Shown here: piece after piece, positions 1 through 64,000 of the stretch
How positions within the stretch are numbered: the first letter of the stretch is position 1
Layout: each line of letters opens with the position of its first letter
Assembly: GCA_048976585.1 (NCBI GenBank)
Contig: JBHGUY010000009.1
Coordinates: 148-64,147 of the forward strand
DNA length: 64,000 bases
Source: Sporolactobacillus sp.
Lineage (GTDB): Bacteria; Bacillota; Bacilli; Bacillales; Sporolactobacillaceae
Direction: 5' to 3'
The notes under the pieces: generated by a model
Database searches by the model: none
Told to the model about the DNA's origin: nothing
What the model saw: only the letters and a program-made list of their open reading frames with translations
Program-made: the position numbers and the translations under genes

Positions 1-16
1 ACAAGGCGATCGATCA

Positions 17-811
17 TTATTTTTCATTTTTTTGTTCCTCTGTTCGTATCACATAGGCATCCAGCAGGATCCGGGCAATCACCATGATCGGCAGCCGTGA
101 ATGAACTTCATAATCGGGAAAATAGGAAATGCTTGATTTATAGCCCGAAATTGTAATTTCTGAGAGCCGCCCGAGCGGACTGTCACGGTTTGTCGTCAGC
201 GTAATGGTACTGACCCCACTTGCCTTACAATTTTGAGCCGCTTCTACTAATTCCTCTGTTTTTCCGTTAAGCGAAATAAAAATCACCAAATCACTTGAAC
301 TGATTCTTTCACTCATCGTTCGAATGATATTCGGATCATTGTGCATTTCTGAATATTTTCCCAAAAGCTGCAGTTTGATCGTCATTTCTTTAGCAATCAA
401 TTCTGATAATCCCCGGGCAAAGAGCAGAATTTTATCGGCATAAATCATTTTTTGCAAGGTGTCCTCAATCGTCCCACTATCAAGCATCTGAATGGTCTGC
501 GTCACCTCGCGGGCATTCTTCAAAATGGCTTCTTTTATTTTATGATCCGCCTTTTCAACGGCAGAAAACATCGTATTTTCAGTATGCTCATCTTTTAGCC
601 GAATTTTAAATGAAGTAAATCCGCTATATCCCAGTTTCTGCATCGCTCGGACAATCGTCGCCGTCGAGACATTCGCCTCCATACTTAACTGAACGATCGA
701 CAGCTTCGGGATTTGATTCAGATGTTCCTGGATATAATGAATCAAATACTTTTCACTGGTACTCAGCAGATGCCCCCGTTCCTGCAGAACAGTCTGAAAT
801 ATTTCTGGCAT
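17..811 (-). CDS. MurR/RpiR family transcriptional regulator (HTH + SIS)
   Basis: HTH-like SIVQLSMEANVSTATIVRAMQKLGYSGF and SIS motif VIFISLNGKT. Start revised to ATG 811 (SD GAAAGGGG); the ORF-track extension to 1021 overlaps the divergent gene. Confidence 0.9.
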   Translation of the reverse strand: MPEIFQTVLQERGHLLSTSEKYLIHYIQEHLNQIPKLSIVQLSMEANVSTATIVRAMQKLGYSGFTSFKIRLKDEHTENTMFSAVEKADHKIKEAILKNAREVTQTIQMLDSGTIEDTLQKMIYADKILLFARGLSELIAKEMTIKLQLLGKYSEMHNDPNIIRTMSERISSSDLVIFISLNGKTEELVEAAQNCKASGVSTITLTTNRDSPLGRLSEITISGYKSSISYFPDYEVHSRLPIMVIARILLDAYVIRTEEQKNEK

Positions 812-830
812 GATTTCGCCCCTTTCAATT

Positions 831-844
831 TGTAAAGCCTTACA
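831..844. promoter_or_regulatory. Palindrome TGTAA-AGCC-TTACA between the divergent RpiR and kinase genes (cre-like or RpiR operator)
   Basis: Inverted repeat seen directly. It resembles the CcpA cre consensus but with the central CG inverted. Confidence 0.4.
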
Positions 845-934
845 GAAATTATAGCATGTTTCGAAAATGTTTTCGTCAGAGATATGCGATACTAGATTCA
901 TGGAGGACGGATGAAAGAAAGGAGTCAGAGAGAT

Positions 935-1873
935 ATGATCTATACATGCACGATGAATCCGGCAATCGACCTGTTTTGCGAGTTTCAGACATTCAATCCT
1001 TATATCGTCAATCGCAGTCATTATGAAGATTATCAGGCCAATGGTAAAGCTATTAATATTTCACTGATACTCAAAAAAATGGGAATCGACAGCACCGCCA
1101 CCGGTTTTATCGGCGGTTTTACCGGAAATTTCATCGAAGAGACATTAAAAAGGCAAGGCATATCCACTTCTTTTATCAAGGTGGACGGGATCACACGAAT
1201 CAATACGTTTATAAGATCCGGAGATTTAGAATACAAGGCTGTCAATCACGGCCCCGAAATTTCATTTCAGGCACAGGCCCATCTTCTGGAATTCATTGGC
1301 ACATTAAAAAAAGAAGATATGTTATTTGTTTCTGGTTCACTGCCCAAAAATGTGGAAGACAAGATTTTAATCGAGATTTCCCGATTAGCAGAAAAAATTG
1401 GCTTTCATCTAATCCTCGATGTCAGTTCTAAAATTTTGCTGGATTGTCTGCCCTATCATCCGCAGTTGATTAAGCCAAGTGATGAAGAGCTTGCTGCTTT
1501 CTTCGGCCAATCTTCTGAACAAAAGATGACGGAAGAAGAAATCATTGCTAAAGCGCAGGAATTACTCCGTCGAGGTGCCAAGCAGGTGATTGTTTCATGT
1601 GGTGAAAAAGGAGCGATCTACATCGACCCCGAGCGGACATTTTCCGTCAATGCACCAAAAGGGAAAGTCGTGAATACCGCTTGCTCCGGTGATACCTTGC
1701 TTGCCGCATTTGTCGGTTCACAGCTTAATGGAAAGCGACTTGAAGAGGCCTTGGCCTATGCCATTGCAGCTGCTTCTTCAACCGCATTCACGGCAGGATT
1801 AAGTGATTTGGCCGATGTTCCCGAATTACTGAAGCAGATCCATATAAAGAATAAAATTGAAAGCGAGGCTTAA
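935..1873 (+). CDS. 1-phosphofructokinase family hexose kinase (PfkB/FruK/LacC-like)
   Basis: N-terminal MIYTCTMNPAID, TRIN and C-terminal NTACSGDT PfkB signature. SD GAAAGGAG supports ATG 935. Confidence 0.9.
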   Translation: MIYTCTMNPAIDLFCEFQTFNPYIVNRSHYEDYQANGKAINISLILKKMGIDSTATGFIGGFTGNFIEETLKRQGISTSFIKVDGITRINTFIRSGDLEYKAVNHGPEISFQAQAHLLEFIGTLKKEDMLFVSGSLPKNVEDKILIEISRLAEKIGFHLILDVSSKILLDCLPYHPQLIKPSDEELAAFFGQSSEQKMTEEEIIAKAQELLRRGAKQVIVSCGEKGAIYIDPERTFSVNAPKGKVVNTACSGDTLLAAFVGSQLNGKRLEEALAYAIAAASSTAFTAGLSDLADVPELLKQIHIKNKIESEA

Positions 1874-1878
1874 AGATT

Positions 1879-3765
1879 ATGACCAAAAAAATACTCGCCG
1901 CGACCGGATGTCCGACTGGAATTGCTCATACGTTCATGGCCAAGAAAGCGTTGGAAGACGCAGCGCAGAAAAAAGGCGTTGATATTAAAGTCGAAACGCA
2001 TGGACAAGTCGGCATTGAAAATGGTCTGACCGATCGTGAAATTGATGAAGCTTACGCCATCATCATTGCCGCGGACAAAGATGTCGAGGAGGATCGTTTT
2101 ATCGGAAAACGCGTGATCAAGGTTTCAGTCTCCAAAGGGATTAAGGATGCCGATGAATTGATTGAGCAGGCATTAAGCGGCGATGTGCCTCCTTTTAAAG
2201 AGGGAAAACAGCGTGCTCACGGTGCAGGCAATTCTACCGCTACCCATGAATCCTTTATTCACCAAATTTACGTTTATCTGATGAACGGTGTTTCGCATAT
2301 GATTCCGATCGTTGTCGCCGGAGGGGTCCTGCTGGCCATCTCCTTCATGTTCGGCATTCATTCGGCAGAACCTGGCAACGCGCAATATAATCCGTTTGCC
2401 TTTCAACTGAATCATATTGGGGCAACGGCAATGGCCCTGATGGTACCGATTCTTTCTGCCTATATTGCCCAGGCAATTGGCAAACGTCCCGGACTGATCG
2501 TCGGTTTCATCACCGGGATGATTGCCTATACAAACGGTACAGGATTTCTCGGCGGGATCGTCAGTGGTTTTCTGGCCGGATATACCATTCTCCTGCTGGA
2601 ATACCTGCTCAAGAGTTTTCCGAAACAATTGGACGGACTAAAAGCTATCTTTCTGTTGCCTGTGATTGGCACCTTCATTGCCGGACTGATCATGTTCTTC
2701 CTGTCCTCGCCAATGTCTGCCGTGAATAAAGGCATGATGCATTTCGTCGCCGGCATGCAAAATTCAAGCCCGTTGATTCTGGGACTTGTCATTGGTGTAA
2801 TGTGTGCCTTCGATATGGGTGGTCCAATCAATAAAGCCGCTTATCTCACCGGTACCGCACTACTTGCTCAGGGAAATTATTTCTTCATGGCCGGCGTTTC
2901 TGCTGCCTGCATTGCGCCGCCGCTTGCAACCGGTTTCGCGGTTCTGTTTGCTAAAAAATCTTTTTCAACTGAAGAGCGTAATGCCGGTTATGTCAACTTT
3001 CTGCTTGGTTCGACGCATATCACCGAAGGCGCGATTCCATTCGCAGCAAAGCGACCGCTGACCGTGATTCCATCGCTGATGGTCGGTTCATCAATCGCTG
3101 CCATTCTAACTTATTATATGAGGATTCAGGTACCCGCACCGCATGGCGGTTTCATCATTCTGCCGATCGTCAATCACCCCTTCCTCTGGGTCATCGATAT
3201 CGTTATCGGCTCCTTGGTCGCCGGCTGTCTGATTGCCTGGGATCAAAAGCGGGCCATTCGCAAGCAAAATAAAGCAGAGAAAACAGAGAAAGCTGCGATT
3301 CCGATTCAGCAACAAAATGAAGACTCTCTGCTGTCAATGAGCAACGTCTATTTGGAAAATGACCAGATTAAGACAAAAGAAGAATTGTTTCAGTTTATTG
3401 CTGACAAAGCCCAAGAAAAGGGTTATGTCACCGATCGTGCAGCATTGATTGATGCCTTTAACAATCGTGAGGCGCAAAGCTCAACCGGAATGGAAAGCGG
3501 TTTCGCTATTCCGCACGCTCAATCCGCTGCCATTAATCAATCGGCGATGTTCGTGATTAAATTGCCTAATGAAATTACCGATTGGAAAACATTGGATGGA
3601 CAGGGTATCTCGATTGCCATTGCTTATCTGATTCCGGAAAAAGGCAGCACGGCACACATGCATTATCTTTCAGATATGGCGCAAAAGCTGATGAACCAAT
3701 CCGTCGTTCATGCTTTGCATCAGGCGCGAACCAAGGGTGACATCTATCAGGCATTAAACGCCTAA
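1879..3765 (+). CDS. PTS fructose-family transporter, fused EIIB-EIIC-EIIA
   Basis: IIB ATGCPTGIAHT, IIC DMGGPINK and HITEGAIPFA, IIA GFAIPHAQS. Confidence 0.92.
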   Translation: MTKKILAATGCPTGIAHTFMAKKALEDAAQKKGVDIKVETHGQVGIENGLTDREIDEAYAIIIAADKDVEEDRFIGKRVIKVSVSKGIKDADELIEQALSGDVPPFKEGKQRAHGAGNSTATHESFIHQIYVYLMNGVSHMIPIVVAGGVLLAISFMFGIHSAEPGNAQYNPFAFQLNHIGATAMALMVPILSAYIAQAIGKRPGLIVGFITGMIAYTNGTGFLGGIVSGFLAGYTILLLEYLLKSFPKQLDGLKAIFLLPVIGTFIAGLIMFFLSSPMSAVNKGMMHFVAGMQNSSPLILGLVIGVMCAFDMGGPINKAAYLTGTALLAQGNYFFMAGVSAACIAPPLATGFAVLFAKKSFSTEERNAGYVNFLLGSTHITEGAIPFAAKRPLTVIPSLMVGSSIAAILTYYMRIQVPAPHGGFIILPIVNHPFLWVIDIVIGSLVAGCLIAWDQKRAIRKQNKAEKTEKAAIPIQQQNEDSLLSMSNVYLENDQIKTKEELFQFIADKAQEKGYVTDRAALIDAFNNREAQSSTGMESGFAIPHAQSAAINQSAMFVIKLPNEITDWKTLDGQGISIAIAYLIPEKGSTAHMHYLSDMAQKLMNQSVVHALHQARTKGDIYQALNA

Positions 3766-3787
3766 CCTGCCAATAAATCTTCCGTAC

Positions 3788-3831
3788 AAAAAAAGCGCAT
3801 TCGCAAGATTTTTGCGAATCGCGTTTTTTTT
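3788..3831 (+). terminator. Intrinsic terminator after the PTS gene
   Basis: ATTCGCAA/TTGCGAAT stem flanked by A and T tracts. Confidence 0.75.
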
Positions 3832-4028
3832 GTGTCGTTTATTTTCCGGTCCATTCTTCCGTTAGCGCGAGTTGATATCTGATCTCTTTACTCGCGCTCG
3901 ATGATTGATGAAGGTTTTTGACATTGGAGCATCTTCAATGGACAATGCCGCCAGTTAGAGGATAGCAGAGGGTTCATTCGTGATCACTATCAAATGCCCT
4001 ATGGCAACAAATCATACAACCGGAAAAT

Positions 4029-4244
4029 CTAATTAAGATTTTTTAAGAGTGGGAAAAAAAGCAGAACAGCTGTAATCATCGTGAGAAGAAGCGGGAAAAG
4101 GTGATGAAGCAGTAAATGGCGTCTGCCTTGATGATCCGCCTTTCTCCACCTCACAATTATCCAGCCTGCCTTGATCACAATAAAGGCAATCATCATGCAA
4201 TAAAACAAAATAAGCATTGCATTGACTTGGCTCTCCTGACTCAT
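4029..4244 (-). CDS. Small hypothetical membrane protein (2 TM, ~71 aa)
   Basis: Two hydrophobic segments; ATG 4244 preceded by GGTGGG. Confidence 0.55.
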   Translation of the reverse strand: MSQESQVNAMLILFYCMMIAFIVIKAGWIIVRWRKADHQGRRHLLLHHLFPLLLTMITAVLLFFPLLKNLN

Positions 4245-4479
4245 TTTCCCACCGCTTTTCCTGTTAATGAACGATTGTGAAATCAATACCGTTCGATTGG
4301 CTTTTCATTGCACTATTCATACCATAGCAGGCGCGGCCGTAGCTTTATGTGAACAAATAAGCAAACGCCAAAATGGGAGATTTACTCATGTGAGATTAGG
4401 TTTACTGTCCGCTGCGCAAAAAAAGCAGGCATCCGTTTGATGGACGCACCGCTTTTCTCAATTTTTTTATCGTAGCCTC

Positions 4480-5436
4480 TTATATATTTTCAATCAGCAG
4501 ATCATCGGTTTCGTATTTGACGAAGGGATCGCCCATAACCATCGTTTGGGCTTCCGTATCGCTCGTCCCGGCGTACAAGACAAAAGTTCCATCCATCTGA
4601 CGAAGCCCGCCGCCACTGAAGACAATATCCTTCAAGTCTTCCCGCTTAGACGGTCCGTCAAGAAAATGACTTCGGGTCGCAATTAATTCAATCGGTGTAT
4701 GAAAACCAGTCGATGGGTCAAACGCGAAAGTCATCGGAAAATAATGACGATCACCTTTTTCATCAAAATAAGCGATATGACCGAGCACACCGGCATCTCC
4801 ATTTCTCAGTGGAAGGATTTCATTGGCTCCGCCCCATTCTCCTTCAGCAAAGTGTCCCTGAAGCAGCGGAGCATCCTCAATTTTCCGGCAGTCGAGTTCA
4901 TCAAGCGAATCAATCATGAAATAGCCAATCTTGCCACGTCCGCCCTTCAACCCCTGCGGGCGGGTCAGAACAAGAATGCTTCCCCCGATCAGTTGACCAA
5001 GCCGCAAATCTTTCATTCCGACTGGCCCTTCAAAGAAACGAGCAAGCGTTTTTACATTTTTTCCTTTATATAAAATCGTTCGCCAAGTCACACCGCCGTC
5101 TGAATTCTTGATCACTTCCACACCGCCGAAAACAAGCAATCCATTAATCCGCGTCACAAATGGATCCTGCAAAGGAAACATGGGCAAATCTTCCCGCAGA
5201 TTCCAAACGTCTTCTTCTTCCTCAAAAAAGCCAACAATCGCGTCCTCACTGTCTCTCGCTTCAATTCGACCGGCGATCAGTTCACCCGCCTCATCCATAA
5301 AAGGAGCACTGATGTTATAGACATCTTTGTCTCCTGCACCAGCAAACGTCAATTTCTTTACGGAACGTGCCGAATGATCTTTCTTCAAATAATCCTCCAG
5401 CAAAACTGTACATTCCGTCGCATGCTCTAAAAACAT
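4480..5436 (-). CDS. DUF1861 family protein (GT108 / Leishmania MTP-like mannosyltransferase-phosphorylase), copy 1
   Basis: Motifs DVYNISAPF, LQDPF, GPVGMKDLRL, TRPQG..GGRGKIG, EWGGANE, GHIA, KREDLKD. Clearly homologous to 49410..50336. Confidence 0.8.
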   Translation of the reverse strand: MFLEHATECTVLLEDYLKKDHSARSVKKLTFAGAGDKDVYNISAPFMDEAGELIAGRIEARDSEDAIVGFFEEEEDVWNLREDLPMFPLQDPFVTRINGLLVFGGVEVIKNSDGGVTWRTILYKGKNVKTLARFFEGPVGMKDLRLGQLIGGSILVLTRPQGLKGGRGKIGYFMIDSLDELDCRKIEDAPLLQGHFAEGEWGGANEILPLRNGDAGVLGHIAYFDEKGDRHYFPMTFAFDPSTGFHTPIELIATRSHFLDGPSKREDLKDIVFSGGGLRQMDGTFVLYAGTSDTEAQTMVMGDPFVKYETDDLLIENI

Positions 5437-5690
5437 TGCTGAGCCCCTTCCGCTGAATGCTTTCGCATTTGTTATCTGCCTAGTAATCTTTCATCAATAC
5501 TTCAAGAATTTATATTAGCAGTCTATGCCGCCAGAGTAAACCTATTTACTCAATAAAAAGCACAAATTTCTATTCAATAGGAGATGCATGGCTAACAAGC
5601 CGCTCCGAACCACTCTTTTGCCTAAAAACAGCATCATTCAAAGCGCAGCAAATGATCAGAAATGAACTGAATGCCTGGTTTCTATGTATT

Positions 5691-5722
5691 AAAAATCGAG
5701 TAGATAAGTTACTCTACTCGAT
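5691..5722 (-). terminator. Terminator of the sorbose operon
   Basis: Perfect 10-bp stem ATCGAGTAGA/TCTACTCGAT followed by a U-tract on the minus strand. Confidence 0.75.
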
Positions 5723-5777
5723 GAATGAGTCATGATTCTATCACCAATTGAATCTTTCCGATCGCTGAAAACGATTG

Positions 5778-7043
5778 TCAGATGTTCTCGGCACTTTCTA
5801 AGACGTAGGCCTCAGCTTCCTTAGACCAAAGCCCTTCATTTTGTTCGAGAATCTCACGGAGCCCTTTATAAAACGAATTTTTTTCGGAATCCGACAAAAT
5901 TTCTTCCAATGATTTCCGCGGCATATTCTTTTGGACGTAGATCAGTTTTTTACCACTCGGCAGGAGTGATGGTAATTCCAGTGTCGTTTCGGCAACAGCA
6001 TTCAATCCTAAAATATGAGAAACAACCTTTTCAACCTTTAGTTTTCTTTCTTCAACCAGCTTAATGGCTGCACGCATATCATCGGTATTTCCGCCAGAGG
6101 TTCCCACATAATGGGTGAAATTATAATGAATATCGTACAAATTCACTTCAGCAAAGAAATTTTTATCCCGCGGCCCGGCAAAGAAATTGAGACAGCCGTC
6201 TTTTGCCAGCAAACTCGAAGCCTGCTTAATCAACGGTTTTACCGGAGCGAGAACAAAGACATCATCATAGGACTTATTATTAACCACGGATTGGAGATAG
6301 GCCGCCTGATCTTCATGCTTCGCCACGTTCACGTAAACGAGGTTCACACCATCTTTGCGGGCCTCTTCAGGACTATAAAGTCTGGCAGCGTTATTCAATT
6401 TGTCATCACTAAGATCGGTGACGACCAACGTTTTAGGCTGCACCGGTCCGTGAAGCGCATAATCAATCTGCAATAAGCCCATCGGTCCCGTTCCGCCCAT
6501 GATTAGCAGATTGCCATTCTTCTTGATACCCATTTTGTGATCATAGGTGCCCTCAATGAGATGATAATTTGCGTTAAATCCCCCGACAACACAGGAGAGC
6601 GGTTCAAGAAGCGAACCTTCGAAATAACTTTCACCGTTGTACTGGAGTAAACAATCCTGTTCCATGACTTCACGCGGAATAACGATATAGGTTGCATCCC
6701 CGCCAATATATTGAAAGGAATATCCCGGGCAATCCGGCCGGTCAGGCAGCTGCAGATTAGGCTGTATCGCGTATTTATTCCCTTCCTGAAATTTATCTTT
6801 CCATTTTGCCCCAACCTTTACGATTTTGCCGCAGAATTCATGACCGACGATGATCGGTTTTTCGGCAACATTATTAGGAACTTTCTTGTGATCCGGACCA
6901 ATCTTGGCTTCCTTCCAAGAGGACATGCAAATACTATCTGTGACAACTGTTGCCAGAATCTCATCCTCTTTAATTTCCGGAAGTTCAAATTTTTCGAGCC
7001 GCAAGTCTTCTTTTCCATATAAGCGAAGTGCTGTTGTTTGCAT
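5778..7043 (-). CDS. sorE: L-sorbose-1-phosphate reductase (Zn-dependent MDR)
   Basis: MQTTALRLYGKEDLRLE, GHEFCG, GGTGPMG, HYNFTHYVGTSGG typical of SorE; operon context. Confidence 0.88.
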   Translation of the reverse strand: MQTTALRLYGKEDLRLEKFELPEIKEDEILATVVTDSICMSSWKEAKIGPDHKKVPNNVAEKPIIVGHEFCGKIVKVGAKWKDKFQEGNKYAIQPNLQLPDRPDCPGYSFQYIGGDATYIVIPREVMEQDCLLQYNGESYFEGSLLEPLSCVVGGFNANYHLIEGTYDHKMGIKKNGNLLIMGGTGPMGLLQIDYALHGPVQPKTLVVTDLSDDKLNNAARLYSPEEARKDGVNLVYVNVAKHEDQAAYLQSVVNNKSYDDVFVLAPVKPLIKQASSLLAKDGCLNFFAGPRDKNFFAEVNLYDIHYNFTHYVGTSGGNTDDMRAAIKLVEERKLKVEKVVSHILGLNAVAETTLELPSLLPSGKKLIYVQKNMPRKSLEEILSDSEKNSFYKGLREILEQNEGLWSKEAEAYVLESAENI

Positions 7044-7076
7044 GATTCATAGTCCCCTTTGATTTAATATCCGTAT

Positions 7077-7907
7077 TTATTTCAAGAATCCCAACCAGAA
7101 ACCGAGAATACCCAAGCCAAAAAGTGCGAATATCAGTAAAATGGGGCTCGCTTTCTTCTTTAGCAAATACATCATTAGCAGGGTTAACCCGAGCGAAAGA
7201 AGTCCCGGACAGAGTTGGTCAAGAATTCCTTGTACCGTCATCGTTGACTTAACTCCCGCTTGATTCGTTGTTTGGGAAATGATAATCGGCACATTTATTT
7301 TGGTCCACTTGGTAACCAACACGCCCATAATGAAGAGCCCAAGAATTCCAGCACCTTCTGTTAATTTTTTTAGCGTATTGGATGCCATGTCTTTAACAAT
7401 ATCCATCCCTGCTTTATAACCATAGGTAAGTCCATACCATTTCAACGCGAGTCGGACGAGGTTGAAGCTTAGGAAAAAAATGATCGGGCCAAGAATATTT
7501 CCATTTACCGCAAAGGTAGCACCCAGTGCTGCTGTGATCGGTCTTAACGTCCCCCAGATCAAGGGATCTCCAACACCAGCAAGCGGGCCCATAAGACCTA
7601 CCTTCAAACTATTAATCGCTCCATCATCGATTGCTTCTCCGTCCGACCGCGCTTCTTCCATCGCAGCGGTGACACCGACTACCGGGCCACAAACGGCGGG
7701 TGTTGTATTAAAAAATACCAGATGGCGTTTCAAGGCTTCAGCTCGTTCTTCCTCAGTATCATAAAAGCGACGGATTGCCGGAACCATATCGAAACAAAAC
7801 CCCAGAGCATGAATACGTTCATAGTTAAAGGACGCTTGCTGGAAATTCGTTCGCACAAACATGCCAAACAAATCCCTTTTCGTCAGTTTTCTACTTGTTT
7901 CGGCCAT
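7077..7907 (-). CDS. sorM: PTS mannose/sorbose family EIID
   Basis: SFNYERIHALGF, LMGPLAGVGDP. Confidence 0.88.
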   Translation of the reverse strand: MAETSRKLTKRDLFGMFVRTNFQQASFNYERIHALGFCFDMVPAIRRFYDTEEERAEALKRHLVFFNTTPAVCGPVVGVTAAMEEARSDGEAIDDGAINSLKVGLMGPLAGVGDPLIWGTLRPITAALGATFAVNGNILGPIIFFLSFNLVRLALKWYGLTYGYKAGMDIVKDMASNTLKKLTEGAGILGLFIMGVLVTKWTKINVPIIISQTTNQAGVKSTMTVQGILDQLCPGLLSLGLTLLMMYLLKKKASPILLIFALFGLGILGFWLGFLK

Positions 7908-7918
7908 TTTGGCACCTC

Positions 7919-8725
7919 CTAGTCTTCCAGCATGTCATCCGCAAGAGGCGGTGACTGCCCAGACGAAGAATTAGAATGATTGTTTTCGTGATACTTCGGA
8001 CTTAATTGAATATAGACAAGAGCAATAATCAAACCGATAGCACCAAAAGCAACTAAACTGAAATTGAGATACGAAGCAAGCAGAAAACCCAGGAAGAAAA
8101 ACGGCATGAGATATTTGGCGCCCATCATATTTAAGACCATGGCATAACCAACAGTAACAATGAATCCTCCGGCTACATTAAGTCCTCCTGTAACCACTGG
8201 AGGAATGGAATTGAGCAGATGCTGAACACTTCCAGCATTCATAAAAATGGTGACAAGCAAGGCCGGAATTGCCACTCTTAACGCCTGAACGAGCAAAGCG
8301 GATAAATGGAGAAAGTCGATCAGATGAAAATTTGCTTTTTTGGCTGCGCGATCTGCTGCATGTTGAAAAAATACAGTAACCGTTCGCGCAAAAACAGTCA
8401 GGACCTGGCCTGCGGCAGCCACTGGAAGTGCGATTGCGATACCCGCCTGAATATCCTGCTTGCCTACGATGACAAGAATAGTCGAAATGATACTGGCCAA
8501 CGCTGAATCCGGGGATTGAGCGGCCCCGATATTCATCCAGCCTAGAGCTATGAGTTCCAGCGTCCCTCCCAGAATAATCCCTGTATGAAGATCTCCAAGA
8601 ATCAGTCCGACAACCGTACAGGCAATCAATGGTCGGTGTGTCTGAAATTCATCGAGCACACTGCCCATTCCAGCAATACACGAAAAGATGAATATCAATA
8701 TAATCTGTAAAAGGTTAATGTCCAT
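7919..8725 (-). CDS. sorA: PTS mannose/sorbose family EIIC
   Basis: DEFQTHRPLIACT, GWMNIGAAQSPD. Confidence 0.88.
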   Translation of the reverse strand: MDINLLQIILIFIFSCIAGMGSVLDEFQTHRPLIACTVVGLILGDLHTGIILGGTLELIALGWMNIGAAQSPDSALASIISTILVIVGKQDIQAGIAIALPVAAAGQVLTVFARTVTVFFQHAADRAAKKANFHLIDFLHLSALLVQALRVAIPALLVTIFMNAGSVQHLLNSIPPVVTGGLNVAGGFIVTVGYAMVLNMMGAKYLMPFFFLGFLLASYLNFSLVAFGAIGLIIALVYIQLSPKYHENNHSNSSSGQSPPLADDMLED

Positions 8726-8742
8726 CTCTTATCACCCTTCCC

Positions 8743-9234
8743 TTAGGTAAGTGCAATATTTTCAAGTTTTTTCATTAAATCGACGGCAGGATCACTATCA
8801 ACAACTCGCAGGTCTAGCTTCACACCGCGTGCATTTAATTCTTTGAAAGCGGCAATATCATCTTTTCCGACCGATACAGCTTTAGTGATCTGTTTTTTCC
8901 CCTCTCGGAACGCCATACCGCCAATGTTAATTGTTTGAATGGGAACATCTTTTTTTACCAGCCTAAGGACGTCATCAGGGCATGTAAATAGTAAGAAAAC
9001 GGTTTCATTTTCATAAAAAGGATTAAAATAGACCTTGCTTGCCTTTTCAATATCACAAATATTGACTTTGATGCCTGGAGGGGCAGCCTGTTTCAGCAAA
9101 GACTTTCGTACTTGATCGCTCGCCACTTCATCGCTGCAAATAATAATCCGTTTCGCATTCGCTTTTTTTGCCCAAACGGTGGCGACCTGCCCATGAATCA
9201 ATCGATCATCAATTCTAGCAAAATTGATTTTCAT
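8743..9234 (-). CDS. sorB: PTS mannose/sorbose family EIIB
   Basis: RIDDRLIHGQV phospho-His motif. Confidence 0.9.
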   Translation of the reverse strand: MKINFARIDDRLIHGQVATVWAKKANAKRIIICSDEVASDQVRKSLLKQAAPPGIKVNICDIEKASKVYFNPFYENETVFLLFTCPDDVLRLVKKDVPIQTINIGGMAFREGKKQITKAVSVGKDDIAAFKELNARGVKLDLRVVDSDPAVDLMKKLENIALT

Positions 9235-9665
9235 AGAAGTTCATCCTCCTCATTCTCACTCTTTTTCAGCATCTCGCTAAAAAATTTAATCGTTTCAGGT
9301 GAAACTTGTTTGAGATAGGCGATAATTCCTGCTAAATCTTTTTGATTCTGATTGGATATGGCCTCTAATAAAAGCGGTAGGTTCACACCGGCCAAAACAT
9401 CCAAATTTTTATCTTCATAGGCCAGGGCAGCCGCAGCATTGTAAGGGCTCCCGCAAAACAAATCCGTTAATATTAAGCATTCTTGTAAATCATTCTCTTG
9501 CAAGGCCTGATTAATCTTTTTCTTAAGGTCATCCTGGTTTTCTCCTGGAACAAAACGAATCGGATAGACATTTTGGACCTTTCCAAAAATCATCTCAGCA
9601 GAGCGCTTTAACGATTCGGCCAAATCCCCATGTGCACAGATAATGATAGAATACATACCGTTCAC
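9231..9665 (-). CDS. sorF: PTS mannose/sorbose family EIIA
   Basis: IICAHG, LTDLFCGSPYN, GVNLPLLLE. Confidence 0.88.
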   Translation of the reverse strand: MNGMYSIIICAHGDLAESLKRSAEMIFGKVQNVYPIRFVPGENQDDLKKKINQALQENDLQECLILTDLFCGSPYNAAAALAYEDKNLDVLAGVNLPLLLEAISNQNQKDLAGIIAYLKQVSPETIKFFSEMLKKSENEEDELL

Positions 9666-9701
9666 TACCTTCTGACTTTAATTTCAGTAATCATTTGACT
9701 T

Positions 9702-10541
9702 TTACCCTCTCGATTTTCCCCCAGCGATATTATAGGTTGTACCGGTGATATAACTTGCTCGTTTAGAGCTTAAATAAAGAACAAGATCAGCAACTTCTGA
9801 CAGTTTTCCATCACGTCTCAAAGGTATCGACTTGTTTGTATACCCCTGTCGCAGCTGATCAACTGTTATTCCTCTCGTGTAAGCCAGTGCTTCTTCATAA
9901 GCGGGTGTGCGTAAACCTGTTTTTTCTAGAATACCTGGAGCAACACCAACAACACGAATATTATATTTTCCCAATTCTTTTGCCCACGATCTCGTAAAGC
10001 TATATATCGCTGCCTTTGTCGCTGCATAGCCGCTCTGACCTTCGGAGCCTTCAAGGCCGCTTTCGGAAACCATATTGATAATAACGCCTTTATCTGCCTT
10101 AACCATTTCTCTGCCGACAAGCTGTGAGCAAAGGAACACCCCTTTTTGATTGATATCAATCATTTTACCAATGGCCTGATCACTTAATTCAAATTTTCCC
10201 CCTGTTTCTTTTGAATCGACAAGCAACCGTGGGAGATTAATTCCTGCGTTATTGACAAGAACGTCAATACCCCCAAATTTTTCAAATGATTTTTGAACGA
10301 GGGCTTCGACGCTTTCACGCTGCGCGACATTGGTTTTAACAAACAATAATTGGTTATCCGCTGCCTTTTGGATCACTTCTTCCGGTGGTTCCTGCAGGTC
10401 CGCAACAACTACATTGGCATGATTTTCGAGGAGTGCTTCGACAATTGACTGACCAATTCCGGATGATCCCCCTGTAATAATAAACGTTTGGTTATTCAGT
10501 TCTAACCATTCTCCCAATTTATTCCCCTCCGTAAGAATCAA
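9702..10541 (-). CDS. sorD: D-glucitol(sorbitol)-6-phosphate 2-dehydrogenase (SDR)
   Basis: TGGSSGIG, NNAGINLPRLLVD, SESGLEGSEGQSGYAATK (YxxxK). Confidence 0.88.
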   Translation of the reverse strand: MILTEGNKLGEWLELNNQTFIITGGSSGIGQSIVEALLENHANVVVADLQEPPEEVIQKAADNQLLFVKTNVAQRESVEALVQKSFEKFGGIDVLVNNAGINLPRLLVDSKETGGKFELSDQAIGKMIDINQKGVFLCSQLVGREMVKADKGVIINMVSESGLEGSEGQSGYAATKAAIYSFTRSWAKELGKYNIRVVGVAPGILEKTGLRTPAYEEALAYTRGITVDQLRQGYTNKSIPLRRDGKLSEVADLVLYLSSKRASYITGTTYNIAGGKSRG

Positions 10542-10559
10542 GTTAAATAAATAGCGTCA

Positions 10560-10719
10560 ATCACAATTGTGATTTAAATGACCATTTGTGATTACACTTA
10601 TATTATATAGCGCTTTCATCAAATGACAACCCCCTATTATTGAGTATTTGTGACGATAATTCACATTTGATGATTTACATGGGAAGGTGACATGATATAA
10701 TGAGACAGAATCACAAATG
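10560..10719. promoter_or_regulatory. Divergent sor control region with repeated TCACAAWTG half-sites and a cre-like site
   Basis: Palindrome ATCACAATTGTGAT at 10560-10573; related half-sites at 10583, 10645, 10661 and 10711; cre-like ATGAAAGCGCTATA on the minus strand at ~10606-10619. Confidence 0.55.
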
Positions 10720-10742
10720 TTCAAATATTTTTTCATGTGTGA

Positions 10743-11708
10743 TTGGAGGAGTTTATTATCGACTTAAAAACAAAAGAACTTTATCTTAAAATTGCGCAGA
10801 TGTACTATGAACTTGATTTAACTCAGAATCAAATCGCCCAGAAAACGGGAATTAATCGAAGCACCATTAGTCGTCTTTTAAAAAAAATCCGTGATGAAGG
10901 GATCGTTAAAATCATTATTAACTATGATTTGACGGATCCATCTCTGGCCAAAAAATTGCAAGATAAATTTTCACTCAAACAAGCCATTGTTGTTTCAGTC
11001 AACGAAAATCAATCCAGCGATTTTAAATTGCGTACAGTGGGGCAAGCCTGTGCTAAATTTTTAGATCAAATCGTTGCAGACAACGATGTCATCGGATTTT
11101 CCTGGGGAGGCAGTCTTGCTGAAACTATCAATTCATTAGAGGTCTCAAAAAAGAGGAAGAATATTCGTTGTGTCCCGCTTCTTGGCGGGCCAGCCAGTAA
11201 ACTGGAAAGCAAATATCATGTGAATACGATTTGTTATGAGGCAGCTCAAAAATTTGAAGGACAATCAATGATGATCGACTTTCCGGCGATTGTAGAGAAC
11301 GCCATCATGCGCAGAGATATTTTAGAGACCGATTATTATAAAAAAATAGTTAACACGTGGAAAAAGATTTCACTCGCTGTTTTTGGCATTGGATCAATTA
11401 AGATCGCCCAACGTTCGACATGGCTTGCTTTCTATGGCAATGACACGGTAGAAAAGCTCTCGAGTGAAGGAGTCGCCGGTGATATATGTTCACGTTTTTT
11501 TGATATCAATGGCAATCAAATTGACACCCATCTGACCGAAAGAACCATTTCTATCCCATTGGAGAAATTAAGAGATTGCCGTTATTCTATTGGCGTTGCT
11601 GAATCATTGGAGAAAGTTTCCGGCATTATTGGCGCTTTAAGAGGTGGTTATATGAATGTCCTGGTGACAACAGATGAGACGGCCAGAGAAATATTAAACC
11701 GAACCTAA
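10743..11708 (+). CDS. sorC: SorC/DeoR sugar-binding transcriptional regulator
   Basis: KIAQMYYELDLTQNQIA HTH, IGFSWGG, GDICSRFFD. True start uncertain (see findings). Confidence 0.88.
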   Translation: MEEFIIDLKTKELYLKIAQMYYELDLTQNQIAQKTGINRSTISRLLKKIRDEGIVKIIINYDLTDPSLAKKLQDKFSLKQAIVVSVNENQSSDFKLRTVGQACAKFLDQIVADNDVIGFSWGGSLAETINSLEVSKKRKNIRCVPLLGGPASKLESKYHVNTICYEAAQKFEGQSMMIDFPAIVENAIMRRDILETDYYKKIVNTWKKISLAVFGIGSIKIAQRSTWLAFYGNDTVEKLSSEGVAGDICSRFFDINGNQIDTHLTERTISIPLEKLRDCRYSIGVAESLEKVSGIIGALRGGYMNVLVTTDETAREILNRT

Positions 11709-11741
11709 TTTTTCGAGCGGTCCTTAAATAAACTTTATAAA

Positions 11742-11769
11742 AAAAAGAACTCTCAACTGAGTTCTTTTT
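11742..11769. terminator. Bidirectional terminator between sorC and the autolysin gene
   Basis: AAAAAGAACTC-N6-GAGTTCTTTTT. Confidence 0.8.
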
Positions 11770-11780
11770 CTTACCCTTGA

Positions 11781-13133
11781 TTACATCCCATTCGTGACAT
11801 AATAGGAAATATCTTTGTCAACTGCGCCAACGACACCGCTCGCGTGGCCGCTGCTGGTGTATTGCCAAATATCCGCCGAAAACCCTGGTCCAAGATACGT
11901 CTCTTGGCCTCGGTAGCGGGCAACCCAAATCAGAAATTTAGGCTGTGCGGGCTGAGCCTGTGTGATCTGCGGCAGATTCAAATCGGTATTGAAAAAACTC
12001 ATCCCGGAATAGATGCCCAGTTGATTCAATCCATTCGCGCGCATTTGATCAAGGAAGGCGAGAACCGAATTTGTCAAAGCCGTTTTTCCACCAGCATTAT
12101 TGGTTTCGACATCGACAAATAAATACTGGAAATGCACGCCGTCTTTCGTGGCGACATTTTTTACGGTCGAGGCAAAATGATTGGCTTCATTTCGCGCGGC
12201 TTCAGGGGAACTCGCGCGGAGGAAATGATACGCGTCAACAGTCAGACCGGCATGACTCGCTCCAACACTATTTCTCTCAAAATGGGCATCCGGTGCACTA
12301 GTACCGTCAGTCGCTTTGGTGATGATAAAACTGTTTCCGTCCTGTTTGATTGCGTTGAAGTCCACCGTATTTTGATAGTGAGAAATATCAATTCCAAACT
12401 GCGAAGATGCGGTCGTCGGCGGATCAGATGGCGTGCGATCATACGAAACCGGCTTTGTGGTCGTCAGGTAACGATTCTGCACATATCCGGAAGTACTGCT
12501 TGATCGGACAAGTGCATACTTATTGCCTTTTCCGAGAACGGTCACTGACTGATTTCGGCTCAGCGTCTTGCGAACCTTGTAGTGCGTGCTCGCCTGTGTG
12601 CGAATCTTCAAAGTCGGTGAAGTGACATATGCCGTATAGGTGTGAAATGCGGAGTGGCTCAGGCAGGCATTGCGAACGTAACCGTTCGTTCCGCCATATT
12701 GAATCAACGCATATTTATTTCCTTTACCGATTACCGTCACTTTATTCGCCATCGCCAGCGTGCGGCGCGTTGTATAGTGAATGCTTGCCTGACTGCGCAT
12801 CTTAAGGGTATAGGAAGTTACGTAGCCTGTCTGCGATTGGAATTTACTCCGATTCAAATATTGTGCCTGGACATATCCGGTCGTGCTGCCATAGCGCACA
12901 CGCGAATATTTGCCGGAACGCCCAATCACGGACACCTTATTCGTCATCGCCAGCGTGCGCAGCGTCCGATAATGCGTGCTTGCACGGCTGCGAATCTTCA
13001 GAGTATATGTAGTCACATAAGCGCTGTAAGATGAACTCGCATGCGCCGTACCTGCTGGCGGTCCAGCCAGCATAAGTACCCAAATCAAGCCAATCAAGAG
13101 GCAGGGTATCCATCGCTTTACTCTTTGTTCCAC
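11781..13133 (-). CDS. Secreted GH25 muramidase/autolysin with three N-terminal SH3b-like repeats
   Basis: Signal peptide (AHA); three ~64-aa repeats YVTxxTLKxRxxASxHY; GIDISHYQ and DVE catalytic motifs. Confidence 0.88.
   Translation of the reverse strand: MEQRVKRWIPCLLIGLIWVLMLAGPPAGTAHASSSYSAYVTTYTLKIRSRASTHYRTLRTLAMTNKVSVIGRSGKYSRVRYGSTTGYVQAQYLNRSKFQSQTGYVTSYTLKMRSQASIHYTTRRTLAMANKVTVIGKGNKYALIQYGGTNGYVRNACLSHSAFHTYTAYVTSPTLKIRTQASTHYKVRKTLSRNQSVTVLGKGNKYALVRSSSTSGYVQNRYLTTTKPVSYDRTPSDPPTTASSQFGIDISHYQNTVDFNAIKQDGNSFIITKATDGTSAPDAHFERNSVGASHAGLTVDAYHFLRASSPEAARNEANHFASTVKNVATKDGVHFQYLFVDVETNNAGGKTALTNSVLAFLDQMRANGLNQLGIYSGMSFFNTDLNLPQITQAQPAQPKFLIWVARYRGQETYLGPGFSADIWQYTSSGHASGVVGAVDKDISYYVTNGM
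12545..13035 (-). repeat. Three ~195-bp intragenic repeats encoding the SH3b-like domains
   Basis: TTATTCG(C/T)CATCGCCAGCGTGCG at ~12742 and ~12937, plus the protein-level triplication. Confidence 0.75.
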
Positions 13134-13398
13134 TCTTCACGCTCCTCCTTTATTAGTAGCTTGCTAGATTCCCAGCCCTAAATGCAAGAGATGGCTTAAA
13201 AACTACTATTCATCTATTATATCGGAAAAAGCATCTCAATTTACAGACAATTAGATGACAGGTCCGTATTTTTTTGAAAATATCTGTTGAAAATCCCTTT
13301 TATAATTGGAAGAAAGAGGGATTACTGTATTTTTCTCTTATTTCATAGGTGCCGAATGGAGACCTTTTATACTAGAGCTAGGAATTGGAGGTGATCAT

Positions 13399-14745
13399 AT
13401 GGAACCGAATCTGCTTCCTTTTCAACCAAGGACCAACCCCCATCGTTTCTATTTGACAATTAAAACAAAATTTTGGATCAGTCATTCGATTTCGATCATC
13501 TGGCTGATTTTTTCTATTTATCTTTCCCTGCCCTGGCTGCAGGATCTTGCGAGCCTTGTGAACTATCCGGCAGCACTGTTAATGATCACCGGAATCGCTT
13601 ATATTCCCGGTTATATGAACGCCTTCCTGATTGTCAGTTTAGTTCTGGATCGGCAACCATCCTTTGAAACCGATTCTCCGAAAGATGCGCTTACTGTGCT
13701 GATTGCGGCCCATAATGAAGAAAAGACCATTTTCAATACATTGAAGTATGTCGCCAATCAGGATTATCAGGGAAAAATTCGGGTCCTCGTGATCAATAAT
13801 TGTTCTTCGGATCAAACCGACAAAGAAGTTGACCGCGCCCAAAGCATGCTCAAGCTAGACATTCACTTGCTTCATGAAAAAAATCCAGGAAAGTTTCATG
13901 CATTGAATACTGGACTCATGCGGGTCAAGGATCACTATGTCATCACTTTGGATGCCGATACGCTGATCCACCCGTCGGCGATACGCTTCCTAGTCGCCCG
14001 AATCAAAAACAGTCCGGCAAGCGTCTGCGCGGTCGCTGGATCAATGCTGGTGCGAAACAGCCGCGAAAGTTTCTGGACGAAGATGCAGGAATGGGATTAT
14101 TTTCTAGGCATTGCCTCAATCAAAAGACTACAAGGATTGTATCAGGGAACACTGGTCGCTCAAGGAGCATTCAGCTTATATAAAACGGATTGTGTGCAGG
14201 CAGTGAACGGTTGGCCGGACGCGATCGGTGAAGACATCGTGCTCACCTGGCGTCTGTTGCGCCGGGGCTGGAATGTCTATTTCGAACCGCTCGCCGCAGC
14301 ATTTACGGATGCACCGGCGACGCTGCCGCATTTTGCCAAACAGCGATCACGCTGGGCCCGGGGAATGATTGAAGGCCTGCAAGAAATCAAACCTTGGCAG
14401 CAGCCTGTTCCGTTCACGAAATATATGACCGGCGTTAACCTCGTCATGCCTTATCTTGATTTTACCTTCACCTTCTGCTGGATGCCCGGGCTGATCATCG
14501 CTTGTTTCGGCCAGTATTGGATTGTTGGACCGACAACTCTGCTCATTCTGCCGCTCACCCTGGTCAGCTTCGGATTTCTCTTTCTCTATCAGCGGAATAT
14601 TGTTTTCAACAAACTGAATCTGAAAGTTCGCAGAAACCTGATCGGACTAATCAGCTTTATCCTCTTTTATCAACTGATCATGTCGCCCGTATCCGTCTGG
14701 GGTTATTTGCAGGAATTCTTTAAACTGAAACGAAGATGGGATTAA
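13399..14745 (+). CDS. Processive GT2 glycosyltransferase (IcaA/PgaC-like)
   Basis: DAD, IGED and QRSRW motifs plus TM helices. SD GGAGGTGA supports ATG 13399. Confidence 0.85.
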   Translation: MEPNLLPFQPRTNPHRFYLTIKTKFWISHSISIIWLIFSIYLSLPWLQDLASLVNYPAALLMITGIAYIPGYMNAFLIVSLVLDRQPSFETDSPKDALTVLIAAHNEEKTIFNTLKYVANQDYQGKIRVLVINNCSSDQTDKEVDRAQSMLKLDIHLLHEKNPGKFHALNTGLMRVKDHYVITLDADTLIHPSAIRFLVARIKNSPASVCAVAGSMLVRNSRESFWTKMQEWDYFLGIASIKRLQGLYQGTLVAQGAFSLYKTDCVQAVNGWPDAIGEDIVLTWRLLRRGWNVYFEPLAAAFTDAPATLPHFAKQRSRWARGMIEGLQEIKPWQQPVPFTKYMTGVNLVMPYLDFTFTFCWMPGLIIACFGQYWIVGPTTLLILPLTLVSFGFLFLYQRNIVFNKLNLKVRRNLIGLISFILFYQLIMSPVSVWGYLQEFFKLKRRWD

Positions 14746-14969
14746 AAGAACACTCACCGTGCGCAGCACCATTTTTTCGTGGATCTTATCTGATAAATTT
14801 GCCGGCCAGCTTCACGAAGTCAGCGAATTCACACGCCGTTTCAGAGACTTATATCCTTTCATACACAATTTTATGTAAATCGCTATTCATCATGCGCATA
14901 ATCCTTTATTCTTAAAAGAGGAACAAATGGTAAATTTGTTTAATTTTTTAATGATTCGAGGGATTTTAT

Positions 14970-16400
14970 ATGAAGAAAAATACACATGCATCATGCACCA
15001 GTTTCCTAGCCGGCAAAAAAGCGACTTTGGACGGATCGACGCTGATTGGTCGGAATGAGGATAATTATGTCGTGCTCGCGCCGCAGCGCCTCGCTGTCCA
15101 CGCGCATCAGGAATTGGATCATGAGGAAACGTATCATTCGCATCATAATGATTTTACGATCGACCTGCCTAAGATCCGCTATCGTTACACATCCACTCCA
15201 GATGCTGTCGATGATTATGACACCTACGAAGGATCAGGAATTAACGAGAAAAATGTGGCGATGAGCGCGACAGAGAGCATCTATGCCAATGCGCGCGTGC
15301 TCGGCTATGATCCGCTGAACCTCGAAACCGGAATCGCTGAGGAAAGTATGGTTACGGTTGTCCTCCCCTATATCCAATCTGCCCGGGAAGGCGTCCTGCG
15401 GCTCGGCAAAATTGTCGAAACGCACGGTGCGGCTGAATCCAATGGTATGCTTTTCGCCGACAAAGATGAGGTCTGGTATATGGAAATCGCCACGGGCCAT
15501 CTCTGGGCCGCGCAGCGCATCCCGGATGATTGCTACGCCGTGGTGGCCAACCAAATGGCGATTCAGGAAATCGAGCCGGAGGATAAAGACCATTTTCTGG
15601 TTGCTCCCGGACTGGTTGATTTTATCGAAAATCATCATTTAAACACAGGTTTCAGCACCTTGAACTTCCGCAATATTCTCGGTACACAGAACGAATTCGA
15701 TCATCATTACAATACACCGCGTGTCTGGTACGGGCAAAAATACCTGAACCCGGAAGTGGAACAGGATCCGATTTCGAACACGCTCCCCTTTCTTCGCAAA
15801 GCCAATCGCAAAATTGGGCCGGAAGATGTGCAGTTTGTGCTGAGTTCCCACTATCAGGAAACGCCGTATGATCCGCTTGGCAATGGTTCGAAGGAGGAGC
15901 GGACGCGTTTCCGTGCTGTCTCGCTGAATCGAACGCAGAATTCACATATCCTGCAAATTCGGCCGGACGTTCCCGCCGAAATCGCCGGAATGCATTGGGT
16001 GGCCTTTGGAACCAACGTCTTTAGCCCCTACGTCCCCTTTTACACTCACATTAATCGAATTCCGGAAAGTTACGCCGTCACTCCGGAAAAAATGTCGATG
16101 AAATCGGCTTATTGGCTGCACCGAATCATTTCCGTGATCGCCGAGCCGCATTTTCGAATGTTTCAAAAACCCGTCAATGATTTTAAAGATCAGGTGCACA
16201 GCCTCTCTTTGAATAATTTGGCAGAAACCGATGAAAAAGCAAAATCGGCTTCTCCTGATGATCTGCAGCAGCTGCTCGAAGCCGCAAATGAGAAAAATGC
16301 GGCAATTGCCATCGATAAAACAATGGAGCTGCTGCAGCAATTAGCAACGGACTCCTTGTCTCTGTCCAAATTGAGCTTCAGCATGGACGAGAATTTGTAA
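14970..16400 (+). CDS. pepD: Peptidase C69 dipeptidase
   Basis: N-terminal CTSFLAGKKATLDGSTLIGRNED (Ntn Cys); HHYNTPRVWYGQ. Confidence 0.9.
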   Translation: MKKNTHASCTSFLAGKKATLDGSTLIGRNEDNYVVLAPQRLAVHAHQELDHEETYHSHHNDFTIDLPKIRYRYTSTPDAVDDYDTYEGSGINEKNVAMSATESIYANARVLGYDPLNLETGIAEESMVTVVLPYIQSAREGVLRLGKIVETHGAAESNGMLFADKDEVWYMEIATGHLWAAQRIPDDCYAVVANQMAIQEIEPEDKDHFLVAPGLVDFIENHHLNTGFSTLNFRNILGTQNEFDHHYNTPRVWYGQKYLNPEVEQDPISNTLPFLRKANRKIGPEDVQFVLSSHYQETPYDPLGNGSKEERTRFRAVSLNRTQNSHILQIRPDVPAEIAGMHWVAFGTNVFSPYVPFYTHINRIPESYAVTPEKMSMKSAYWLHRIISVIAEPHFRMFQKPVNDFKDQVHSLSLNNLAETDEKAKSASPDDLQQLLEAANEKNAAIAIDKTMELLQQLATDSLSLSKLSFSMDENL

Positions 16401-16642
16401 ACTTCATCTTGCGCTTAGAAAAGAAGGCTTCCCGTTAAAATTGTCGGAAAATCTTCTTTTTTTCTCCATTCGGCTCCCCATTAATTGTTTCACTTGTTAC
16501 TCACGTCTTTCGATTTGTAACAGAGAGCCGCTTTACAAAATCGAAAGAGATGCATACACTTAGAATTAAAATCTTTTTTCATGCGAATGATTAATCGAGT
16601 TGCTAGCCTAAAGTTTGCATGTTTTATTAAGGAGAACAGAAA

Positions 16643-17557
16643 ATGGTCGATTTGCCAAGTATTACAGAACTTGAAGATTTTCTAATCTACGGGCGTTTAA
16701 AAAACTTTTCTCTCGCCGCAAATGAAGCCAATGTGACTCAATCCGCCTTCAGTTTTCAGATGAAAAAGCTTGAGGAAACAATCGGTGTTCAATTGATCGA
16801 ACGGTCAAACCGCGGAAGCCGTCTAACACCTGAAGGTGAATTCTTCTACCGGAAAATTAATGAAATCCTGCCGAACTTGAAAGCGACCATTTATGACGTG
16901 CAGCAGATTAACGGGAAAAAACCGCTTGAGTTAAAAGTTGGGGTTCTAACCTCACTCGGTGATGTGTTAATGAACCAGCACGCGGCCTATTTTCATCAGA
17001 AATATTCCAATATCTTTATCACGGTATACAGCATGGAGAAAGATAGTTTGCTCCAATCGCTTGAAAGTGAAAACATTGACATTGCCTCCACCTTTCTTTC
17101 CTCGGATATCAAGGTCGGCAATTATAATCAAGCGTTTTTCAGAACTGATCGAATCGTCTACTATGCGCCAAAGCTTTCCATACCTGGGAAAGAGATTGCC
17201 GCGAAAGAGATCCTGCAATTTCCCTTTGTCAAATACCCAACACATTATTTAATGAGCGCTATTACGGATGCTTATCTGAGTAAACAAGCGCACGCGGAGC
17301 CAAGGGCAACCGTTCAACTCTCCACGCCCTACGCCATCATTAACTATTGCAAAGAAAACGATGCCGGCGCCCTGCTTCCTGAACGCCTATTAACCGCGCT
17401 GGAAGAAAATAAGAAACAAGGCAAACAATACACCCTTGACCCGGTCTTTGATTTGAAAACCTACCTACTTTACAAAAAAGGAAACCCCAAATATCAAGTC
17501 ATGAAGCTATTCATCGACTATGTCATCAAGCTTAATCAAGCGTTCCGTTTAAGCTGA
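16643..17557 (+). CDS. LysR family transcriptional regulator upstream of the lar cluster
   Basis: NFSLAANEANVTQSAFSFQMKKLEETIG LysR HTH. Confidence 0.9.
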   Translation: MVDLPSITELEDFLIYGRLKNFSLAANEANVTQSAFSFQMKKLEETIGVQLIERSNRGSRLTPEGEFFYRKINEILPNLKATIYDVQQINGKKPLELKVGVLTSLGDVLMNQHAAYFHQKYSNIFITVYSMEKDSLLQSLESENIDIASTFLSSDIKVGNYNQAFFRTDRIVYYAPKLSIPGKEIAAKEILQFPFVKYPTHYLMSAITDAYLSKQAHAEPRATVQLSTPYAIINYCKENDAGALLPERLLTALEENKKQGKQYTLDPVFDLKTYLLYKKGNPKYQVMKLFIDYVIKLNQAFRLS

Positions 17558-17837
17558 TTTTCCCATCCTTTTTTACTCAATTTCTTTTTTAATATCATTC
17601 CATTTTTTTCATCGAAATATCTCTTGATTTCATCCTTCAAATTTCTGTTCACAAGATCTTCCCAACTTCTGACATTAATTTTTTTCATGACTGTCATCTT
17701 TATTATTTGTTATACAGGAGTGAAAGGCTAGGTGTATGCTTCTCATTGAGCTCAAGGCAGTCGCGGATTATCCGCATCGCTGCTTCCCAAGGGAAACAGA
17801 CAATCTCTGAAAGCAATTCCGAAGGAGTCATTTAAAA

Positions 17838-19112
17838 TTGGCATTGATAAATTTACCTTATGACAAAAAGATATTGTCCTTAAACATCAACGATAAAAAC
17901 TTAGCGGGTATTTTGAAATCACAGGCAGATAATTTTTCAGCCGATCAGAGTGAACAGGCGATTGTCGAGGCTTCGCTGGATCATCCGATTGGTTCACCAA
18001 AACTGGAGGAGCTTGCTAAAGGCAAGAAAAATATTGTCATTATCAGTTCCGATCACACACGTCCGGTCCCTTCAAAAATTACGATGCCGATTCTTCTGCG
18101 CCGCATTCGCACGGTCGAACCCCAAGCTGATATTAAAATTCTTGTCGCTACAGGCTTCCATCGTCCATCTACCCATGAAGAATTAGTCAGCAAATATGGC
18201 GAAGAAATTGTTGCCAATGAAGAAATCGTCATGCATGTGTCGAAAGACGATTCAGCGATGGTGCAGATTGGCACGCTGCCTTCCGGCGGACCCTGCATTA
18301 TTAATAAAGTGGCCGTTAATGCGGATCTGCTCATTGCTGAAGGCTTCATTGAATCCCATTTCTTTGCCGGTTTTTCAGGAGGACGCAAATCCGTCTTGCC
18401 GGGTGTTGCTTCTTACAAAACAATCATGGCCAACCACTGCGGTGAATTTATTGATTCAAATGAAGCGAGAACAGGCAATCTGCATCATAATCCGATTCAC
18501 AAAGATATGCTTTATGCGGCAAAGAAAGCCCAATTAAAATTCATTCTGAATGTTGTCTTAGATGAGCAAAAACAGATTATTAAAAGCTTTGCCGGTGATC
18601 TCGAAGAAGCCCATCAAACCGGCTGCCGTTTTGTAGAACAGATGGCAGAAGTGAAAAAGGTGCCCAGCGATATCACTATCGTGACCAATGGCGGTTATCC
18701 GTTGGATCAAAATATTTATCAGGCCGTTAAAGGAATGACCGCGGCAGAAGCGACCAACAAAGAAGGCGGCGTGATCGTCATGGTCGCCGGCTGCGCAGAT
18801 GGTCACGGCGGCGAAGGCTTTTACCGAAATATTGCCGATGTCGCTGATCCTGCTGACTTTCTCAAGCAGGCAACCCATACAGCGCGTCAGGAAACCGTGC
18901 CCGATCAGTGGACCTCTCAAATTCTGGCCCGCATCCTAACGAAGCACCACGTGATCATCATGTCCGATTTAGTTGATCCGCAATTAGTGACTTCCATGCA
19001 TATGGAACTGGCCAAAACACTCGATCAGGCGATGGAAAAAGCGTATCTGCGCGAAGGTAAAGATGCCAAGGTTACCGTCATTCCAGACGGACTGGGTGTC
19101 ATTGTTAAGTAA
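17838..19112 (+). CDS. larA: Nickel-pincer-dependent lactate racemase
   Basis: DHTRP, GFHR, ESHFFAGFSGGRKS, ANHC, YQAVKG; closely resembles L. plantarum LarA as recalled. Confidence 0.95.
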   Translation: MALINLPYDKKILSLNINDKNLAGILKSQADNFSADQSEQAIVEASLDHPIGSPKLEELAKGKKNIVIISSDHTRPVPSKITMPILLRRIRTVEPQADIKILVATGFHRPSTHEELVSKYGEEIVANEEIVMHVSKDDSAMVQIGTLPSGGPCIINKVAVNADLLIAEGFIESHFFAGFSGGRKSVLPGVASYKTIMANHCGEFIDSNEARTGNLHHNPIHKDMLYAAKKAQLKFILNVVLDEQKQIIKSFAGDLEEAHQTGCRFVEQMAEVKKVPSDITIVTNGGYPLDQNIYQAVKGMTAAEATNKEGGVIVMVAGCADGHGGEGFYRNIADVADPADFLKQATHTARQETVPDQWTSQILARILTKHHVIIMSDLVDPQLVTSMHMELAKTLDQAMEKAYLREGKDAKVTVIPDGLGVIVK

Positions 19113-19156
19113 AAATTTGTCTTGTCTTTGAACTATTTCTAAAGGGGTTTTTCAAC

Positions 19157-20017
19157 ATGCTTCCCAGCTCTAGTGCCAAACTTGAGAAATTGAAACAATT
19201 GCTGCACGGTTATGGAAAAATTGCCATTGCCTTTTCCGGAGGAGTGGACAGCACCTTTTTACTTGCTGTTGCCAATGAGGAATTGGGCGATGGAGCGCTC
19301 GCGCTGACCATTCAGTCGCCCACGATCACGGATGATGATTTAAGAGATGTCAAAGCCTTCTATCTCAAAAATACAGTGAACTATAAAATCATCCATTTAA
19401 ATCAACTGGATCGTCCCGCATTTCGTCATAATCCTGCTGATCGCTGCTATTACTGCAAACAAATGGAATTCACCAGTATGGCTGATGAAGCCAAAAAACA
19501 GGACATCCACTGGATCGCCGCCGGGATTAATCTCGACGACAAAGGTGATTATCGCCCCGGCATGCGGGCACTGAAAGAAATCGGTGTCGTCAGTCCGCTG
19601 AAAGAAGCCGGAATGACCAAAGCGGACATTCGCTATTTTTCCAAGCTTTATCACTTGCCGACATGGAACAAGCCGGCGAGCAGCTGCCTTGCTTCTCGGG
19701 TGCAGTATGGCGAAGTGATCACTGAAGAAAAGCTCCGGAAGATCAGTGCTGCGGAAAAGCTTCTGAAAGCCATGGGCATTCGGAACCTGCGTGTGCGCTA
19801 CCATCACGGCAACATCGCCCGGATCGAAGTGGCGCCGGAAGAACGTGCCTTCTTTTTTGACGCAGAAACGATGGACACAGTCGCTGCCCAGTTCCGGAAA
19901 ATTGGCTTTTCCTATACCGCCCTTGATTTGCAGGGCTATCGGCGTGGAAGTCTGAATGAAACGCTCGATCTGGAAACAAAACAAAAAGTAAAGATGACTA
20001 GCCATGTTTCAAGATAA
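19157..20017 (+). CDS. larE: ATP-dependent sulfur transferase LarE
   Basis: PP-loop [30 protein letters not shown]. Confidence 0.92.
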
Positions 20018-20774
20018 TCTGACGGATTTATTAGAAAACGTGCAAAAAGGCACTTTGTCAATTACGGATGCAGTCAGTCGTTTAAAAACTCTGCCCTTCG
20101 AAGATCTGGGCTATGCCAAAGTCGATCATCATCGATCGCTTCGCAATGGTTTCCCGGAAGTCATCTATTGCGAAGGCAAGACGACTGATCAGATCAAAGG
20201 CATTTTTCAGGTGTTGATGCGCCATGAGAACAATATTCTGGCAACGCGTGCTTCCTCTGAAGATTTTGCCGCTGTCCGGCAAATCGCGCCAAACGCGGTC
20301 TATCACGAGCAAGCTCGTTGCATCGTTGTCAATCCTGTCCAAAAGGCTACGGATCCCAGCCACTATATTGCGGTTGTGACCGCGGGAACCTCCGACATCC
20401 CTGTTGCAGAAGAGGCGGCGATTACCGCTGAAACATTCGGTAATTCTGTTGAACGGATATATGATGTCGGTGTCGCAGGGCTCCATCGATTGCTGGCCCA
20501 ACTCGATCGACTCCGAAAAGCGGATGTCGTTATCGTTGTTGCCGGTATGGAAGGCGCACTCGCCAGTGTCGTCGGCGGCCTAGTGGAACATCCGGTTCTT
20601 GCTGTACCGACAAGTGTCGGTTATGGTGCCAACCTGCATGGAATTGCCGCATTATTGACCATGCTAAACAGCTGTGCGAGCGGGATCAGCGTGGTCAATA
20701 TTGATAATGGTTTTGGCGCTGCTTACTCCGCCAGTCTCATAATAAAAGAAATCATGAATGGGTGTCAAGAATGA
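20004..20774 (+). CDS. larB: NaAD carboxylase/hydrolase LarB
   Basis: [37 protein letters not shown]. Confidence 0.93.
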
Positions 20775-22012
20775 AGCTACTCTATTTCGATTGTTTTTCA
20801 GGAATCAGCGGCGATATGATACTCGGTACGCTGATTGATCTCGGTCTCGATCCTACCTATCTGACTGATGAACTTAAAAAATTGCATCTCGACGGTTATT
20901 CGATTGTTTATTCACAAAAAGTTACCGGAGGCATTGTCGGCAGTGATGTTGACGTCCGGCTTGAACATCCTGAATTCACTGACGGGCATCATTCAGCGCA
21001 CCATCACCATCGCAATTTGAAAGATTGTCAGTCGATCATCAATAAGAGTTCTCTTTCCGAATGGGTGAAGAAGCAGGCCAATCAGGTATTCGCAGAAGTG
21101 GCACACGCCGAAGCCCATGTTCACGGCAAACCAGTTGAAGAAGTTCATTTTCATGAGGTCGGTGCTGTCGACAGCATTATTGATATTGTTGGTGCATTCA
21201 TTGGCCTCGAGAAATTAGGCATCGAAAAGATCTATGCCTCTACGCTCCACGACGGACACGGCTTTATTAACTGTGCACACGGACGAATGCCCGTTCCTGT
21301 TCCAGCGGTTGCTCAGATGCTCGCTTCCAGTTCCAGAAATATTCCGTATGAACAAGGCGATATTTCGACTGAATTGATCACACCAACAGGAATGGCGATC
21401 ATTAAGACCATTGCCGCAGGTTTCGGCCTTCAGCCCTCGATGCATCTCCTTAAGATCGGCTATGGAACCGGAAAACGAGATACCGGGGGCATGAATGCGC
21501 TTCGGGGAATACTTGGCGAGCAAGTAGAAGTAACTGAAAATGATGAAGTCGCGCTGCTTGAAGCAAATATCGATAATCAGACCGGTGAAGTGCTGGGTTA
21601 CGTGATGAATCGGCTTCTGGGCGCCGGGGCACTCGATGTCTTCTACACACCGATTTATATGAAAAAAAATCGACCGGCGATCAAGCTCTCTGTGCTCGCA
21701 GCACCGACTGATGAAGAAAAAATGACCGCGCTAATCTTGGCCGAGACGACGACACTCGGTGTACGCGTCAGCCGTTGTCCGCGTTTTATCATGAATAGAG
21801 AAATAGTGAAGGTTCAAACCGAATACGGCGTGATCCACGTGAAGCATGCTTCCCGGAATGAAATCGATAAATGGTCACCGGAATTTGATGATTGCGCTTT
21901 TCTCGCTCAAGAATATCAGCTGCCGCTGGCAAAAATTTATGAAGAAGCTGAGCACAGTATTCATCTCTTTAAAATGGAAAGAGAGATGCAGGAAAATCAG
22001 GCAAAGCGTTAA
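20771..22012 (+). CDS. larC: Nickel insertion protein LarC (single uninterrupted ORF)
   Basis: [10 protein letters not shown], His-rich [33 protein letters not shown]. Confidence 0.93.
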
Positions 22013-22147
22013 TCAGCGATCCGTCTGACAGCGGCCTGCTGCACGCGCTAAAAAGATTCCTGTCTCCGCTTTTCAGGAAACCTTACCAGCAGAAATACGG
22101 ATTCATTCAATAATCAAAATATACTATTCAATGTGAGGGATTTACTT

Positions 22148-22876
22148 ATGGTTTACAGTCTTGGCGTGCAAGGGCTCAGTGAATTATTGGGTACAGCGAT
22201 TATGATTCTTTTTGGCAATGGAGCCGTTGCCAATGTTGAGCTTAAAGGAACAAAAGGTTACCACAACGGCTGGATGATCATCGCCGTAGGCTACGGATTC
22301 GGAGTCATGATTCCGGTAATGATGTTCGGGCCGATAAGCGGTGCCCAAATAAATCCGGCGATAACTCTGGGGATGGCTGCCAATGGCTTATTCCCCTGGT
22401 CTCATGTATTGATTTTTATAATTGCTCAGATGATTGGTGCCATGCTTGGACAGTTCATTCTGATCCTTGCTTATAAACCGTTCTATAATCAAACGGATAA
22501 TACCCAAGCTATTCTTGGTACCTGCTCGACAATCTCCGCATCCGGAAGCTACTTGAACGGCTTCATTAATGAATTCTTAGGAACCTTTATTCTTGTATTC
22601 GGAGCCATGCTGATCCTGCATTCACAGGCCCTGCTGCATGAGGCGGGCGCTGCGCAAATGGGCATTGGTTTTCTTGTCTGGGCACTCGTTGCCTCCCTTG
22701 GCGGCCCGACTGGACCCGGACTCAATCCGGCCCGTGATTTAGGTCCGCGAATCGTTCATGCCCTGTTCCCGCTCCCACAAAAAGGAGACTCTCAGTGGTC
22801 TTATGCCTGGATTCCGGTTGTCGCACCAATCGTTGCTGCTGTCCTTGCTGTCTGCCTTTTCAAAACGGTTTATTAA
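22148..22876 (+). CDS. larD: MIP/aquaglyceroporin lactic acid channel
   Basis: Two NPA motifs (INPA, LNPARD); last gene of the lar cluster. Confidence 0.85.
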   Translation: MVYSLGVQGLSELLGTAIMILFGNGAVANVELKGTKGYHNGWMIIAVGYGFGVMIPVMMFGPISGAQINPAITLGMAANGLFPWSHVLIFIIAQMIGAMLGQFILILAYKPFYNQTDNTQAILGTCSTISASGSYLNGFINEFLGTFILVFGAMLILHSQALLHEAGAAQMGIGFLVWALVASLGGPTGPGLNPARDLGPRIVHALFPLPQKGDSQWSYAWIPVVAPIVAAVLAVCLFKTVY

Positions 22877-22914
22877 TTTTTTAAGCTACACATCGTAAAA
22901 AATATAAAATCACC

Positions 22915-22958
22915 AATCCCGCAAACTCAAGAATTAGCTGAGAACGGGATTTTTGTTT
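22915..22958 (+). terminator. Terminator after larD
   Basis: AATCCCG...CGGGATT stem followed by TTTGTTT. Confidence 0.6.
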
Positions 22959-23055
22959 ATTATAATTTAATTGGCGCATTCAAGTCTCTGCCGTTGTAGT
23001 CCCTTCATTCACTCATTTATCAGTCTGCCCCCTCCTGGTTCTTGCTCAATATCAA

Positions 23056-23772
23056 TTAGGTCGCATCCTTGATAAAAGATTCCACAAATTCCAATTGACT
23101 TTTTTTACTGGTCTCAATCCAATTCTCTTTCGCACTACTGATCACTATTTTGCCTTTATACAAAATGTGAACGACACAGTCGCTGAAATGTTCGATATCT
23201 TTTATCTGGTGGGTTGCATATAAAACGGTCTTGTTTTTGTTCTTTAAACGGTCGATCTCCTTAACGATCTGACTTGTTGAGAACGGATCTAAACCTGCGG
23301 TCGGCTCATCAAAGATATAAAGCTCTTTGTTTATCAGGCAGAATAAGAGTACAGAAAACCAGCGGCGTTCTCCTGGTGACATTTTCCCATATTGGGTTTC
23401 CCATAAGTAATCAATTTTATCGACAAATGCATCACCTCGCTGAAAAGAATCGCAAATCGCTTTTTTCGTAATTTCCCGGATTTTAAATTGCCCACTCGAT
23501 CCTAGTATTAACTGAGCATAATCTTTCCCACGAATGGTACTCAAAATCGGAACACCTTGAATGTGGTAAAGAATATTTTGCGGTTGAAATCTATCCTGGA
23601 AAATGCCATCTGTTTTAATTATTCCGGCAATGATATCAAAAAGTGTTGTCTTTCCCTCCCCATTCATCCCGAGAAGAATATTAAGCTTATGCGGGAGAAT
23701 AGCAAACGACAAATCATCAAAAATAATTTTTGAGCTTTTCGGATAGCTGAATGTTAAATTTTTTATAAGCAC
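23056..23772 (-). CDS. ABC exporter ATP-binding protein
   Basis: Walker A GMNGEGKT, degenerate signature MSPGERR, Walker B IFDEPTAGLD. Confidence 0.88.
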   Translation of the reverse strand: MLIKNLTFSYPKSSKIIFDDLSFAILPHKLNILLGMNGEGKTTLFDIIAGIIKTDGIFQDRFQPQNILYHIQGVPILSTIRGKDYAQLILGSSGQFKIREITKKAICDSFQRGDAFVDKIDYLWETQYGKMSPGERRWFSVLLFCLINKELYIFDEPTAGLDPFSTSQIVKEIDRLKNKNKTVLYATHQIKDIEHFSDCVVHILYKGKIVISSAKENWIETSKKSQLEFVESFIKDAT

Positions 23773-23783
23773 GACTGATTACC

Positions 23784-24530
23784 TCAACTTCTAAAAATCG
23801 GATTCATTCTAATTTTAGATAGAGAAAGCAAGCCAATGACTAAATAAATCATTGATACAACGATAAAAACAACAAGTGTCGATAAATGCAGGACATGATA
23901 ATTGAGCAAAAAGCCGCCTAAAGTATCTGCGTATTGGACGGGATTGATCAGCACCCATGAGAGGGATACGAATCGATTACTGGGCTGATAGTTTACACTC
24001 GTCAAATAGATAAAAAGAAGAAGGAGAATATTGACGAAGGGCAGCACCGTTTCCTGCCTTACCGGAAAAATCGTAAAGATTAGAAATAAAAAGAAAATGG
24101 GAACACTGCAAAAAATTAATAAGAGCACAGAAATGCCAAATAGTTTAAAAAATGGGAGAAAAAAGAGAAGACCGCAAAGCAGATCTAAAATTAGTACAGA
24201 TACAAGCATCACTAGAAATTGAGCAACAAATTTAGCAAAAATGACTGTGTACGAATCCCCTGTAATAAAATGAAACATTTTCATAAACTGATCTTCTCGT
24301 AGGATGATCAAGGCAGGACCACTGCCTAATAAAGCATTGACAACAATCATATAGGCCGTCCAAGAGATAATCAGGCTCATTGAGTGATAAACTGAGGAAT
24401 TGTGAAACAGCTCATTTCTCAAATTGTAGATTAAATAAAAAACAGGGACGCCTAACGAAGCGATGAAATTGATTTTATAATAAAGCATCGTTTGTAAGAA
24501 ATGCTTGACTAATGGTAGAGATTTGACCAT
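23784..24530 (-). CDS. ABC-2-type permease (6 TM), peptide/bacteriocin exporter-like
   Basis: About six hydrophobic helices; directly upstream of the ATPase. Confidence 0.75.
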   Translation of the reverse strand: MVKSLPLVKHFLQTMLYYKINFIASLGVPVFYLIYNLRNELFHNSSVYHSMSLIISWTAYMIVVNALLGSGPALIILREDQFMKMFHFITGDSYTVIFAKFVAQFLVMLVSVLILDLLCGLLFFLPFFKLFGISVLLLIFCSVPIFFLFLIFTIFPVRQETVLPFVNILLLLFIYLTSVNYQPSNRFVSLSWVLINPVQYADTLGGFLLNYHVLHLSTLVVFIVVSMIYLVIGLLSLSKIRMNPIFRS

Positions 24531-24665
24531 TTTTCAGTCCCCCATACTCTGAAACAGGAAGTATATATTCCGAATTCAACAATTCTAATTGCCCGGAGAA
24601 TCGAGCCATCATCGCAAAATATAGCATTATTCCGGGGTATTTTCGCTCTTAAGTTACAGAATACT

Positions 24666-24691
24666 CTAAAAGAAAAGGATTTGCATCCCTT
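24666..24691 (-). terminator. Terminator closing the T7SS core transcript
   Basis: Minus strand AAGGGAT-GCAA-ATCCTTT followed by TCTTTT. Confidence 0.65.
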
Positions 24692-24849
24692 ACTCATCTG
24701 CGAAGAATGCTGCCAGGCCCAGATCCGTATCATTTATTTCCTCGGCAATAAATGACAAATTTTGAGTAGCTCCTTTTTTTGTAGCGAACGTCTTTCTCCT
24801 AAACTTAAAAATAGAGAGTACTTTACTGAAGCAAGCACCCTCCTTTTGA

Positions 24850-25167
24850 TCAGTGAAATAAACCCATCTTGTTCGTTTCACGCGTCACATTCACTTTGTC
24901 TCTTTTACCCGGTGTCAGAAAAAGCGTCTTTCTGAATTTTTCATCCGTGTGCGGTTCCTTGAATGTCAAGCGCTGGACCTGAACCGGAATCTTATGATAA
25001 GTGCTGACATTCGTATTGATTTCATTCGGATCAATCGTCGTTTTCTGTTTTTGAAAATGATTGGGCTGGACCTTCGTCGCACTATCTCCATCGAATCCGG
25101 CGACTACCGTGTATGAAAACAGCATGACCCCAGTCAGGATGCAGGACTTAAAGATTTTCCGTCTCAT
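24850..25167 (-). CDS. essA: T7SSb component EssA/YueC, short form lacking the C-terminal TM helix
   Basis: Position after esaA; signal-like N-terminus; KVQPN and LTF..P...FRKTLF...KMGLF resemble YueC; only 105 aa. Confidence 0.65.
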   Translation of the reverse strand: MRRKIFKSCILTGVMLFSYTVVAGFDGDSATKVQPNHFQKQKTTIDPNEINTNVSTYHKIPVQVQRLTFKEPHTDEKFRKTLFLTPGKRDKVNVTRETNKMGLFH

Positions 25168-28102
25168 CTTCCTTTCCCTCCCTGAAATAGTGAATGCCTT
25201 CCCGGATGCCAATGACCAAGAGAACTGGAATCAGCATCAAGACAAGGCCAAACATGCCCCTAATAAATGGAAGATAATCGGTTCCATTGGCGATTGCCAG
25301 ATAAACATCGGCTGCCGGATTCTGGTAGGCAAAACGATCGAGACTGTTTCTCAGCAGCGGCAGCGTGAAGAATACAACCATCGCCACGAGTACGAGAACG
25401 CCGGCCAGTTCGGATAATCGATAAGCTTCATGAATCCAGGCAGCAAGGACAACCACCAAACCGATAGTAAAGACACTCCACATTAAGACGTCGTTACCTT
25501 CCAGATTGTATTGCTGCACGCCATAGTAAATAATCGCTGCTGAACTGATAAACGCCAGTAACCCGGAAATCAACCCATTAATGGTCCAATTCAAGCGGCG
25601 ATAATAGAAGCTGAAATACCCAGTCAGGATGCCGGCAATTAGCACAACCAGTAAGGTCAGGAAAGGCTGCTGAACCGGTACTGGCTCGGTTGCGGCCGTA
25701 GCTGCGTTCTGCGTATTATTGGATGCTGCTTTTACCGGATTCCCATTCTGCAGTCCCGCCAAACCAACCGGGCTGGTCAACTGCTGATAGACATTTTGAT
25801 TACGATTGCCCGGTACGCCCGTATTACCCAATGTTTGAGCGATGGTATTACCCAGTTGCGCGGTGGCATTCACATTCTGCCCCCATGATCCGCTGAGCTG
25901 GTTGGCATCCCCCTGCACACCATTGACCATTGAGTGAACATCCTGCGAATCTTTTAGAATAGCTGATTCATTATCGGAAACATTCTGCAACCCGGCATCA
26001 AGATCACTGAGTTCGGCAAAATCACTGTCGTTCACTGTCACAGTAATCCCATTATCCGTATCCGTGTCATCAACCGTGATATCCGGCTCCGTTAAATCAA
26101 TCGGCTTAACGATCGAAGCCGTCTGCTGCTGGATCGAGGACATATTACTTGCCAGATCATTCTCGATTTTTTGCAAATCAGATTGTTGATTACTCATTTT
26201 GTCTGAATATGTTTGTATATCCTCATTATACTTTTGTTGAATATCATCTGTAGCAGCTTTAATTTTTGGGTTTATATCCTTTGGATCATGATCATTAAGA
26301 TAGTTTGATATTCCATCTATATTCGTTGACAAACTTGGAAATAATTCATTCGCTTTAGTTACCATACCATCTAAATTAGTACTTGCGTTTGTAAAATTGC
26401 TATCATCAACAGTCCTATTTGAATCATATTTACTAGAGCCTGACTCAGTTTCATATAGGTTAATCGAATCACTGTCGTTTGACAATATAGTTTTTACACT
26501 TAATAAAGCATTATAAAATGTATCTATTGAATCTTGAGTATATTTATTTGTATCAGGATTCTGTAGAAATTTTGTTGTATCAAAACCATCTGTTTGAAAT
26601 ATTGAAAAGTTTGAAATCTGAGAGATCTCATTCTGTAGCTGAAAAATATCTTGTAAAGTATAATGAGTGGTTCCTGTAGAAGTGTCGTTTTTATTTTCGC
26701 TATCTGTATTGTTAACAGCTTGATTTTGATCAGGCGATTCCCCTGTTCCTGTTCCTGTTCCTGTTCCTGTTCCTGAATTATCTTGCTCTAAAACTGGCTT
26801 CGCAATGCTTAATAAACTGTTTAATAAAGAAATATTATCATTGAGATGCGTTCCAATTGCTCGGAAAAATTTTTGAGCATCACTGAATACCGCATCATCA
26901 TTTGCTTGCTGCTTATCAATATTGCCCTGTATTGTTAGAACTTGGTTGTTTAAAGAAGTATCCGATTCTGAATCTGGTTTTAAATAATCTTGCAAATTCT
27001 TTGATATTAAATCGAAATTGGTTTTACTAGTATTAAATTGAACATTGTTGTCAGCGCCGTAATAATTAGCCAATCCATTTAATTCATCACTTGCTGATAG
27101 TTTATCGACTGCCACATTCGTATTCATCGGTTTCTGCATTGCATTTTGATATGCAGTGACCAAGCTGTTCATATTCTGTCCGGCTGCGGTGGAGGCGTCT
27201 TGTGCTTTTTGAGTAGCGTCATCGACCATCTGTTTATTGGTGTCGTCTGTTTTTTGCAGCGTTTGAATTTGCTGCTTCAGCTGATCGTTCAGTTGCTTTA
27301 ACTGATCATTCAGCTTATTCATAGACTCTGTCTGCTGATCAATCTGTTTTTTGGTCTCAGTCAATGATTGCTGCTTGCTGTCTGCACTTTTTGCAGCCTG
27401 ATTCGTCTCATCGAGCAGTTCATTAATTTGCGAGAGCTGCGAATTGAAGACCTGCGCCATATTCTGAGACGACGGCTTGTAGAAATTGGCCATGGCCTGC
27501 AGATACTGCTTGTCCTTCTTCAGCACATCGGCAAAATTTTGATTCACATAATTAATTTTATCGGAAACCACTCGCCAATAGATTTTCGAGAATTGCTGAT
27601 TAAGCGTGCCTTTTACCTTCTGGAACTCCGACTGCACCTTCGCCGAATCGACGGCGGTCAATTTCGGATTGGCTTGATAGGTGATCACTGCCGATTTCGG
27701 TTTGGACTGATTGAAACTGAAGATATTCGCGGTGAAATTCGACGGGATATAAAATGCGGCCTGATAATCCCCACTTTTCAGCCCGCTTTCAGCAACACTG
27801 CGGCTGACTGATTCCCAATCGTAATCATCCCCGGTAGAGAAAAGCGGCGCGACCTGATTGCCGAGATCCAATTTCTGACCGTCGACATTGGCCCCCTGAT
27901 CCTCATTAACCAGTGCCAAATGACCGGTTTTCGGAGTCTGGGGTGTGACCGTTTTGGCCGTGTTGCTTTTTGCCGTCTGCGGCTGCTCGGCTGGCGGTGT
28001 CAGGTAACGAGGCAGGGCACCGGATATGCAGACAATTATTATAAAGACGATAATCAATGTCCCCCACTTTTTTAGGCGACTGCTTGCCGGCTCATGCATC
28101 AT
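25148..28102 (-). CDS. esaA: T7SSb component EsaA/YueB
   Basis: N-terminal TM, LALVNEDQGA, long coiled-coil ectodomain and C-terminal multi-TM block. Confidence 0.9.
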   Translation of the reverse strand: MMHEPASSRLKKWGTLIIVFIIIVCISGALPRYLTPPAEQPQTAKSNTAKTVTPQTPKTGHLALVNEDQGANVDGQKLDLGNQVAPLFSTGDDYDWESVSRSVAESGLKSGDYQAAFYIPSNFTANIFSFNQSKPKSAVITYQANPKLTAVDSAKVQSEFQKVKGTLNQQFSKIYWRVVSDKINYVNQNFADVLKKDKQYLQAMANFYKPSSQNMAQVFNSQLSQINELLDETNQAAKSADSKQQSLTETKKQIDQQTESMNKLNDQLKQLNDQLKQQIQTLQKTDDTNKQMVDDATQKAQDASTAAGQNMNSLVTAYQNAMQKPMNTNVAVDKLSASDELNGLANYYGADNNVQFNTSKTNFDLISKNLQDYLKPDSESDTSLNNQVLTIQGNIDKQQANDDAVFSDAQKFFRAIGTHLNDNISLLNSLLSIAKPVLEQDNSGTGTGTGTGTGESPDQNQAVNNTDSENKNDTSTGTTHYTLQDIFQLQNEISQISNFSIFQTDGFDTTKFLQNPDTNKYTQDSIDTFYNALLSVKTILSNDSDSINLYETESGSSKYDSNRTVDDSNFTNASTNLDGMVTKANELFPSLSTNIDGISNYLNDHDPKDINPKIKAATDDIQQKYNEDIQTYSDKMSNQQSDLQKIENDLASNMSSIQQQTASIVKPIDLTEPDITVDDTDTDNGITVTVNDSDFAELSDLDAGLQNVSDNESAILKDSQDVHSMVNGVQGDANQLSGSWGQNVNATAQLGNTIAQTLGNTGVPGNRNQNVYQQLTSPVGLAGLQNGNPVKAASNNTQNAATAATEPVPVQQPFLTLLVVLIAGILTGYFSFYYRRLNWTINGLISGLLAFISSAAIIYYGVQQYNLEGNDVLMWSVFTIGLVVVLAAWIHEAYRLSELAGVLVLVAMVVFFTLPLLRNSLDRFAYQNPAADVYLAIANGTDYLPFIRGMFGLVLMLIPVLLVIGIREGIHYFREGKEDETENL
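26742..26775 (+). repeat. (CCTGTT)x5.7 tandem hexamer encoding a Gly-Thr linker in EsaA
   Basis: Read directly; protein SGTGTGTGTGTGE. Confidence 0.9.
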
Positions 28103-28144
28103 GAAAGACTCCCTTTCTATTGTTCAAAGCTCATATGATTAAGA

Positions 28145-31100
28145 TTAGCCGGTTTTGATTAATACTCGTTTTGCACGCGGGATCATCAGTCGGCGGTCTT
28201 GGCCTTGATGCAGCAAATAGCCAAACCCAATCGCCAGTTCACGCTCTTTGCTGACAAAAGGAAGGGTAAAGACCGATTGATCCGTTTTCTTAATCAGCAG
28301 CAAGCCATCCTTCACGGTTTTCAATTCTGTGATTAACGGATCGTAGCCTTTCCATTCCAGCGCATTGCCCGCCGCAATCACATGGAAACCGATCGATGAA
28401 TAGCGCTTCATCAGCTGAATAATCCGGTTTTGCATCGTGCCTGCCTTGCGGATAAAAGCATCCAGACTGTCAATTAAAAGATAGTAGGCAGGATAGGCGG
28501 CGGCAAGCTCCGCGCGCGGCAGATCGTCATCGAGCATTTTCTCCTTAATCTCACGTTCGCGGGCCGAGAAGACGGCCTCGATCTGATCGGCATAGAGCTC
28601 AATGGCCGTTCCGTCATCCAGATAGGTCCAATTGTTCTTTTCTGCATCTTTGGCAAAGACCAGTTCCTCGGAATCGCTGATAGCGAGTGACGCATGATTA
28701 AATCGCTGAAGCTGATCAATGATAAAACGAACCGCATTGGTTTTCCCTTTTTTCGGATCACCGATGATAATGAATGAACCAAGCTGACGGCATTCGATCC
28801 CAATCGGTTCGACCGATTCCTCATCAAGGCCAAGATAGAGCGTATCCGCGAGCAGTGCCTCATTTTCAAGGAATTCAGCCGCATCGAGCTGCTCAGGCAG
28901 CATCGGAATATGATAAAGAGTTGACGAGACCGGATGGTCCGCATTGCAGGCATCCACCGCCTCGAGCCACTTGGTCAATTGCTCGCCGGCTGTTTTCGCC
29001 TCAAATGGCAGGTAGATCTGAATGCTCTCCAGATCTTCCGTTTTGATTAATGCCCGCCCAGGGATTGCCTCGACCGTTTTCTTCACCGAACCGCTGAAAA
29101 TCGAATAGAATTCGGTTTGATCGACCATATAGTGGGACAACCGGATTGGCAGACTGGTCAGCAGATTCGGTCGAATCCCGTTGGCCCGGGACACGGTAAG
29201 AATAAATTGCAGACCGAGGCTTCCGCCTTCACGTGCCCAGCGCACGAAGGCTTCTTCCAGGGCATCAGCCTGTTCCTCGCGCAAAGCCTCAAAATTGTCG
29301 ACGGCGATTTTTAGATAGGGCAGCTTTTCACTTTCCTGCTCATTATAGAGCTCGATATTTGGTACACCGCTGCGACGGAATAGGTCCTTGCGTCGCTGAA
29401 TTTCCAGATTCAACCATTTGGAAAATTTGCTAATCTTCTCCTTTTCATCAATTCGAAAATAGTCACCCGTGTGATGCAGACGGCGCAGGGATAATAAACC
29501 TCCGCTACCGAAATCAAAGAGATAGAACTGAACCTCATCCGCCGAATAGCTTGCGGCAGCTTCCAGCAAATAAGACGAGAGAGTTGTTGTTTTTCCAAAA
29601 CCGGAAGCACCGAAAATAGCGATATTTTTTGATTTTTTCAATGAGAGATACACCGGCGTCTGCATCTGCTTTTCCGGATGATCGGCGAGGCCAAGCAGGA
29701 AGGCATCCTTTTCCCTCTCTTTTGCCACCGGCCGAACCTGATGAATCGGCAGCGGTGCCACCCATGGACTCGGCAGGCGTTCCACTCCGTTTCGCTGGCA
29801 AATGTCGGCGATGGTCTGAACAATTTGCTCCAATTCGCTGATCTTTTTCGCCTGCACCTTTTTTTTCGCGTGAGCCTCGGAAATCGGATAAAGGCCGGTA
29901 TCTTCAACAGCGTAGACATCGTCCTCGGACGTATAAATCGTTTTTTCGTATGGGGCACCGCTCCAGGCGGATTGAAAGAGTTCATAAATTTCGTTATTAC
30001 CGACCTGCAGATAGCCGCGGCCGACCTGCTTCAGGCTGGCTGCATCGCCATTGCCGAGAATATCATTACTGTCGGCACTGTCCTGAACCCGCAGCGCAAT
30101 TTTAAAACGCGAATTACTACGGATCTGATCGTCGACTACCCCCGCCGGCTTCTGTGTCGCCAGAATCAGATGAATGCCGAGGCTGCGTCCAATCCGTGCG
30201 GTTGTGACCAGCTCGCGGATAAAGTCCGGTTCCTCTTTCTTCAGTTCCGCAAATTCGTCCGAAATGATAAATAAATGCGGCATCGGTTCACTGACTTTGC
30301 CCTGACGATGGAGCAGCTGATAGTCATCAATATGGTTAATACCGTATTTTGAAAAAAGCAGCTGGCGTCTGCGCGACTCACTCTTAACAGCAGCCAATGC
30401 CCGATCGCTGAAATTTTTCTCATCATTAATATTAGTCATCGTGCCGAGCAGGTGCGGCAGCTTCTCAAAGAGCTGAGCCATGCCGCCGCCTTTAAAATCA
30501 ATCAACAAAAAGGCTACATCATGCGGATGAAAATTAACGGCGAGTGACAGGATGTAGGATTGGAGCAGCTCGCTTTTCCCGGAACCAGTTGTCCCGGCAA
30601 GCAGCCCATGCGGACCATGCGCTTTTTCATGCAGGTTAAGCTCGAGTACATCATTGCGGCTGCGCAGACCAATCGGCACAGCCAGTGACTGAATCGGATC
30701 ATGCTCACTCCAGCGCCGTTCGATATCCAGTTCATCCGCATCTTCGGCATGCATCATTTCCATAAAAGTGACATTTTCCGGAATCGAATTACTGAAGCTG
30801 CTCCGATGCTTCAGCGAAGCCAGCCGCCGGGCAAACCACTCATTCCCGGCATTCACGAAGGGATCGATCTGAAAACGCTGGCCATTTGCGACCTGCTTCA
30901 GAATCAGAACATCACCCGCATTCGCGTTCACATAACGGACGACTGTCTGTACATTTTCATTCAAATTATCTTTTGTATTCGCCAGAAAAATCGAACTGAC
31001 ACCGATTTCGGTATAATCTTTATTCAGAAATTCAGCAATTTCATGTTCATGGATCAATTGGTCGGAAGCGACAATAAATAACAAATGGGGAAGAAAGAGC

Positions 31101-32620
31101 TTCTTCTCTTTATGTTCCGTATGCTCGCGAATCTTGAGTTGTTCATAGAGACTAGGCAACAGCTGATCACGGGTCTGTTCGTTATAAACCATATTCCGGC
31201 CTTGCGTACTGAGACTATTCAGATGCGGCAGCCATTTGAGCCAGGCCCACTGGTCATACTCTTCCTGATCAAACAGCAGCACAATCCGCAAATCGTGATA
31301 GCTGTGGAAGAAGGCCAGTTGCAAAATAATCTGCTGCACCGCCGTGCGGATGATTGAGTGTTTGCCTGTCAAACCCAGCGGGCCATCGGTTAAGGCGATC
31401 GTCAGCGGCACGTCGCGAACCTGCCGGTAATGATCAACAATCGCTTTTGCTTCTACATAAAGCGCATCGAACGAACGATTGGACACTTCCTCTTCACTAG
31501 CCTCAATCTCATAATCCGCCGGCAGAGTCGTCGTTCCCAACCGGATATCCAGAAAGTCTTCCTCCTCGCGGCTTCTTTCCCAAATTCGCGGACTCAGCCC
31601 TTCTGCAAGCTCCTTCAGCGCGCTGCTGTCCGGAAATTGATAGCGCAGGACGAAGCGTTGCCGCTCGTATAGCGTGTTCAATTCTTCCCGTTTCTCGGCC
31701 AGATAATGGGTATAGTTCGTCTGCCGTTCCTTCAGGCGTTCCTTCAATTGACGCGACTCATGAAAATACTGAAAGGTCGAGGTCACAATCGTCGTCAGAA
31801 ACATGACAATCGACAGCAGCATGTAAATGCCGCTTGGCTGGACAATCAGCACAATGCCCATTACGATCAGCATCAAAAGGGGTGGCAACAGCGTCACCCA
31901 GAGATTGCGATTACCGCCCTTGTCCGGATTGGTTGGCCAGGAAAATTTGACTTTTTCTCTTGGCCGCTCATAGATCAGGCGGGGCATCCGCTGATAATCC
32001 GGATAACGATCAGCTAAGATGGTTCGTGGATTTTTCGCCGGGAAAAGAGCCGTGTGAAAGGCACTCGTTGTTCGAACAATCAACAAATCCTCAGATTGCA
32101 GCGTCCATTCACTGAGCGCCCAGCTCAGAACATCGCCGAGCGCAACCTGCGTTCGACTGCGAATGCGTCCCCCATTTAGATAAACCTGATTTCCCTCCTC
32201 GGCAAGCAGATACCAGTTCCCGCCCTCGCGCGTTAAAAGAAAACCAGGCGGCGTATTCGCTTCAGAAAATGAAAAGTCGGCTGTTTCCCCGCCAATGGTG
32301 ATTTGTTTCTTCTGACCAATATAAAAGCCCTGCGGCCGATCAGGGATAGAAAGGCCTTCGAGGATCAAAGTCAGTCGCGGCTTGTCTGAGCTCGGAAAAG
32401 TCACTGCCTTTCTTTCGGGCAAATCAAACCTTTGATCACCATTTTGACCCACCCATTTTTTCTGAGCCGTTTCCCACTTCAGATGAATTTTCTCTTCCAT
32501 TTGCACAGGTACCGTGAGCGTATCGCTTAAAGTCTGACCAATCTGAAGATCTCTTTTATGAAAAGTTGCAAGATCAATGACTTGCACAAAGTCTTCTGTA
32601 TATAGCCACAGCTTTTCCAT
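28145..32620 (-). CDS. essC: T7SSb FtsK/SpoIIIE ATPase EssC/YukB
   Basis: N-terminal FHA-like region, 2 TM, Walker A motifs GTTGSGKS, GASGFGKT and GDPKKGKT; 1491 aa. Confidence 0.95.
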   Translation of the reverse strand: MEKLWLYTEDFVQVIDLATFHKRDLQIGQTLSDTLTVPVQMEEKIHLKWETAQKKWVGQNGDQRFDLPERKAVTFPSSDKPRLTLILEGLSIPDRPQGFYIGQKKQITIGGETADFSFSEANTPPGFLLTREGGNWYLLAEEGNQVYLNGGRIRSRTQVALGDVLSWALSEWTLQSEDLLIVRTTSAFHTALFPAKNPRTILADRYPDYQRMPRLIYERPREKVKFSWPTNPDKGGNRNLWVTLLPPLLMLIVMGIVLIVQPSGIYMLLSIVMFLTTIVTSTFQYFHESRQLKERLKERQTNYTHYLAEKREELNTLYERQRFVLRYQFPDSSALKELAEGLSPRIWERSREEEDFLDIRLGTTTLPADYEIEASEEEVSNRSFDALYVEAKAIVDHYRQVRDVPLTIALTDGPLGLTGKHSIIRTAVQQIILQLAFFHSYHDLRIVLLFDQEEYDQWAWLKWLPHLNSLSTQGRNMVYNEQTRDQLLPSLYEQLKIREHTEHKEKKLFLPHLLFIVASDQLIHEHEIAEFLNKDYTEIGVSSIFLANTKDNLNENVQTVVRYVNANAGDVLILKQVANGQRFQIDPFVNAGNEWFARRLASLKHRSSFSNSIPENVTFMEMMHAEDADELDIERRWSEHDPIQSLAVPIGLRSRNDVLELNLHEKAHGPHGLLAGTTGSGKSELLQSYILSLAVNFHPHDVAFLLIDFKGGGMAQLFEKLPHLLGTMTNINDEKNFSDRALAAVKSESRRRQLLFSKYGINHIDDYQLLHRQGKVSEPMPHLFIISDEFAELKKEEPDFIRELVTTARIGRSLGIHLILATQKPAGVVDDQIRSNSRFKIALRVQDSADSNDILGNGDAASLKQVGRGYLQVGNNEIYELFQSAWSGAPYEKTIYTSEDDVYAVEDTGLYPISEAHAKKKVQAKKISELEQIVQTIADICQRNGVERLPSPWVAPLPIHQVRPVAKEREKDAFLLGLADHPEKQMQTPVYLSLKKSKNIAIFGASGFGKTTTLSSYLLEAAASYSADEVQFYLFDFGSGGLLSLRRLHHTGDYFRIDEKEKISKFSKWLNLEIQRRKDLFRRSGVPNIELYNEQESEKLPYLKIAVDNFEALREEQADALEEAFVRWAREGGSLGLQFILTVSRANGIRPNLLTSLPIRLSHYMVDQTEFYSIFSGSVKKTVEAIPGRALIKTEDLESIQIYLPFEAKTAGEQLTKWLEAVDACNADHPVSSTLYHIPMLPEQLDAAEFLENEALLADTLYLGLDEESVEPIGIECRQLGSFIIIGDPKKGKTNAVRFIIDQLQRFNHASLAISDSEELVFAKDAEKNNWTYLDDGTAIELYADQIEAVFSAREREIKEKMLDDDLPRAELAAAYPAYYLLIDSLDAFIRKAGTMQNRIIQLMKRYSSIGFHVIAAGNALEWKGYDPLITELKTVKDGLLLIKKTDQSVFTLPFVSKERELAIGFGYLLHQGQDRRLMIPRAKRVLIKTG

Positions 32621-32680
32621 TTTTTTCTCCTCCTGTAGAGGCTGCTATTGAGGCACGAATTCTTCCGTACGTCTTTGAGA

Positions 32681-34024
32681 CTACTTCCCGGAAGACTGAT
32701 CCGACCCGCCCTTTTTCTGAGATTTATCGCTCTTTTTTGGCGAAGTTCCGCCGGATTGTCCATTAGGCGTGGAACTTGAAGAAGCGTCACTCGACTCTAC
32801 AGACTGCCCACTTGTGCCGGTATCCGTTGTCGTACTCTCACCGCTTGTCCCGCTGGCAGGTGCCGTTTTTTGCTGCTTCAGTAAATCTCTATATTGCTTC
32901 AGCTGTCCATCAATGCGCTGCAGCCGTGCTTGTTTCTGAGCACCATTCATTTTGAGATTATTCTGGATCGCCGACTGCTCATTCAGCAGCGCATAAGCGA
33001 TCAGCATCCGATCATTGAGCGAGCGGGCTGTATTCAGTGCCCCCGCCGCATCGCCTCTCCCAGTCTGAATCCAGTATTGATAGTAGAGCGGGTTGCTTTG
33101 CAGCGTCACATCTTTTAAAATATTGGCTTTCTGCGTCTCATTGAGGTTCTGATTTTCAACGAAGGAAACAGCTAGTTCATATTGCACAACTCGGGGCATC
33201 CGATTAAATGAAATTGGACTCAGCGTGGTCACAACATTACTGTATTGATTCCCCAGAAAGTTTTCATGAGCACTCTCAAATAGATCTTCCCGCGGCAGCT
33301 GAATCACATAGGCATAAATGGTCACCGCGATCAGCGGCACCAGCAAAACAAGGCTGCAGATAAAGAGCACTTTACGGATAAAATTCTTTTTCCTAGGTAC
33401 CCGAATGCTTTGTTTCTCAGCAGTCACTTCATTTTGCCGTCTTTTGGCGATCAGCCTGGCAAGGGTCTGAAAATCTTTACAATTGAAGATCTTTTTTATA
33501 AAAGGTGTCGTTTTTGCCACGAAATCAAATTTGGCATATGTATCAAATGTTTCAGAAGGATCAAGCAGCGAAGCAATGACCGCCTTCACATGCTTCAACG
33601 GCTCTCCCTCCGCAGATTCAAGCGGCGGGAGGCTGCCCTTGACCCCATAATGTAGGAATACCGGTGCAAATCCTGGTGAAACAAAAAGATTTTCAGGGAA
33701 ACAAACCGGAACCAGTCGTGATTGCGGATAGTGTTCAAAGAAATGAACCAAGTTACTGGCAAAAATCAATTTTTCTATTTCTGTCTCCGCTTTCAAATCC
33801 TCAAAGGGTTTGAGATCCGGGGCAGGCACGATCTGGATCGTCACCTCATCCTCTGTTGTTTGAATCGTACGTGTCATCCCATCTGCCATGCTGCTCAACG
33901 CACCGAGCTCTGCATCTGCTCGTAAAGGAATCTTTACCCGCTGAAAGGTTAATAGATACTGTCCTTCGTTTTCTTCAACCTCAGCGTCGAAAGCTGTCTG
34001 AAAAAAGCTCTGCGTTAATGCCAT
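32681..34024 (-). CDS. essB: T7SSb component EssB/YukC
   Basis: PENL..HYGVKGSLPP pseudokinase-like region, single TM, YELAVS.V..QNL. Start 34024 (SD GAGGTG). Confidence 0.9.
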   Translation of the reverse strand: MALTQSFFQTAFDAEVEENEGQYLLTFQRVKIPLRADAELGALSSMADGMTRTIQTTEDEVTIQIVPAPDLKPFEDLKAETEIEKLIFASNLVHFFEHYPQSRLVPVCFPENLFVSPGFAPVFLHYGVKGSLPPLESAEGEPLKHVKAVIASLLDPSETFDTYAKFDFVAKTTPFIKKIFNCKDFQTLARLIAKRRQNEVTAEKQSIRVPRKKNFIRKVLFICSLVLLVPLIAVTIYAYVIQLPREDLFESAHENFLGNQYSNVVTTLSPISFNRMPRVVQYELAVSFVENQNLNETQKANILKDVTLQSNPLYYQYWIQTGRGDAAGALNTARSLNDRMLIAYALLNEQSAIQNNLKMNGAQKQARLQRIDGQLKQYRDLLKQQKTAPASGTSGESTTTDTGTSGQSVESSDASSSSTPNGQSGGTSPKKSDKSQKKGGSDQSSGK

Positions 34025-34034
34025 CTTCTTCACC

Positions 34035-34274
34035 TCATAAGACAATCAGCTTGTCTCCGTCTGTAATCTTTTTTTCACTCAGCACGTCAAAGCCGCGGAT
34101 CATTTCCCGCTTATTCGCCACGCGTACCCAATAACCGATACGCGGCTGCCGATCGATTCCGGCAATCGTCCAGACGGTTTGTATTAACTGCTTGACCGGC
34201 TGCCGATCCGAAACGCGCAAATCGAGAGTCTCTCGATTGTAGCGGGATAAATCCAGCGACAAATTAATATACAT
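34035..34274 (-). CDS. esaB: T7SSb ubiquitin-like EsaB/YukD
   Basis: MYINLSLDL, ITDGDKLIVL; position before essB; SD GGAGGAG. Confidence 0.88.
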   Translation of the reverse strand: MYINLSLDLSRYNRETLDLRVSDRQPVKQLIQTVWTIAGIDRQPRIGYWVRVANKREMIRGFDVLSEKKITDGDKLIVL

Positions 34275-34425
34275 TAATGACTCCTCCCCCACTGCCTGAA
34301 TAGTCCCTTATTCAACGAAAAGCTCCGTCCAAATCCATCAATTATTGTGCCGATTAAGGGCACGATATAAAATTATGTCCAAAAATTATCCAATCGCTGG
34401 CAACTGGATAAACATTCCTTTTTTG

Positions 34426-34523
34426 TATTATAGAATGATGTGACGATTTATTGAATACAACGATCCTCCTGATTTTCTTACCAAATCTTCGTAAATTCGG
34501 CCATTATCGACAAAATACGACAA
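34426..34523 (-). promoter_or_regulatory. Putative promoter of the esaB-essA operon
   Basis: TATAAT at 34426-34431, weak -35, tandem TGTCG(A/T) repeats at 34507-34512 and 34517-34522. Confidence 0.5.
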
Positions 34524-34777
34524 ATTACAACTGTGACTTTTCTCCCATACGTACTTTTTAATACATCTTTTTGAAATAAATTCATAGCGGAAAGAGAGAA
34601 CCAGGTTCCCAAAAATGGTGAGAAAGGTTGATTAATAGATTCTGGAAAATAAATAGGGGCTATGGGTTTGATGAGGAATATTCAAGACGGCGGACTTTGT
34701 GTGAAGCTGGAAGAAATAGCAGTGAATTGACAACTGGAAGGGTGGAGGCACTGCTCGCGGAAACGCGAATAACCTCT

Positions 34778-35257
34778 TCATCTCTGAACGGGCTCAGTTA
34801 AGATAGGCAGATGAATTTCGGCAATCCAATCGCCGTAAACAGGAACCATCACATGATAGAAGGTATTTCCCGGACGGAGTTTCAACTTATCCGCAGAAGC
34901 CTTCAACTCGCGATAGGTCGCTGAGAACGGCTTGTTCATTTGATAATGACGCATAGCCAGAGTTTGATCGATCATAAACGATTTCTGATAGTTGCATTGG
35001 GCTTTTTCTGCGTTTTCAAAATCCGCATTCAGGGAATAATAGAAAGTGAAAAGTCGGTCATCCTTCGAGCCCTGAGCCTCGTCGATGGTCATAATCAGCG
35101 GACTGACTGGGCAAAGGCCGTGTTTAAGTGCTGTGTATTTTAATTCAAGCGCTCTCTCCAGCCACAATTCCTTAGGAAGCGTTTCTGCGCGGCTGAGTAC
35201 ATGGAAACAGATTAATGAACTTTCCCGGATCACATCATCATTCTTCGCCATTTGCAT
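34778..35257 (-). CDS. DUF5085-like (GyrI-like) protein, paralog 3
   Basis: Shares G..P..P, RHY and FYHV...YGD...EIH pattern with its two neighbours. Confidence 0.6.
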   Translation of the reverse strand: MQMAKNDDVIRESSLICFHVLSRAETLPKELWLERALELKYTALKHGLCPVSPLIMTIDEAQGSKDDRLFTFYYSLNADFENAEKAQCNYQKSFMIDQTLAMRHYQMNKPFSATYRELKASADKLKLRPGNTFYHVMVPVYGDWIAEIHLPILTEPVQR

Positions 35258-35693
35258 CCTGAACCCCTACCTTCAGCTCCACATATTGGAAATCACGTGT
35301 TCCTTTAAAGAAATGAAATATCGGCGAAGCCATCTCCAAGCGGTTGACGCGCATAAAAAGCAATAATTCGGCATAGGATTTTTCAGTCAGCTGAGCGAAT
35401 TGGCCAGTGAGAAAGGTCATAAGCATATTGCTTACTGTGAAATAGCTGCGGAAAATCAACCCCTCATGCTTCGGAATGTCCATTTCTTCTATTGCCATAA
35501 AATATTCAAGAGCCATATCCCCGTTGATCGGAACATTGTTCAACGAGTAAAAAAAGGTCCCAGTAGGCGTCAGCTTCATCAGACTAATCTCCTGGAAAAA
35601 ATCCTCCATGGCTTCCGCAAATTTGGAGTAATGGATGAAATAGCGTCGTGAAACAACATTCCGCAATTCTATCGAATCATTTTCGATAATCAT
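35238..35693 (-). CDS. DUF5085-like protein, paralog 2
   Basis: MIIENDSIELRNVVSRRY...GTFFYSLNNVP resembles the DUF5085 family as recalled. Confidence 0.65.
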   Translation of the reverse strand: MIIENDSIELRNVVSRRYFIHYSKFAEAMEDFFQEISLMKLTPTGTFFYSLNNVPINGDMALEYFMAIEEMDIPKHEGLIFRSYFTVSNMLMTFLTGQFAQLTEKSYAELLLFMRVNRLEMASPIFHFFKGTRDFQYVELKVGVQDANGEE

Positions 35694-36151
35694 TGTTCAG
35701 CGCCTCCGGTGATCAGGGCATGAATATCAAAATAGATATCTCCATTGATCTCAAGACAGACATGATAAAAGGGTTCAGCAATGGTTAATCGTTGCTGTTC
35801 GGCAAAATCATTGATTTCTTGATACGATTGTTCAAGCGGTATCGATTCCTCATAATGACGTTTCCATAAAGTATGAGGCAGATGCAGCGATTCTTGAAAT
35901 TGGAGCGAATCCTCGCTTATTTCCACTGGCGAACTGAGCGGAAGCAGCAAGGTATATTTTTTGAAAGCCGGTTCATTTTTCACATCCTGAATCATCAAAA
36001 CGAGTGGACCATTCGGATAAACGCCGCCCTCCAGAGCCACCTGTCTCAGCGCTTCGCCTTCTTCATACCACTTGTCACCGGAACAAATCACCGACCGGCT
36101 CAATAAATTTAATAAGACCAGCGAACCCTGCTGTACTTCCACTTTAAGCAC
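35690..36151 (-). CDS. DUF5085-like protein, paralog 1
   Basis: NLLSR, GGVYPNGPLV, KRHY, PFYHV...NGD..FDIH; GTG start; own TATAAT at 36174-36179. Confidence 0.6.
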   Translation of the reverse strand: MLKVEVQQGSLVLLNLLSRSVICSGDKWYEEGEALRQVALEGGVYPNGPLVLMIQDVKNEPAFKKYTLLLPLSSPVEISEDSLQFQESLHLPHTLWKRHYEESIPLEQSYQEINDFAEQQRLTIAEPFYHVCLEINGDIYFDIHALITGGAEQ

Positions 36152-36458
36152 CTCTTCGCCTTTTAATGAGCCGATTATATCAAACTAGTGAGGCTTACAA
36201 AAATATTTTATCATATTTTATGAAAACCTTCCCTAATAATACTTTTTGAGGCATCACAAGGTTTCAAGGCTGCCTCATTCTGCCCTGAAATTCTTGTTCA
36301 ATCGATTGTTACGACCCTATGTAACATCTATTAAGATTTTAACCCATCATTCTAAAGATAATAAACCTCTTCAGGAATATTACTGACAGCAAGAGATTAA
36401 TCCCCTGTTGGATCTTTTCACAATAACATTTTCTCTTTAGGAGTACTTTTCCTTGCAG

Positions 36459-37200
36459 CTATTCTAATGGATTAAAAGATTCAAACCGGCATTTACAATA
36501 AAAAGTGATCAGACCTATGGGTAAAATCAAGCCATAAAAAACGCATAAAAAAAATAGTGCAATGACAAACATAATAAGAGCTTGCATCTTGAGACCGACA
36601 GATTGCGCCAGAAACTTGCCTCCAATGGCTCCTATCAGTGCAAAAAAACCTATCCCAATAGCTACTTTGTTATTGCCTCCACTATCTCCTGATTTTCCAA
36701 AGAGCCTTCTCATCTTTTCTAAAAGCTCCCCTATTCAGTCTGTAATTTATGAAAAGAAGTCCCAGGAGCAGAATAAACAGACTCATCACGGTTATAAACA
36801 GCAATATCGCTCCCAGTGACAATGAGGGAAAGGCGAATTTGCTGATCAACATCCCCAAAAATGAAAAATCATATCCGGTGATATAGACAGTTATGAGATA
36901 TATCACAAATAATACCCTTTGCAATTGAATCCTTAATCGTTTAAATAAAAATAGAAGGGCTGAAAACAAAAGGATAATCGAACTCGCCCACTGGCAGTAA
37001 AAAAACCATCCCCATTGATGCATTAATGCTGCGGAAAAACCCAACCAAGCCATGGCATAGCTTATGGCTGCAGAGACCAAAGAACAGATGAAAAAACCAA
37101 AGAACAATGAATAGATTCGATAAGGGCTCAATCCCCCTGTTTGAATCCCTTTCCGCAATCATTCAAAATCTGCTTCGTTTAACCTTCGTAGATTTAACAT
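36459..37200 (-). pseudogene. Decayed multi-pass membrane immunity-like paralog (array member 6)
   Basis: GGAGG-ATG at 37200, TGA at codon 14, frameshift at ~36705; retains DF..L..G...G.L.P, FRK and YCKCRFESF family motifs. Confidence 0.8.
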
Positions 37201-37323
37201 TTTTTCCTCCACAGACCAGTTCCTTCGTTTCAAATTCGACATTACCCTTTCTACGCCACTTGAAATTCATCTTAAATGTCCTAAACCTAAAAAGGCATTT
37301 TCGCTTAAATCTTTTCAGCCCAT

Positions 37324-38088
37324 TCACAAATCGGAAAGATCGAATGATTCTTCTTCTCTTACTGCATTAAACGATTTAAAACGAAATTTGCAGTAAATGA
37401 TATACAAATATTCAATGATTCCGACTCCAAATAAAAAAAGAGAAACAACAAAACCGACAATGACGATTAAAACTGTTGAGGCATCTTGTCCCCAATATTT
37501 TGAAGCAATAATAGAGAGTAGTACTCCTGCAGCTGAGAATGGTAGAATTGCTGAGAAACGACTCATGCCCTCACTGTATTGCTTATGAAAGAACCCTCTT
37601 CCTTCTTTCCTAAATTCTCCTTTTTTCAGCAGAAAATAACTTCTGATTAAGGAAAGAACGAAAATCAACAAGTTGATTATCATATACAAGAGGATTACAA
37701 GATTAAACGGAAGATTCGCGTACGAATATTTCCACGCAAACAAAGTCGCACACGACAAATCGATTGCTAATTCGATAAAAGAAAGAATCAGTAAAACAAG
37801 ACCGCTTTTCTGGAAAGTAACACTGACCTTTTTTAATAGAAAGGGCAGTGAGACAATGGCCAGAGCAAGCAGACTATACCATTGCCCATAAATTAGTGAG
37901 ATCCAGCTCTTGTAAAAGGAACCATGAGCTACGATTGCAGCTTGCTGACCACAATAGATAAATAGAGCACTAATTAAATCCACTACCAGAAGAAATTTGC
38001 CCACTCGACTCGGATTTAACCTGCCAGATATTAATCCTTTTTTGAACATTGCGAAATCAGATTCTTGAAATTTATCAAGTAAAGTCAT
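37324..38088 (-). CDS. Multi-pass membrane putative LXG-toxin immunity protein (member 5, subfamily B)
   Basis: 254 aa; close paralog of 38149..38913. Confidence 0.75.
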   Translation of the reverse strand: MTLLDKFQESDFAMFKKGLISGRLNPSRVGKFLLVVDLISALFIYCGQQAAIVAHGSFYKSWISLIYGQWYSLLALAIVSLPFLLKKVSVTFQKSGLVLLILSFIELAIDLSCATLFAWKYSYANLPFNLVILLYMIINLLIFVLSLIRSYFLLKKGEFRKEGRGFFHKQYSEGMSRFSAILPFSAAGVLLSIIASKYWGQDASTVLIVIVGFVVSLFLFGVGIIEYLYIIYCKFRFKSFNAVREEESFDLSDL

Positions 38089-38148
38089 GAAGATTCCTCG
38101 ATTTTAATTATGTTTTAACAAAACACCGCTTAAATTTTTTCAGCCCAT

Positions 38149-38913
38149 TCACAAATCGGACAGATCGAATGATTGCTCTTCTTTTACCGCATTAAACGAT
38201 TTAAAACGAAATTTGCAGTAAATGACAAACAAAAATTCTATGATCCCGACCCCGAATACAACAAGAGAACCAATAAAGCCAGCAATGACAACTAGAATTG
38301 TTAAGGCATCCTGTCCCCAATATTTTGAAGCAATAATAGAGAGTAGCACACCTCCTGCTGAAAATGGAAGGATCGCCGAAAACCTACTTATTCCCTCACT
38401 GTATTGCTTATGAAAGAACCCTCTTCCCTCTTTCCTAAATTCTCCCTTTTTAAGCAAAAAATAACTTCTAATTAACGAAAGTACAAAAGTCAGTACGATG
38501 ATTAGCATATACAAAAAGAATAAGAAATTAAACGGGAGAGCAGCATTCTCATCTCTCCAGACAAACAAAGTCGCATAGGATAAACTAACCATCAATTCAC
38601 TATAAGACAGGATAAGTAAAACAAGACTGCTTTTCTGGAAAGTAACACTGACCTTTTTTAATAGAAAGAGCAGTGAGACGATGGCCAGGGCGAGCAAACT
38701 ATACCATTGCCCATTAATTAGTGAAATCCAGCTCTGATAAAATGAACCGTGAATCGAAGTTAAAGCCAGTTGCTCACCAAAAATGAACAGAGCACTGCCC
38801 AAATCCACTCCCAGAAGAAATTTTCCCAAACGAACCGGATTTAACCTGCCCGATACTAATCCATTTTTGAACATTGCGAAATCAGATTCTTGAAATTTAT
38901 CAAATAAAGTCAT
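38149..38913 (-). CDS. Multi-pass membrane putative LXG-toxin immunity protein (member 4, subfamily B)
   Basis: MTLFDKFQESDFAMFK..GRLNP, KKGEFRKEGRGFF, YCKFRFKSF. Confidence 0.75.
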   Translation of the reverse strand: MTLFDKFQESDFAMFKNGLVSGRLNPVRLGKFLLGVDLGSALFIFGEQLALTSIHGSFYQSWISLINGQWYSLLALAIVSLLFLLKKVSVTFQKSSLVLLILSYSELMVSLSYATLFVWRDENAALPFNFLFFLYMLIIVLTFVLSLIRSYFLLKKGEFRKEGRGFFHKQYSEGISRFSAILPFSAGGVLLSIIASKYWGQDALTILVVIAGFIGSLVVFGVGIIEFLFVIYCKFRFKSFNAVKEEQSFDLSDL

Positions 38914-39080
38914 GCAGCCACCCCGTAGCGATTAACCCTGGTTTGTGCTTCCATTTTTAACATCTAGAGTCACATTTTTACTTATTTTACTGAATCATGC
39001 AAGATTGACAGATAGCTATATTAATTATAGATGCGAAATTCTTTTGCAAAGTGTGTCTCTCATTTTCTCATTTATCATAC

Positions 39081-39914
39081 TTAACTTTTTTTCTTCTTCG
39101 CTTCTCTCTTCATTTTATCCCGCTCTTTTTCCCAATTAAGATGAGCTTGCTCTGCTTTTTTATCCTTAGCGTCAATAATTATCTGTTGCTCAGGAGTTAG
39201 TCTGAACTCGGGAAAGCGCAACTGACAATAGAGAAAGCTAAAAGAAGAAGGTGCGACAAGGTAATCTAAAAGAAGTGTCATAATTAATAAGGCGACCCAA
39301 ATCGTAATTAAAGTTACCGTATTATTGGCAAATCTCGGAATAATGAAGCCCAGAGCCACAGCTGCACCAATAATACTTGAGCCAAAAAGAGGAATTGCTG
39401 TTCCTTTGCCCTGACCTAAATGATTTGAATCTCGGTAGATCCCTTTTTTTGCACGAACGAGAAAACGAACAATGGCAGAAAGAAGAATAGACAGCGCAAA
39501 TAAAAAATAGATCAGCAGAAATAAATAATAATTCAGTGTCGAAATACAAATTTTTGTATAAATCAGGAAAACTACCGCGAAATCAAAACACATTTTTGGC
39601 AAGCAAATAAAGGCAGTGAGCAGGACTGTCCTCTGCAGATGAAAACTAACTTTTCTTATAAAAAATAAAAAGGCTAATACAAAAAAAATAGTTGAAACGC
39701 TCCCGTCAGGAATAAGTAAGGGTAAAAGCCAGTCATGAAATGATTGTCCAATCGAAAATGAGCCAAAGAATGACGCTATGAGTAAACCCATCGATATTAC
39801 AGGACAAATGTAAATTAACCTGCTCAAATTTATTAGATTAAAGTCACCATGACGAATACTTTCCAGAAAAAAAGCAAAATCTCTATAATTCAGTTCATTC
39901 AATTTTTTCATCAT
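39081..39914 (-). CDS. Multi-pass membrane putative LXG-toxin immunity protein (member 3, subfamily A)
   Basis: 277 aa; long identical blocks shared with 41059..41895. Confidence 0.75.
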   Translation of the reverse strand: MMKKLNELNYRDFAFFLESIRHGDFNLINLSRLIYICPVISMGLLIASFFGSFSIGQSFHDWLLPLLIPDGSVSTIFFVLAFLFFIRKVSFHLQRTVLLTAFICLPKMCFDFAVVFLIYTKICISTLNYYLFLLIYFLFALSILLSAIVRFLVRAKKGIYRDSNHLGQGKGTAIPLFGSSIIGAAVALGFIIPRFANNTVTLITIWVALLIMTLLLDYLVAPSSFSFLYCQLRFPEFRLTPEQQIIIDAKDKKAEQAHLNWEKERDKMKREAKKKKS

Positions 39915-40025
39915 TCATTCTTATGACCTTGTTTTTCCTTCCACTGACGAGCTTTTTTATTTTACAATCATCCTTTTACAGAATGTACCTCACATTTTAC
40001 TGAACCTTCTTCAGTTCTACAATGC

Positions 40026-40840
40026 TTATCTTTTCTTCTTTTTTCTCTCCCTCTCTCTTTCCCAGTTAAGGTGAGCTTGCTCATTTCTTTTATCTTCAGC
40101 ATCAAGAGCTGCCTGCTGATCAGCGGTTAACCTGAACTCAGGAAAGCGCAACTGACAGTACATAAAAATAAAAGGATTTGGAGCAAGAAGCAAATTTGAA
40201 ATATAAGAAAGAAATAATGTCCCACTCCACGCAACAATTAAGATAATTGTACTCCCAGAATGCCTGTCGATTATAAAACCTAAAGCTACTCCCAAAACAA
40301 TCAATCCAGAGCCCAATAAGGAGATATTACTTGTTTTTGCAACATTCCTTTGTTTTCCGTGTAACCGATATAATCCTTAGCGTACATTATGGAAGGTCCG
40401 GCTGAGGGAATATATCAGCACAGCCAAGGATAGTGCACAATAAACTATCAATAATAAATAGTAGGGAACAGATGGAAAATTGATTTTTGTATAAATCAAA
40501 AAAAGACCGCTAAATCGAAACTCATTTTCAACGGTGCTATAGATGCCACCGTAAGTTCTGTTTTTTGGAATCGAAAGCTCATAGAGTTTATGGAAAACAA
40601 AATTGACATAATCAGAAAAATGATTGAAATCGATCCGTCCGCGTAAAGAAAAGGAACAAAAGTCTGATGAAAAGATTGCCCTACAGTAAGAGATCCCAAA
40701 TAAGCCATTCCAAGAGCAAGCAAGGAAATAACAGAATAAATATAAAGGCCCTTCCCCATTCTTGTGGGATTTAAATCACCCATCCGATATCTCTTAAGGT
40801 AATAAGAAAAATCTTCCTGAGAAATATGACTCCTAATCAA
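40026..40840 (-). pseudogene. Decayed multi-pass membrane immunity-like paralog (member 2, subfamily A)
   Basis: Frameshift in a T7 run (40498-40504) and in-frame TAA at 40377-40379; both halves align with members 1 and 3. Confidence 0.85.
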
Positions 40841-41058
40841 TAGGGATCAATCCTTTTTTGAATTTTTCAAAAATGTTTTCTTCTACATGAATACTTTTTC
40901 TGTAGACGGTTATCACCAGTTTGATTTTTTTATTATTGTCTGAAACTTGCAAGATTGGCAGGTAGCCCTCTTATAGTTTTTATATTATTTACAGATGCGG
41001 CAATACTTCTCCAGAATGTGCCTCACATTTCACTGCACCTTTTTCAGCTTTAAAATAC

Positions 41059-41895
41059 TTAACTTTTTTTCTTCTTCGCTTCTCTCTTCATTTTATCCCG
41101 TTTTTTTTCCAAATTAAGATAGGCTTGCTCTGCCTTTTTACCCTTAGCGTCAATAACTGCCTGTTGCTCAGGGGTTAATCGGAACTTGCGAAAGCGCATC
41201 TGACAATACAGGAAGCTGAAAGAAGAAGGCGCGACAAGGTAATCTAAAAGAAGCGTCAAAATCAAAGTGGTAATCCAGATCATTATCAAGGTCACCGTAT
41301 TACTGGAATATCTCGGAATAATGAAGCCCAGAGCCACGGCTGCGCCGATAATACTCGAACCAAAAAGAGGAATTGCTGTTCCTTTGCCCTGACCTAAATG
41401 ATTTGAATCTCGATAGAACCCCTTTTTGGCATGAATAAAAAATCGGACAATGGCAGAAAGAAGAATGGAAAGTGCAAATAAAGAATAGATTACCAAGAAC
41501 AAATAATAATTCAGTGCTGGAATACTTATTTTTGTGCAAATTAAGAAAAATACTGCAAAATCAAAACACATTTTTGGCGGCCAAATAAAGGCAGTTAAAA
41601 GAACTGTTTTCTGCAAACAAAAACTAACTTTTCTCATAAGAAATAAAAGAGCAAACATAAGAAATATAATTGAGATGATCCCGTCAACAGCTAGAAACGG
41701 AAGATACTCTTTATGAAAAGATTGTCCAATCGTTATAGACCCAAAGAATGAAGCTATAAGTGTTCCTAGAGATAGAGCAGGATAAATATAGATCAGTCTG
41801 CCCAATGTGATTGGGTTGGAATTGCCTTGACGAGTACTCTTAAGAAAAAAAGCAAAATCTGTCTGATTCAGTTCATTCAATTTTTTCATAATCAA
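41059..41895 (-). CDS. Multi-pass membrane protein, likely cognate immunity for the LXG toxin (member 1)
   Basis: Starts ~20 nt after the toxin stop; 5-6 TM; charged C-terminal tail. Confidence 0.75.
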   Translation of the reverse strand: MIMKKLNELNQTDFAFFLKSTRQGNSNPITLGRLIYIYPALSLGTLIASFFGSITIGQSFHKEYLPFLAVDGIISIIFLMFALLFLMRKVSFCLQKTVLLTAFIWPPKMCFDFAVFFLICTKISIPALNYYLFLVIYSLFALSILLSAIVRFFIHAKKGFYRDSNHLGQGKGTAIPLFGSSIIGAAVALGFIIPRYSSNTVTLIMIWITTLILTLLLDYLVAPSSFSFLYCQMRFRKFRLTPEQQAVIDAKGKKAEQAYLNLEKKRDKMKREAKKKKS

Positions 41896-41913
41896 TCCCT
41901 ATTACCTCTCCAA

Positions 41914-43410
41914 TTAATGGAACCAAGAAATGATTTTATCGCTAATATGATGCAATCCATCTTTCGCCCAATCAATAGCACTTTTCTTTTTATAAATTGG
42001 ATAATTTAAAATAAATCCCAATGTCAATCCCGCAACAACACCAACAGCCATTCCAGCCGGTCCAAGTGCTACTCCCATTTCACCTCCCGCCAGTGCGGAA
42101 GCAGAAGCAGCCCCTACAGCTTCGCCAACTCCTGATGTTACTGCACCAGTCACGGTGTCTGTAGCAATATCATCCGTAACACGAGCGATATTTTTTGCGC
42201 CCATTTTTTTATTTCTATACTGATTGATATCTGAGGCGTATTCGGCAGCCGTTCCGACACCTGTCAATACTTTTCCAGATTTTGCAATATAACCGACATC
42301 ATTCCAGTTGTCAAATGTTTTAAAGGGTTTCATTAAATCAGTTAAATTTTTTTTGAACCCATTTGTAAAAGCTTGTTTCCGCGCTGTAGCATTCAAAGCA
42401 TAGTTAACTTCATCAGATTCATTCATTAAGGCACTGACGCGTTTTGTATAATTTCCCGAATTTTTCTTTTGGATCCGTATATATTGCCCGTTTGAGAAAT
42501 TGACATTAAATCTGCCTTTCACTTTTGAATGACCGTATCTATCCAAAAAGATTTTCATTGCTTTTTTATTACCTGTAACGCGTATATAATCGCCCTTCTT
42601 CACAATTCGCAGGCCTTTGATGCTGGCAACGATCTCCGGTAACGCCTTTAGGACTTCTTTCGTTTTATCAATTCCAAGACTTATACGCTCCGAACGATCA
42701 CTGTCGCCTTCCTTTTTCGCTTTTTCGATTTGTCTCGTTTTTTCTAATTGCGCCGTCTTTACTTTTAGTCTTTTCCCCAGTTCTGTTTTTGCGAAGCTGC
42801 CGGCCTGATAAAAATTGGTTTGGCCAAAATGAGGACTGTAACTCGTCTTGATCTTGGTCATCGCCTGTTCCAGCGTATTCAGCAGCGGCATGAGCTCGCC
42901 GGCATAATTCACTGAAGCAAAGCTTTCAAAATGCGTCTTCAGCTGAGTGATATCCTTTTCCTGCTGCGTCACATCATGAGTCAATCCGTCGGCGGACGGC
43001 ACGCGAAAAAAAGCAACATCGCTGACGGAACGGACGTCCGCCGCCAGCTGACGGTGAATGGTGTCAAAGTGATCCTTGAGCCGGTCGATGTCCTTGTGCA
43101 GTTCGCCGAGATGTTCGGAACGAATGACCGTATCCGGAGAGGCATCAACGTGGCTCTTAAATTGACTGAGCATTTTTTTGTAGGTCTGGGGCAGACTTTC
43201 ACTAATTTCACTCAAAGCCTTCAGAATGGGCAGGTGAACCTCTGAAAAATAGTTTTTGATACTGACGGCTGTAGCTCCCTGGATGGCGCTCAGAGAGCAA
43301 AGATCCTCGATCTCTCCCTGCACGGTCTGCAGTGCGCTGCGCGAGGAACTAGCCTCTGCGGCGAGTTCCGTCCCAATCTTATTCACTTCAGCTAAACGAA
43401 TTTTTGGCAT
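41914..43410 (-). CDS. LXG-domain polymorphic toxin with C-terminal glycine-zipper hydrophobic region
   Basis: N-terminal AIQGATAVSIKNYFSEVHLPIL LXG pattern; C-terminal GEAVG..GVALGPAGMAVGVVAGLTLG. Confidence 0.85.
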   Translation of the reverse strand: MPKIRLAEVNKIGTELAAEASSSRSALQTVQGEIEDLCSLSAIQGATAVSIKNYFSEVHLPILKALSEISESLPQTYKKMLSQFKSHVDASPDTVIRSEHLGELHKDIDRLKDHFDTIHRQLAADVRSVSDVAFFRVPSADGLTHDVTQQEKDITQLKTHFESFASVNYAGELMPLLNTLEQAMTKIKTSYSPHFGQTNFYQAGSFAKTELGKRLKVKTAQLEKTRQIEKAKKEGDSDRSERISLGIDKTKEVLKALPEIVASIKGLRIVKKGDYIRVTGNKKAMKIFLDRYGHSKVKGRFNVNFSNGQYIRIQKKNSGNYTKRVSALMNESDEVNYALNATARKQAFTNGFKKNLTDLMKPFKTFDNWNDVGYIAKSGKVLTGVGTAAEYASDINQYRNKKMGAKNIARVTDDIATDTVTGAVTSGVGEAVGAASASALAGGEMGVALGPAGMAVGVVAGLTLGFILNYPIYKKKSAIDWAKDGLHHISDKIISWFH

Positions 43411-43423
43411 CGCGTCCTACACC

Positions 43424-43714
43424 TTACTTTGTCTGTAATTCCGAGTCAATTTTTCGGGCCAATTGTTGATCGACTTTCACCATATCCGTGCCAACTTTTG
43501 TCAGCTTGCTGACTTCCATCTGCAGAGACTGATGATAATCCTGCAGGAGCTTCTGCCACTTATCAATGGCCTGGCACAATTCCTTGATGTTTCCTAAAGA
43601 AGTGTCCGAAAGCTGGGTATCCAGCGTTTTTCCCTTATCTAGCGCTTCAGATGCCCGCTTTAATTGATCAATTTTTAAAGTATAGGCGTGGGCATCAAAT
43701 TCGATTGGGCTCAT
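43424..43714 (-). CDS. LXG-associated small helical partner (YwqI/YxiC-like)
   Basis: 96 aa helical; C-terminal MVKVDQQLA export-arm-like motif; directly before the toxin. Confidence 0.7.
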   Translation of the reverse strand: MSPIEFDAHAYTLKIDQLKRASEALDKGKTLDTQLSDTSLGNIKELCQAIDKWQKLLQDYHQSLQMEVSKLTKVGTDMVKVDQQLARKIDSELQTK

Positions 43715-43725
43715 CTGTACACCTC

Positions 43726-44124
43726 CTATTTATTCTTTAGTGCGTTAAGTGAGGCATGCAGAGAGTGGATATCCGTCTGACATAAATCAAGACTCGCATT
43801 CAACGTGCGGATCTCATCCTGTACATCATCCTTCAGCCCACGGACGGCGTTCAGAAAAAGATGATAATCCGGCAAAGTGTCCGAATCCATTTGACCACTG
43901 AACTTTTTTCGTTTCGTGCCGGCCCATTCCGAAACCGGATTGTAGAGTGATTGAAATTTAGACTGATTGGCCTCAAAAGCGGATAAATGTTCGGTGATTT
44001 GGGCGATTAAATGCTTGAGCTGGCTGATCTTATCATTCAGCACCCGCTCTTGCCTCTGAAAAGTATCAATATCACGACGTAAATTCCCTCGCACCACATT
44101 CTCGGACTCTATCTGCATCTGCAT
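43726..44124 (-). CDS. LXG-associated helical partner (YwqH/DUF5082-like)
   Basis: 132 aa coiled-coil with central WAG (SEWAGTKRKKF). Confidence 0.7.
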   Translation of the reverse strand: MQMQIESENVVRGNLRRDIDTFQRQERVLNDKISQLKHLIAQITEHLSAFEANQSKFQSLYNPVSEWAGTKRKKFSGQMDSDTLPDYHLFLNAVRGLKDDVQDEIRTLNASLDLCQTDIHSLHASLNALKNK

Positions 44125-44152
44125 TTCTCCTTATACCTTTTTTAAAGGAAGT

Positions 44153-44196
44153 AAAAACAAAAACACCGAAACCCCGCTCGGAGCCCCGGTGTTTCC
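44153..44196 (-). terminator. Terminator/attenuator after esxA
   Basis: AAACACCG...CGGTGTTT stem followed by a T-tract on the minus strand. Confidence 0.7.
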
Positions 44197-44211
44197 GTGT
44201 AAAAGGATCGA

Positions 44212-44505
44212 TTAATTGTTGATCTGGCTGGCAATCTGCCGGTCAGTATCTTCCAGAATCGTTGCCGTTTTCGCCAATTGATGATTGATGTCTTCTAGAA
44301 GCTGCTGCATCTGATTGAATGACGGGCGTAATCTCTCATATTGAGATTTGAAGGCCTGGCTGGATGCACCTTCCCAGACCTGAGCAAGCTGGTTAATCAT
44401 ACCGTCAAGCCGTCCGATTAATTCACCGGTATTCGATGATTCCTGTCCATATTTTGCTGCATAGCTCCTCAATTCTTCCGGTGTCAGCCGAATTTGTCCT
44501 GCCAT
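44212..44505 (-). CDS. esxA: WXG100 protein EsxA/YukE
   Basis: MAGQIRLTPEEL, central WEG, 97 aa; strong SD GGAGG. Confidence 0.95.
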   Translation of the reverse strand: MAGQIRLTPEELRSYAAKYGQESSNTGELIGRLDGMINQLAQVWEGASSQAFKSQYERLRPSFNQMQQLLEDINHQLAKTATILEDTDRQIASQINN

Positions 44506-44638
44506 TTGAAAAAACCTCCTCGTTTTTTCCATGCGCAGCACTGCCCACGCATTTCATAAGTATTTGGACCACAGCCTTGTTTCCGAACCGTAGTCTCAAT
44601 TCTCGTCACAAAATAGACTTATTTGTCAACTTGTTCAT

Positions 44639-44734
44639 ATTATATATAAAAGAAAGCGTCTTGCCTACCGACTAATTGACTAAAAAAATTAATTGAATCG
44701 AAGCGTTTTCTGTCCATTCGACATAATTTGACAA
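44639..44734 (-). promoter_or_regulatory. Putative esxA promoter
   Basis: TATAAT at 44639-44644, weak -35, tandem TGTCGA/TGTCAA at 44718-44723 and 44728-44733. Confidence 0.5.
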
Positions 44735-44819
44735 CTTATACCCTGCCATAATTACCAGTCTTGGAAAATTTGTTTTTTTGATGAATCGAAACAGGCTCCT
44801 TTTTTTGAATGCATCTCGT

Positions 44820-45482
44820 CTAATCCTCCATTTTGATCAAGAGCTTTTTCTTTCCAACCTTCTCCACAAGATGAGCAGACAAAAGATGATGCATGATGCG
44901 GCTGATCGTCTCAGGTGCAACACCGATATATTCAGCCATATCCTGACTTGTCATGCCGAGCACAATAACAAACCGTCCGTCCGGCTGACACTTTCCTGTC
45001 TTCAAAGCAAGCCTTCGAAGAAATGTTAGATAGCGGTCGGATGCACTGCTGAAAATTGAATCTGAAAACCGATTCATCAATTCCTGACTTTTATCGGCAA
45101 GAAAGCAGGTCAGCTGATTTTGCAGTTCCGGAATAGTGTCGAAGGCTATCAGTGCCTTTTTCCGAGGCAGGACAAAAAGCGTGCTGTTTGAAACGGTTTC
45201 TGCGCTGGCCGGATAAACATAAGCATCCGTCAGCAAGCCCACATGTGGGAAAAAGTCATCAGATGAAAAAAGGCTGGCCACCCATTTCTTCCCGTCCGTG
45301 TTCTGTTGATAGACACTCACAAGCCCCTCCATGACAAAATAATACTCGGTCAAGGGCTTGCTTTGTAGAAACAGGGTTTCTCTCGCTGAATATGAGCGAT
45401 AAATGCCGCTTTCCTCAATTTCAGCACGTGTCGTTTCTGACAGTTTTTTAAACCATCCCTTCGCAGGCAAACGGACCATCAT
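44820..45482 (-). CDS. Crp/Fnr family transcriptional regulator
   Basis: cNMP-binding fold and C-terminal HTH MTSQDMAEYIGVAPETISR; no N-terminal Cys cluster. Confidence 0.88.
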   Translation of the reverse strand: MMVRLPAKGWFKKLSETTRAEIEESGIYRSYSARETLFLQSKPLTEYYFVMEGLVSVYQQNTDGKKWVASLFSSDDFFPHVGLLTDAYVYPASAETVSNSTLFVLPRKKALIAFDTIPELQNQLTCFLADKSQELMNRFSDSIFSSASDRYLTFLRRLALKTGKCQPDGRFVIVLGMTSQDMAEYIGVAPETISRIMHHLLSAHLVEKVGKKKLLIKMED

Positions 45483-45503
45483 CAGGCCTCCTTCATCTCA
45501 TTT

Positions 45504-45577
45504 TGTGATCTTCGCCACATTTATAGTACCAATTCTTGATCTAGCTCAAGGTATTCTTATGAAGTCTCTTTTATTAT
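45504..45577 (+). promoter_or_regulatory. Crp/Fnr-type boxes and class II promoter for the cupin-ferredoxin genes
   Basis: TGTGA-N6-CCACA at 45504-45519; TTGAT-N4-CTCAA at 45536-45549; TATTAT -10 at 45572-45577. Confidence 0.6.
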
Positions 45578-45643
45578 AGATGATAGAAGTTATCAATTAA
45601 ATTCATTTGCTGACTAGCGCAGCATCTTAGGGAGGAATAAAAA

Positions 45644-45937
45644 ATGAATGTCTTTTCATTTCAAGCGACAGATTCAATGAAGGAATTGCTTTATAGAGAT
45701 CCGGCCCAGGCTATCGCCCATTTGTCACTCAAAGCCGGACAAGAAGTACCGGAACATAGTGGTGCCGATGCAATCGTTACCGTTGTGCCGGTTATTGGTG
45801 AAATTATCTTTTCGACGCATGAACAGGTGGAGACGCTTGTTCCCGGAAAAATTGTTCGACTCAACGCGAGCGAACGTCATGCATTGAAAGCGATAAAAAA
45901 CAGTGAAATTATTGTTGTTAAATGGCAAAATGCCTGA
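45644..45937 (+). CDS. Small cupin domain protein
   Basis: LKAGQEVPEH...GEIIF...ERHALKA cupin pattern; SD GGGAGG. Confidence 0.75.
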   Translation: MNVFSFQATDSMKELLYRDPAQAIAHLSLKAGQEVPEHSGADAIVTVVPVIGEIIFSTHEQVETLVPGKIVRLNASERHALKAIKNSEIIVVKWQNA

Positions 45938-45967
45938 ATGGAAACAAACGAAAGGAGGGGGCAGCAA

Positions 45968-46243
45968 ATGGATGAAGAAAGTCAAAGCCGTTTGCTTTCC
46001 ATCTTTACACGTGTCAATAAGGAGACCTGCATCTCATGCGGGGCCTGTCAGGCGGCCGCACCCGATATCTTCGATGAAGACGATAGCGGACTTGCCTTCT
46101 CACTCATCGATAACAATCAAGGGATCCGGCCGATTCCTGAAGAATTATTGGATGATCTGGATGATGCCGAGGAAGGGTGTCCGACAGAATCGATTCTCAT
46201 CGCCAATCAACCTTTTCAGCCAGTAGAGAATCACATTCTGTAA
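45968..46243 (+). CDS. fer: Single-cluster ferredoxin
   Basis: CISCGAC...CP motif; SD GAAAGGAGG supports ATG 45968. Confidence 0.85.
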   Translation: MDEESQSRLLSIFTRVNKETCISCGACQAAAPDIFDEDDSGLAFSLIDNNQGIRPIPEELLDDLDDAEEGCPTESILIANQPFQPVENHIL

Positions 46244-46328
46244 TCTGGGGACGAGTGAGTCTCTTGTTCGCCTCCTAGCTGCATGATTCCGCTGATCTAA
46301 GCATCGAAAATTAAGCTGTTTTTAAAAC

Positions 46329-46356
46329 AAAAAAGCCAGTGTTCGCTGGCTTTTTT
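46329..46356. terminator. Bidirectional terminator
   Basis: AAAAAAGCCAG-loop-CTGGCTTTTTT. Confidence 0.85.
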
Positions 46357-46367
46357 ATCATTCTCTA

Positions 46368-47126
46368 TTACCAATCAATGGTCTGCGGATAGCTCTCATC
46401 ATCAAATTGAATCTGGCTAACTGGTACCTGATGAAGGGCCGATGTCTGTCGAATTTGAATCAGCATCTCTGGGTATTTTCCGGTACGGTGAATAATTTGA
46501 TCAATAAAAATCGGAAGATACTCCAAACGCTCCTCGCGGTTAGCCAAATTGATATAACTGATAGACAGTTTATCAATGAACTGAGTCATATAGCCACCAA
46601 AATAGGTATAAAAGTGTGTAATCGATTTGAGAAATTGCGTGTAGGTTTCCTCAGACGTCATTGTCCGATATTCAGCCAATACCGCCGTTTGCAAGCGACG
46701 AACCGCCGCGATATCCGGATCAAGCATCACTTTTGGAGCAAGCATCTTTTCCATATTATTCGTCTCTGCGAGCTTCGCGGCATGCAGCAGAATAAAATCA
46801 TTCAAGATGCTCACAATAAAAATCATTTCGATCCAGACCGTACGAAAGGAATACGCTACATTCTTCTCAGAAGTGACAACGCTTTGCCGCATCATAATGT
46901 CATGAGTCATCTGGTTGTCTATTAAACTGATTTCCCGGTTCCCCATATAGGCATGCCGCAAATCATACAGGAAGGCGAGCAGATGAATCCGCGCACCTGC
47001 GTATTCGATATATTCTCCTTCTTCACCAATGATCGCGAGCATGGCTTCATACAGTTCATAAAAATCATCAAAATCTCCCGTCAGCATGACTCCTGTTGCA
47101 TTTGCTGTCGTTTGTGCACTTAACAT
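46368..47126 (-). CDS. Conserved hypothetical protein (DUF6904-like, tentative)
   Basis: Long ORF; pattern GV.LTGDF.DF..LYE...YDLRHA.MG.RE; family name from memory only. Confidence 0.6.
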   Translation of the reverse strand: MLSAQTTANATGVMLTGDFDDFYELYEAMLAIIGEEGEYIEYAGARIHLLAFLYDLRHAYMGNREISLIDNQMTHDIMMRQSVVTSEKNVAYSFRTVWIEMIFIVSILNDFILLHAAKLAETNNMEKMLAPKVMLDPDIAAVRRLQTAVLAEYRTMTSEETYTQFLKSITHFYTYFGGYMTQFIDKLSISYINLANREERLEYLPIFIDQIIHRTGKYPEMLIQIRQTSALHQVPVSQIQFDDESYPQTIDW

Positions 47127-47384
47127 TTAATCCAATCTCCCAATCTATTATGTACTGCTATTCAATTAATATAACATGCCCGCCCGGTACTGTCTGCCCG
47201 TCAAAGTTATCCAGTGAAGGGAAGAAAGGTTGAAGAACTCCAACGACAAAAAAACACGCTCATCCCCGATCCGAGTCAAATGATCGTTTAAGGATGGCGT
47301 GTTTTAAATATTGCAGGATTAGACTTCAAACCCGAGAATTCATATCTTGATCCAATTTTAAGAAAGTGATACATTGCACAAAAT

Positions 47385-47948
47385 TCAGCGTCCCATCCCG
47401 CTAATCAGCAAATGGAACCATAAGGCGAGACCCAGAATGACCACGATGCCAGACAATGTATCCCAAAGCGGCATAAAAAATCCAATCAAATAGAGAAGAA
47501 TGATTCCAGTCATTAGCCACATCATTCCCAATCTGAGCCAGAGTGGCGCAACGGGAAGTAGCACAGCACCAATGGTCATTAAAACTAATCCGCCAACAAC
47601 GAAAGACATAAACTCACTGTTCATCAGGTTGATCGGGAATTGCGAGCCGCCCCAGAAAATTGTAATTATACCCAATAAGAGAAGTACATAGCTTAATATG
47701 GCAAGGCCAGACATCCCTTTCCCTCCTTTTATTAACTCTTCCTTCAGTTTCGCATCGCCTTTGACCAGTTCATCAATCGTAATATTGAAAAATTCGGACA
47801 GCTGAACCAACTTATCCAGATCTGGATAGCTTTGGCCGGTTTCCCACTTGGATATGGCCTGTCTGGAAACATGCAATTGTTCAGCAAGCACATCCTGAGA
47901 AATTTTTTTCTTCTCACGTTCACTTTTGATTCGTTTGGATAATTCCAT
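47385..47948 (-). CDS. XRE-family HTH protein with C-terminal transmembrane helices
   Basis: ISQDVLAEQLHVSRQAISKWETGQSYPD plus 4 TM. Confidence 0.85.
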   Translation of the reverse strand: MELSKRIKSEREKKKISQDVLAEQLHVSRQAISKWETGQSYPDLDKLVQLSEFFNITIDELVKGDAKLKEELIKGGKGMSGLAILSYVLLLLGIITIFWGGSQFPINLMNSEFMSFVVGGLVLMTIGAVLLPVAPLWLRLGMMWLMTGIILLYLIGFFMPLWDTLSGIVVILGLALWFHLLISGMGR

Positions 47949-48329
47949 GGTTTCCCTTCTTCTCAATTAAAATTAACTAATGACTCTTTTGCTTACGTTG
48001 CAATTATGTATAAGAGTTCCCTTTTAGTAAAGATACTTCTCGCTGCCATGGCCGCAACTCATGGTTGCATCTCTATTCTTAAAGTGTTTTTGACCTATAC
48101 CTACAGAAATTTAATAGCACGGATTTTCCGCTTCATTAATTGACCAAATAATTCATGTTCATACAATTGATTGTTTCGGCTGAACGATGTCACATTTCAA
48201 TGCCCAATTTCGATTGAACAATTAAATTTTTCCCTCTTCGCTTCAATTTTCTGTCCTCAGTCATCGCACTAACTTTTTTCATGGGCTAAAAAACGGGCCC
48301 ATCCTACTCAGGACGAGTCCGTATCCTTA

Positions 48330-49397
48330 TTATCTTTTAATTGCAGTTAATTCAGCGAGTATCTCATCGATATTGAGTTCAGCACCAGCCATCGAACGGT
48401 CGGAAACACCGTAATAAAGTCGCAACGTACGGTCATGCACGATCCCGCCACAGGTAAAGACAACTTCGCCGAAGAATCCCTTCTTCTCGTAGTCTTCCTC
48501 GGGTTCAAGCACCGGTTTTTCGGAACGGGCAAGGACCTTTGTCGGATCGTCCAGATCAAGCAGAACCGCGCCGAGACAATAACGATCATCCGCTGACATG
48601 CCATGATAGATTTCGAGCCAGCCCTGCGACGTTTTGATCGGAACCGCCCCCGCACCGATCCGCGCGCCATCCCACCTGCCCGGGCGAATCGGCAAAAGAT
48701 GCTGATGGTGACCCCACTCCAGTAGATTTTTAGAGCGAGCAATCCAAATATCCGGCTGGCCGACACTCTTCAGTGACGGACGATTTAGCGCATAATAATA
48801 ACCCTTGATTTTCTCAGGAAAGATGACCACATCTTTATTTTCAGGAGCAAAAATCAAACCATGATCCTGATAGCTGACAAAATCCTTTGTTTCGACCAAA
48901 TTCACACCGATACCAATCGGTGAAACTGCGCTGAAGGTGATATAGTATGAATCACCAATCGGCGTGATTCTCGAATCCTCGACGCCAAACAACTGATAAC
49001 GATTCGAGGGATAGATAAAAGGCTGCGCGTCAATCTTGAAGTGATGACCGTCTGTACTGCGTGCCAAGCGAAAATAGGATAAAGAAGTTAGACCGCAGAA
49101 TACATTGGGATGACTGGCTAGGCGAATGACCCGGTTATCATCAAAAAGATAGTCCGGATCATTCCGATCATAGGCCTGGGTAATCACTTGCTGCTGCTTC
49201 AAATCAAAGGAAGGAGATAATATCTTTCTACCCTGACTGATCGGGCGTTCCGCTACTCGCAGAAGCAGCAGGGTTTCGCCATTAAATTCTACCACACCGG
49301 CGTTGAAGGCCCCAATCACCTCGTAACCCTCATGGTATGGCGAAATATCTTCCGGTGTAATCAATGGATTTTCAGAAAAACGGTAAATGACTGGCAA
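48330..49397 (-). CDS. GH130 beta-mannoside phosphorylase (beta-1,2-mannobiose/oligomannan type)
   Basis: GAFNAG, GVEDSRIT, PENKDV, NRPS, RIGAG, EIYHG, VVFTCG. Confidence 0.88.
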   Translation of the reverse strand: MPVIYRFSENPLITPEDISPYHEGYEVIGAFNAGVVEFNGETLLLLRVAERPISQGRKILSPSFDLKQQQVITQAYDRNDPDYLFDDNRVIRLASHPNVFCGLTSLSYFRLARSTDGHHFKIDAQPFIYPSNRYQLFGVEDSRITPIGDSYYITFSAVSPIGIGVNLVETKDFVSYQDHGLIFAPENKDVVIFPEKIKGYYYALNRPSLKSVGQPDIWIARSKNLLEWGHHQHLLPIRPGRWDGARIGAGAVPIKTSQGWLEIYHGMSADDRYCLGAVLLDLDDPTKVLARSEKPVLEPEEDYEKKGFFGEVVFTCGGIVHDRTLRLYYGVSDRSMAGAELNIDEILAELTAIKR

Positions 49398-49409
49398 AAT
49401 AAAAGCCTC

Positions 49410-50336
49410 CTATTTTTCATAATTTAAAAAAGGATCATTCAATACAATTTTCTGAGCCTCTGCATCACTCGTTCCCGCATACAAGGTGAAGGTGGAATGA
49501 TATCTGATTCCACCACCAGTGAAAATCACATCTTTCAGATCTGGACGTTTTGCCGGACCATTAAGGAAATTGGTACGAATGGCAATAATTTCAATGGGAG
49601 AATGAGCACCGGTTAACGGATTTAAAGTGAATGCCATTGAATAATAATGACGATCGCCGCGCGCATCAAAACAGGCGATATGACCAAGTACACCCGCTTT
49701 CCCGTTTTTTAAGGGATGAATCTCATTGGCTCCCCCCCACTCACCTAAAGCGAAATAATCTTCCAATAAGGGAGCATCTTCCAATCTTTGGCTGGACAAT
49801 TGATCGAGTCGAGAAAGAAGCAAATAACCAATTTTTCCTCTGCCGCCTTTCCCCCCTTGAGGTCTGGTCAGAATCAATATTTTACCATCTACCATTTGTC
49901 CGAGGCGCAAATCCTTCATTCCGATCGGCCCCACATAAAAAGGAAGTAAATTTTTTACCGAGCTTCCTTTATATAAGACAGTCCGCCATACCACTTTATG
50001 GTCTGGATTAATTAATACTTCAACTCCACCCAGAAGTAGCTGTCCGTCAATTTGTGTGACAAAGGGGTCCTGAAGAGGAAATACCGGCATATTCTCCATT
50101 AGATACCAGATTCCCTTTCTATTTTCAAAAAAACAGATGGTGGAATGCTCATTGCTTCTTTTTTCAACACGCCCCGCGATAATCTGTTTGGATTCATCGA
50201 TAAAAGGCACCGTCGGATTATAGATATCACATCCTTTAATCCCTTTGAAAATTAATTTTTTTACATCATAAACGATCGATTTCTCTTTTTTGTAAGCTTT
50301 CAGCAACGCCCGGCAACTCATGGCCCTTGCACTCAT
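49410..50336 (-). CDS. DUF1861 family protein (GT108/MTP-like), copy 2
   Basis: DIYNPTVPF, LQDPF, GMKDLRL, RPQGGKGGRG, EWGGANE, GHIA, KRPDL; SD GGAGG supports ATG 50336. Confidence 0.8.
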   Translation of the reverse strand: MSARAMSCRALLKAYKKEKSIVYDVKKLIFKGIKGCDIYNPTVPFIDESKQIIAGRVEKRSNEHSTICFFENRKGIWYLMENMPVFPLQDPFVTQIDGQLLLGGVEVLINPDHKVVWRTVLYKGSSVKNLLPFYVGPIGMKDLRLGQMVDGKILILTRPQGGKGGRGKIGYLLLSRLDQLSSQRLEDAPLLEDYFALGEWGGANEIHPLKNGKAGVLGHIACFDARGDRHYYSMAFTLNPLTGAHSPIEIIAIRTNFLNGPAKRPDLKDVIFTGGGIRYHSTFTLYAGTSDAEAQKIVLNDPFLNYEK

Positions 50337-50368
50337 CTCATTCTTCCTCCATAGTATCTCCAAAGATT

Positions 50369-51205
50369 TTATTTCAGCGTGAACTGCATGCCTTCCTGGA
50401 AATTCCTTGAGAAACATAGGAACAGCACGATTAATGGAATCGTTAATATGACAGATGCTGCGTACATTGGCCCCGGATAGGTTGCATAGGGCCCGAACAT
50501 CTGAGAAATCAAAACGTTCAGCGTTGTCATGTTGTCACTCTTTGCGACAATCATATCCCATAGAAGAAGTGTCCAGCGATCGGTGAAGAGGAATAAGAAA
50601 ATAACTGTGGTGATCGATTTAGACATCGGCAACATGATTCGAAAGAGAATGGTCAAATCCCCAGCGCCATCCAAACGTGCTGCCTCTATGAGTGCATCAG
50701 GAACCGCTTTGAAAAAGTTTGTATACATGAAAATCGCCCAAAGACTCAAAGCAGTCGGCAATATCATCCCGAGATACGAATTCAACAACCCTACTTTTGT
50801 AACAAGCAAGAACTGAGGAATCAAGAGAATGATTGCCGGGAAGAACATCTGGAACAAGATGGCATTATCTAACAATCTTTTGCCTTTGAAGTTCAATTTT
50901 GCCAGAGCATACGCGACCATGATCGCAAACAGAAGCATCAAGGCGACTGAAAGAGTTGAAACGAGGATTGTGTTGAAAAAAGAATGGATCCATGGTGCCG
51001 GCGCCGACGTCGTTGAGGGGTGAAGTAACCAATCCCAGGAACGTAAAGAATATTTAGTTGGAAATAATTTTTTATCCACCTGATCCCAACTTGCGAAGGA
51101 GTTAAGCACCAAGTAGACGAAGGGATAGATCATGACAAGCATCAAGAGCGTTGCCAACGTATAGCGAATGCTCAAACCGATTTTTTTCTGTTTACGACCA
51201 CCCAT
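50369..51205 (-). CDS. Carbohydrate ABC permease (MalG-type)
   Basis: EAA loop LIEAARLDGA. Confidence 0.9.
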   Translation of the reverse strand: MGGRKQKKIGLSIRYTLATLLMLVMIYPFVYLVLNSFASWDQVDKKLFPTKYSLRSWDWLLHPSTTSAPAPWIHSFFNTILVSTLSVALMLLFAIMVAYALAKLNFKGKRLLDNAILFQMFFPAIILLIPQFLLVTKVGLLNSYLGMILPTALSLWAIFMYTNFFKAVPDALIEAARLDGAGDLTILFRIMLPMSKSITTVIFLFLFTDRWTLLLWDMIVAKSDNMTTLNVLISQMFGPYATYPGPMYAASVILTIPLIVLFLCFSRNFQEGMQFTLK

Positions 51206-52067
51206 TACGTGCGCCCCACTTCTCCATCAGTTTTCTAAAAATACCGATTGAAGCAAAGGTCACGACTGCCGAAATTAATGCGACGGCGGAGGCATAACCA
51301 GATTTTAAATTAACAAACGCCTGATTGTAGATTTCCATCTGCCAAGTATTGGTTCCATAATTTGGTCCTCCGCCTGTCAGCTGATAGACTTCTGTAAAAA
51401 TACCAAAACTCGTGCCAACAGCTAGAACAAGAACCGTATAGAGTGCCGGATAGAGCATAGGGATCGTAATCCTCCAGAAACTTTTCCACCGATTTGCGCC
51501 GTCCATCGCAGCTGCCTCATAGAGTTCTTCATTGATTCCAGACAATCCGGATACAAAAATCAAAGCATAATATCCTGACATCTTCCAAGCGATCATGAAA
51601 GAAATAACAAGGAGCGCGCTGATCGGCGTGCCTAACCAATTCACATCCAAGTGGAAGGTATGGCGAAGAAAAATATTAAACGGCCCATTATACGATAGAA
51701 TACCTTTTACAATCAGTGATGAAACAACACCCGATGACAAATATGGCAGAAAGAAAGCGACCAAAAATAATCCTTTAAATCTGGGCAATCCATTGACGAG
51801 CATGGCAATCCACAGAGATAAAACAACCGCCATCGGAACAAAAATAATCAAGAACTTAAAGGTCACAAAAAATGCGGCATGGATGGCCGGACTCTCCAAG
51901 GCCTGCACAAAATTTGTCATGCCGACAAAATGAACCATCGGGGACATCATATCCCAGTTTGTAACAGAAAGCCATGCTGACCAGATCAATGGAATGAGAA
52001 AGAATATGAAGGTGTAGATCAAATAAGGGCTAGAAAATATCCAGCCCAATTTATTGTTTCGTTTCAT
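51192..52067 (-). CDS. Carbohydrate ABC permease (MalF-type)
   Basis: EAA loop LYEAAAMDGA. Confidence 0.9.
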   Translation of the reverse strand: MKRNNKLGWIFSSPYLIYTFIFFLIPLIWSAWLSVTNWDMMSPMVHFVGMTNFVQALESPAIHAAFFVTFKFLIIFVPMAVVLSLWIAMLVNGLPRFKGLFLVAFFLPYLSSGVVSSLIVKGILSYNGPFNIFLRHTFHLDVNWLGTPISALLVISFMIAWKMSGYYALIFVSGLSGINEELYEAAAMDGANRWKSFWRITIPMLYPALYTVLVLAVGTSFGIFTEVYQLTGGGPNYGTNTWQMEIYNQAFVNLKSGYASAVALISAVVTFASIGIFRKLMEKWGARNGWS

Positions 52068-53380
52068 TGCCCTAACTCTTCTTTCTCACTCTTCACTAAA
52101 TCACTCCATGCTTTGGTTGGCGACTTCTGTCCCCGAATAACCGGATTGAAGGCTTGCACGCCGATTTGCTGCATAATGTCGTTATAATTTTTATTATCCA
52201 TTGAGGGGATACCATATCCCACATTCTCTGCATATACTTTAAGCTCAGGATGCTTGTTGAAGAAAGCAGTAAATTGACTGTCTGTTGCTGCATTATCACG
52301 TGCCGGGATCAAATTGGTTGTATTCAAAAAAGTCAGATCATTTTTTGAATGACTAAAAACAAAATTTAAAAACTGAACGGCTGCTTTTTGTTGTTCCTTG
52401 GTTGCTGTTGAATAAATGACGATCCCTTTTGAATCTGCATACGTATAAGGATGAACCCCATTTTTCATACTATCTGGAACAGGCGGCGGCGCGAGTGTAT
52501 AAGTCTTTCCATATTTCAACTTTGGATATTTCTCAGCCCAGTTCGGAAATGACCATGGACCATTATCGACCATCAGACCCGTTCCCGTCTCAAATGGATC
52601 AGTCGCTTGCTTGGTCAACAGGCCGTTTTCCTTTCTTAGCTGATCCATGAATGTCAGTACTTCTTTGCCAGCTTTATCGTTGGCTACAAATTTTGTACCG
52701 GATACGTAATCATTCCCTTTTGATGCTGCATTATAAAGAAGGAAAAAATCAAACCATCTTTGCCATGACGTCGGATCAACGAGAGCTGGCTTTGCCCAAA
52801 CGTATTTATCAGGATATTTCTCTTTGAGTTTTTTCCCTACTTTAAGAACATCACGATATGTTTTAGGTGGCGTTGAATATCCCAGCTTCTTCAGTGTGTC
52901 CAACCGCCAAGCAAACAGAATCGGATTGGAATAAACAGGGAAAACATATTGATTTCCATCTGAGAAGGTCCACCCCTTAATCGTTTTATTCATATTCCGT
53001 GATTTTACGAGATCAGATATTCCTGCTAATTTGTTAAGTGGTTGAATGGCTTTACTGTCTGCCAGCTGCGCCCCAAAGCTTCGTGTAATATTTTCCGACA
53101 TGGTTGGGACTGTCTTTGAGGCAACTGCGGACTGAATAGTCGCTTCTGAAGATGGACTTTCTTTCATTTGTGTCACATTAACTGTGACCTTAGGATGCTT
53201 TGCTTCATAAGCACTGGCCATCTGCTTCCAGAACTTTGTTTGCGGCGGATTCGGCGCCGACCAAAAGGTAATCGTCGTTTTTCCGTTGCTTCCCGAACCT
53301 GTTGAAGATCCACAACCTGCCAATAGACTTGCGCCGAGAAGGAATGCCGATAAGACTACCGTGATCCTTTTTAAAGACAT
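52064..53380 (-). CDS. Carbohydrate ABC substrate-binding lipoprotein
   Basis: Lipobox LLAGC; family-1 SBP pattern. Confidence 0.9.
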   Translation of the reverse strand: MSLKRITVVLSAFLLGASLLAGCGSSTGSGSNGKTTITFWSAPNPPQTKFWKQMASAYEAKHPKVTVNVTQMKESPSSEATIQSAVASKTVPTMSENITRSFGAQLADSKAIQPLNKLAGISDLVKSRNMNKTIKGWTFSDGNQYVFPVYSNPILFAWRLDTLKKLGYSTPPKTYRDVLKVGKKLKEKYPDKYVWAKPALVDPTSWQRWFDFFLLYNAASKGNDYVSGTKFVANDKAGKEVLTFMDQLRKENGLLTKQATDPFETGTGLMVDNGPWSFPNWAEKYPKLKYGKTYTLAPPPVPDSMKNGVHPYTYADSKGIVIYSTATKEQQKAAVQFLNFVFSHSKNDLTFLNTTNLIPARDNAATDSQFTAFFNKHPELKVYAENVGYGIPSMDNKNYNDIMQQIGVQAFNPVIRGQKSPTKAWSDLVKSEKEELGQ

Positions 53381-53426
53381 AAACTCTACCTCCTTTTTTC
53401 TGATGCAGAGAATAGTAATATCGTAA

Positions 53427-53608
53427 TTGAAAGCGCTTACTACAATTACAATATGGCACTGTCTATTTATTATGTCAATTTATTTCTAACATTACTTTTA
53501 TGATTACAAAAATATTAGTGAAATAAATTAGTATATATGCTGATTTCCCTTTTTAATAACAATTATATTCTTATTTTGTAATTGCATTACTTATGGAAAG
53601 CGATTACA
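53427..53608. promoter_or_regulatory. Two cre/LacI-type operators in the divergent SBP-LacI intergenic region
   Basis: TTGAAAGCGCTTAC at 53427-53440 and TGGAAAGCGATTACA at 53594-53608. Confidence 0.65.
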
Positions 53609-53681
53609 TTATCTGTTATACTTTTATAAAGTACAAATCGTACAAAAAGCTACCGGATAGGTGAACGAATGGAGATTCCCT

Positions 53682-54743
53682 ATGAAAAAAATAACCATGC
53701 AAGATATTGCCGACCAACTCAATCTTTCCAAAAATTCCGTGTCGCAGGCATTAGGTGATAAAAACGGAGTCAGTCAGCATACAAAAACACTGGTCCGAGA
53801 GAAAGCGATCGAACTTGGTTATCATTATAAAAAGAAAGCAAGTCTCGCAGATCTATCATCCACTGAATATTCATACTACGCTCTTTTTGCCACAGAATTT
53901 GCTTTATCTCAGATAAGCTTCTTTGGGGAAATCCAGCATTATATTGAAAAAGAACTCAATAAAAAGAGGCGTGAGCTGGTTACATTCAGCATTTCTCCAG
54001 AATTAGTGGCTGCTCAGAAACTGCCAAGCAACTTCGCTGCCAAAGATTTTAAAGGACTTTTTATTCTGTCTCACATCAAACAGGAGTATACTTCACACTT
54101 ATTGCACCTCAACCTTCCCTGTGTTCTGATTGATCACCACGATCCCCACTTAAATGTAGATTGCGTGATTAGTCAAAATAAGTCTGGTGCTTACACCGCA
54201 ATGGAGTATCTGATAAAATTGGGGCATCGGCATATCGGTTTCTTAGGCAATATTAATTGGTCACCCAGCTATGAGGAACGATGGGAGGGCTATTCGAAAG
54301 CAATCCGCGATTATAAACTGAATGACGATAAAGAATGTGCGATTACTGATGTTCTTGAGGAACGCTCAACACTTTTCAAGCAGCTTGATGCGCTCTCAAA
54401 CAAATTAATAAACTGGCCAACTGCATGGCTTTGTGTAAATTCTGGCCTTGGTTTCATCCTCATCTCCTATTTTCAATCAAAAGGCTATCGAGTGCCTGAT
54501 GATATTTCCGTTTGCTGTTTCGATAATACAGAAATGACTCTTCTATCTCATCCACAGATTACAACCATGGCCATTAATATGGCTCAAATGGGGAAAAAAT
54601 CAGTTGAACTTCTGAACTGGCGCACTCATCATCCTGAGGAACCCCATGTTAATTTATCTCTATCAACGCATCTCATTGAAAGAGACTCCACCTCCCCTTT
54701 ATCTGTGGCAAAACCCAGAGAGGGAAAAAAACAAACCCCATAA
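53682..54743 (+). CDS. LacI family transcriptional regulator
   Basis: ITMQDIADQLNLSKNSVSQAL HTH; PDDISVCCFDN. Confidence 0.9.
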   Translation: MKKITMQDIADQLNLSKNSVSQALGDKNGVSQHTKTLVREKAIELGYHYKKKASLADLSSTEYSYYALFATEFALSQISFFGEIQHYIEKELNKKRRELVTFSISPELVAAQKLPSNFAAKDFKGLFILSHIKQEYTSHLLHLNLPCVLIDHHDPHLNVDCVISQNKSGAYTAMEYLIKLGHRHIGFLGNINWSPSYEERWEGYSKAIRDYKLNDDKECAITDVLEERSTLFKQLDALSNKLINWPTAWLCVNSGLGFILISYFQSKGYRVPDDISVCCFDNTEMTLLSHPQITTMAINMAQMGKKSVELLNWRTHHPEEPHVNLSLSTHLIERDSTSPLSVAKPREGKKQTP

Positions 54744-54752
54744 GGAGTTCAT

Positions 54753-55280
54753 CTACATGAAATGATCGCAGCTATCTTCCTCTGCGGCTGTTTTGAGCAT
54801 TTTCCATATTTCAAATTTCTGATCATAGCTTTTAACGTTACGACCGGGCATCGGGCTGGATGAGGGAAGCAGGATCATTGGCAAATCGTTCATTTGGCCC
54901 GTCCTTTTTCTAAAAACATCCTGTGCTTTTCTTCCGTTGAAGGCGATCAGACGAACATTTGGATATCTCTGTAGAAGCTGCGGAATAGCATTGACGGCTT
55001 CATCATGAATAGCGGAATCAAGACTGCCTTCCCTCCTGCAAAAATGGATCACATCCCAAAGCGCCAGATGGTGTTTCAGGAGAAAGGCCGTTTTTTTCGT
55101 ATAATCTGCCTCTAAAGGCTCATCGAATATCTGGAAAAGCAGCCGCCAAAAATGATTGCGCGGATTGCCATAATACTGCTGCTTTGCAAGTGAGATACGG
55201 CTCGGCATCGAACCCAGAATCAGCACCCGCGATTCCGAATCAATGATCGGTGCCAGCGAAAAGATGAATGTTTCGTCCAA
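54753..55280 (-). CDS. Uracil-DNA glycosylase superfamily, DNA-deoxyinosine glycosylase-like
   Basis: ILGSMPS, YYGNPRNHFW, LWDVI, LPSSSP. Confidence 0.85.
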   Translation of the reverse strand: MDETFIFSLAPIIDSESRVLILGSMPSRISLAKQQYYGNPRNHFWRLLFQIFDEPLEADYTKKTAFLLKHHLALWDVIHFCRREGSLDSAIHDEAVNAIPQLLQRYPNVRLIAFNGRKAQDVFRKRTGQMNDLPMILLPSSSPMPGRNVKSYDQKFEIWKMLKTAAEEDSCDHFM

Positions 55281-55352
55281 ATGGCATCCCTCTTCCAGAG
55301 ATTTCTTTATGTAAAATTCTACACCATTTCTCAGGATTACTTAATTCCATTG

Positions 55353-55398
55353 AAAAAAGAGGCTTCATGATCAAAAACACTGATCATGAAGCCTCTTT
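55353..55398 (-). terminator. Long-stem terminator after the DoxX gene
   Basis: 18-bp perfect inverted repeat, 55356-55373 and 55381-55398. Confidence 0.8.
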
Positions 55399-55412
55399 CA
55401 TTTGACTATTTT

Positions 55413-55937
55413 TCAGGACTTGATGAGTACATCACTCTTCGACTTTCCGAACCAGCCGCGAAACGTCTGACGGAGCCATGGAATGATCCAATAGTCACCG
55501 CCCCATTTCCCAGCGTTAAATCCGGCAAAAAGGATGATTCCGCCAATCAAAAGATACAAAGGATTGCTGGAAACCGTACCGGCGAACAGATACATATAGT
55601 TCATTAGTAAGGCGAAAAATACAGCTGCCGTCGTCAGAGTGCCTAAAATTAAGCCAATACCAACAAGAAGCTCGCCCCATTTTACTAAAAAGCTGAAGAA
55701 TCCGGAGCCGGGAAGTGCAATGTGCTGAATAAAAGCATTATACGGACCGTAAAGGACTTTTCCGGTTGGCCCCGTCACCGGATGTGCCACTGTTCCCTTC
55801 ATAAATCCACTTGCATCGAACGGTTTGGCACCGAATACTTTTTCAAATCCATCCTGTACCCACTGCCATCCGAGCCAAAGCCGTAAAACTAAAAGAATGA
55901 ATGATGACGTTTTGCTTGTTCGTAACCAATGTACCAT
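55413..55937 (-). CDS. DoxX family membrane protein
   Basis: LRLWLGWQW, WGELLVGIGLILG, AGTVSSNP. Confidence 0.8.
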   Translation of the reverse strand: MVHWLRTSKTSSFILLVLRLWLGWQWVQDGFEKVFGAKPFDASGFMKGTVAHPVTGPTGKVLYGPYNAFIQHIALPGSGFFSFLVKWGELLVGIGLILGTLTTAAVFFALLMNYMYLFAGTVSSNPLYLLIGGIILFAGFNAGKWGGDYWIIPWLRQTFRGWFGKSKSDVLIKS

Positions 55938-56077
55938 GATATTTCCTCCTCAAAAGCATATATGAAAGCGATTTCCTATTAAAAGTATAGTTCATAAACT
56001 TAAATAAATCCATTACCTTTTTTTACAGTTATATGACTCTTTGTTCTCTCATGTCTCTTCTATAGAAGTCAAATGCT

Positions 56078-56425
56078 TTACAAACTTTTTTTATACTCTT
56101 TTTTAAATTTCTTGATGACATTTCTTGATTGATTTAATCCCATAGTCATTCTATACGGTTTACTGAGTAAACGAAAGGGCAGCATCACGAAAAACAGGCC
56201 GGGATTATTTTCTAGTTCCTCAACTAGCCGCTTAGGCTTTGAATAGATTCTTTGATACGTTTCGTGATAAAACGCATTGTTAATATCTAGTTTCGTATCT
56301 AAAGATTTATGACAATATTCGCATTCAATAAATGCCACCTGATCATTAATATAAACAATTTTATGCAGTGTATTTTTATTACAATTGAGGCAAAATAATT
56401 GAACTTTTCTTTCAATCGCTCTCAT
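56078..56425 (-). CDS. Conserved hypothetical Zn-ribbon protein (CxxC...CxxC)
   Basis: FCLNC...ECEYC and SKPxRL repeats; ATG 56425. Confidence 0.65.
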   Translation of the reverse strand: MRAIERKVQLFCLNCNKNTLHKIVYINDQVAFIECEYCHKSLDTKLDINNAFYHETYQRIYSKPKRLVEELENNPGLFFVMLPFRLLSKPYRMTMGLNQSRNVIKKFKKEYKKSL

Positions 56426-56544
56426 CTCGATGATCCCCCGATCTCTAAATTTCTTTTCCTGATTCAAAACACTCCTCCAAACATACACTCAGCATCATCC
56501 ATTGAGCTTTTTACGGCCCATAGAACAGGAAGCAGATTTTAGCG

Positions 56545-56574
56545 AAAAGGCGGGAGGAAATAAATCCTCTCGCC
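56545..56574 (-). terminator. Terminator after rpiB
   Basis: GGCGGGAGGA/TCCTCTCGCC stem with an adjacent A-tract. Confidence 0.6.
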
Positions 56575-56631
56575 GATCCTTTGGAAACCCGCCATCTAAT
56601 AATTTTACAAGCTTTGTTTTTTCATGATTAC

Positions 56632-57090
56632 TTATACTCCAGCTTTCAACTGACCGTCTTCAATTTTAGAGATCTGTTTTACCCGTCTCAGGTGCTTGCC
56701 ACCCAGAAATTCAGCATCCAGCCAAGCGTCGACAATCATTTTTGCCAACTCACTGCCAACGACTCGAGAGCCAAAGGCGAGAATATTGGCATTATTATGT
56801 TCGCGTCCCATTTTAGCAGAATAGGGTTCGCTGCAATTCACCGTGCGGATTCCTCTGACCTTATTGGCGGATATTGAGATACCGACTCCTGTTCCACATA
56901 TCAGAATTCCTAGGTCCGCCTTCTGTTGTATGATATCATCCGCTACTCTTTTAGCATATATTGGATAATCTGTGCTCTCATTTGAAAACGTCCCCTCGTC
57001 AAGAACATCCATGTGTTTTTCTTTCAAATGATCAATGATTGCGGGTTTCAGCTCAAATCCTGCATGATCGCATCCAATAGCGATCTTCAT
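56632..57090 (-). CDS. rpiB: Ribose-5-phosphate isomerase B
   Basis: [24 protein letters not shown]. Confidence 0.93.
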
Positions 57091-59120
57091 AATGATCGAC
57101 CTACCGAATTTTCCATTGTTTGATTGCGGTCGACCAAAGTTTTGGTTAATTCGGCGATGTGCTCCGGAGTGAACCCAAACTCTTTAAGCAAGCGCGCGCC
57201 AGGAGCAGAAGCACCAAAGCGATCGATTGTTAATGTTATACCCTTTTCTCCAATGTATTGCTGCCATCCAAAAGAAGAACCCATTTCGATACCGACTCTA
57301 TTAACCACCTTTGCAGGTAAAATAGATTTTTGATAGCTTGCAGACTGACTGTTAAACAATTTCCAAGAGGGGAGGCTGACTACGCGCGTATCAATCCCCT
57401 CTTTTTCCAGCAATACCTTGGCTTTAACAGCTAGACTCACTTCAGATCCCGTTGCAATTAATAGGGCCTGAATGGCATCTTTTTCTTTTGAAACAATATA
57501 GGCGCCTCTTCTGACTCCTTCATCTGCCTCGTTTCTTTCACCGGAAAATGTCTCAACATTCTGCCGCGTAAGTACAATGACGCTTGGACTGGATTTGCTT
57601 TCCAACGCAATCTTCCATGCCTCACGTGTTTCATTTCCATCTGCGGGTCTGAGAAGATTAAGATTCGGGATTGCACGTAAACCGGCAAGTTGCTCAATGG
57701 GTTCATGAGTCGGCCCATCCTCACCAACGGCGATGCTATCATGGGTAAAAACAAAAATGGACGGTATTTTCATTAAAGCAGCCAGACGGATTGCCGGTTT
57801 CGCATAATCTGAAAAGGTGAAGAAAGTGGAACCAAATGCAATGAGTCCGCCATGCAAGGTTAATCCATTAACTATCGCTGTCATCGCAAATTCTCTGACC
57901 CCGAACCAGATATTTTTCCCTTCATAGTGATCGGGAAGAAAGTCTCCACCATTTTTTATACTTGTCTTTGTCGAGGAAGCCAAATCGGCTGAACCTCCGA
58001 ATAGCTGCGGAATTCTCTCTGCTGCTGCATTAATGACTTCACCAGAAGCGACTCGGGTTGCTTTATTCGTTCCTTCATCGTAAACGGGCAGATGGTCTGA
58101 ATAGTTTTTAGGCAACTCCCCTGAAATGGCTTCCCTAAGCGATTGGGCAAGTTCAGGATAATGTGCCTCATAGCGCGCAAATTTCTCGTTCCATTCTGTC
58201 TCCTGTTTTTCCCCGTTTTCCGCTAAGTGCTTAAAATACTTGCTAACTTCCTCTGGTACAAAAAAGGGTGCGTGATCCCATCCATAAGCAGCCTTCGTTT
58301 CTTTGGCCTCTTCCTCACCGAGCGGATTCCCATGGACTTTATGGGTCCCCTGAACATGCGGCGCTCCGTAACCAATGAGGGTACGAATCTCTATCAATGT
58401 CGGTCGATCTTTGTCCTGTTTAGCCTCCTTCAATGCAGTTATAATTTTCTCCACACAATTACCATCTTCGACAAATAACGTCTGCCAGCCATAGGCTTCA
58501 AACCGTTGCCGCACATCCTCAGAAAAGGAAAAATCAAGCTTTCCATCTAATGAAATTTTATTGGAATCATAGAGCATAATCAGTTTGCCTAGTCCAAGAT
58601 GTCCAGCAAGCGATACAGCCTCGCTGGTCACCCCTTCCATTAGATCACCATCCCCGCAGAGAGCATAAGTATAATGATCAACGACATCAAAGTTTTCACG
58701 ATTATAGATGGCTCCTAAATGAGCTTCCGCCATAGCCATTCCGACAGCCATGGCTACACCCTGGCCTAGCGGTCCTGTTGTCGCTTCAACTCCTAACGTA
58801 TGACCGAATTCTGGATGTCCGGGAGTCAAGCTTTCCCATTGCCGAAAATGTTTCAAATCGTCAAGAGTCAATCCATAATTATAGAGATAGAGTAAACTAT
58901 AGAGCAGCATCGACCCATGACCTGCAGAGAGGACGAAGCGATCCCGATTGAACCATTTAGGATTATACGGATCATGATTCATGATCTTCGTCCACAAAGT
59001 ATAGGCCATTGGCGCTGCACCCATCGGAAGCCCCGGGTGTCCGGACTTTGCTTTTTCAATCGCATCAATAGATAGAGTACGAATGGTGTCAATAGATAGC
59101 TGATCAAGCTTTGTTGTCAT
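57087..59120 (-). CDS. tkt: Transketolase
   Basis: [36 protein letters not shown]. Confidence 0.96.
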
Positions 59121-59143
59121 TTATAGTCACTCCATTTATATTT

Positions 59144-59854
59144 TCAGAGGATAGAATAACCCAATGTTTGAATATCTCTGCTAAAACCTCTGACTGTGTC
59201 AAGAGAAACTTCTTCCAGAGTCTTGCCAACGTTCTTAAGCTTTTCAATGATTGCTGGTGTACAAGTAATGATGTCGACGCCAAGCCGATCCGCCTCATAG
59301 ACATTAAATAACTCACGAGAACTTGCCCATAATAATTGAGCAGAATTATTCCTGTGGCAGAGTTCGACCGATTTTCTCATATAGGGAATGGGGTCCCGCC
59401 CTGTATCAGCAATTCGGCCTGCAAAAACGGATACAATACTGTCAATTTCCGGATTCAGTGCAGCGACTGTTTCCTCCACCTGTTCGGTCGTCAGTATTGC
59501 CGTTACATTCAGCGATATTGCTTGATTGGAAAGCTTCTTGATTAAGGGAATGGAAGATTCGCCTTTCGTATTTGTAATCGGAATTTTAACATACACATTG
59601 TCGCCAAAGGCATGTATTTTAAGCGCTTCCTTTTCCATCGTTTCAAAATCATCGCCGAAGACCTCAAATGAGATCGGCAAATCTGGAATCCTTTGAAGAA
59701 CATCTTGCGCAAAGGCAAGGTAATTTGTGACACCCGCTTTTTTCATCAGGCTTGGATTTGTTGTGAATCCTTTTACAAAACCAGCTTGGTAGGCTGCCAT
59801 CATATCATTGATATCTGCACCATCAGCATAAATTTTCACATTCCATTCACTCAT
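59144..59854 (-). CDS. tal: Transaldolase (short family)
   Basis: GFTTNPSL, VYVKIP, LNVTAI, SVFAGR, WASSRE; ATG 59854. Confidence 0.88.
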   Translation of the reverse strand: MSEWNVKIYADGADINDMMAAYQAGFVKGFTTNPSLMKKAGVTNYLAFAQDVLQRIPDLPISFEVFGDDFETMEKEALKIHAFGDNVYVKIPITNTKGESSIPLIKKLSNQAISLNVTAILTTEQVEETVAALNPEIDSIVSVFAGRIADTGRDPIPYMRKSVELCHRNNSAQLLWASSRELFNVYEADRLGVDIITCTPAIIEKLKNVGKTLEEVSLDTVRGFSRDIQTLGYSIL

Positions 59855-59883
59855 GAAATTCCCTCCAATGATAAAGTGAAGTG

Positions 59884-59912
59884 AAGTGGAGAAAGAAGCC
59901 CTTTCTCCACTT
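59884..59912. other. Intra-operon 12-bp hairpin between the dehydrogenase and transaldolase genes
   Basis: AAGTGGAGAAAG-N5-CTTTCTCCACTT with no clean U-tract. Confidence 0.7.
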
Positions 59913-59917
59913 GTCAT

Positions 59918-60949
59918 TCAAGATTTTATTAAGACCTTAATCTCTTCTCCGCCCATGACTGCTTCAAATGCATCTCTCCACTGGTCAAGCGGGAAGATCT
60001 TGGTGATCATTTTATCTGCATTTATCTTATTTTTTGTCAGAAGATCGAGAGCAATCAACCAAGAGCTCGGTTTCTGAGAACGACTGCCAATATAGGATAT
60101 TTCACGCTGAATAATCGATTCTTCATCAATTGGATTTGCTTTTTTAGCAAATAAACCCACCTGAGCAAAAGTTCCTTTCTTTCTCATCAGAGGCAGCCCC
60201 TGATTAACGGCCGGAATGGCACCCGAGCAATCGAATACGCGATTCACTCCATAGCCGTCTGTTAGCTGTAAGATGATCTGATTCAGATCTTCTTTCATCG
60301 TGTCGACAACCACATCTGCTCCCAGTTCTTTTGCCAGCTCCAATCGCGAATGATCCTTTGTAATGCCTGACATCACCGCAAAAGCTCCTTGTGCTTTGAC
60401 AACCTGTAATAGAAGAAGTCCAATCGGTCCGGGACCAAAAATAAGAACTTTATCATCCGCACTCACCGTTGTTTTTTCGAGAGCCGCGTGAACACAGCAG
60501 GAAAGTGGCTCGCTTAACGCTGCAGCTTCATAAGATAAACTATCGGCAAGCACATGACAACTTTCTTCTCTAGATAAAACATATTTCGCAAAACTGCCAT
60601 TTGCCTGAGTCCCAATCCCTTTTCGATGGCTGCAAAGATTGTAATCCTTCTCTTTACAGTAATCACAGGTTCCACAGGTCTCAAATGTTGTTTCACTTGT
60701 GACCCGATCCCCTACTCTAATCTTTTTCACATCCGGACCAATTTCAACAACTTTTCCTGAAAATTCATGGCCCAGTGTGACGGGGGTGGTTGGATTCTTA
60801 TATTCGCCTTTAAAGGTGTGTATATCCGAACCGCAAATACCTGTATAAGCAACGGCTATTTTGATCCGATCTCCATAAACTTGCGGTTCAGGGACATCCT
60901 TTAATATCATGTGATCAAAGCCTGGTTCTTCTTTTACTACTGCTTTCAT
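59918..60949 (-). CDS. D-arabitol-phosphate dehydrogenase-like Zn-MDR
   Basis: GICGSDIHTFKGEYKNPTTPV.LGHE, IIQREI.YIGSRSQ match the Enterococcus avium APDH sequence as recalled. Confidence 0.82.
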   Translation of the reverse strand: MKAVVKEEPGFDHMILKDVPEPQVYGDRIKIAVAYTGICGSDIHTFKGEYKNPTTPVTLGHEFSGKVVEIGPDVKKIRVGDRVTSETTFETCGTCDYCKEKDYNLCSHRKGIGTQANGSFAKYVLSREESCHVLADSLSYEAAALSEPLSCCVHAALEKTTVSADDKVLIFGPGPIGLLLLQVVKAQGAFAVMSGITKDHSRLELAKELGADVVVDTMKEDLNQIILQLTDGYGVNRVFDCSGAIPAVNQGLPLMRKKGTFAQVGLFAKKANPIDEESIIQREISYIGSRSQKPSSWLIALDLLTKNKINADKMITKIFPLDQWRDAFEAVMGGEEIKVLIKS

Positions 60950-62004
60950 TATTTATGCACCTCTAGATTTGGTATTATCATGACCTTATTGAAAGGTTGT
61001 TCACGCTTTATCATCATCTCGAACGCTTTTTTTGTATCTTTTATATCAAAACGATGAGAGATATATTTAGATAAGTTCAGTCGTTTTTGCTGAAGCATCG
61101 CAATCGTTGTTGTCCATGCTCTTCCTGGAAAAGGAGCGGTATAAGAATTCCAGCACCCTTTGAGTGTTAGTTCTCTGCGGAAAATGTTCTCAAACGCCTT
61201 CTCGCGCAGCGTTACATCCGCGTATGCAATCCCAACATATCCGACTTTTCCCTTTTTCTTTGGAATAAGCAAGGATTGTTCCTGCGTAAATTTTGATCCC
61301 GCACATTCAAACACGACATCAACGCCTGCATCATCTGTTATTTCTAGAACCCGCTGCTGCATATCCTCATCTTTGGAATTAATCGTATAGTGACAACCCA
61401 TATTCTTTGCATCAGTCAATTTTTCTGGAGCAATATCAATGGCAATAATGTCTTTCACCCCAGAAAGTTTCAACCATTCAATCACCAGCATGCCAATCGT
61501 TCCAATTCCAAAAACAGCGACTCGATCACCGACTTGAGGTGCGAGATTAAGAACCGCATGAAGAGCCACAGCAGACGGTTCAATCATAGCAGCGCTTTCA
61601 AAATCGAGCTCACCAATGGGGAGAACATTTTTTGCCGGCACATTTGCATATTCAGCAAAGCCGCCATAATAAACTGAGCCAATCATTTGATAGTCGTTGC
61701 ATAAAGAATAGTCACCACGCTCGCAAAACTCACAGTGTCCACATGGAATAAAGGGAATGACAACAACTCTATCCCCATTCTGAATATTGCTGACCTTTTC
61801 CCCTGTCTTCACAACAACACCGGAAAACTCGTGACCCATAATGGCTGGAAGAGGATACTTCCATCGCGTTTGCATTTTATGCGTATCCGATCCGCAAATT
61901 CCACAGGCTCTAACTTGAATTTGTACTTCGTCAGGTTTTAAAGCAGGAAGCTGTACGTCTTCAAGCTCAATAAAGTTATGTTCATGTAATACTGCTGCTT
62001 TCAT
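60949..62004 (-). CDS. Galactitol-1-phosphate 5-dehydrogenase-like Zn-MDR
   Basis: GICGSD, GHEFSG, CGHCEFC, GIGTIG, RRELTLKGCWNSY. Confidence 0.82.
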   Translation of the reverse strand: MKAAVLHEHNFIELEDVQLPALKPDEVQIQVRACGICGSDTHKMQTRWKYPLPAIMGHEFSGVVVKTGEKVSNIQNGDRVVVIPFIPCGHCEFCERGDYSLCNDYQMIGSVYYGGFAEYANVPAKNVLPIGELDFESAAMIEPSAVALHAVLNLAPQVGDRVAVFGIGTIGMLVIEWLKLSGVKDIIAIDIAPEKLTDAKNMGCHYTINSKDEDMQQRVLEITDDAGVDVVFECAGSKFTQEQSLLIPKKKGKVGYVGIAYADVTLREKAFENIFRRELTLKGCWNSYTAPFPGRAWTTTIAMLQQKRLNLSKYISHRFDIKDTKKAFEMMIKREQPFNKVMIIPNLEVHK

Positions 62005-62030
62005 TTACTACCACCCGCTATTTCAATAAA

Positions 62031-63302
62031 TTATAGAATCGTATGAATGAGTTGAGAAAATTTAAGAATAGCCCAGTTCAAAATATTTCCACCCATATCC
62101 AGTGAAGAAACTTCCGTCACGCCTTTGGGAAAGTTATAGACACCGCGCATCATTTCTGTATGAACCGGTCCAAAGTTGGTTGCCATCAGCAAAGCCAATG
62201 AAATAACGACCATTCCAGCCAGTACCGAGTGAATAATATTACCCTTTCTGCTTGCTACGATAAATGACACATAAAAAGGAATGGTTGCCAGGTCGCCAAA
62301 GGGCAGAACTTTATTCCCCGGAATAATGACTGCAAGTAAAAGAGTGATAGGAACCAAGATCAAACCCGTTGCAATATTCGCTGGATGACCAATTGTCAAG
62401 GCAGCATCAAGTCCAAGATTAATTTCACGCCCATGAAAATTTTTGCTGACTGTGTCTCGGATAGAATCAGATACTGGAATCAAACCTTCCATTAAAATCT
62501 TAACCATCCGCGGCATCAGGAACATGACACCACCAAGGGAGATACCGAGTTTAAAAGCCGCCCCAATATCATAACCACCAAGCAAACCGATAATAATGCC
62601 AATAAGTAAACCCATAATCGCCGGTTCTCCGAAAATTCCGAATCTTTTTTGGATCGTTTCAGGATCGGCTTTCAATTTGCCGATACCGGGTATTTTTGAA
62701 ATCACCCAGCCAATCGGCATTCCAATTAATCCACACGCTGCCGTTGACCCCGTTGGGCAAGTAATTCCTTCAAGTCCATAAAAGCCTTGGGTCAAAGGAG
62801 CACAACGATCGGCAATGATCAGAACGATGACTTCATAGATGAAAGCGCAAAGAATTGAAAACCACCAATTCCCCCCAGTGACGATATAGCCAGTTGCTCC
62901 AGCTGCAATAAAGTGCCAATAATTCCATATATCGATGTCTAATGTTTTTGTTGCTTTTAAAAGCAGCAAAACGATGTTCAGTAACAAACAAAGTGGAATG
63001 AGGATAGCTGCTACTGGAGTAGCCCAGGAAGCTGCCGCCGCTGACGGCCACCCTGTATCCAGAATGGTCAAATGAAGGCCAAAGTTCTTAACCATTGCAT
63101 GTGCTGCAGGCCCAAGACTATCAGTCAATAGTCCAATGACCAAATTGATTCCAACAAAGCCGATACCAATCGTAATTGCAGAACGAAAAGCCTTACTGAC
63201 ATTAACACGGAAGCAAACCGCAATAACAAAAATAGCTAAAGGCAGAATAACCGTTGCTCCTAAGCCTAATACATACTGGACTCCATTATAAAGCGCTGTC
63301 AT
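62031..63302 (-). CDS. PTS galactitol-family EIIC
   Basis: DTGWP, DIWNYWH, LGLDAAL, LPFGDLA. Confidence 0.92.
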   Translation of the reverse strand: MTALYNGVQYVLGLGATVILPLAIFVIAVCFRVNVSKAFRSAITIGIGFVGINLVIGLLTDSLGPAAHAMVKNFGLHLTILDTGWPSAAAASWATPVAAILIPLCLLLNIVLLLLKATKTLDIDIWNYWHFIAAGATGYIVTGGNWWFSILCAFIYEVIVLIIADRCAPLTQGFYGLEGITCPTGSTAACGLIGMPIGWVISKIPGIGKLKADPETIQKRFGIFGEPAIMGLLIGIIIGLLGGYDIGAAFKLGISLGGVMFLMPRMVKILMEGLIPVSDSIRDTVSKNFHGREINLGLDAALTIGHPANIATGLILVPITLLLAVIIPGNKVLPFGDLATIPFYVSFIVASRKGNIIHSVLAGMVVISLALLMATNFGPVHTEMMRGVYNFPKGVTEVSSLDMGGNILNWAILKFSQLIHTIL

Positions 63303-63322
63303 CTCTTTTCCCCCTCATGAAA

Positions 63323-63601
63323 TTATTTTAGATAGCCTAATATTTTTTCATCTAATTTATCCATACCAATTCCGCTGATGTATGCGGTTGCAATAACTGC
63401 CGGAATTTCATACTTCGTTGGCAAAATCGTTGTTGACACAATGAGATCTGCATCACTTTGCTTCGATTTCACTTCCGTGATTTTACATTGTTCTATTTTC
63501 GCATCCAACTTGTTATCCTTTATCAATTCTTCCACACGGCTTGCGACGACAGTTGACGTCGCGATACCCGCTCCACAAGCTACCAGTATTTTTTTAGTCA
63601 T
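63323..63601 (-). CDS. PTS galactitol-family EIIB
   Basis: VACGAGIATS phospho-Cys loop; alternative ATG at 63610. Confidence 0.9.
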   Translation of the reverse strand: MTKKILVACGAGIATSTVVASRVEELIKDNKLDAKIEQCKITEVKSKQSDADLIVSTTILPTKYEIPAVIATAYISGIGMDKLDEKILGYLK

Positions 63602-63616
63602 CTCATTCATCCCTAT

Positions 63617-64000
63617 CTATTTATTTTTTAAAGGCTCTGTCTTAAAGAGATCAATGATTCCATCGTTAGAAGCGGCAGCTACTAATCGCGAAACGACATC
63701 TTGATCTTGAATCAAACGGACTAATTCTTTAAGAACTTCTAATTGATTATGCGGATTATTAAGCCCAAGCATAAAAACCAGAGAGACATCCACTTGCTCC
63801 TTTCGATTTTCCATTAATTGAAAAGGAACTGTTGAACTTAGTGTCGCAATAGCGATGAATTCCTTCTTTACACATTCAGCATCCGTATGCGGAAGGGCAA
63901 CATTGTACCCACCAAGCTTTAGACCCGTGGGAAAATTTTCCTCCCTTTGAGTAAGGCGTGTCAGAAAATCGTCGGTGACAAAATCCTCTTGTTTCGCCTG
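63617..64000 (-). CDS. PTS galactitol-family EIIA (5' end outside the window)
   Basis: Open frame to the edge: REENFPTGL...VALPHTD. Confidence 0.88.
   Translation of the reverse strand, partial: QAKQEDFVTDDFLTRLTQREENFPTGLKLGGYNVALPHTDAECVKKEFIAIATLSSTVPFQLMENRKEQVDVSLVFMLGLNNPHNQLEVLKELVRLIQDQDVVSRLVAAASNDGIIDLFKTEPLKNK

What the first reader, a model, noticed from the sequence alone, without database searches (positions are those of the whole stretch)
24850..44505. T7SSb island with the whole effector/immunity module nested between esxA and esaB
Seen: esxA, terminator, two partner genes, LXG toxin, six membrane paralogs, three DUF5085-like genes, then esaB-essB-essC-esaA-essA. Established: the core order is that of B. 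subtilis yukE-D-C-B-yueB-C, where yukE and yukD are adjacent and LXG modules are elsewhere; staphylococcal and streptococcal variable regions follow essC. Inference: the ~10 kb esxA-esaB interval is a distinct exchange hotspot, fed by esxA read-through, and carries two candidate immunity families for one toxin. This is the best candidate for an undescribed system here.
Basis: partly seen in the sequence, partly recalled or inferred. Interest (0 to 1): 0.82.

Follow-up and report, generated by a model that had tools for sequence, protein, structure and literature searches.

The report
T7SS locus with upstream toxin cassette
A Sporolactobacillus type VII secretion locus carries a known kind of antibacterial membrane-toxin cassette (like EsxX of S. 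aureus and TelE of S. gallolyticus) in an unusual place, between esxA and yukD; the place and one protein family look new, the mechanism does not.

Summary
On the minus strand lie esxA, a strong hairpin terminator, two small helical partner genes, an LXG toxin with a C-terminal glycine zipper, six 6-TM paralogs (two are frameshifted pseudogenes), three DUF5085-type genes, a 485-nt gap, then yukD-essB-essC-esaA-essA, all intact. The organism is a Sporolactobacillus sp. from a sugarcane-bagasse metagenome.

One glycine-zipper LXG toxin with two immunity families is already described for S. aureus EsxX (ExiAB are DUF5085; ExiCD are polytopic) and S. gallolyticus TelE/TipE. This is that kind of cassette.

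What differs:
- **Position.** The cassette is upstream of yukD. In 72 of 72 other Bacillales loci esxA abuts yukD.
- **Membrane family.** It matches no Pfam model.
- **DUF5085 genes.** There are three, not two.

The site varies across Sporolactobacillaceae. It is empty in seven lineages. Four genomes hold the same cassette between two near-identical esxA copies, and S. mangiferae holds a different LXG cassette. Relics in S. shoreae and S. mangiferae suggest that single-esxA nesting arose by loss of the yukD-proximal esxA copy. Within the species, the toxin C-terminus and the membrane array vary, while the DUF5085 trio does not. Read-through of the esxA terminator is plausible but untested.

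The parts
44639..44667 (-). sigma-70-like promoter candidate upstream of esxA (TAGGCA-17-TATAAT)
   Evidence: Consensus scan gave 10 of 12 matches. This is a consensus match only; it was not tested.
44212..44505 (-). esxA (WXG100, 97 aa), the only esxA copy at this locus
   Evidence: PF06013 78 bits and TIGR03930 84 bits. It is 78-95% identical to the EsxA proteins of other Sporolactobacillaceae.
44157..44198 (-). intrinsic-terminator-like hairpin plus U-run just after esxA (probable leaky terminator or attenuator)
   Evidence: 19 pairs, dG -27.3 kcal/mol, z -4.3. An equivalent hairpin follows every esxA copy in the genus, including copies that sit about 60 nt from yukD.
43726..44124 (-). YwqH-like small helical partner (Lap-type), contains a WxG turn
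   Evidence: PF16888 44 bits. It is 47% identical to the orthologues in L007, L011 and L087.
43424..43714 (-). second small helical partner (TIGR04197 / DUF3130 / DUF5344-like)
   Evidence: TIGR04197 35.6 bits, above its cut-off of 26. DUF5344 E 1e-3.
41914..43410 (-). LXG polymorphic toxin, 498 aa; LXG domain at aa 1-190 and a C-terminal membrane-toxin domain
   Evidence: PF04740 79 bits. PDB 8gmh_B LXG domain E 9e-12. The C-terminal part past aa ~235 drops from ~98% to roughly 20% identity in a second strain's toxin, P0018.
42016..42144 (-). extended glycine/alanine zipper (aa 423-465) inside the only strongly hydrophobic segment of the toxin
   Evidence: Six overlapping [GAS]xxxGxxx[GAST] matches and one hydrophobic segment at aa 449-467. 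The motif is shared with toxins in L007, L087, L089 and L095.
41059..41889 (-). Mem1, 6-TM protein, subfamily A (candidate cognate membrane immunity)
   Evidence: Six hydrophobic segments. No Pfam hit even at E<=10. Family motifs are SGRxxP, KGxFRxGG and YCKxRFxSF.
40026..40840 (-). Mem2, subfamily A pseudogene (three ORF pieces, two frameshifts)
   Evidence: The sequence is identical in an independent Logan contig of run X1.
39081..39914 (-). Mem3, 6-TM, subfamily A (77% identical to Mem1)
38149..38913 (-). Mem4, 6-TM family, subfamily B
   Evidence: It forms an 825-nt tandem unit with Mem5 at 84-89% DNA identity.
37324..38088 (-). Mem5, 6-TM family, subfamily B
   Evidence: A contig of run X2 joins 37330 to 38153, which is one unit fewer.
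36459..37158 (-). Mem6, subfamily C, single frameshift near 36713 (pseudogene); absent from the related strains L003/L004
   Evidence: Identical in the X1 contig.
35690..36151 (-). DUF5085-type protein a (paralogue of c)
   Evidence: PF16895 31 bits. hhalign against c gives 99.8% probability.
35238..35693 (-). DUF5085 protein b (canonical member; candidate ExiB/TipE-like zipper binder)
   Evidence: PF16895 115 bits. It overlaps its neighbours by 4 nt and 20 nt, which suggests translational coupling.
34778..35257 (-). DUF5085-type protein c
   Evidence: PF16895 24.5 bits, below the gathering score. hhalign against b gives 97.8% probability.
34275..34777 (-). non-coding gap where relatives carry a second esxA; no recognisable esxA relic
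   Evidence: tblastn and nhmmer found nothing. No Rfam match. The gap is about 96% conserved in L003. It holds weak promoter-like and hairpin matches only.
34035..34274 (-). yukD / esaB (79 aa)
   Evidence: NF052661 106 bits and PF08817.
32681..34024 (-). yukC / essB (447 aa)
   Evidence: PF10140 309 bits.
28145..32620 (-). yukB / essC (1491 aa, intact)
   Evidence: FtsK_SpoIIIE 192 bits in two stretches, plus further P-loop hits.
25148..28102 (-). yueB / esaA (984 aa), with a strain-variable, low-GC central part
   Evidence: TIGR03929 153 bits. The segment 26191-27092 does not align with L003, although the flanks are 95-96% identical.
24850..25167 (-). yueC / essA (105 aa, short form typical of the genus)
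   Evidence: PF10661 25 bits. The same 105-107 aa length occurs in L003, L004, L085 and L091.

Best explanation
This is an intact Bacillus-type T7SSb locus (yukE-D-C-B-yueB-yueC order) of a Sporolactobacillus species. An EsxX/TelE-type antibacterial effector cassette sits directly upstream of the core operon.

How it most likely works:
1. Inferred: transcription starts at the esxA promoter, and a fraction passes the leaky esxA terminator into the cassette.
2. By homology: the two small helical proteins bind the LXG domain and form the rod-shaped targeting complex that EssC recognises.
3. By homology: the toxin's C-terminal glycine-zipper domain inserts into membranes and depolarises or permeabilises competitor cells.
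4. Inferred from ExiAB and TipE: inside the producer, the soluble DUF5085 proteins (b as the zipper binder, a and c as partners) sequester the zipper before export.
5. Inferred from ExiCD, TsaI and array behaviour: after export, 6-TM proteins of a family with no Pfam model protect the producer's membrane. The extra, diverged and decayed copies are orphan immunity genes against variants made by other strains.

Evolution (inferred):
- The cassette travels or persists with its own esxA copy at its 5' end, placed upstream of the resident esxA-yukD.
- In this lineage the resident, yukD-proximal esxA was lost, which leaves the cassette 'nested'.
- In other lineages most or all of the cassette was deleted, perhaps between the esxA repeats, which gives the empty site.
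- Within the species, recombination swaps the toxin C-terminus together with the membrane array.
For: Shown here:
- Gene identities.
- Glycine zipper at aa 423-465 in the toxin's only strongly hydrophobic segment.
- One toxin C-terminal family is shared by the window, P0018, L007, L087, L089 and L095.
- That toxin family, the 6-TM family and DUF5085 genes occur together in three independent T7SS settings: Sporolactobacillaceae; L089, upstream of the core; and L095, downstream of essC.
- The LXG N-terminus is ~98% identical and the C-terminus roughly 20% identical between two strains.
- Between strains the divergent block runs from inside the LXG gene (window 42707) to just upstream of DUF5085-a (36276). 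The trio and the core are about 96% identical.
- The array varies: Mem6 is absent in L003/L004, a contig of X2 has one Mem4/5 unit fewer, and two copies are pseudogenes.
- esxA plus its upstream region forms direct repeats of 89-99% identity around the cassette in L007, L011, L087 and L012.
- L010 has a DUF5085-c relic upstream of its single esxA (E 1e-6). L009 has an esxA 3' relic next to yukD (E 8e-10).
- Cassette scaffold proteins are as diverged from their orthologues (45-61%) as EssB is (54-57%).
- A hairpin follows every esxA copy in the genus.

From the literature:
- EsxX, LapX3/4, ExiAB (DUF5085, binds the zipper) and ExiCD (polytopic, protects against the toxin from outside): PMC12744356.
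- TelE and TipE: PMC10434224.
- The seven-protein TelE complex: bioRxiv 10.64898/2026.03.12.711312.
Against: - No experiment or RNA data exist for this organism.
- Direct sequence homology of the toxin domain to EsxX or TelE could not be tested, because no reference sequences were at hand.
- The membrane family gives no hit to DUF5079 or DUF5080, the ExiC/ExiD families.
- In TelE, the 6-TM neighbour did not protect E. coli and is part of a pre-secretion complex. The membrane proteins here may therefore have a role other than, or besides, immunity.
- The DUF5085 trio does not co-vary with the toxin C-terminus between strains. That is unexpected if binding is as specific as reported for TipE.
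- The window's gap holds no esxA relic, so loss of a second esxA in this lineage is inferred from relatives only.
- The paralog order inside the array is not confirmed by an independent assembly.
Confidence: 0.72

Rival explanations
1. The nested, single-esxA arrangement is the ancestral one. The cassette was inserted between esxA and yukD. In S. putidus, CQH2019, KGMB 08714 and Terrilactibacillus, esxA with its promoter was later duplicated next to yukD, restoring tight esxA-core coupling.
For: - The two esxA copies within each of those genomes are 89-99% identical. That fits a recent duplication as well as it fits gene conversion.
- The window's gap carries no esxA relic.
Against: - S. mangiferae has a truncated esxA 3' end beside yukD, downstream of a different LXG cassette headed by a full esxA.
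- S. shoreae has a DUF5085-c relic upstream of its only esxA.
- The two-copy state also occurs in another genus, Terrilactibacillus.
Confidence: 0.2
2. The 6-TM paralogs are not immunity proteins. They are membrane partners or chaperones that hold the toxin's hydrophobic C-terminus before or during export, as reported for Gallo_0563 in the TelE complex. The DUF5085 proteins then provide all the protection.
For: [quoted passage not shown]
- It binds the TelE C-terminal domain in a seven-protein complex.
- The first membrane gene always directly follows the toxin gene.
Against: - Six copies in three subfamilies, two pseudogenes, copy-number differences between strains, and co-variation with the toxin C-terminus are the signature of immunity arrays.
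- ExiCD protect against externally delivered EsxX, and orphan copies are found in non-producers (PMC12744356).
Confidence: 0.2
3. The locus is a decaying or silent remnant. It has lost its core-proximal esxA, carries pseudogenes in the array, and has a strong terminator that isolates esxA, so the cassette and perhaps the core are poorly expressed.
For: - Two frameshifted paralogs.
- A strong terminator.
- A 485-nt gap with only weak promoter-like matches.
- In S. mangiferae, essC lies in three ORFs.
Against: - All five core genes, the toxin, both partners, four membrane genes and three DUF5085 genes are intact.
- The trio and core are about 96% conserved between strains.
- The same hairpin precedes yukD in species with an ordinary locus.
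Confidence: 0.08

Closest known systems
S. aureus ST398 EsxX module (LapX3-LapX4-EsxX-ExiC-ExiA-ExiB-ExiD), Alcock et al., Cell Rep 2025 (PMC12744356)
   Same: - Two small helical partners upstream of an LXG toxin with an extended C-terminal glycine zipper.
- Soluble DUF5085 proteins and 6-TM membrane proteins encoded downstream.
- Two immunity families for one toxin.
   Different: - The module here is upstream of yukD, not downstream of essC.
- There are three DUF5085-type genes, not two.
- The membrane proteins match neither DUF5079 nor DUF5080 and form an array of six with two pseudogenes.
- Homology of the toxin domain to EsxX was not tested.
S. gallolyticus TelE/TipE module (Gallo_0559-0565), PMC10434224 and bioRxiv 10.64898/2026.03.12.711312
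   Same: - The gene order is helical partners, then a glycine-zipper LXG toxin, then a 6-TM protein, then DUF5085 genes.
- The toxin C-terminus varies between strains.
   Different: - TelE has a third partner that binds its central region; none is seen here.
- TelE has a single 6-TM gene.
- The TelE cassette follows essC.
- TipE is reported to be variant-specific, whereas the DUF5085 trio here is conserved between strains with different toxin C-termini.
B. subtilis yukE-yukD-yukC-yukB-yueB-yueC operon and the ywqH-ywqI-ywqJ-ywqK LXG module
   Same: - The core gene order and families are the same.
- The YwqH-like and DUF5344-like partner pair before an LXG toxin is the ywqHIJ pattern.
   Different: - In B. 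subtilis, and in 72 of 72 other Bacillales loci surveyed, yukE abuts yukD.
- No DUF5085-type or 6-TM-family gene lies within 10 kb of the core in those 72 loci. Where an LXG gene lies nearby, it is downstream of essA or upstream on the opposite strand.
S. aureus TspA with TsaI immunity arrays; Listeria ess variable regions and LXG hotspots (PMC10327511)
   Same: - Membrane-depolarising T7SS toxin followed by several polytopic immunity paralogs, including orphans.
- Defined chromosomal sites that are either occupied or empty.
   Different: - The membrane protein family is different.
- The site lies between esxA and yukD and is associated with esxA duplication.

Membership tests
T7SSb, Bacillus Yuk type | WXG100 EsxA/YukE | tested here: met
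   PF06013 78 bits; TIGR03930 84 bits.
T7SSb, Bacillus Yuk type | Core set YukD, YukC/EssB, EssC (multi-domain FtsK/SpoIIIE ATPase), EsaA/YueB and EssA/YueC, all intact | tested here: met
   NF052661 106 bits; PF10140 309 bits; PF01580 192 bits in two stretches plus further P-loop hits; TIGR03929 153 bits; PF10661 25 bits, just above its cut-off of 24.1, for a short 105-aa form.
T7SSb, Bacillus Yuk type | Contiguous order yukE-yukD-yukC-yukB-yueB-yueC | tested here: not met
   The order is kept, but about 9.9 kb separates esxA from yukD. In 72 of 72 other Bacillales loci the distance is 287 nt or less.
LXG polymorphic toxin with Lap-type partners | N-terminal LXG domain | tested here: met
   PF04740 79 bits; PDB 8gmh_B E 9e-12.
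LXG polymorphic toxin with Lap-type partners | Two small helical partner genes directly upstream | tested here: met
   PF16888 44 bits; TIGR04197 35.6 bits.
LXG polymorphic toxin with Lap-type partners | C-terminal domain exchanged between strains while the LXG part is conserved | tested here: met
   P0018 compared with the window toxin: ~98% identity over aa 1-235, roughly 20% after. The DNA breakpoint is at window 42707.
LXG polymorphic toxin with Lap-type partners | EssC-dependent secretion | not testable with these tools
   This needs a secretome comparison of wild type and an essC mutant.
EsxX/TelE-type glycine-zipper toxin module | Extended glycine zipper near the C-terminus | tested here: met
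   Six overlapping motif matches at aa 423-465. The motif is conserved across the toxin family.
EsxX/TelE-type glycine-zipper toxin module | Sequence homology of the toxin domain to EsxX or TelE | not tested
Pfam has no model for this domain. The PDB sequence search found only the LXG domain.
EsxX/TelE-type glycine-zipper toxin module | Soluble DUF5085 proteins encoded downstream | tested here: met
   Three genes: PF16895 31, 115 and 24.5 bits; hhalign 97.8-99.8%. The same pairing occurs in L089 and L095.
EsxX/TelE-type glycine-zipper toxin module | Polytopic (6-TM) membrane protein(s) encoded downstream | tested here: met
   Hydropathy gives six segments for Mem1 and Mem3. For Mem4, Mem5 and Mem6 the same topology is inferred mainly from their full-length alignment with Mem1 and Mem3.
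EsxX/TelE-type glycine-zipper toxin module | Membrane proteins belong to DUF5079/DUF5080 (ExiC/ExiD) | tested here: not met
   No Pfam hit for the window's four intact paralogs and three relatives from L007 and L089 at E<=10, nor for 50 family members at E<=0.01.
EsxX/TelE-type glycine-zipper toxin module | Membrane depolarisation, with compartment-specific neutralisation | not testable with these tools
   This needs expression and membrane-potential assays.
DUF5085 / GyrI-like (SHS2) fold | Duplicated SHS2 fold with a hydrophobic groove | tested here: inconclusive
   The AlphaFold2 model of DUF5085-b from a three-sequence alignment reached a mean pLDDT of only 46, so no fold search was run. 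No PDB sequence match.

The most novel reading that the evidence does not exclude
The stretch just upstream of yukD in Sporolactobacillaceae is a distinct T7SSb cassette site in which esxA itself, with its promoter and attenuator, serves as the portable 5' homology arm and expression signal. Cassettes arrive with an esxA copy, are bracketed by esxA repeats, and are lost or fixed by recombination or decay of one repeat.

Within that cassette:
- A previously unmodelled 6-TM family (about 95 clusters at 50% identity) is the outside-facing immunity.
- A conserved three-member DUF5085 complex neutralises diverged zipper variants without variant specificity.
Probability: 0.3. Interest if true: 0.5.

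Novelty: new variant of a known kind. Interest (0 to 1): 0.38.

Why it matters
- **Second variable site.** T7SSb effector cassettes are described downstream of essC or at distant hotspots. Here a cassette sits upstream of the core, inside the esxA-yukD junction that is otherwise invariant in Bacillales. It appears to use esxA duplication.
- **Reach of the dual-immunity scheme.** The locus extends the recently described scheme of a soluble DUF5085 neutraliser plus polytopic membrane protection to a distant genus. It involves a membrane family that no Pfam model covers and a third DUF5085 paralogue.
- **A specificity test case.** The membrane array co-varies with the toxin C-terminus between strains while the DUF5085 trio does not. 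That gives a natural test of which immunity layer carries specificity.

None of this changes the known mechanism. It is a useful comparative case, not a new system.

Tried and rejected
- **esxA relic in the gap.** tblastn with ten EsxA proteins and nhmmer with a 14-sequence esxA DNA profile found nothing in 34275-34777 (best E 0.04-0.2). The L007 control scored E 6e-180.
- **Rfam.** No family matched in 24000-46000 at gathering thresholds.
- **Word-indexed protein searches.** The searches with Mem1 and with the toxin C-terminus returned only the window's own proteins, plus one strain variant, P0018. The exhaustive profile search was needed to find the Mem family.
- **Pfam on the Mem family.** 50 members at E<=0.01 and seven members at E<=10 gave scattered single chance hits only, and no DUF5079, DUF5080 or DUF443.
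- **PDB sequence search with DUF5085-b.** No match.
- **AlphaFold2 of DUF5085-b.** Only window sequences were accepted. The three-paralogue alignment gave a mean pLDDT of 46, so no fold search was run.
- **RNA-seq runs for the esxA region.** None were listed.
- **Truncated EssA.** I considered that EssA might be a truncation artefact. I rejected this because the same 105-107 aa form occurs across the genus.
- **Frameshifts as assembly errors.** This is unlikely, because an independent short-read assembly of run X1 is identical at both sites. That run is probably the window's own source, so it is not an independent sample.

Full report
**1. What is there**

All genes of the finding lie on the minus strand at the stated coordinates. 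Family searches identify the cassette genes as follows:
- esxA at 44212-44505: WXG100, 78 bits.
- A YwqH-like helical protein at 43726-44124.
- A TIGR04197/DUF5344-like helical protein at 43424-43714.
- A 498-aa LXG protein at 41914-43410.
- Three DUF5085-type proteins at 34778-36151.

They identify the core as yukD, essB, essC (1491 aa), esaA and essA. All core genes are intact.

A 19-pair hairpin followed by a U-run lies 14 nt after the esxA stop codon. Its dG is -27.3 kcal/mol and its z-score is -4.3.

Six homologous 6-TM genes lie between the toxin and the DUF5085 genes. They fall into three subfamilies: A is Mem1, Mem2 and Mem3; B is Mem4 and Mem5; C is Mem6. Mem2 lies in three pieces and Mem6 has one frameshift. 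Both defects are identical in an independent short-read assembly of run X1, a sugarcane-bagasse metagenome. That assembly breaks inside the repeats, so the array order rests on the window's own assembly.

A 485-nt non-coding gap precedes yukD. The organism is a Sporolactobacillus sp. Its EssB is 98% identical to that of MAG WK066_bin.1 and 53-60% identical to other species of the genus.

**2. What kind of module it is**

The toxin's only strongly hydrophobic segment carries an extended glycine/alanine zipper at aa 423-465. The literature search for DUF5085 led to three papers that describe this architecture.
- **S. aureus EsxX** is an LXG toxin with a glycine zipper that depolarises membranes. 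It has two Lap partners. A DUF5085 heterodimer, ExiAB, sequesters the zipper in the cytoplasm. Two 6-TM proteins, ExiCD, protect from outside (PMC12744356).
- **S. gallolyticus TelE** is neutralised by the DUF5085 protein TipE (PMC10434224).
- **The TelE complex** contains seven proteins, including a 6-TM protein.

Profile-profile comparison shows that the three DUF5085-type genes here are truly related. The a-c pair scores 99.8% and the c-b pair 97.8%. Protein b is the canonical member at 115 bits.

The membrane family matches no Pfam model, including DUF5079 and DUF5080, even at E<=10. It is small: 95 clusters at E<=1e-3 among 1.84 billion representatives. Its conserved motifs are SGRxxP, KGxFRxGG and YCKxRFxSF.

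Two distant members of the membrane family have the same neighbours. In L089 the order is a 109-aa helical protein, a toxin, Mem, DUF5085 and DUF5085, upstream of an essC with an FHA domain. In L095 the same set lies downstream of essC. The toxins there share the window toxin's C-terminal domain. Toxin, Mem and DUF5085 therefore form a conserved functional unit.

**3. Is the position unusual and variable?**

A genome-wide scan with an EssB alignment returned 80 loci. I annotated them with iterated profile searches seeded from the window's proteins.

In all 72 non-Sporolactobacillaceae loci, esxA lies 287 nt or less upstream of yukD. None of them has a DUF5085 or Mem gene within 10 kb. Where an LXG gene is nearby, it is downstream of essA or upstream on the opposite strand.

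Within Sporolactobacillaceae the junction varies.
- **Empty.** S. laevolacticus, S. shoreicorticis, S. shoreae, S. terrae, THM19-2 and two metagenomic lineages. THM19-2 has a Tox-GHH LXG module upstream of esxA.
- **Same cassette between two esxA copies.** S. putidus, CQH2019, KGMB 08714 and Terrilactibacillus S3-3. The repeats cover esxA and about 250 nt upstream of it, and are 89-99% identical.
- **A different LXG cassette after a single esxA.** S. mangiferae.
- **The window species.**

Two relics were found.
- S. shoreae keeps the 3' end of DUF5085-c upstream of its only esxA (E 1e-6).
- S. mangiferae keeps the last ~75 nt of an esxA, plus the esxA-yukD spacer, beside yukD (E 8e-10).

The window's gap shows no relic.

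Cassette scaffold proteins are 45-61% identical to their orthologues, which is similar to EssB at 54-57%. The toxin C-terminus (33%) and the Mem proteins (27-40%) are more diverged.

The most economical reading is an old cassette headed by its own esxA and placed upstream of the resident esxA-yukD. Either the resident esxA was later lost (the window, and partly S. mangiferae), or the cassette was.

**4. Variation between strains**

A second strain (SRR26215900) has the same esxA, the same partners and the same LXG N-terminus at ~98% identity. Its toxin C-terminus is only roughly 20% identical. DNA identity collapses at window 42707 and resumes at 36276, just before DUF5085-a. The trio and the core are about 96% identical.

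That strain and the MAG lack Mem6 and end the array with a diverged B-type gene. A low-coverage contig from a food metagenome has one Mem4/5 unit fewer.

The exchange unit within the species is therefore the toxin C-terminus plus the membrane array, not the whole interval. The DUF5085 trio does not co-vary. This was not expected from the reported specificity of TipE, and it remains unexplained.

**5. Expression**

Only 33 nt separate the end of the terminator's stem from the ywqH start, and no promoter-like site lies there. Every esxA copy in the genus is followed by an equivalent hairpin. This includes copies about 60 nt from yukD in species with an ordinary locus.

The hairpin therefore probably acts as a leaky terminator or attenuator throughout the genus. 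That agrees with what the review PMC10765036 reports for esxA transcription in other species. Read-through into the cassette is plausible but untested, because no RNA runs were found. How the core operon is transcribed here is open. It could be by continuation across about 10 kb, or from the gap, which holds only weak matches.

**6. Verdict**

The system is a known kind: an EsxX/TelE-like cassette on a Yuk-type T7SSb. Four features look new.
- Its site at the esxA-yukD junction.
- The association of that site with esxA duplication.
- A 6-TM family with no Pfam model.
- A third DUF5085 paralogue.

No paper in the held library links Sporolactobacillus to type VII secretion. Published variable regions and hotspots lie elsewhere. 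Interest is moderate.

Noticed in passing
window 26191-27092 (inside esaA): The central part of EsaA/YueB does not align with the otherwise 95-96% identical strain L003. It is also markedly AT-rich: GC is 0.34 in 26001-27000, against 0.46-0.49 in the flanks. The extracellular domain looks strain-variable. It may be under diversifying pressure, since YueB is a phage receptor in B. subtilis (my own knowledge).
   Followed up: partly
window 42286-42314 (minus strand, inside the LXG gene): This is the best sigma-70-like match of the region (TTGACA-17-TATATT, 11 of 12). It lies inside the toxin ORF, upstream of the zipper-coding part and of the membrane array. It could drive immunity genes independently of the toxin, or it could be chance, because promoter-like sites in the region are no more frequent than in shuffles.
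   Followed up: no
window 34778-36151 compared with 36276-42707: Between strains of the species, the toxin C-terminus and the membrane array are swapped, while the DUF5085 trio stays 94-99% identical at the protein level. This is unexpected if DUF5085 binding is variant-specific, as reported for TipE.
   Followed up: partly
window 44820-45482 (minus strand): A Crp/Fnr-family regulator (cNMP_binding plus HTH_Crp_2) lies directly upstream of esxA on the same strand. It is conserved in both related contigs, L001 and L002. It is a candidate regulator of the locus.
   Followed up: no
window 24850-25167; L003, L004, L085, L091: EssA is only 105-107 aa across the genus and covers only positions 18-99 of the 147-position Pfam model. 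Apparently the C-terminal part is missing in the whole genus.
   Followed up: partly
window 23056-24530 (minus strand): An ABC ATPase and a multi-pass membrane protein follow essA directly, and the same pair follows essA in L003/L004. In other Sporolactobacillus species this position holds small WXG-like genes, DUF5081 genes and an Ntox15 toxin (L085, L087, L091). The usual downstream variable region is therefore absent from the window.
   Followed up: no
L089 6456-9686 and L095 5340-9085: Two distant genomes (GCA_038008625.1, 7.4 Mb, and GCA_045310695.1) carry T7SS loci with an FHA-domain EssC. Both hold the same set: a toxin C-terminal family member, a Mem gene and two DUF5085 genes. The toxins give no Pfam LXG hit. 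In one genome the set is upstream of the core, and in the other it is downstream of essC.
   Followed up: partly
L009 11327-15804 and L012 (whole locus): essC of S. mangiferae lies in three ORFs, so its T7SS may be inactive. The Terrilactibacillus S3-3 chromosome shows frameshifts in nearly every gene of the locus, which looks like sequencing error in that assembly.
   Followed up: no
L086 4519-7597: Sporolactobacillus sp. THM19-2 has a YwqH-like / DUF5344 / LXG(PT-TG, Tox-GHH) / small-protein module upstream of its single esxA. An HTH_7 recombinase fragment lies between the module and esxA. This is another use of the neighbourhood upstream of the core.
   Followed up: no

What the first reader, a model, noticed from the sequence alone, without database searches (positions are those of the whole stretch)
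36459..41895. Six-member tandem array of polymorphic multi-pass membrane proteins
Seen: all members share DF..F...G..NP, K.S...QK, KG.(F/Y)R and YC..RF..F. Subfamily A (members 1-3, ~277 aa, charged tail) and subfamily B (4-5, 254 aa) are followed by a more divergent member 6. Near-identical blocks alternate with variable TM segments, and no orphan toxin tips are visible between them. Established: TspA/TsaI and similar loci carry arrays of membrane immunity genes. Inference: a library protecting against allelic variants of a membrane-depolarising toxin. I cannot assign the family to a named domain.
Basis: partly seen in the sequence, partly recalled or inferred. Interest (0 to 1): 0.75.

Follow-up and report, generated by a model that had tools for sequence, protein, structure and literature searches.

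The report
Membrane immunity gene array beside toxin
A Sporolactobacillus type VII secretion locus carries six tandem copies (four intact, two broken) of an unnamed six-helix membrane protein next to a pore-type toxin; they are most likely a strain-variable set of immunity proteins, a new sequence family filling a role described in 2023-2026 in Staphylococcus and Streptococcus.

Summary
The six paralogues exist on the minus strand at 36459-41895, but members 2 and 6 are pseudogenes, each with one frameshift and one stop codon. The motifs are real but only YC..RF..F is strictly invariant. The proteins have six transmembrane helices, both ends cytoplasmic. They match no Pfam or NCBIfam model and no solved fold.

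They belong to a rare unnamed family (137 cluster representatives) in Bacillaceae, Sporolactobacillus, Cohnella and Clostridium. Elsewhere the family sits in a conserved module: LXG toxin with a C-terminal glycine zipper, then the membrane protein, then two DUF5085 genes. One species fuses the membrane protein to a DUF5085 domain. This is the gene order of S. aureus esxX-exiC-exiA-exiB(-exiD) and S. gallolyticus telE-gallo_0563-0564-tipE.

Related strains differ in array content. A 96%-identical strain carries a toxin with the same N-terminus and a swapped, still glycine-zipper, C-terminus.

Best reading: membrane-side immunity proteins against secreted glycine-zipper toxins, expanded into a library, while the DUF5085 proteins neutralise the cell's own toxin in the cytoplasm. 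It is not DUF443, DUF5079 or DUF5080 by HMM. Novelty is moderate.

The parts
44212..44541 (-). WXG100 protein (EsxA/YukE type). The probable ATG start is at 44505. A terminator-like hairpin follows at 44157-44198.
   Evidence: Pfam WXG100 E 6.7e-22; hairpin
43726..44124 (-). YwqH-like small helical protein, a likely LXG-associated (Lap) targeting partner
   Evidence: Pfam YwqH-like E 2.9e-11; role inferred from PMC12744356 and PMC10801868
43424..43714 (-). DUF5344-like small helical protein, the second likely Lap partner
   Evidence: Pfam DUF5344 E 1e-3, below the curated cut-off. Same position as LapX3 in S. aureus.
41914..43410 (-). LXG toxin, 498 aa. LXG domain at residues 14-189. C-terminal glycine-zipper hairpin at about residues 423-465. 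Ends ...SWFH.
   Evidence: Pfam LXG E 7.1e-22; PDB 8gmh_B LXG E 8.7e-12; zipper motifs; toxin C-terminus profile E 5.6e-29
41059..41895 (-). Member 1, subfamily A, intact. 278 aa from the TTG start, or 276 aa from the ATG at 41889. Six TM helices and a charged C-terminal tail. Starts 18 nt after the toxin stop.
   Evidence: AF2 model pLDDT 87.6
40026..40840 (-). Member 2, a divergent subfamily A pseudogene. One base is lost in a T-run (40498-40504) and there is a TAA at 40377-40379.
   Evidence: reproduced in a 1680-nt Logan contig
39081..39914 (-). Member 3, subfamily A, intact, 277 aa, 77% identical to member 1
38149..38913 (-). Member 4, subfamily B, intact, 254 aa
37324..38088 (-). Member 5, subfamily B, intact, 254 aa, 79% identical to member 4. 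One of the two B copies (this one or member 4) is missing in a related strain.
   Evidence: contig joining 37330 to 38153 in run X2
36459..37200 (-). Member 6, a third lineage and a pseudogene. TGA at codon 14 (37159-37161) and a frameshift near 36700-36720. The stop codon reads GGA in a related strain. The gene is absent from another related strain.
35690..36151 (-). DUF5085 protein a, in the ExiA/Gallo_0564 position
   Evidence: Pfam DUF5085 E 3.9e-7; synteny
35238..35693 (-). DUF5085 protein b, in the ExiB/TipE position. Likely the cytoplasmic binder of the zipper.
   Evidence: Pfam DUF5085 E 3.5e-33; synteny; role by analogy
34778..35257 (-). DUF5085 protein c, an extra paralogue of protein a
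   Evidence: Pfam E 4.1e-5, below cut-off; phmmer against protein a E 2.5e-18
34386..34411 (-). Terminator-like hairpin that closes the toxin-immunity module before yukD
   Evidence: consensus match only
24850..34292 (-). T7SSb core genes: YukD 34035-34292, YukC/EssB 32681-34045, EssC 28145-32620, EsaA-like 25148-28102, EssA 24850-25212
   Evidence: Pfam YukD, YukC and EssA; FtsK_SpoIIIE domains on the orthologue

Best explanation
The array encodes members of an unnamed family of six-helix inner-membrane proteins (N and C termini in the cytoplasm). [quoted passage not shown]

Proposed mechanism, inferred by analogy with S. aureus EsxX:
1. The DUF5085 proteins encoded just downstream hold the zipper of the cell's own toxin in the cytoplasm until export.
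2. The membrane proteins sit in the membrane and block toxin that arrives from outside, whether from sisters or from competitors.
3. The toxin C-terminus is swapped between closely related strains, so one membrane protein is not enough. The gene has been duplicated and diversified into a library of three lineages (A, B and member 6).
4. Member 1, translationally close to the toxin, is the likely cognate. The others are probably kept against foreign alleles. Two copies (2 and 6) are now decaying.

Shown here: the anatomy, the topology, the family, the conserved linkage to toxin and DUF5085 genes, the strain variation and the purifying selection.
Inferred: the protective function, its extracellular direction, and allele specificity.
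For: - Context. This is a complete T7SSb locus in which the module esxA - two Lap-like genes - LXG toxin - array - three DUF5085 genes sits before yukD, yukC, essC, esaA and essA.
- Toxin. It has glycine-zipper motifs at residues 423-465. It aligns with the C-termini of toxins next to family members in 12 other loci.
- Family. A profile search found 137 representatives, matched over their full length.
- Conserved module. In 15 of 22 genome loci from Cytobacillus, Neobacillus, Heyndrickxia, Fictibacillus, Cohnella, Clostridium and others the order is toxin, membrane protein, DUF5085 (two DUF5085 genes in 13 loci), sometimes followed by a second membrane protein. Pfam LXG E about 1e-46 on four of the upstream proteins.
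- Fusion. Bacillus aquiflavi fuses the membrane protein to a DUF5085-like domain, in two assemblies.
- Orphans. Copies without a toxin or DUF5085 genes occur in Neobacillus and others, as reported for exiCD (PMC12744356).
- Published analogues have the same gene order and six TM helices. ExiC and ExiD protect only against extracellular EsxX. ExiAB and TipE act in the cytoplasm.
- Polymorphism. A 96%-identical strain has a toxin that is 94-100% identical over residues 1-200, with near-identity running to about residue 235, and 18-35% identical beyond. One strain lacks member 6. Another has one B copy fewer and an intact codon 14 in member 6. Sporolactobacillus sp. CQH2019 has three tandem copies.
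- Selection. dN/dS is 0.22 (m1/m3) and 0.21 (m4/m5) at dS about 0.6, so the intact copies are maintained. dN peaks around TM1-loop-TM2 and the TM3-TM4 loop.
- Topology. AF2 gives pLDDT 87.6 and pTM 0.80 with six long helices. There are 28 K+R on the predicted inner segments against 3 on the outer loops.
Against: - No functional test exists for this family.
- The most conserved residues (E.DF, R..P, FQK.Q, G.FRK.G, PE....YCKFRF.SF) all lie on the predicted cytoplasmic face, and the outer loops are the least conserved. This fits a conserved cytoplasmic partner at least as well as a purely extracellular shield.
- In S. gallolyticus, the six-TM protein in the same position did not protect E. coli against cytoplasmically expressed TelE, and it co-purifies with the soluble pre-secretion complex.
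- No sequence similarity to ExiC, ExiD or TsaI families was detectable.
- Two of the six copies are broken, so the library is partly decaying.
- Allele specificity of individual paralogues is pure inference.
Confidence: 0.6

Rival explanations
1. Pre-secretion chaperone or holdase. The membrane protein, through its conserved cytoplasmic face, joins the DUF5085 pair in binding the hydrophobic toxin C-terminus before export, as reported for Gallo_0563 in the seven-protein TelE complex. Its main job would be toxin stability and hand-over to the T7SS rather than protection from incoming toxin. This is not exclusive of the best explanation.
For: - Family-wide conservation is concentrated on cytoplasmic segments.
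- A natural fusion to a DUF5085 domain places the two together on the cytoplasmic side.
- Gallo_0563 co-purifies with TelE, Gallo_0564 and TipE, and TelE stability depends on the co-expressed proteins.
Against: - A chaperone for a single toxin gene does not need four to six diverged copies.
- Orphan copies exist in loci with no full-length toxin gene and no DUF5085 genes.
- Copy number varies between near-identical strains.
Confidence: 0.2
2. Obligate heteromer. Subfamilies A and B would be the two halves of one immunity complex, like ExiC plus ExiD. The array would then be two or three A/B pairs rather than a library of independent units.
For: - ExiC and ExiD protect only together.
- Some related loci have a membrane gene on each side of the DUF5085 pair (L001, L011, L019).
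- A and B are only 21-25% identical.
Against: - Several related toxin loci carry a single family member (L002, L003, L005, L006, L015).
- Sporolactobacillus sp. CQH2019 has three copies of one type only.
- A and B are homologous and share one fold family, unlike two separate Pfam families.
Confidence: 0.12
3. No immunity role. The proteins would be a toxin receptor or a T7SS accessory factor, or simply neutral decaying duplicates.
For: Two copies are pseudogenes. No function is known for any member. All database names are 'hypothetical protein'.
Against: - dN/dS of about 0.2 between old duplicates (dS about 0.6) shows selection on the intact copies.
- Linkage to the toxin and DUF5085 genes is conserved across families of Bacillota.
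- Many T7SSb loci lack the family, so it is not a core component.
Confidence: 0.06

Closest known systems
S. aureus ST398 EsxX with ExiC/ExiD (DUF5079/DUF5080) and ExiA/ExiB (DUF5085); Alcock et al. 2025, PMC12744356
   Same: - An LXG toxin with a C-terminal glycine zipper, preceded by two Lap-type helical proteins.
- A six-TM membrane protein encoded directly after the toxin, then two DUF5085 genes, sometimes then a second membrane protein.
- Orphan membrane genes occur away from toxin genes.

   Different: - No HMM match to DUF5079 or DUF5080, even at E<=10, in 102 family members.
- The paper reports that ExiCD homologues are confined to Staphylococcaceae.
- Here one family is expanded to six tandem copies, rather than two different families in single copy.
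- There are three DUF5085 genes rather than two.
- The module lies between esxA and yukD rather than downstream of essC.
S. gallolyticus TelE with Gallo_0563, Gallo_0564 and TipE; Teh et al. 2023 (PMC10434224) and Agrawal et al. 2026 (bioRxiv 10.64898/2026.03.12.711312)
   Same: - Gene order: toxin, then a six-TM protein 'without a predicted DUF domain', then a DUF5085 gene, then a second DUF5085 gene (TipE).
- The toxin is a polymorphic LXG protein with a glycine-zipper C-terminus (seven TelE variants among isolates).

   Different: - Gallo_0563 is a single gene, not an array.
- Sequence homology between it and this family could not be tested, because no sequence was obtainable with these tools.
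- There is a DUF4176 chaperone gene in the TelE operon. No gene sits in that position here, but DUF4176 was not specifically searched for.
S. aureus TspA with TsaI (DUF443) arrays; Ulhuq et al. 2020 (author's knowledge; mentioned)
   Same: A membrane-depolarising T7SS toxin followed by repeated genes for polytopic membrane immunity proteins whose number varies between strains.
   Different: - No DUF443 match.
- TspA is toxic only from outside and has no DUF5085 partner, whereas this locus has the dual-layer layout.

Membership tests
DUF443 (TsaI) | Match to the Pfam DUF443 model | tested here: not met
   No hit at E<=1 for any window member. The family is not among the 25 most frequently hit families listed when 102 members were scanned at E<=10.
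DUF5079/DUF5080 (ExiC/ExiD) | Match to the Pfam DUF5079 or DUF5080 model | tested here: not met
   No hit. NCBIfam also has none.
DUF5079/DUF5080 (ExiC/ExiD) | Six transmembrane helices | tested here: met
   Hydropathy. AF2 helices 28-56, 58-84, 95-122, 130-157, 177-195 and 199-234.
DUF5079/DUF5080 (ExiC/ExiD) | Encoded next to a glycine-zipper LXG toxin and a DUF5085 pair, and also found as orphans | tested here: met
   Window layout. 15 of 22 related loci. Orphans in L009, L010, L018 and L020.
DUF5079/DUF5080 (ExiC/ExiD) | Two different membrane proteins are required together, and they protect only against extracellular toxin | not testable with these tools
   This needs expression assays. 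The existence of single-copy loci argues against an obligate pair.
Gallo_0563-type partner of TelE | A six-TM protein with no Pfam domain, encoded immediately after a glycine-zipper LXG toxin and before two DUF5085 genes | tested here: met
   description of Gallo_0563
Gallo_0563-type partner of TelE | Sequence or fold homology to Gallo_0563 | not tested
   No Gallo_0563 sequence or model was obtainable. Neither the PDB sequence search nor the PDB fold search gave a relative.
TelE/EsxX-class toxin (for the upstream gene) | N-terminal LXG domain | tested here: met
   Pfam LXG E 7.1e-22; 8gmh_B E 8.7e-12
TelE/EsxX-class toxin (for the upstream gene) | Extended glycine zipper near the C-terminus | tested here: met
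   Six overlapping (G/A/S)xxxGxxx(G/A/S/T) motifs at residues 423-465. Aligns to the zipper of 12 related toxins.
TelE/EsxX-class toxin (for the upstream gene) | Membrane depolarisation or permeabilisation | not testable with these tools
   Requires an assay.
Polymorphic toxin system | Conserved N-terminal delivery domain with a variable C-terminal toxin domain between strains | tested here: met
   Window toxin versus L035 toxin: 94-100% identity over residues 1-200, near-identity to about residue 235, then 18-35%.
T7SSb locus | Core genes esxA, yukD/esaB, yukC/essB, essC, esaA and essA | tested here: met
   Pfam hits. EssC by size and by FtsK_SpoIIIE domains on the orthologue. The EsaA-like gene was assigned only by position, size and C-terminal TM helices. 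It has no specific Pfam match.

The most novel reading that the evidence does not exclude
The family may be a two-faced adaptor. Its invariant cytoplasmic surface (N-terminal E.DF helix, the G.FRK.G loop and the juxtamembrane YCKFRF.SF motif) would dock the DUF5085-toxin pre-secretion complex. Its variable outer half would neutralise incoming toxin alleles.

One protein family would then couple self-protection, toxin hand-over to the T7SS and allele-specific immunity. The tandem array would be a record of the toxin alleles a lineage has met.

This would also settle the open question raised for Gallo_0563, namely how a six-TM protein can be part of a soluble toxin complex.
Probability: 0.15. 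Interest if true: 0.75.

Novelty: new variant of a known kind. Interest (0 to 1): 0.5.

Why it matters
Glycine-zipper LXG toxins with two immunity layers were described only in 2023-2026, and only in Staphylococcus and Streptococcus. This locus shows the same module in spore-forming Bacillota, built with a membrane protein family that no database names, and it shows that family expanding into strain-variable arrays.

Three practical gains follow.
- About 140 sequence clusters and a confident structural model are now available for defining a new family.
- There is a natural fusion to DUF5085 that points to direct contact between the two immunity layers.
- The species offers toxin alleles and immunity paralogues that can be matched pair by pair.

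It does not reveal a new kind of system.

Tried and rejected
- Pfam and NCBIfam scans of all members found nothing. A Pfam scan of 102 family members at E<=0.01 and at E<=10 gave only scattered chance hits and no DUF443, DUF5079 or DUF5080.
- Word-indexed protein searches with member 1 and with the family alignment returned almost only the window's own genes. The exhaustive profile search was needed.
A narrower alignment worked.
- The PDB sequence search had xanthorhodopsin as its best hit (E 0.0014), judged a chance match between helical membrane proteins.
- The Foldseek PDB search had a best E of 0.29 and TM-scores of 0.26-0.30, so there is no relative.
- The viral contig scan found no relatives.
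- The search with DUF5085 proteins was meant to reach Staphylococcus or Streptococcus loci, so as to obtain ExiC/ExiD or Gallo_0563 sequences. None was among the 120 hits listed, so homology to those proteins stays untested.
- The B. subtilis YFJ system was considered and set aside. Its antitoxin YfjD has a single TM helix and the operon has no DUF5085 genes.
- Promoter and terminator scans were at background level and are not used as evidence, apart from two hairpins.


Full report
OBSERVATION. The minus strand between 36459 and 41895 carries six homologous units.
- Four are intact genes: member 1 at 41059-41895, member 3 at 39081-39914, member 4 at 38149-38913 and member 5 at 37324-38088.
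- Member 2 (40026-40840) is split by the loss of one base in a T-run (40498-40504). It also carries a TAA at 40377-40379, in place of the lysine of the KG.YR motif.
- Member 6 (36459-37200) has a TGA at codon 14 (37159-37161) and a frameshift near 36700-36720.
- An independent assembly of the same run reproduces both regions without a difference.
- In a related strain from a food metagenome, codon 14 of member 6 reads GGA. The stop codon is therefore a recent, strain-specific lesion.

Pairwise identities are m1/m3 77%, m1/m2 47%, m4/m5 79%, A versus B 21-25%, and member 6 versus all others 22-29%.

The mosaic pattern is statistically real. Differences are clustered (P<0.0005), and m1/m3 share a 53-nt identical tract (P=0.002). 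No fragment of the toxin C-terminus lies between the genes or anywhere else in the window.

THE PROTEINS. Hydropathy and an AlphaFold2 model (pLDDT 87.6, pTM 0.80) give six long transmembrane helices.
- Predicted inner segments carry 28 Lys+Arg and the three outer loops carry 3. Both termini are therefore cytoplasmic.
- There is no Pfam or NCBIfam match, no relative among PDB sequences and no similar solved fold (best Foldseek E 0.29).
- An exhaustive profile search of 1.84 billion cluster representatives found 137 proteins at E<=0.001, most matched end to end.
- Every member that carries a name is called 'hypothetical protein' (or 'Membrane protein' in UniRef), and clusters hold one to three sequences.
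- Across 102 members the conserved positions are E.DF, R..P, FQK.Q, G.FRK.G and PE....YCKFRF.SF. All lie on the predicted cytoplasmic face.
- The outer loops are the least conserved parts, at 0.5-0.9 bits against 1.8-2.3 bits.
- Subfamily A departs from several near-invariant residues, for example YCQ instead of YCK.

CONTEXT IN THE WINDOW. The array lies inside a complete type VIIb secretion locus, read here along the minus strand:
- WXG100 gene (44212-44541), followed by a hairpin;
- a YwqH-like and a DUF5344-like small helical gene;
- an LXG toxin (41914-43410);
- the array of six members;
- three DUF5085 genes (34778-36151), followed by a hairpin;
- YukD, YukC, EssC, an EsaA-like gene and EssA.

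The toxin has an LXG domain (Pfam E 7e-22; PDB 8gmh_B E 9e-12). It has six overlapping glycine-zipper motifs at residues 423-465.

CONTEXT ELSEWHERE. A genome scan returned 22 loci in Cytobacillus, Neobacillus, Heyndrickxia, Fredinandcohnia, Fictibacillus, Evansella, Cohnella and Clostridium.
- In 15 of them the family member is directly followed by a DUF5085 gene (two DUF5085 genes in 13).
- In 14 the ORF just upstream ends in a conserved zipper hairpin (...GAGAAAMG.GAAAGS.FLPPAGTVVGA...KIFW). Twelve of these were aligned, and the window toxin aligns with them.
- Pfam confirms LXG on four of the upstream proteins at E about 1e-46. Other evidence adds L015, L028 and L031/L032.
- Eleven loci have two to four family copies.
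- Seven loci have no adjacent DUF5085 gene (one of these is a 2.4-kb contig). Their family copies sit beside toxin remnants (L007), just upstream of essC (L008), or among unrelated genes.
- Bacillus aquiflavi encodes, in two assemblies, a 412-aa fusion of the membrane protein to a DUF5085-like domain, downstream of an LXG toxin and a DUF5085 pair.
- The family was not found in viral contigs.

COMPARISON WITH PUBLISHED SYSTEMS. The S. aureus order is esxX-exiC-exiA-exiB-exiD.
- ExiC and ExiD are six-TM proteins (DUF5079 and DUF5080). Together they protect only against toxin presented from outside.
- The DUF5085 pair ExiAB binds the zipper in the cytoplasm.
- exiCD also occur as orphans in strains that lack esxX (PMC12744356).

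In S. gallolyticus the order is telE-gallo_0563-gallo_0564-tipE.
- Gallo_0563 is a six-TM protein 'without a predicted DUF domain'. It did not rescue E. coli from cytoplasmic TelE.
- It co-purifies with the soluble seven-protein TelE complex (PMC10434224 and bioRxiv 10.64898/2026.03.12.711312).

The window's module has the same layout. By HMM its membrane proteins are not DUF5079, DUF5080 or DUF443. Homology to Gallo_0563 could not be tested.

STRAIN VARIATION. The window comes from a sugarcane-bagasse metagenome. Its DUF5085 protein b is 97% identical to one from a Sporolactobacillus MAG.
- In that lineage (96% DNA identity over the T7SS genes) member 6 is absent. The last array gene is a divergent B-type copy. 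Every contig breaks at the array.
- Its toxin is 94-100% identical to the window's over residues 1-200, with near-identity running to about residue 235. Beyond that it is 18-35% identical, yet it still carries a glycine zipper of the 'standard' form.
- The food-metagenome strain has a contig that joins 37330 to 38153, which means one subfamily B copy fewer.
- Sporolactobacillus sp. CQH2019 has the same locus plan with three tandem copies. These are 55-60% identical to one another, and their core is closest to subfamily B.

SELECTION. dN/dS is 0.22 for m1/m3 and 0.21 for m4/m5, at dS of about 0.6. These are old duplicates held under purifying selection. dN is highest around TM1-loop-TM2 in subfamily A and around the TM3-TM4 loop in subfamily B.

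INTERPRETATION. The best-supported reading is that these are membrane-side immunity proteins for a polymorphic glycine-zipper LXG toxin.
- The DUF5085 proteins would provide cytoplasmic self-protection.
- The array would be a library against the different toxin alleles that circulate in the species.
- Member 1 is the likely cognate of the resident, unusually divergent toxin, which has a 12-residue insertion in its first zipper helix.

The main reservation is that the family's conserved surface is cytoplasmic, together with the DUF5085 fusion and the Gallo_0563 data. These point to an additional or alternative role in the pre-secretion complex. An obligate A/B heteromer is less likely, because many loci carry a single copy. 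None of the functions has been assayed.

NOVELTY. The kind of system is known. The new elements are the membrane protein family, its spread through spore-forming Bacillota, its fusion to DUF5085 and its expansion into strain-variable arrays.

Noticed in passing
window 41914-43410 versus L035:11020-12498: In a 96%-identical strain the LXG toxin keeps its N-terminal ~235 residues (94-100% identity in 50-residue windows over residues 1-200). Its C-terminal half is replaced by a version only 18-35% identical, still with a glycine zipper. This is a clean allele swap with a sharp breakpoint.
   Followed up: yes
L031/L032:8547-9785 (Bacillus aquiflavi): A 412-aa natural fusion of the membrane family to a C-terminal DUF5085-like domain (Pfam E 2.6e-6). 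It lies after an LXG toxin and a DUF5085 pair and is present in two assemblies.
   Followed up: partly
L007, L009, L010 (Neobacillus), around 8500-10800: Orphan family members with no adjacent DUF5085 genes. They are preceded by short helical ORFs and, in L007, by a 173-aa remnant of a toxin C-terminus. They look like decayed modules that kept only the membrane gene.
   Followed up: partly
window 40932-41013 and 38984-39011 (minus strand): The spacers before members 2 and 4 share conserved blocks (...GCATCTGTAAATAATATA...CTGCCAATCTTGCA...) containing promoter-like hexamers. The spacers after members 4 and 5 both begin ATGGGCTGAAAA.ATTTAAGCG. Possible internal promoters carried along with the duplication unit.
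   Followed up: partly
window 34778-35257: A third DUF5085 gene, a paralogue of the first (phmmer E 2.5e-18). Most related loci have only two. Other Sporolactobacillus strains have a 155-168 aa gene in the same place with no Pfam hit.
   Followed up: no
window 34292-44541: The whole toxin-immunity module lies between esxA and yukD, with hairpins at 44157-44198 and 34386-34411. In Sporolactobacillus sp. CQH2019 a second WXG100 gene follows the module (L028:11277-11570). The module may therefore have been inserted together with, or next to, a duplicated esxA.
   Followed up: partly
window 44820-45482: A Crp/Fnr-type regulator gene (cNMP-binding domain plus HTH_Crp_2) lies directly upstream of esxA on the same strand. 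It is conserved in that position in the related strain (L035). It is a candidate regulator of the T7SS locus.
   Followed up: no
window, toxin residues about 435-446 (roughly 42075-42110): Relative to 12 related toxins, the window toxin has a 12-residue insertion (ASALAGGEMGVA) in the first zipper helix and ends SWFH instead of KIFW.
   Followed up: partly
window around 26700-26730 (EsaA-like gene, 25148-28102): The EsaA-like protein contains a (Gly-Thr)5 run (SGTGTGTGTGTGES). It is encoded by a short tandem repeat that could change length by slippage.
   Followed up: no
L023-L027, L033-L035: All short-read contigs of related strains end at the edges of the array. Public assemblies will therefore systematically under-report the copy number of this family.
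   Followed up: yes

Follow-up and report, generated by a model that had tools for sequence, protein, structure and literature searches.

The window analysed here, a stretch of 64,000 nucleotides from a Sporolactobacillus sp. contig, contains a complete type VIIb secretion system (T7SSb) locus whose minus-strand order is WXG100, two Laps, an LXG toxin, six membrane-protein genes, three DUF5085 genes, and the T7SSb core (Table 1). The reading frame of the toxin is intact and preceded by a ribosome-binding site (RBS), and coincides exactly with the position at which an earlier note on this DNA had placed an LXG toxin. The LXG domain PF04740 covers residues 14–189 in a Pfam search (E 7e-22), and the LXG chain 8gmh_B (E 9e-12) is the sole solved relative in a search of PDB sequences; the literal LxG motif takes the form IQG (residues 43–45). 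As for the upstream genes, the mechanical WXG100 open reading frame extends to a GTG at 44541, but the likely start is the ATG at 44505, which is preceded by the RBS GAGGAGG; the corresponding gene call in a relative is 97 aa long. The canonical form of the FxxxD/YxxxD export motif was searched for and not found in either Lap. Judged from sequence, the product of 41914–43410 is a polymorphic LXG effector of the T7SSb, and we predict that it is exported. Neither a second LXG gene nor orphan toxin modules were found within the 64-kb window. A weak PADLOC match to PD-Lambda-5_A (E 0.002) was disregarded.

Table 1. Features of the toxin locus, in minus-strand order (L numbers denote related loci and contigs).
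Feature	Coordinates	Strand	Remarks
WXG100 protein (EsxA/YukE-like)	44212..44505	-	PF06013 E 7e-22; TIGR03930 E 7e-24
Terminator-like hairpin, 19-bp stem and T-run, directly 3' of the esxA stop	44157..44198	-	consensus match only
Lap helper, YwqH-like, 132 aa	43726..44124	-	PF16888 E 3e-11; position common to L001, L010 and L011
Lap helper, TIGR04197/DUF5344-like, 96 aa	43424..43714	-	TIGR04197 E 1e-8 (above cutoff); PF17279 E 1e-3 (below cutoff)
LXG toxin ORF	41914..43410	-	ATG start to stop, 498 aa
Toxin aa 1-235, LXG domain and linker, conserved "delivery" half	42706..43410	-	PF04740; GC3 0.557; ~97% nt identity to L001 up to 42707
Toxin aa 236-498 and stop, AT-rich variable C-terminal toxin domain (putative)	41914..42705	-	GC3 0.319
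Glycine zipper, aa 429-465, GEAVGAASASALAGGEMGVALGPAGMAVGVVAGLTLG	42016..42126	-	six GxxxG; contains the private 12-aa insertion
Variable cassette, ~6.4 kb, toxin tail and six membrane-protein genes	36277..42706	.	GC 0.366 versus 0.44-0.47 in flanks
6-TM membrane protein A1, 278 aa, first gene after toxin	41059..41895	-	likely start ATG 41889; RBS; six hydrophobic segments
A-type membrane-protein gene, disrupted	40026..40840	-	three ORF pieces
6-TM membrane protein A2, 277 aa	39081..39914	-	76-77% identical to A1
Membrane protein B1, 254 aa	38149..38913	-	36% identical to the protein next after the toxin in L010
Membrane protein B2, 254 aa	37324..38088	-	79% identical to B1; tandem 825-nt unit
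Third-type membrane-protein gene, frameshift-split	36459..37158	-	158 aa + 84 aa
DUF5085 protein D1, 153 aa	35690..36151	-	PF16895 E 4e-7; 54% identical to L010 D1
DUF5085 protein D2, 151 aa	35238..35693	-	PF16895 E 3.5e-33; shares a 90% cluster with a Sporolactobacillus MAG protein
DUF5085-like protein D3, 159 aa	34778..35257	-	PF16895 E 4e-5, below cutoff; 28% identical to D1
T7SSb core block	24850..34292	-	
YukD-like	34035-34292	-	named after L003 annotation
YukC/EssB	32681-34045	-	
EssC	28145-32620	-	
EsaA-like	25148-28102	-	label from size and position only
EssA	24850-25212	-	

The two halves of the toxin differ in composition, with a GC content of 0.495 for residues 1–235 and 0.397 for residues 236–498 (GC3 in Table 1). 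The earlier note had described a switch to AT-rich sequence near 42800, and a breakpoint calculation agrees: the maximum-likelihood change point lies at 42790–42793, and its likelihood ratio was reached in none of 2000 permutations. A Lys-rich region ahead of the zipper, also described there, is recovered as well, since Lys and Arg make up 29% of residues 201–235 (net charge +6) and 19% of residues 236–400 (net charge +15), with a net charge of +21 over residues 201–400. The GxxxG-rich stretch previously given as ~42010–42150 maps to 42016–42126, with motifs starting at residues 429, 442, 446, 453, 457, and 461. Of 5000 whole-protein shuffles, 2 reached six GxxxG motifs within 40 residues, as did 60 of 5000 when only residues 421–470 were shuffled. 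The hydrophobicity of the tail is modest; its Kyte–Doolittle peak (19 residues) is 1.74, which is barely within the transmembrane range. Residues 236–498 have no match in Pfam, NCBIfam, or PDB sequences, and thus no match to any enzyme family in these collections, in line with the previous remark that no nuclease, NADase, or phosphatase motif was evident. The Pfam glycine-zipper families PF13488, PF13441, and PF05433 do not match the window's own tail, even at E 10.

Relatives of the tail are few. An exhaustive phmmer search of 1.84e9 cluster representatives returned 18 at E<1e-3, a pattern scan of metagenome contigs located the domain in 28 metagenome loci, and a scan of GTDB species-representative genomes gave only a distant Oceanobacillus LXG gene. 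Word-indexed searches, the sensitivity of which is limited, likewise indicate rarity: P0001, encoded at locus L001 of a metagenome run, was the only tail-like protein found in the database search with the tail, the tail profile gave five matches, and the profile of the 6-TM proteins gave three, all from the window or from L009. The families of the tail and of the 6-TM proteins are both rare, and Pfam and NCBIfam cover neither. The core common to the tail family is the last ~140 residues, which begin with W-x(6-8)-K-x-G-K-x-L-G-x-x-G followed by D-x-x-V-D-x-G, continue with the zipper G-x-x-x-G-S-x-x-L-P-P-x-G-T-x-V-G-x-x-x-G, and end with K-S-x-V-D-x-A-K-D-G and a terminal S-W-F. The window tail retains the family-invariant residues, with GP in place of PP, and its zipper is lengthened relative to the family by a private insertion of 12 residues. 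Among 17 family members, weak Pfam matches were obtained for Gly-zipper_Omp (7), Gly-zipper_YMGG (4), and DUF456 (8); by accession, PF13488, PF13441, and PF05433 were weakly matched by 7, 4, and 2 of the 17, with a best E of 4e-4.

Two AlphaFold2 models, one of the 263-aa tail built on a 17-sequence alignment and one of its last 142 residues, both have a pLDDT of ~48; the tail is predicted to consist of a small β/α subdomain followed by five helices. A Foldseek search of the PDB with the 263-aa model returned nothing (best E 0.72, TM ≤0.28); because the model is poor, this outcome is uninformative rather than negative. The β/α subdomain (residues ~267–340) is better predicted (pLDDT 53–72), and the LXG-linked relatives share its conserved motif KGLRIVKKGDYIRVTGNKK..LDRYG. 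Together with the translocation-assisting role of glycine zippers cited in the YfjB preprint (bioRxiv 10.1101/2023.08.02.551746), this subdomain gives some weight to a reading in which the zipper would be an insertion or translocation device, and an unrecognised enzymatic subdomain within residues ~236–400 the real toxin. We consider that reading unlikely. No match to the subdomain region was obtained in Pfam, NCBIfam, PDB sequences, or Foldseek, distant family members replace it altogether, and the columns that are conserved throughout the family (W, G, K, D, and S) lie outside it, in the helical C-terminal 140 residues. Furthermore, DUF5085 and polytopic membrane proteins partner the toxin, just as they partner TelE and EsxX, which form pores or depolarise membranes, and the minimal EsxX toxin, of 196 residues, has no known enzyme domain (PMC12744356).

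A fold of the colicin type was also considered, in which the tail would form pores as a helical bundle that buries a hydrophobic hairpin, and not as an oligomer of zippers. The family profile does align with the colicin A pore domain 1col_A in HMMER (E 0.013; profile positions 20–179, chain residues 18–187), and structure prediction makes the tail all-helical, with a hydrophobic pair towards its end. However, the HMMER score includes a compositional bias term, hhalign of the profile with the colicin A segment gives a probability of 16% over 15 columns, and the Pfam colicin family is absent from the top families of every family member; Foldseek, queried with the poor model, returned no colicin either. 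The colicin-like fold was therefore rejected as very unlikely.

Comparison with L001 places the variation within the locus. The first 235 residues of P0001 and the window toxin are ~97% identical, as compared with ~29% for the tail. At the DNA level, L001 and the window share ~96% identity from the upstream genes as far as 42707, between the codons of residues 235 and 236, where the similarity ends. At 36276, identity to the window returns to 96% in contigs L003–L007 from the same population as P0001 and L001, which the names of cluster-mates assign to a Sporolactobacillus MAG, and it stays at this level across the T7SS core genes. Sporolactobacillus MAGs are also the nearest relatives with a name for the genome of the window. 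Using homology to L001, L003, and L004 to define the limits, sequence is conserved up to 42707 and again from 36276, and the exchanged unit is therefore 36277–42706. The last membrane-protein gene of the relative, the array of which is incomplete because its contigs break there, is only 72% identical to the B type in DNA, beside flanks at 96%. The junction seen in the window is no assembly artefact: a single 31-kb contig with an even depth of ~14 spans it in run X1 (sugarcane bagasse metagenome), and near-identical fragments of the tail and A1 are present in food metagenomes of an independent study. The tail and the membrane-protein array thus constitute one AT-rich 6.4-kb unit that has been exchanged by recombination between the LXG half and the DUF5085 genes. 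A swapped-in, membrane-active tip had been proposed in the earlier note. The swap itself stands, since all nucleotide similarity to a 96%-identical relative is lost at 42707, but what moved is not the tip alone; it is the 6.4-kb cassette including the membrane-protein genes.

The cassette holds six paralogous membrane-protein genes, of which A1, A2, B1, and B2 are intact and two are broken. Hydropathy analysis gives six hydrophobic segments in each of A1, A2, and B2. A1 begins 18 nt past the toxin stop, and is homologous to the genes that come next after the toxin in L009 and L010. We regard it as the most likely candidate for the cognate external immunity protein. In the EsxX system, the ExiC/ExiD pair guards against EsxX from outside, and orphan copies occur in strains that do not make EsxX (PMC12744356). 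By position and topology the 6-TM proteins of the window appear ExiCD-like, yet they fall outside the DUF5079 and DUF5080 families: the models of these families gave no match to A1, A2, B1, B2, or the L009 homologues, even at E 10. By analogy, the extra and broken copies are probably orphan immunity genes that have accumulated.

The two broken genes might also be taken as a sign that the allele is inactive or non-antagonistic, i.e., that the cassette is decaying or that the toxin is a signalling effector like YFJ of B. subtilis. The toxin is in addition a singleton cluster, and the private 12-residue insertion falls within its zipper. We find this very unlikely, because the reading frames of the toxin (with its RBS), of A1, A2, B1, and B2, and of the three DUF5085 genes are all intact, and the family-invariant residues of the tail are retained. 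The same allele is also present in the metagenomes of the second study.

The three DUF5085 genes lie just outside the swapped cassette and show 96% nucleotide identity between strains. To the DUF5085 family belong TipE, which confers immunity to TelE (PMC10434224), and ExiA and ExiB, by which cytoplasmic EsxX is neutralised, with its glycine zipper buried in an ExiB groove (PMC12744356). Both TelE and EsxX also have a gene for a six-TM protein beside them (PMC10434224; PMC12744356). A comparison of the DUF5085 protein with the PDB gave no match.

A similar arrangement is found in the related loci, which were annotated with HMMs of the DUF5085 and membrane proteins of the window and of their L009 and L010 homologues; neighbours were counted in metagenome loci and Logan contigs that continue for 1 kb or more beyond the toxin gene. 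In nearly all of them, a gene for a protein with 5–7 TM segments lies directly 3' of the toxin gene, and its product belongs either to the family seen in the window or to another family of ~290–325 aa. A DUF5085-like pair comes next in most (L009, L010, L013, L015–L021, L023, L026–L028, L034, L037, and L038). Four membrane-protein genes stand in tandem in L031, an arrangement like that of the window. L008 (Cytobacillus) departs from the pattern, with a 3-TM protein and no DUF5085 neighbours. When the closely related loci L013, L015, L019, L020, and L034 are compared with each other, the DUF5085 pair is 83–100% identical, the tail 47–91%, and the membrane protein 58–77%. For L013 and L034, the corresponding values are 99% and 98% for the DUF5085 proteins, 71% for the tail, and 74% for the membrane protein, with an LXG identity of 96%. 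The pattern is the same as between the window and its relative: the DUF5085 genes behave like core genes, whereas the tail and the membrane proteins diversify together.

Taken together, we conclude that the window probably encodes an LXG toxin that depolarises membranes or forms pores, together with a two-tier immunity. The zipper, the neighbouring genes, and the precedent of TelE and EsxX all support membrane activity of the tail. From what is known of the LXG family, the N-terminal 235 residues and the two Laps would form a rod that targets the toxin to EssC. The basic, mostly helical region that follows would lead to a pair of moderately hydrophobic glycine-zipper helices, and this pair may insert into the cytoplasmic membrane of the target and oligomerise via GxxxG packing, whereby the membrane potential would be dissipated or pores formed. 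In the producer, the DUF5085 proteins, by virtue of their family membership and in analogy to EsxX and TelE, would sequester the zipper before export. The 6-TM proteins, considering their position, their co-variation with the toxin, and the example of ExiCD, would shield the membrane from toxin arriving from outside. Because DUF5085 is conserved while the tail and the membrane proteins co-diversify, the DUF5085 proteins could recognise a generic zipper, with allele specificity located in the membrane layer. More tentatively, the DUF5085 proteins might act as allele-independent "zipper chaperones", with specificity only in the membrane immunity layer, and the tail and the 6-TM proteins might represent two new families that together form a widespread module.

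Membrane-targeting T7SS toxins of the TelE/EsxX type, known from streptococci and staphylococci, would thereby also occur in a Sporolactobacillus lineage associated with the environment and with food. Two families beyond Pfam and NCBIfam are defined, one for the toxin domain and one for the putative 6-TM immunity proteins, and a toxin-immunity cassette is given exact recombination boundaries. The combination of fixed DUF5085 genes and swapped membrane-protein genes leads to a testable prediction as to which immunity layer holds the allele specificity, and the locus is, if the two-tier reading is true, a natural experiment in how two-tier immunity works in glycine-zipper T7SS warfare. No new mechanism is revealed. 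The system would work like TelE and EsxX, with which it has the gene syntax and the DUF5085 partners in common.

As for known toxins of this kind, TspA, TelD, and TelE-type toxins had been named in the earlier note as depolarising membranes through such regions. The depolarising activity of TspA is not known to be linked to a glycine zipper. TelD is not an established membrane toxin; its function is listed as unknown in a 2026 review (PMC13492133). Better-documented zipper precedents are TelE, EsxX, and LXG-T2 of Streptococcus suis, rather than TspA and TelD. The only recognisable C-terminal feature of LXG-T2, a T7SS-dependent toxin (PMC12955049), is a GxxxGxxxG zipper of modest hydropathy, which resembles the situation in the window, and the immunity gene is the downstream gene Imm2. 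The sole recognisable C-terminal feature of YfjB (YFJ) from Bacillus subtilis is likewise a GxxxGxxxG zipper of modest hydropathy (bioRxiv 10.1101/2023.08.02.551746). Both YfjB (same preprint) and LXG-T2 (PMC12955049) damage or depolarise membranes. Unlike the window toxin, YfjB requires the EspG-like YfjC, its antitoxin YfjD is a different protein, and DUF5085 has no occurrence in the text of the YfjB preprint.

EsxX of Staphylococcus aureus ST398 is among the closest known systems. The window toxin and EsxX are both LXG toxins encoded in an ess locus with two Laps, and with soluble DUF5085 and 6-TM proteins encoded downstream; both have an extended C-terminal zipper with a (G/P)-P-x-G-xxx-G-xxx-G core in register, and in both cases the 6-TM immunity genes, putative in the window, pile up as extra copies. 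The EsxX peptide that binds ExiB comprises residues 448–476 (PMC12744356). Aligned with the tail-family profile, these 29 residues score 7.2 bits, ungapped and in register on the zipper, whereas 2000 shuffled peptides of the same composition averaged -3.8 bits and did not exceed 5.9 bits. The comparison with EsxX is that of a 29-residue motif, and homology of the whole tail domain to EsxX or TelE is unproven; neither was among the phmmer matches of the tail at E<1e-3 in the 1.84e9 representatives. There are also differences in the locus. The window has three DUF5085 genes and EsxX two, its 6-TM proteins are not DUF5079 or DUF5080 members, and its membrane-protein genes form a tandem array of six ahead of the DUF5085 genes. 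Furthermore, the window locus is situated between esxA and the core genes, whereas the EsxX locus follows essC.

The gene arrangement also matches that of TelE from Streptococcus gallolyticus, the partners of which in the module are TipE, Gallo_0563, and Gallo_0564 (PMC10434224; bioRxiv 10.64898/2026.03.12.711312). The TelE operon encodes LapE1 (138 aa), LapE2 (93 aa), a 220-aa protein, TelE (514 aa), a 6-TM protein (244 aa), and DUF5085 proteins of 152 and 151 aa (bioRxiv 10.64898/2026.03.12.711312). The window has a near-identical syntax, with products of 132, 96, 498, 278 (6 TM), 153, and 151 aa. It differs in having multiple 6-TM paralogues, and in lacking an equivalent of the 220-aa Gallo_0561, which binds the middle region of the toxin. 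In both systems, an LXG toxin of ~500 aa carries a zipper ~35–55 residues from the C-terminus and is followed by a 6-TM gene and then by two DUF5085 genes, and in both, polymorphic toxin alleles share a conserved zipper.

In five metagenome loci that are close relatives of the module (L013, L015, L019, L020 and L034), the DUF5085 pair is 83–100% identical from locus to locus, whereas identity falls to 47–91% in the toxin tail and to 58–77% in the membrane protein. Conservation of DUF5085 next to a diverging tail and membrane protein is the same pattern as that seen between the window and its ~96%-identical relative. In five further metagenome loci with a related toxin tail (L017, L023 and L026–L028), the gene following the toxin encodes a different protein of ~290–325 amino acids with 6–7 TM segments, which is not matched by the HMM built from the window-type membrane proteins, and the DUF5085 pair still comes next after this differing gene. 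The membrane partner of the toxin appears to be replaceable by family.

Within the toxin itself, the glycine zipper carries a 12-residue insertion (residues ~434–447) that is present in none of the 16 aligned relatives, and that contributes extra small-xxx-small repeats. In the membrane-protein array, a food-metagenome contig skips 822 nt, one B-type gene unit, reflecting either between-strain variation in copy number or a repeat that was collapsed in assembly.

Several features that may bear on expression were noted in the same region (see table). The hairpin immediately 3′ of the WXG100 stop codon has a 19-bp stem followed by a T-run, and may, judged from sequence, act as an attenuator or terminator that sets an abundant esxA transcript apart from the Lap and toxin genes. 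The mechanically called WXG100 ORF starts at a GTG codon; an alternative ATG start is preceded by the ribosome-binding site GAGGAGG and gives a product of 97 amino acids, the size called in the relative. The ~485-nt ORF-free gap that separates yukD from the last of the DUF5085 genes, a gap shared with the relative, holds a terminator-like hairpin, which suggests that the effector module and the T7SS core genes belong to separate operons. A sigma-70-like promoter match (11/12, TTGACA-17-TATATT) is located within the C-terminal coding region of the toxin, where it precedes the zipper as well as the first gene of the membrane-protein array. Such a site could allow toxin-independent expression of the immunity genes, with the total count of promoter-like sites in the region being not above chance.

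Coordinates of features in and around the effector module and of the Cytobacillus relative
Feature	Position	Strand
Zipper insertion	~42070–42110	(-)
Junction in food-metagenome contig (X2)	37330 joined to 38153	
Hairpin 3′ of WXG100	44157–44198	(-)
WXG100 GTG start	44541	(-)
WXG100 ATG start	44505	(-)
ORF-free gap	34293–34777	
Terminator-like hairpin	34386–34411	(-)
Promoter-like match	42286–42314	(-)
Cytobacillus toxin-family gene	L008:8001–9773	

A toxin-family member in Cytobacillus sp. IB215316, named 'YtxH domain-containing protein' by NCBI, has no Pfam LXG match and no DUF5085 gene downstream. It is followed by a gene for a 153-residue protein with three TM segments, and holin and amidase genes are found in the vicinity.

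Follow-up and report, generated by a model that had tools for sequence, protein, structure and literature searches.

Through ORF calls and family scans of the window (the whole 64,000-nucleotide stretch of Sporolactobacillus sp. DNA that was analysed), a LacI-family regulator gene has been found divergent from a five-gene unit on the minus strand encoding successively a lipoprotein SBP, two permeases, a DUF1861/GT108 protein and a GH130 enzyme, as described in the first-pass annotation (Table 1). The five genes are packed tightly between one promoter-like site and one terminator-like hairpin: the SBP gene and the neighbouring permease gene overlap by 4 nt, the two permease genes by 14 nt, and a 32-nt gap lies ahead of the DUF1861 gene. 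This spacing is compatible with a single transcript. The GH130 gene has a TTG start codon and its AGGAGG site contains the DUF1861 stop codon TAG, an arrangement from which GH130 is predicted to be translationally coupled to DUF1861. The DUF1861 gene probably begins at ATG 50336, which GGAGGA precedes by 8 nt (gene 49410..50336, 308 aa), and the LacI gene probably at ATG 53682, preceded by GGAGA. The family scans bore out the absence of an ATPase gene from the locus, and neither GH13 nor GH2 genes were identified in the operon by ORF calls and family scans. The immediate flanking genes encode an XRE-type membrane protein, a DUF6904 protein, a deoxyinosine glycosylase and DoxX; domain scans revealed no glycoside-hydrolase domain in the nearest flanking ORFs, and judging from these scans the locus would have no secreted hydrolase.

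Table 1. Genes and predicted regulatory features of the locus, with positions counted from the first nucleotide of the window
Feature	Position	Strand	Basis
Intrinsic terminator-like hairpin with T-run	48298..48317	-	12 nt past the GH130 stop codon
GH130	48330-49397	-	PF04041 E 4e-50; NF050092 574 bits, cut-off 550
DUF1861 ORF	49410-50417	-	PF08950 E 2e-103
ABC permease, MalG/UgpE-like	50369-51205	-	PF00528; MalG, UgpE models below cut-offs
ABC permease, MalF/UgpA-like	51192-52067	-	PF00528; UgpA, MalF models below cut-offs
Lipoprotein SBP, CUT1-type sugar ABC importer	52064-53380	-	PF13416, PF01547 (SBP_bac_1/8); L-A-G-C lipobox in translation
Operator-like element O1 (putative function)	53418..53454		ATATCGTAATTG / CAATTACAATAT arms flanking ATTGAAAGCGCTTAC; repeat families D1, I3
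Sigma-70-type promoter-like site, five-gene unit	53450..53478	-	TTGACA-17-(TG)CATATT, consensus match only
Operator-like element O2 (putative function)	53577..53608		TGTAATTGCATT / AAAGCGATTACA arms and one ATGGAAAGCGATTAC repeat copy; repeat families D1, I6
LacI-family regulator	53661-54743	+	PF00356, PF13377, PF00532; ORF from GTG 53661

Two related inverted-repeat elements, O1 and O2, are located one at each divergent promoter. O1 overlaps the -10 hexamer of the five-gene unit (53450-53455) at one end and reaches downstream of it; inside this element, at 53427-53441, lies a match to the cre consensus, a pattern that occurs 5 times in the window where 1.9 occurrences would be expected. The LacI gene has its promoter-like site at 53594-53622, and O2 sits at the -35 region of it. 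The regulator has an N-terminal LacI HTH and a periplasmic-binding-protein-like sensor domain and is 42-46% identical to the LacI proteins encoded beside orthologous loci; the TTGTAACGTTACAA site common to relatives was not found at the window locus. The operon is proposed to be repressed by LacI, with O1 and O2 as candidate operators, and is probably also under CcpA/cre control.

The transport genes have the composition of a CUT1-type importer, namely a family-1 SBP with a lipobox and two BPD_transp_1 permeases; importers of this kind may use a shared ATPase (MsmX type). The SBP was confirmed as the counterpart of Listeria Lmo0859 (PDB 4gqo, E 7e-183 over residues 28-433), and the permeases of orthologous loci are 58-71% (MalF/UgpA-like) and 52-72% (MalG/UgpE-like) identical to those described here. 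The only MalK/MsmX (MalK/UgpC)-type ATPase of the genome is encoded on another contig (C49, at ~54.8 kb) and would serve this importer. The L. monocytogenes MsmX counterpart, Lmo0278, is likewise encoded away from the lmo0858-lmo0865 cluster and has been shown to energise the maltodextrin importer.

The GH130 enzyme falls into CAZy subfamily GH130_4, the beta-1,2-mannobiose phosphorylase type, in agreement with the function first suggested for it; its score exceeds the cut-off of the NF050092 equivalog model, and it is 58% identical to Lin0857 of Listeria innocua (E 3e-138). The lid loop (Lin0857 residues 52-105) is kept, with a length differing by one residue only. Within it, Arg89 and Val90 align with Arg88 and Val89 of Uhgb_MS, and a lid Arg together with Val/Met blocks subsite +3 (PMC12814180). 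Arg47, Glu140 and Arg246 have Arg47, Glu136 and Arg242 as their equivalents in Uhgb_MS; the Arg and Glu of the +1 subsite give beta-1,2 specificity (PMC12814180), and a further Arg is a phosphate-site residue. Every beta-1,2-mannoside determinant examined is kept, and the predicted activity is that of a beta-1,2-mannobiose phosphorylase-type enzyme.

The DUF1861 protein is covered by PF08950 over model positions 4-295 of 296 (345.9 bits) and matches the PDB entries of MTP4, MTP1 and MTP2 at E 1e-31 to 1e-38. Its AF2 model (pLDDT 93.4) gives Foldseek TM values of 0.85-0.90 to 6q50, 6q4x and 6q4w (MTP1/2/4). The protein is modelled as a cytoplasmic GT108 five-bladed propeller, and it is assigned to the X (AncX) clade. 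The catalytic Asp90 corresponds to MTP2 Asp94, and Asp142, Arg158, His219 and Asp291 to the donor-site residues Asp134, Arg150, His208 and Asp285 (MTP4 numbering); all five are invariant in 36 relatives. At the His/Arg switch, Arg158 is the state termed "phosphorylase" and counts for a phosphorylase reading. Immediately before the catalytic Asp, Gln89 occupies the place of MTP4 Glu82, where the E82A change abolishes phosphorylase activity and leaves transferase activity, and Gln160 gives RPQ, not RPR. These features are clade-wide signatures: LQDP...RPQ, with Gln89 and RPQ shared by AncX and all X-clade rows, a few of which vary at the third position of RPQ, versus LEDP...RPR in the phosphorylase-capable clade (AncY, AncZ, AsGT, MTP3/4/6/7), found in AncY, in AncZ, in MTP4 and in the Y-clade rows from bacteria.

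In the tree, the window protein does not descend from node AncY and groups with AncX in the sister clade. The Y clade (Leishmania MTP1-7, Anaerocolumna sedimenticola AsGT, AncY, AncZ) shares with it the Pfam family, the propeller and the five key residues, but its members are only 30-36% identical to it and lie on the opposite side of the deepest split of the family (100/100 support for each clade). AncX (GenBank OR742805) is 53% identical to the window protein, carries the same signature and joins, with a branch length of zero, the base of a clade that holds all GH130-linked DUF1861 genes, including that of the window. AncX is a statistical reconstruction, tested in vitro only, and a strict transferase: GDP-mannose was used and mannose-1-phosphate was not, with the same result for an alternative reconstruction (PMC10913872). 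Phosphorylase activity has been measured in the AncY/AncZ/MTP clade, not in AncX. In contrast to AncX, the window enzyme is extant and encoded in an importer operon, and it has relatives in genomes without detectable ManC. The native role of bacterial GT108 proteins, called poorly defined in the first-pass annotation, is indeed undefined in the literature consulted on the family; a large bacterial branch, always beside GH130_4, is known experimentally only via one resurrected ancestor.

Among 401 Bacilli genomes, DUF1861 occurs in 34, 26 of which also possess a GH130_4-type gene; the two genes directly adjoin in 16 of the 34. The order LacI / SBP-permease-permease-[GH13]-DUF1861-GH130 is found in at least 10 other loci. 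In many orthologous operons DUF1861 is separated from the permeases by a GH13 alpha-glucosidase-like gene, and a GH2 beta-mannosidase, ROK kinase, PMI or PMM-type mutase is often added after the pair. Combined with an ABC importer and LacI, the DUF1861-GH130 pair holds up as a recurrent, catabolic-looking module across Bacilli. Two Bacillaceae loci contain X-clade and Y-clade DUF1861 genes in tandem in the same operon, which indicates that the two types are not redundant and weighs against the phosphorolysis pathway proposed below.

The locus is a further example of an already known locus type and a shorter version of the Listeria operon. The L. innocua Lin0857 cluster (L. monocytogenes lmo0858-lmo0865) likewise consists of a divergent LacI gene, an Lmo0859-type SBP, two permeases, DUF1861 and then GH130_4, with no ATPase in the locus; lmo0863/lin0856 would be the DUF1861 gene, as the number and order of the genes in a relative suggest. 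The differences relate to the operator sequences and to the lack, in the window, of the GH13 gene between permeases and DUF1861 and of the PMM-type mutase gene after GH130, both present in the Listeria-type layout (locus L052). The locus is an ordinary variant of a cluster from which the GH130 enzyme and the SBP were crystallised earlier in the Listeria versions. With an importer, two enzymes and no accessory hydrolases, it offers a clean minimal test case for the function of the large bacterial GT108 branch.

Import and GH130_4 phosphorolysis of beta-1,2-mannosides form the likely core of the pathway. That the operon as a whole, GT108 partner included, scavenges short beta-1,2-mannooligosaccharides by import and phosphorolysis under LacI/CcpA control is somewhat more probable than otherwise; prediction here bears on the ligand, on induction and, above all, on the GT108 reaction. 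The sugar would be imported by the SBP and the two permeases at the expense of the single unlinked ATPase, and the cytoplasmic, lid-bearing GH130_4 would convert beta-1,2-mannobiose and -triose with phosphate to alpha-mannose-1-phosphate along with mannose. The product would enter glycolysis through a PgcA-type phosphohexomutase and a phosphomannose isomerase whose genes lie outside the locus; the genome contains a gene for a 587-aa phosphohexomutase and two genes for PMI. Beta-1,2 mannose links have been reported from mannan of the Candida type, from some O-antigens of bacteria and from the mannogen of trypanosomatids. The yeast mannan first named as a source was imprecise, since such links are reported for the Candida type; to our knowledge, they are not known in baker's-yeast mannan.

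The co-translated GT108 protein would act on the same beta-1,2-mannoside pool, its most probable reaction being phosphorolysis of those chains whose length the GH130_4 lid does not admit, the part that Teth514_1788 plays beside Teth514_1789. This chain-length division of labour has its precedent in Thermoanaerobacter sp. X-514 (Teth514_1785-1796), where an ABC importer likewise accompanies two cytoplasmic propeller enzymes for beta-1,2-mannosides (PMC4264767), one of them restricted to DP 2-3 (PMC12814180). In that cluster, however, both enzymes are proven phosphorylases of GH130_6, and ATPases, a ManC and a GT4 are encoded with them, whereas in the window the short-chain enzyme is GH130_4 and the long-chain candidate is a GT108 protein with a predicted role only. 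The two-enzyme phosphorolysis originally proposed is supported for its GH130_4 half and weakened for DUF1861 by the AncX clade and the Gln at the position of MTP4 Glu82; a phosphorylase role of the GT108 partner in vivo has slightly less than an even chance. If true, it would provide a new long-chain beta-1,2-mannan phosphorylase usable for synthesis, and the view from ancestral reconstruction that phosphorylase activity arose later would need revision.

Alternatively, the GT108 protein may be a GDP-mannose-dependent beta-1,2-mannosyltransferase like AncX that forms a synthase/phosphorylase pair with GH130_4, through which a small pool of beta-1,2-mannosides is made and turned over inside the cell. 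Such a pair would correspond, in bacteria, to the mannogen cycle of Leishmania, and the importer would supply a mannose-containing sugar or primer. This reading is rather unlikely, although the basal position of a strict transferase in the clade argues for it, as do Gln89 and Gln160, common to AncX and unlike every phosphorylase-capable member examined, and the weak transferase activity of all tested beta-1,2 GH130 phosphorylases. Some X-clade copies also occur in non-catabolic settings, which counts against a phosphorylase: (i) bare DUF1861-GH130 pairs amid housekeeping genes, without a transporter, in three genomes of one genus; (ii) DUF1861 adjoining a GT4, a hypothetical gene and ManC in two genomes; (iii) a Wzx/Wzy polysaccharide cluster followed by DUF1861-DUF1861-GH130 in a Sporolactobacillus. 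The window genome itself combines three DUF1861 paralogs (58-61% identity) and only one GH130 with a ManC-like gene (TIGR01479 221 bits, below cut-off), through which GDP-mannose may be available there. Against a transferase, the gene is co-translated within a LacI-repressed importer operon to which relatives add PMI, ROK kinase, GH2 and PMM, pointing to a catabolic design, and the lid, by restricting GH130_4 to DP 2-3, makes it poorly suited to polymer turnover. At least five pair-bearing genomes have no recognisable GDP-mannose pyrophosphorylase; in the five concerned, which are 98-100% complete, the ManC beta-helix domain was not found and all nucleotidyltransferase matches were sub-threshold, and an enzyme using GDP-mannose only would therefore miss its donor. 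Moreover, AncX is a reconstructed ancestor, and phosphorylase activity in the GT108 family toggles via distal mutations. A transferase would mean a mannogen-like cycle in bacteria. It is unlikely that extant X-clade GT108 proteins, that of the window included, are not phosphorylases and form with GH130_4 a synthase/phosphorylase couple buffering mannose flux via a transient intracellular beta-1,2-mannoside pool; were this so, the Leishmania "mannogen rheostat" would have been invented by bacteria and acquired in another combination of enzymes.

Instead of a pure beta-1,2-mannooligosaccharide, the substrate could also be a mixed glycoside, for example one in which a beta-mannosyl unit is attached to glucose, to a sugar acid or to a fragment of a glycan, in which case the acceptor or leaving-group specificity of the GT108 protein would differ from that of GH130_4. 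The GH13 and GH2 genes of orthologous operons fit such a substrate, and the three diverged DUF1861 paralogs suggest diversified specificity. Teth514_1789 also accepts fructose (PMC4264767), and the Listeria cluster was earlier proposed as a maltose system, which was experimentally disproved (PMC2860498). This reading is nevertheless quite unlikely: the window operon has neither GH13 nor GH2, its GH130 keeps the beta-1,2-mannoside determinants examined, and beta-1,2-mannosides are the substrates of all GT108 members characterised.

Through open reading frame and family scans, the gene content that the first-pass annotation had described for window positions 48330-54743 was borne out (see table). 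The DUF1861 gene as listed shares 49 nt with the neighbouring permease gene; its likely start is the ATG at 50336, because the resulting protein of 308 aa has the size of its relatives and a GGAGGA motif lies 8 nt upstream. The SBP and first permease genes overlap by 4 nt, the two permease genes by 14 nt, and the DUF1861 stop codon falls within the AGGAGG motif that serves the TTG start codon of GH130. Together with a TTGACA-17-CATATT site 5' of the SBP gene and, 3' of the GH130 gene, a hairpin followed by a T-run, the overlaps are consistent with a single transcription unit. A terminator-like hairpin inside the operon (52047-52027) was set aside, since it lies within a coding region and terminator-like sites were as frequent as expected from shuffling.

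Features of the operon and of its regulatory region (window positions)
Feature	Position	Strand	Remarks
SBP_bac_1/8 lipoprotein	52064-53380	-	LAGC lipobox; family scan
BPD_transp_1 permease	51192-52067	-	family scan
BPD_transp_1 permease	50369-51205	-	family scan
DUF1861 protein	49410-50417 as listed; likely start 50336	-	family scan
GH130 protein	48330-49397	-	TTG start; family scan
LacI-family gene, divergent	53661-54743	+	family scan
Inverted repeat	53418-53454		overlaps the -10 hexamer of the operon promoter and reaches downstream of it
Inverted repeat	53577-53608		at the -35 region of the LacI promoter

The LacI-SBP intergenic region contains two related composite inverted repeats, each with one copy of GAAAGCG(C/A)TTAC; the copy within the repeat nearer to the SBP gene also matches the cre consensus. 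The natural reading of this arrangement would be local repression combined with catabolite control of the operon. Orthologous loci share the operator TTGTAACGTTACAA, whereas the window operon carries the described repeats in its place: with up to 3 mismatches allowed, no match was found in the regulatory region, and the sole match in the window, at 54830, is no better than chance.

The SBP is closely similar to the crystallised Lmo0859 (E 7e-183). The scans identified no ABC ATPase in the locus, and the single MalK/UgpC/MsmX-type ATPase of the 3.8-Mb genome is located on a different contig. An ATPase unlinked to the sugar importer is the usual arrangement in Bacillota. Likewise, in Listeria the Lmo0278 ATPase is documented apart from the importer (PMC2860498).

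The GH130 protein scores 574 bits on NCBIfam model NF050092 (beta-1,2-mannobiose phosphorylase; cut-off 550 bits). Its alignment to Listeria innocua Lin0857 (58% identity, E 3e-138) covers the full length, as does that to the gut enzyme Uhgb_MS (44% identity). It possesses (i) the GH130_4-specific lid, including Arg89 and Val90, which restricts substrates to DP 2-3 (PMC12814180); (ii) Arg47 and Glu140, the +1 subsite pair for beta-1,2 specificity; and (iii) Arg246. Subfamily placement had been proposed as a check by the first-pass annotation; the protein is accepted here as a GH130_4 member. The lid, subsite residues and scores further suggest beta-1,2-mannobiose phosphorylase activity.

Among 401 sampled genomes of the same class, DUF1861 is encoded by 34, a GH130_4-type gene is also present in 26 of these, and the two are directly adjacent in 16 genomes from many genera; the counts are given no statistical weight because the sampled genomes are related to each other. 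When the window proteins were mapped onto 45 fetched loci, at least 10 other loci showed the gene order LacI | SBP-permease-permease-[GH13]-DUF1861-GH130, often with the addition of a GH2 beta-mannosidase, dehydrogenase, MFS transporter, ROK kinase or phosphomannose isomerase. In others a 589-aa phosphohexomutase gene lies directly 3', and one of these matches exactly the arrangement of seven genes predicted for lmo0859-lmo0865 and carries the GH130 nearest to Lin0857 (574 bits). Since the order recurs, commonly enlarged, in relatives, the window operon represents a minimal form of a known cluster type. The point of interest is its GH130-linked GT108 protein of the X clade, which turns the operon into a testable question on this group.

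The membership of the DUF1861 protein in the GT108 family and fold is firm. It matches PF08950 at E 2e-103 and Leishmania MTP1, MTP2 and MTP4 at E 1e-31 to 1e-38, and its AlphaFold model (pLDDT 93) superposes on these three with TM 0.85-0.90, a range common to all of them, so that the fold comparison does not tell transferase from phosphorylase. Published residue numbers were carried over through PDB alignments, the offset being cross-checked with the D94N mutant chain. Asp90 (the catalytic Asp), Asp142, Arg158, His219 and Asp291 are kept. Arg158 corresponds to the "phosphorylase" state of the His/Arg switch; this Arg is insufficient for phosphorylase activity (PMC10913872).

A maximum likelihood GT108 tree was rebuilt from 59 sequences, including the resurrected ancestors AncX, AncY and AncZ, synthetic constructs from PMC10913872 that were taken from the protein database. 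AncX is 53% identical to the window protein, while AncY and AncZ share 76% and 73% identity with a homolog from Paenibacillus segetis. Two clades were obtained, each with 100/100 support. The Y clade unites AncY and AncZ with the Leishmania MTPs and with a group of proteins from Paenibacillus, Cohnella, Lederbergia and Lentisphaeria. The X clade, with AncX at its base at zero branch length, takes in every GH130-adjacent DUF1861 protein examined and all three paralogs of the window's genome; all Sporolactobacillaceae copies form one clade. Judged by its named relatives, the window's genome belongs to Sporolactobacillus or close to it. Separate old lineages for GH130-linked and orphan copies were rejected, as the copies are interleaved. 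The clades differ at two active-site-proximal positions, LQDP...RPQ in X versus LEDP...RPR in Y, and Gln89 of the X signature is invariant in 36 relatives.

By homology and synteny, the operon probably imports short beta-1,2-mannosides, which GH130_4 would phosphorolyse; reported sources of such mannosides are Candida-type mannan, some O-antigens and trypanosomatids. This part of the two-enzyme phosphorolysis proposed initially is well supported. The other part, GT108 as a second phosphorylase, is less secure, since the X-clade placement and the Gln signature count against a direct transfer of MTP-like phosphorylase function. AncX and its alternative reconstruction were strict GDP-mannose transferases in published assays, and phosphorylase activity first appeared at AncY, to be retained in AncZ and extant AsGT (PMC10913872). 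Moreover, Gln89 of the X signature stands at the position of MTP4 Glu82, the Glu of LEDP, whose replacement by Ala abolishes phosphorylase and preserves transferase activity (PMC12814180).

These data speak for a GDP-mannose transferase, but the catabolic design of the operon, with its repressor and importer, joined in relatives by phosphomannose isomerase, kinase and mutase, speaks against it. In addition, no ManC beta-helix domain was found in five DUF1861-GH130 genomes (98-100% complete, a Listeria-type one included), which have only sub-threshold, generic nucleotidyltransferase matches; an obligate GDP-mannose enzyme would be without a donor there. GDP-mannose synthesis is an informative discriminator for such relatives only; the window's genome has one ManC-like gene, below the model cut-off, and may make GDP-mannose. 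It encodes three DUF1861 paralogs versus a single GH130. A transferase is considered rather unlikely, a longer-chain phosphorylase beside GH130_4 is given slightly less than an even chance, and the remaining probability falls to other specificities.

In two Bacillaceae genomes, Lederbergia citri (locus L065, 8046-11093) and Bacillus sp. 1P02SD (L069, 8040-11092), an X copy (LQDP/RPQ) and a Y copy (LEDP/RPR) stand in tandem between GH13 and GH130 inside one LacI/ABC operon. Such tandems indicate that the two types are non-redundant. Both copies serve the same imported substrate. The loci offer a natural system for comparing the clades. Elsewhere, Y-clade genes of Paenibacillus (L042, 8164-13407; L067, 1027-9942) are monocistronic, face an AraC regulator and adjoin a GH38 alpha-mannosidase-like gene, with no GH130 nearby.

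Some X-clade copies stand in contexts that speak for a biosynthetic or endogenous function. Bare DUF1861-GH130 pairs occur in three genomes of one genus (L024, 9256-11301; L027; L029) between pheS/pheT/cvpA and cell-wall hydrolase/mutS2; neither a transporter nor a regulator gene is close by. In two Paenibacillaceae-like genomes (L051, 9707-14255, minus strand; L047, 5702-10484), DUF1861 is adjoined by GT4, a protein of about 370 aa without Pfam match, and ManC (NTP_transferase plus ManC beta-helix). The gene set equals that of Thermoanaerobacter Teth514_1785-1787, except that DUF1861 replaces the GH130_6 phosphorylases (Teth514_1785-1789 mirrored). In Sporolactobacillus sp. CQH2019 (L007, 2166-12026, plus strand), a DUF1861-DUF1861-GH130 trio directly follows a polysaccharide cluster (GT4-Wzy-GT2-Wzx-pectate-lyase-like) on the same strand, with no importer within 10 kb.

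The second DUF1861 paralog of the window (4480-5436, minus strand) shares 58% identity with the operon copy. Upstream of it, at a distance of 340 bp, is an operon for a mannose/sorbose-type PTS (IIA-IID), an SDR and a Zn-dehydrogenase-like protein (5778-10541, minus strand), which faces a SorC-type regulator (10743-11708, plus strand). The only DUF1861 gene of a same-genus genome (L050) is likewise located beside a SorC-type regulator, together with ribulose-phosphate epimerase. The third paralog (G000:C39:90001-90870 in the window's genome; L014 9936-10940, minus strand) is 61% identical to the operon copy and groups as its sister in the tree. It sits where a contig ends, beside Rap-phosphatase-like TPR genes, and its upstream neighbourhood is missing. 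Unrelated to the operon, the window also encodes a GH25 muramidase with three SH3_3 repeats (11781-13133, minus strand) and a full-length DUF6904 protein (46368-47126, minus strand).
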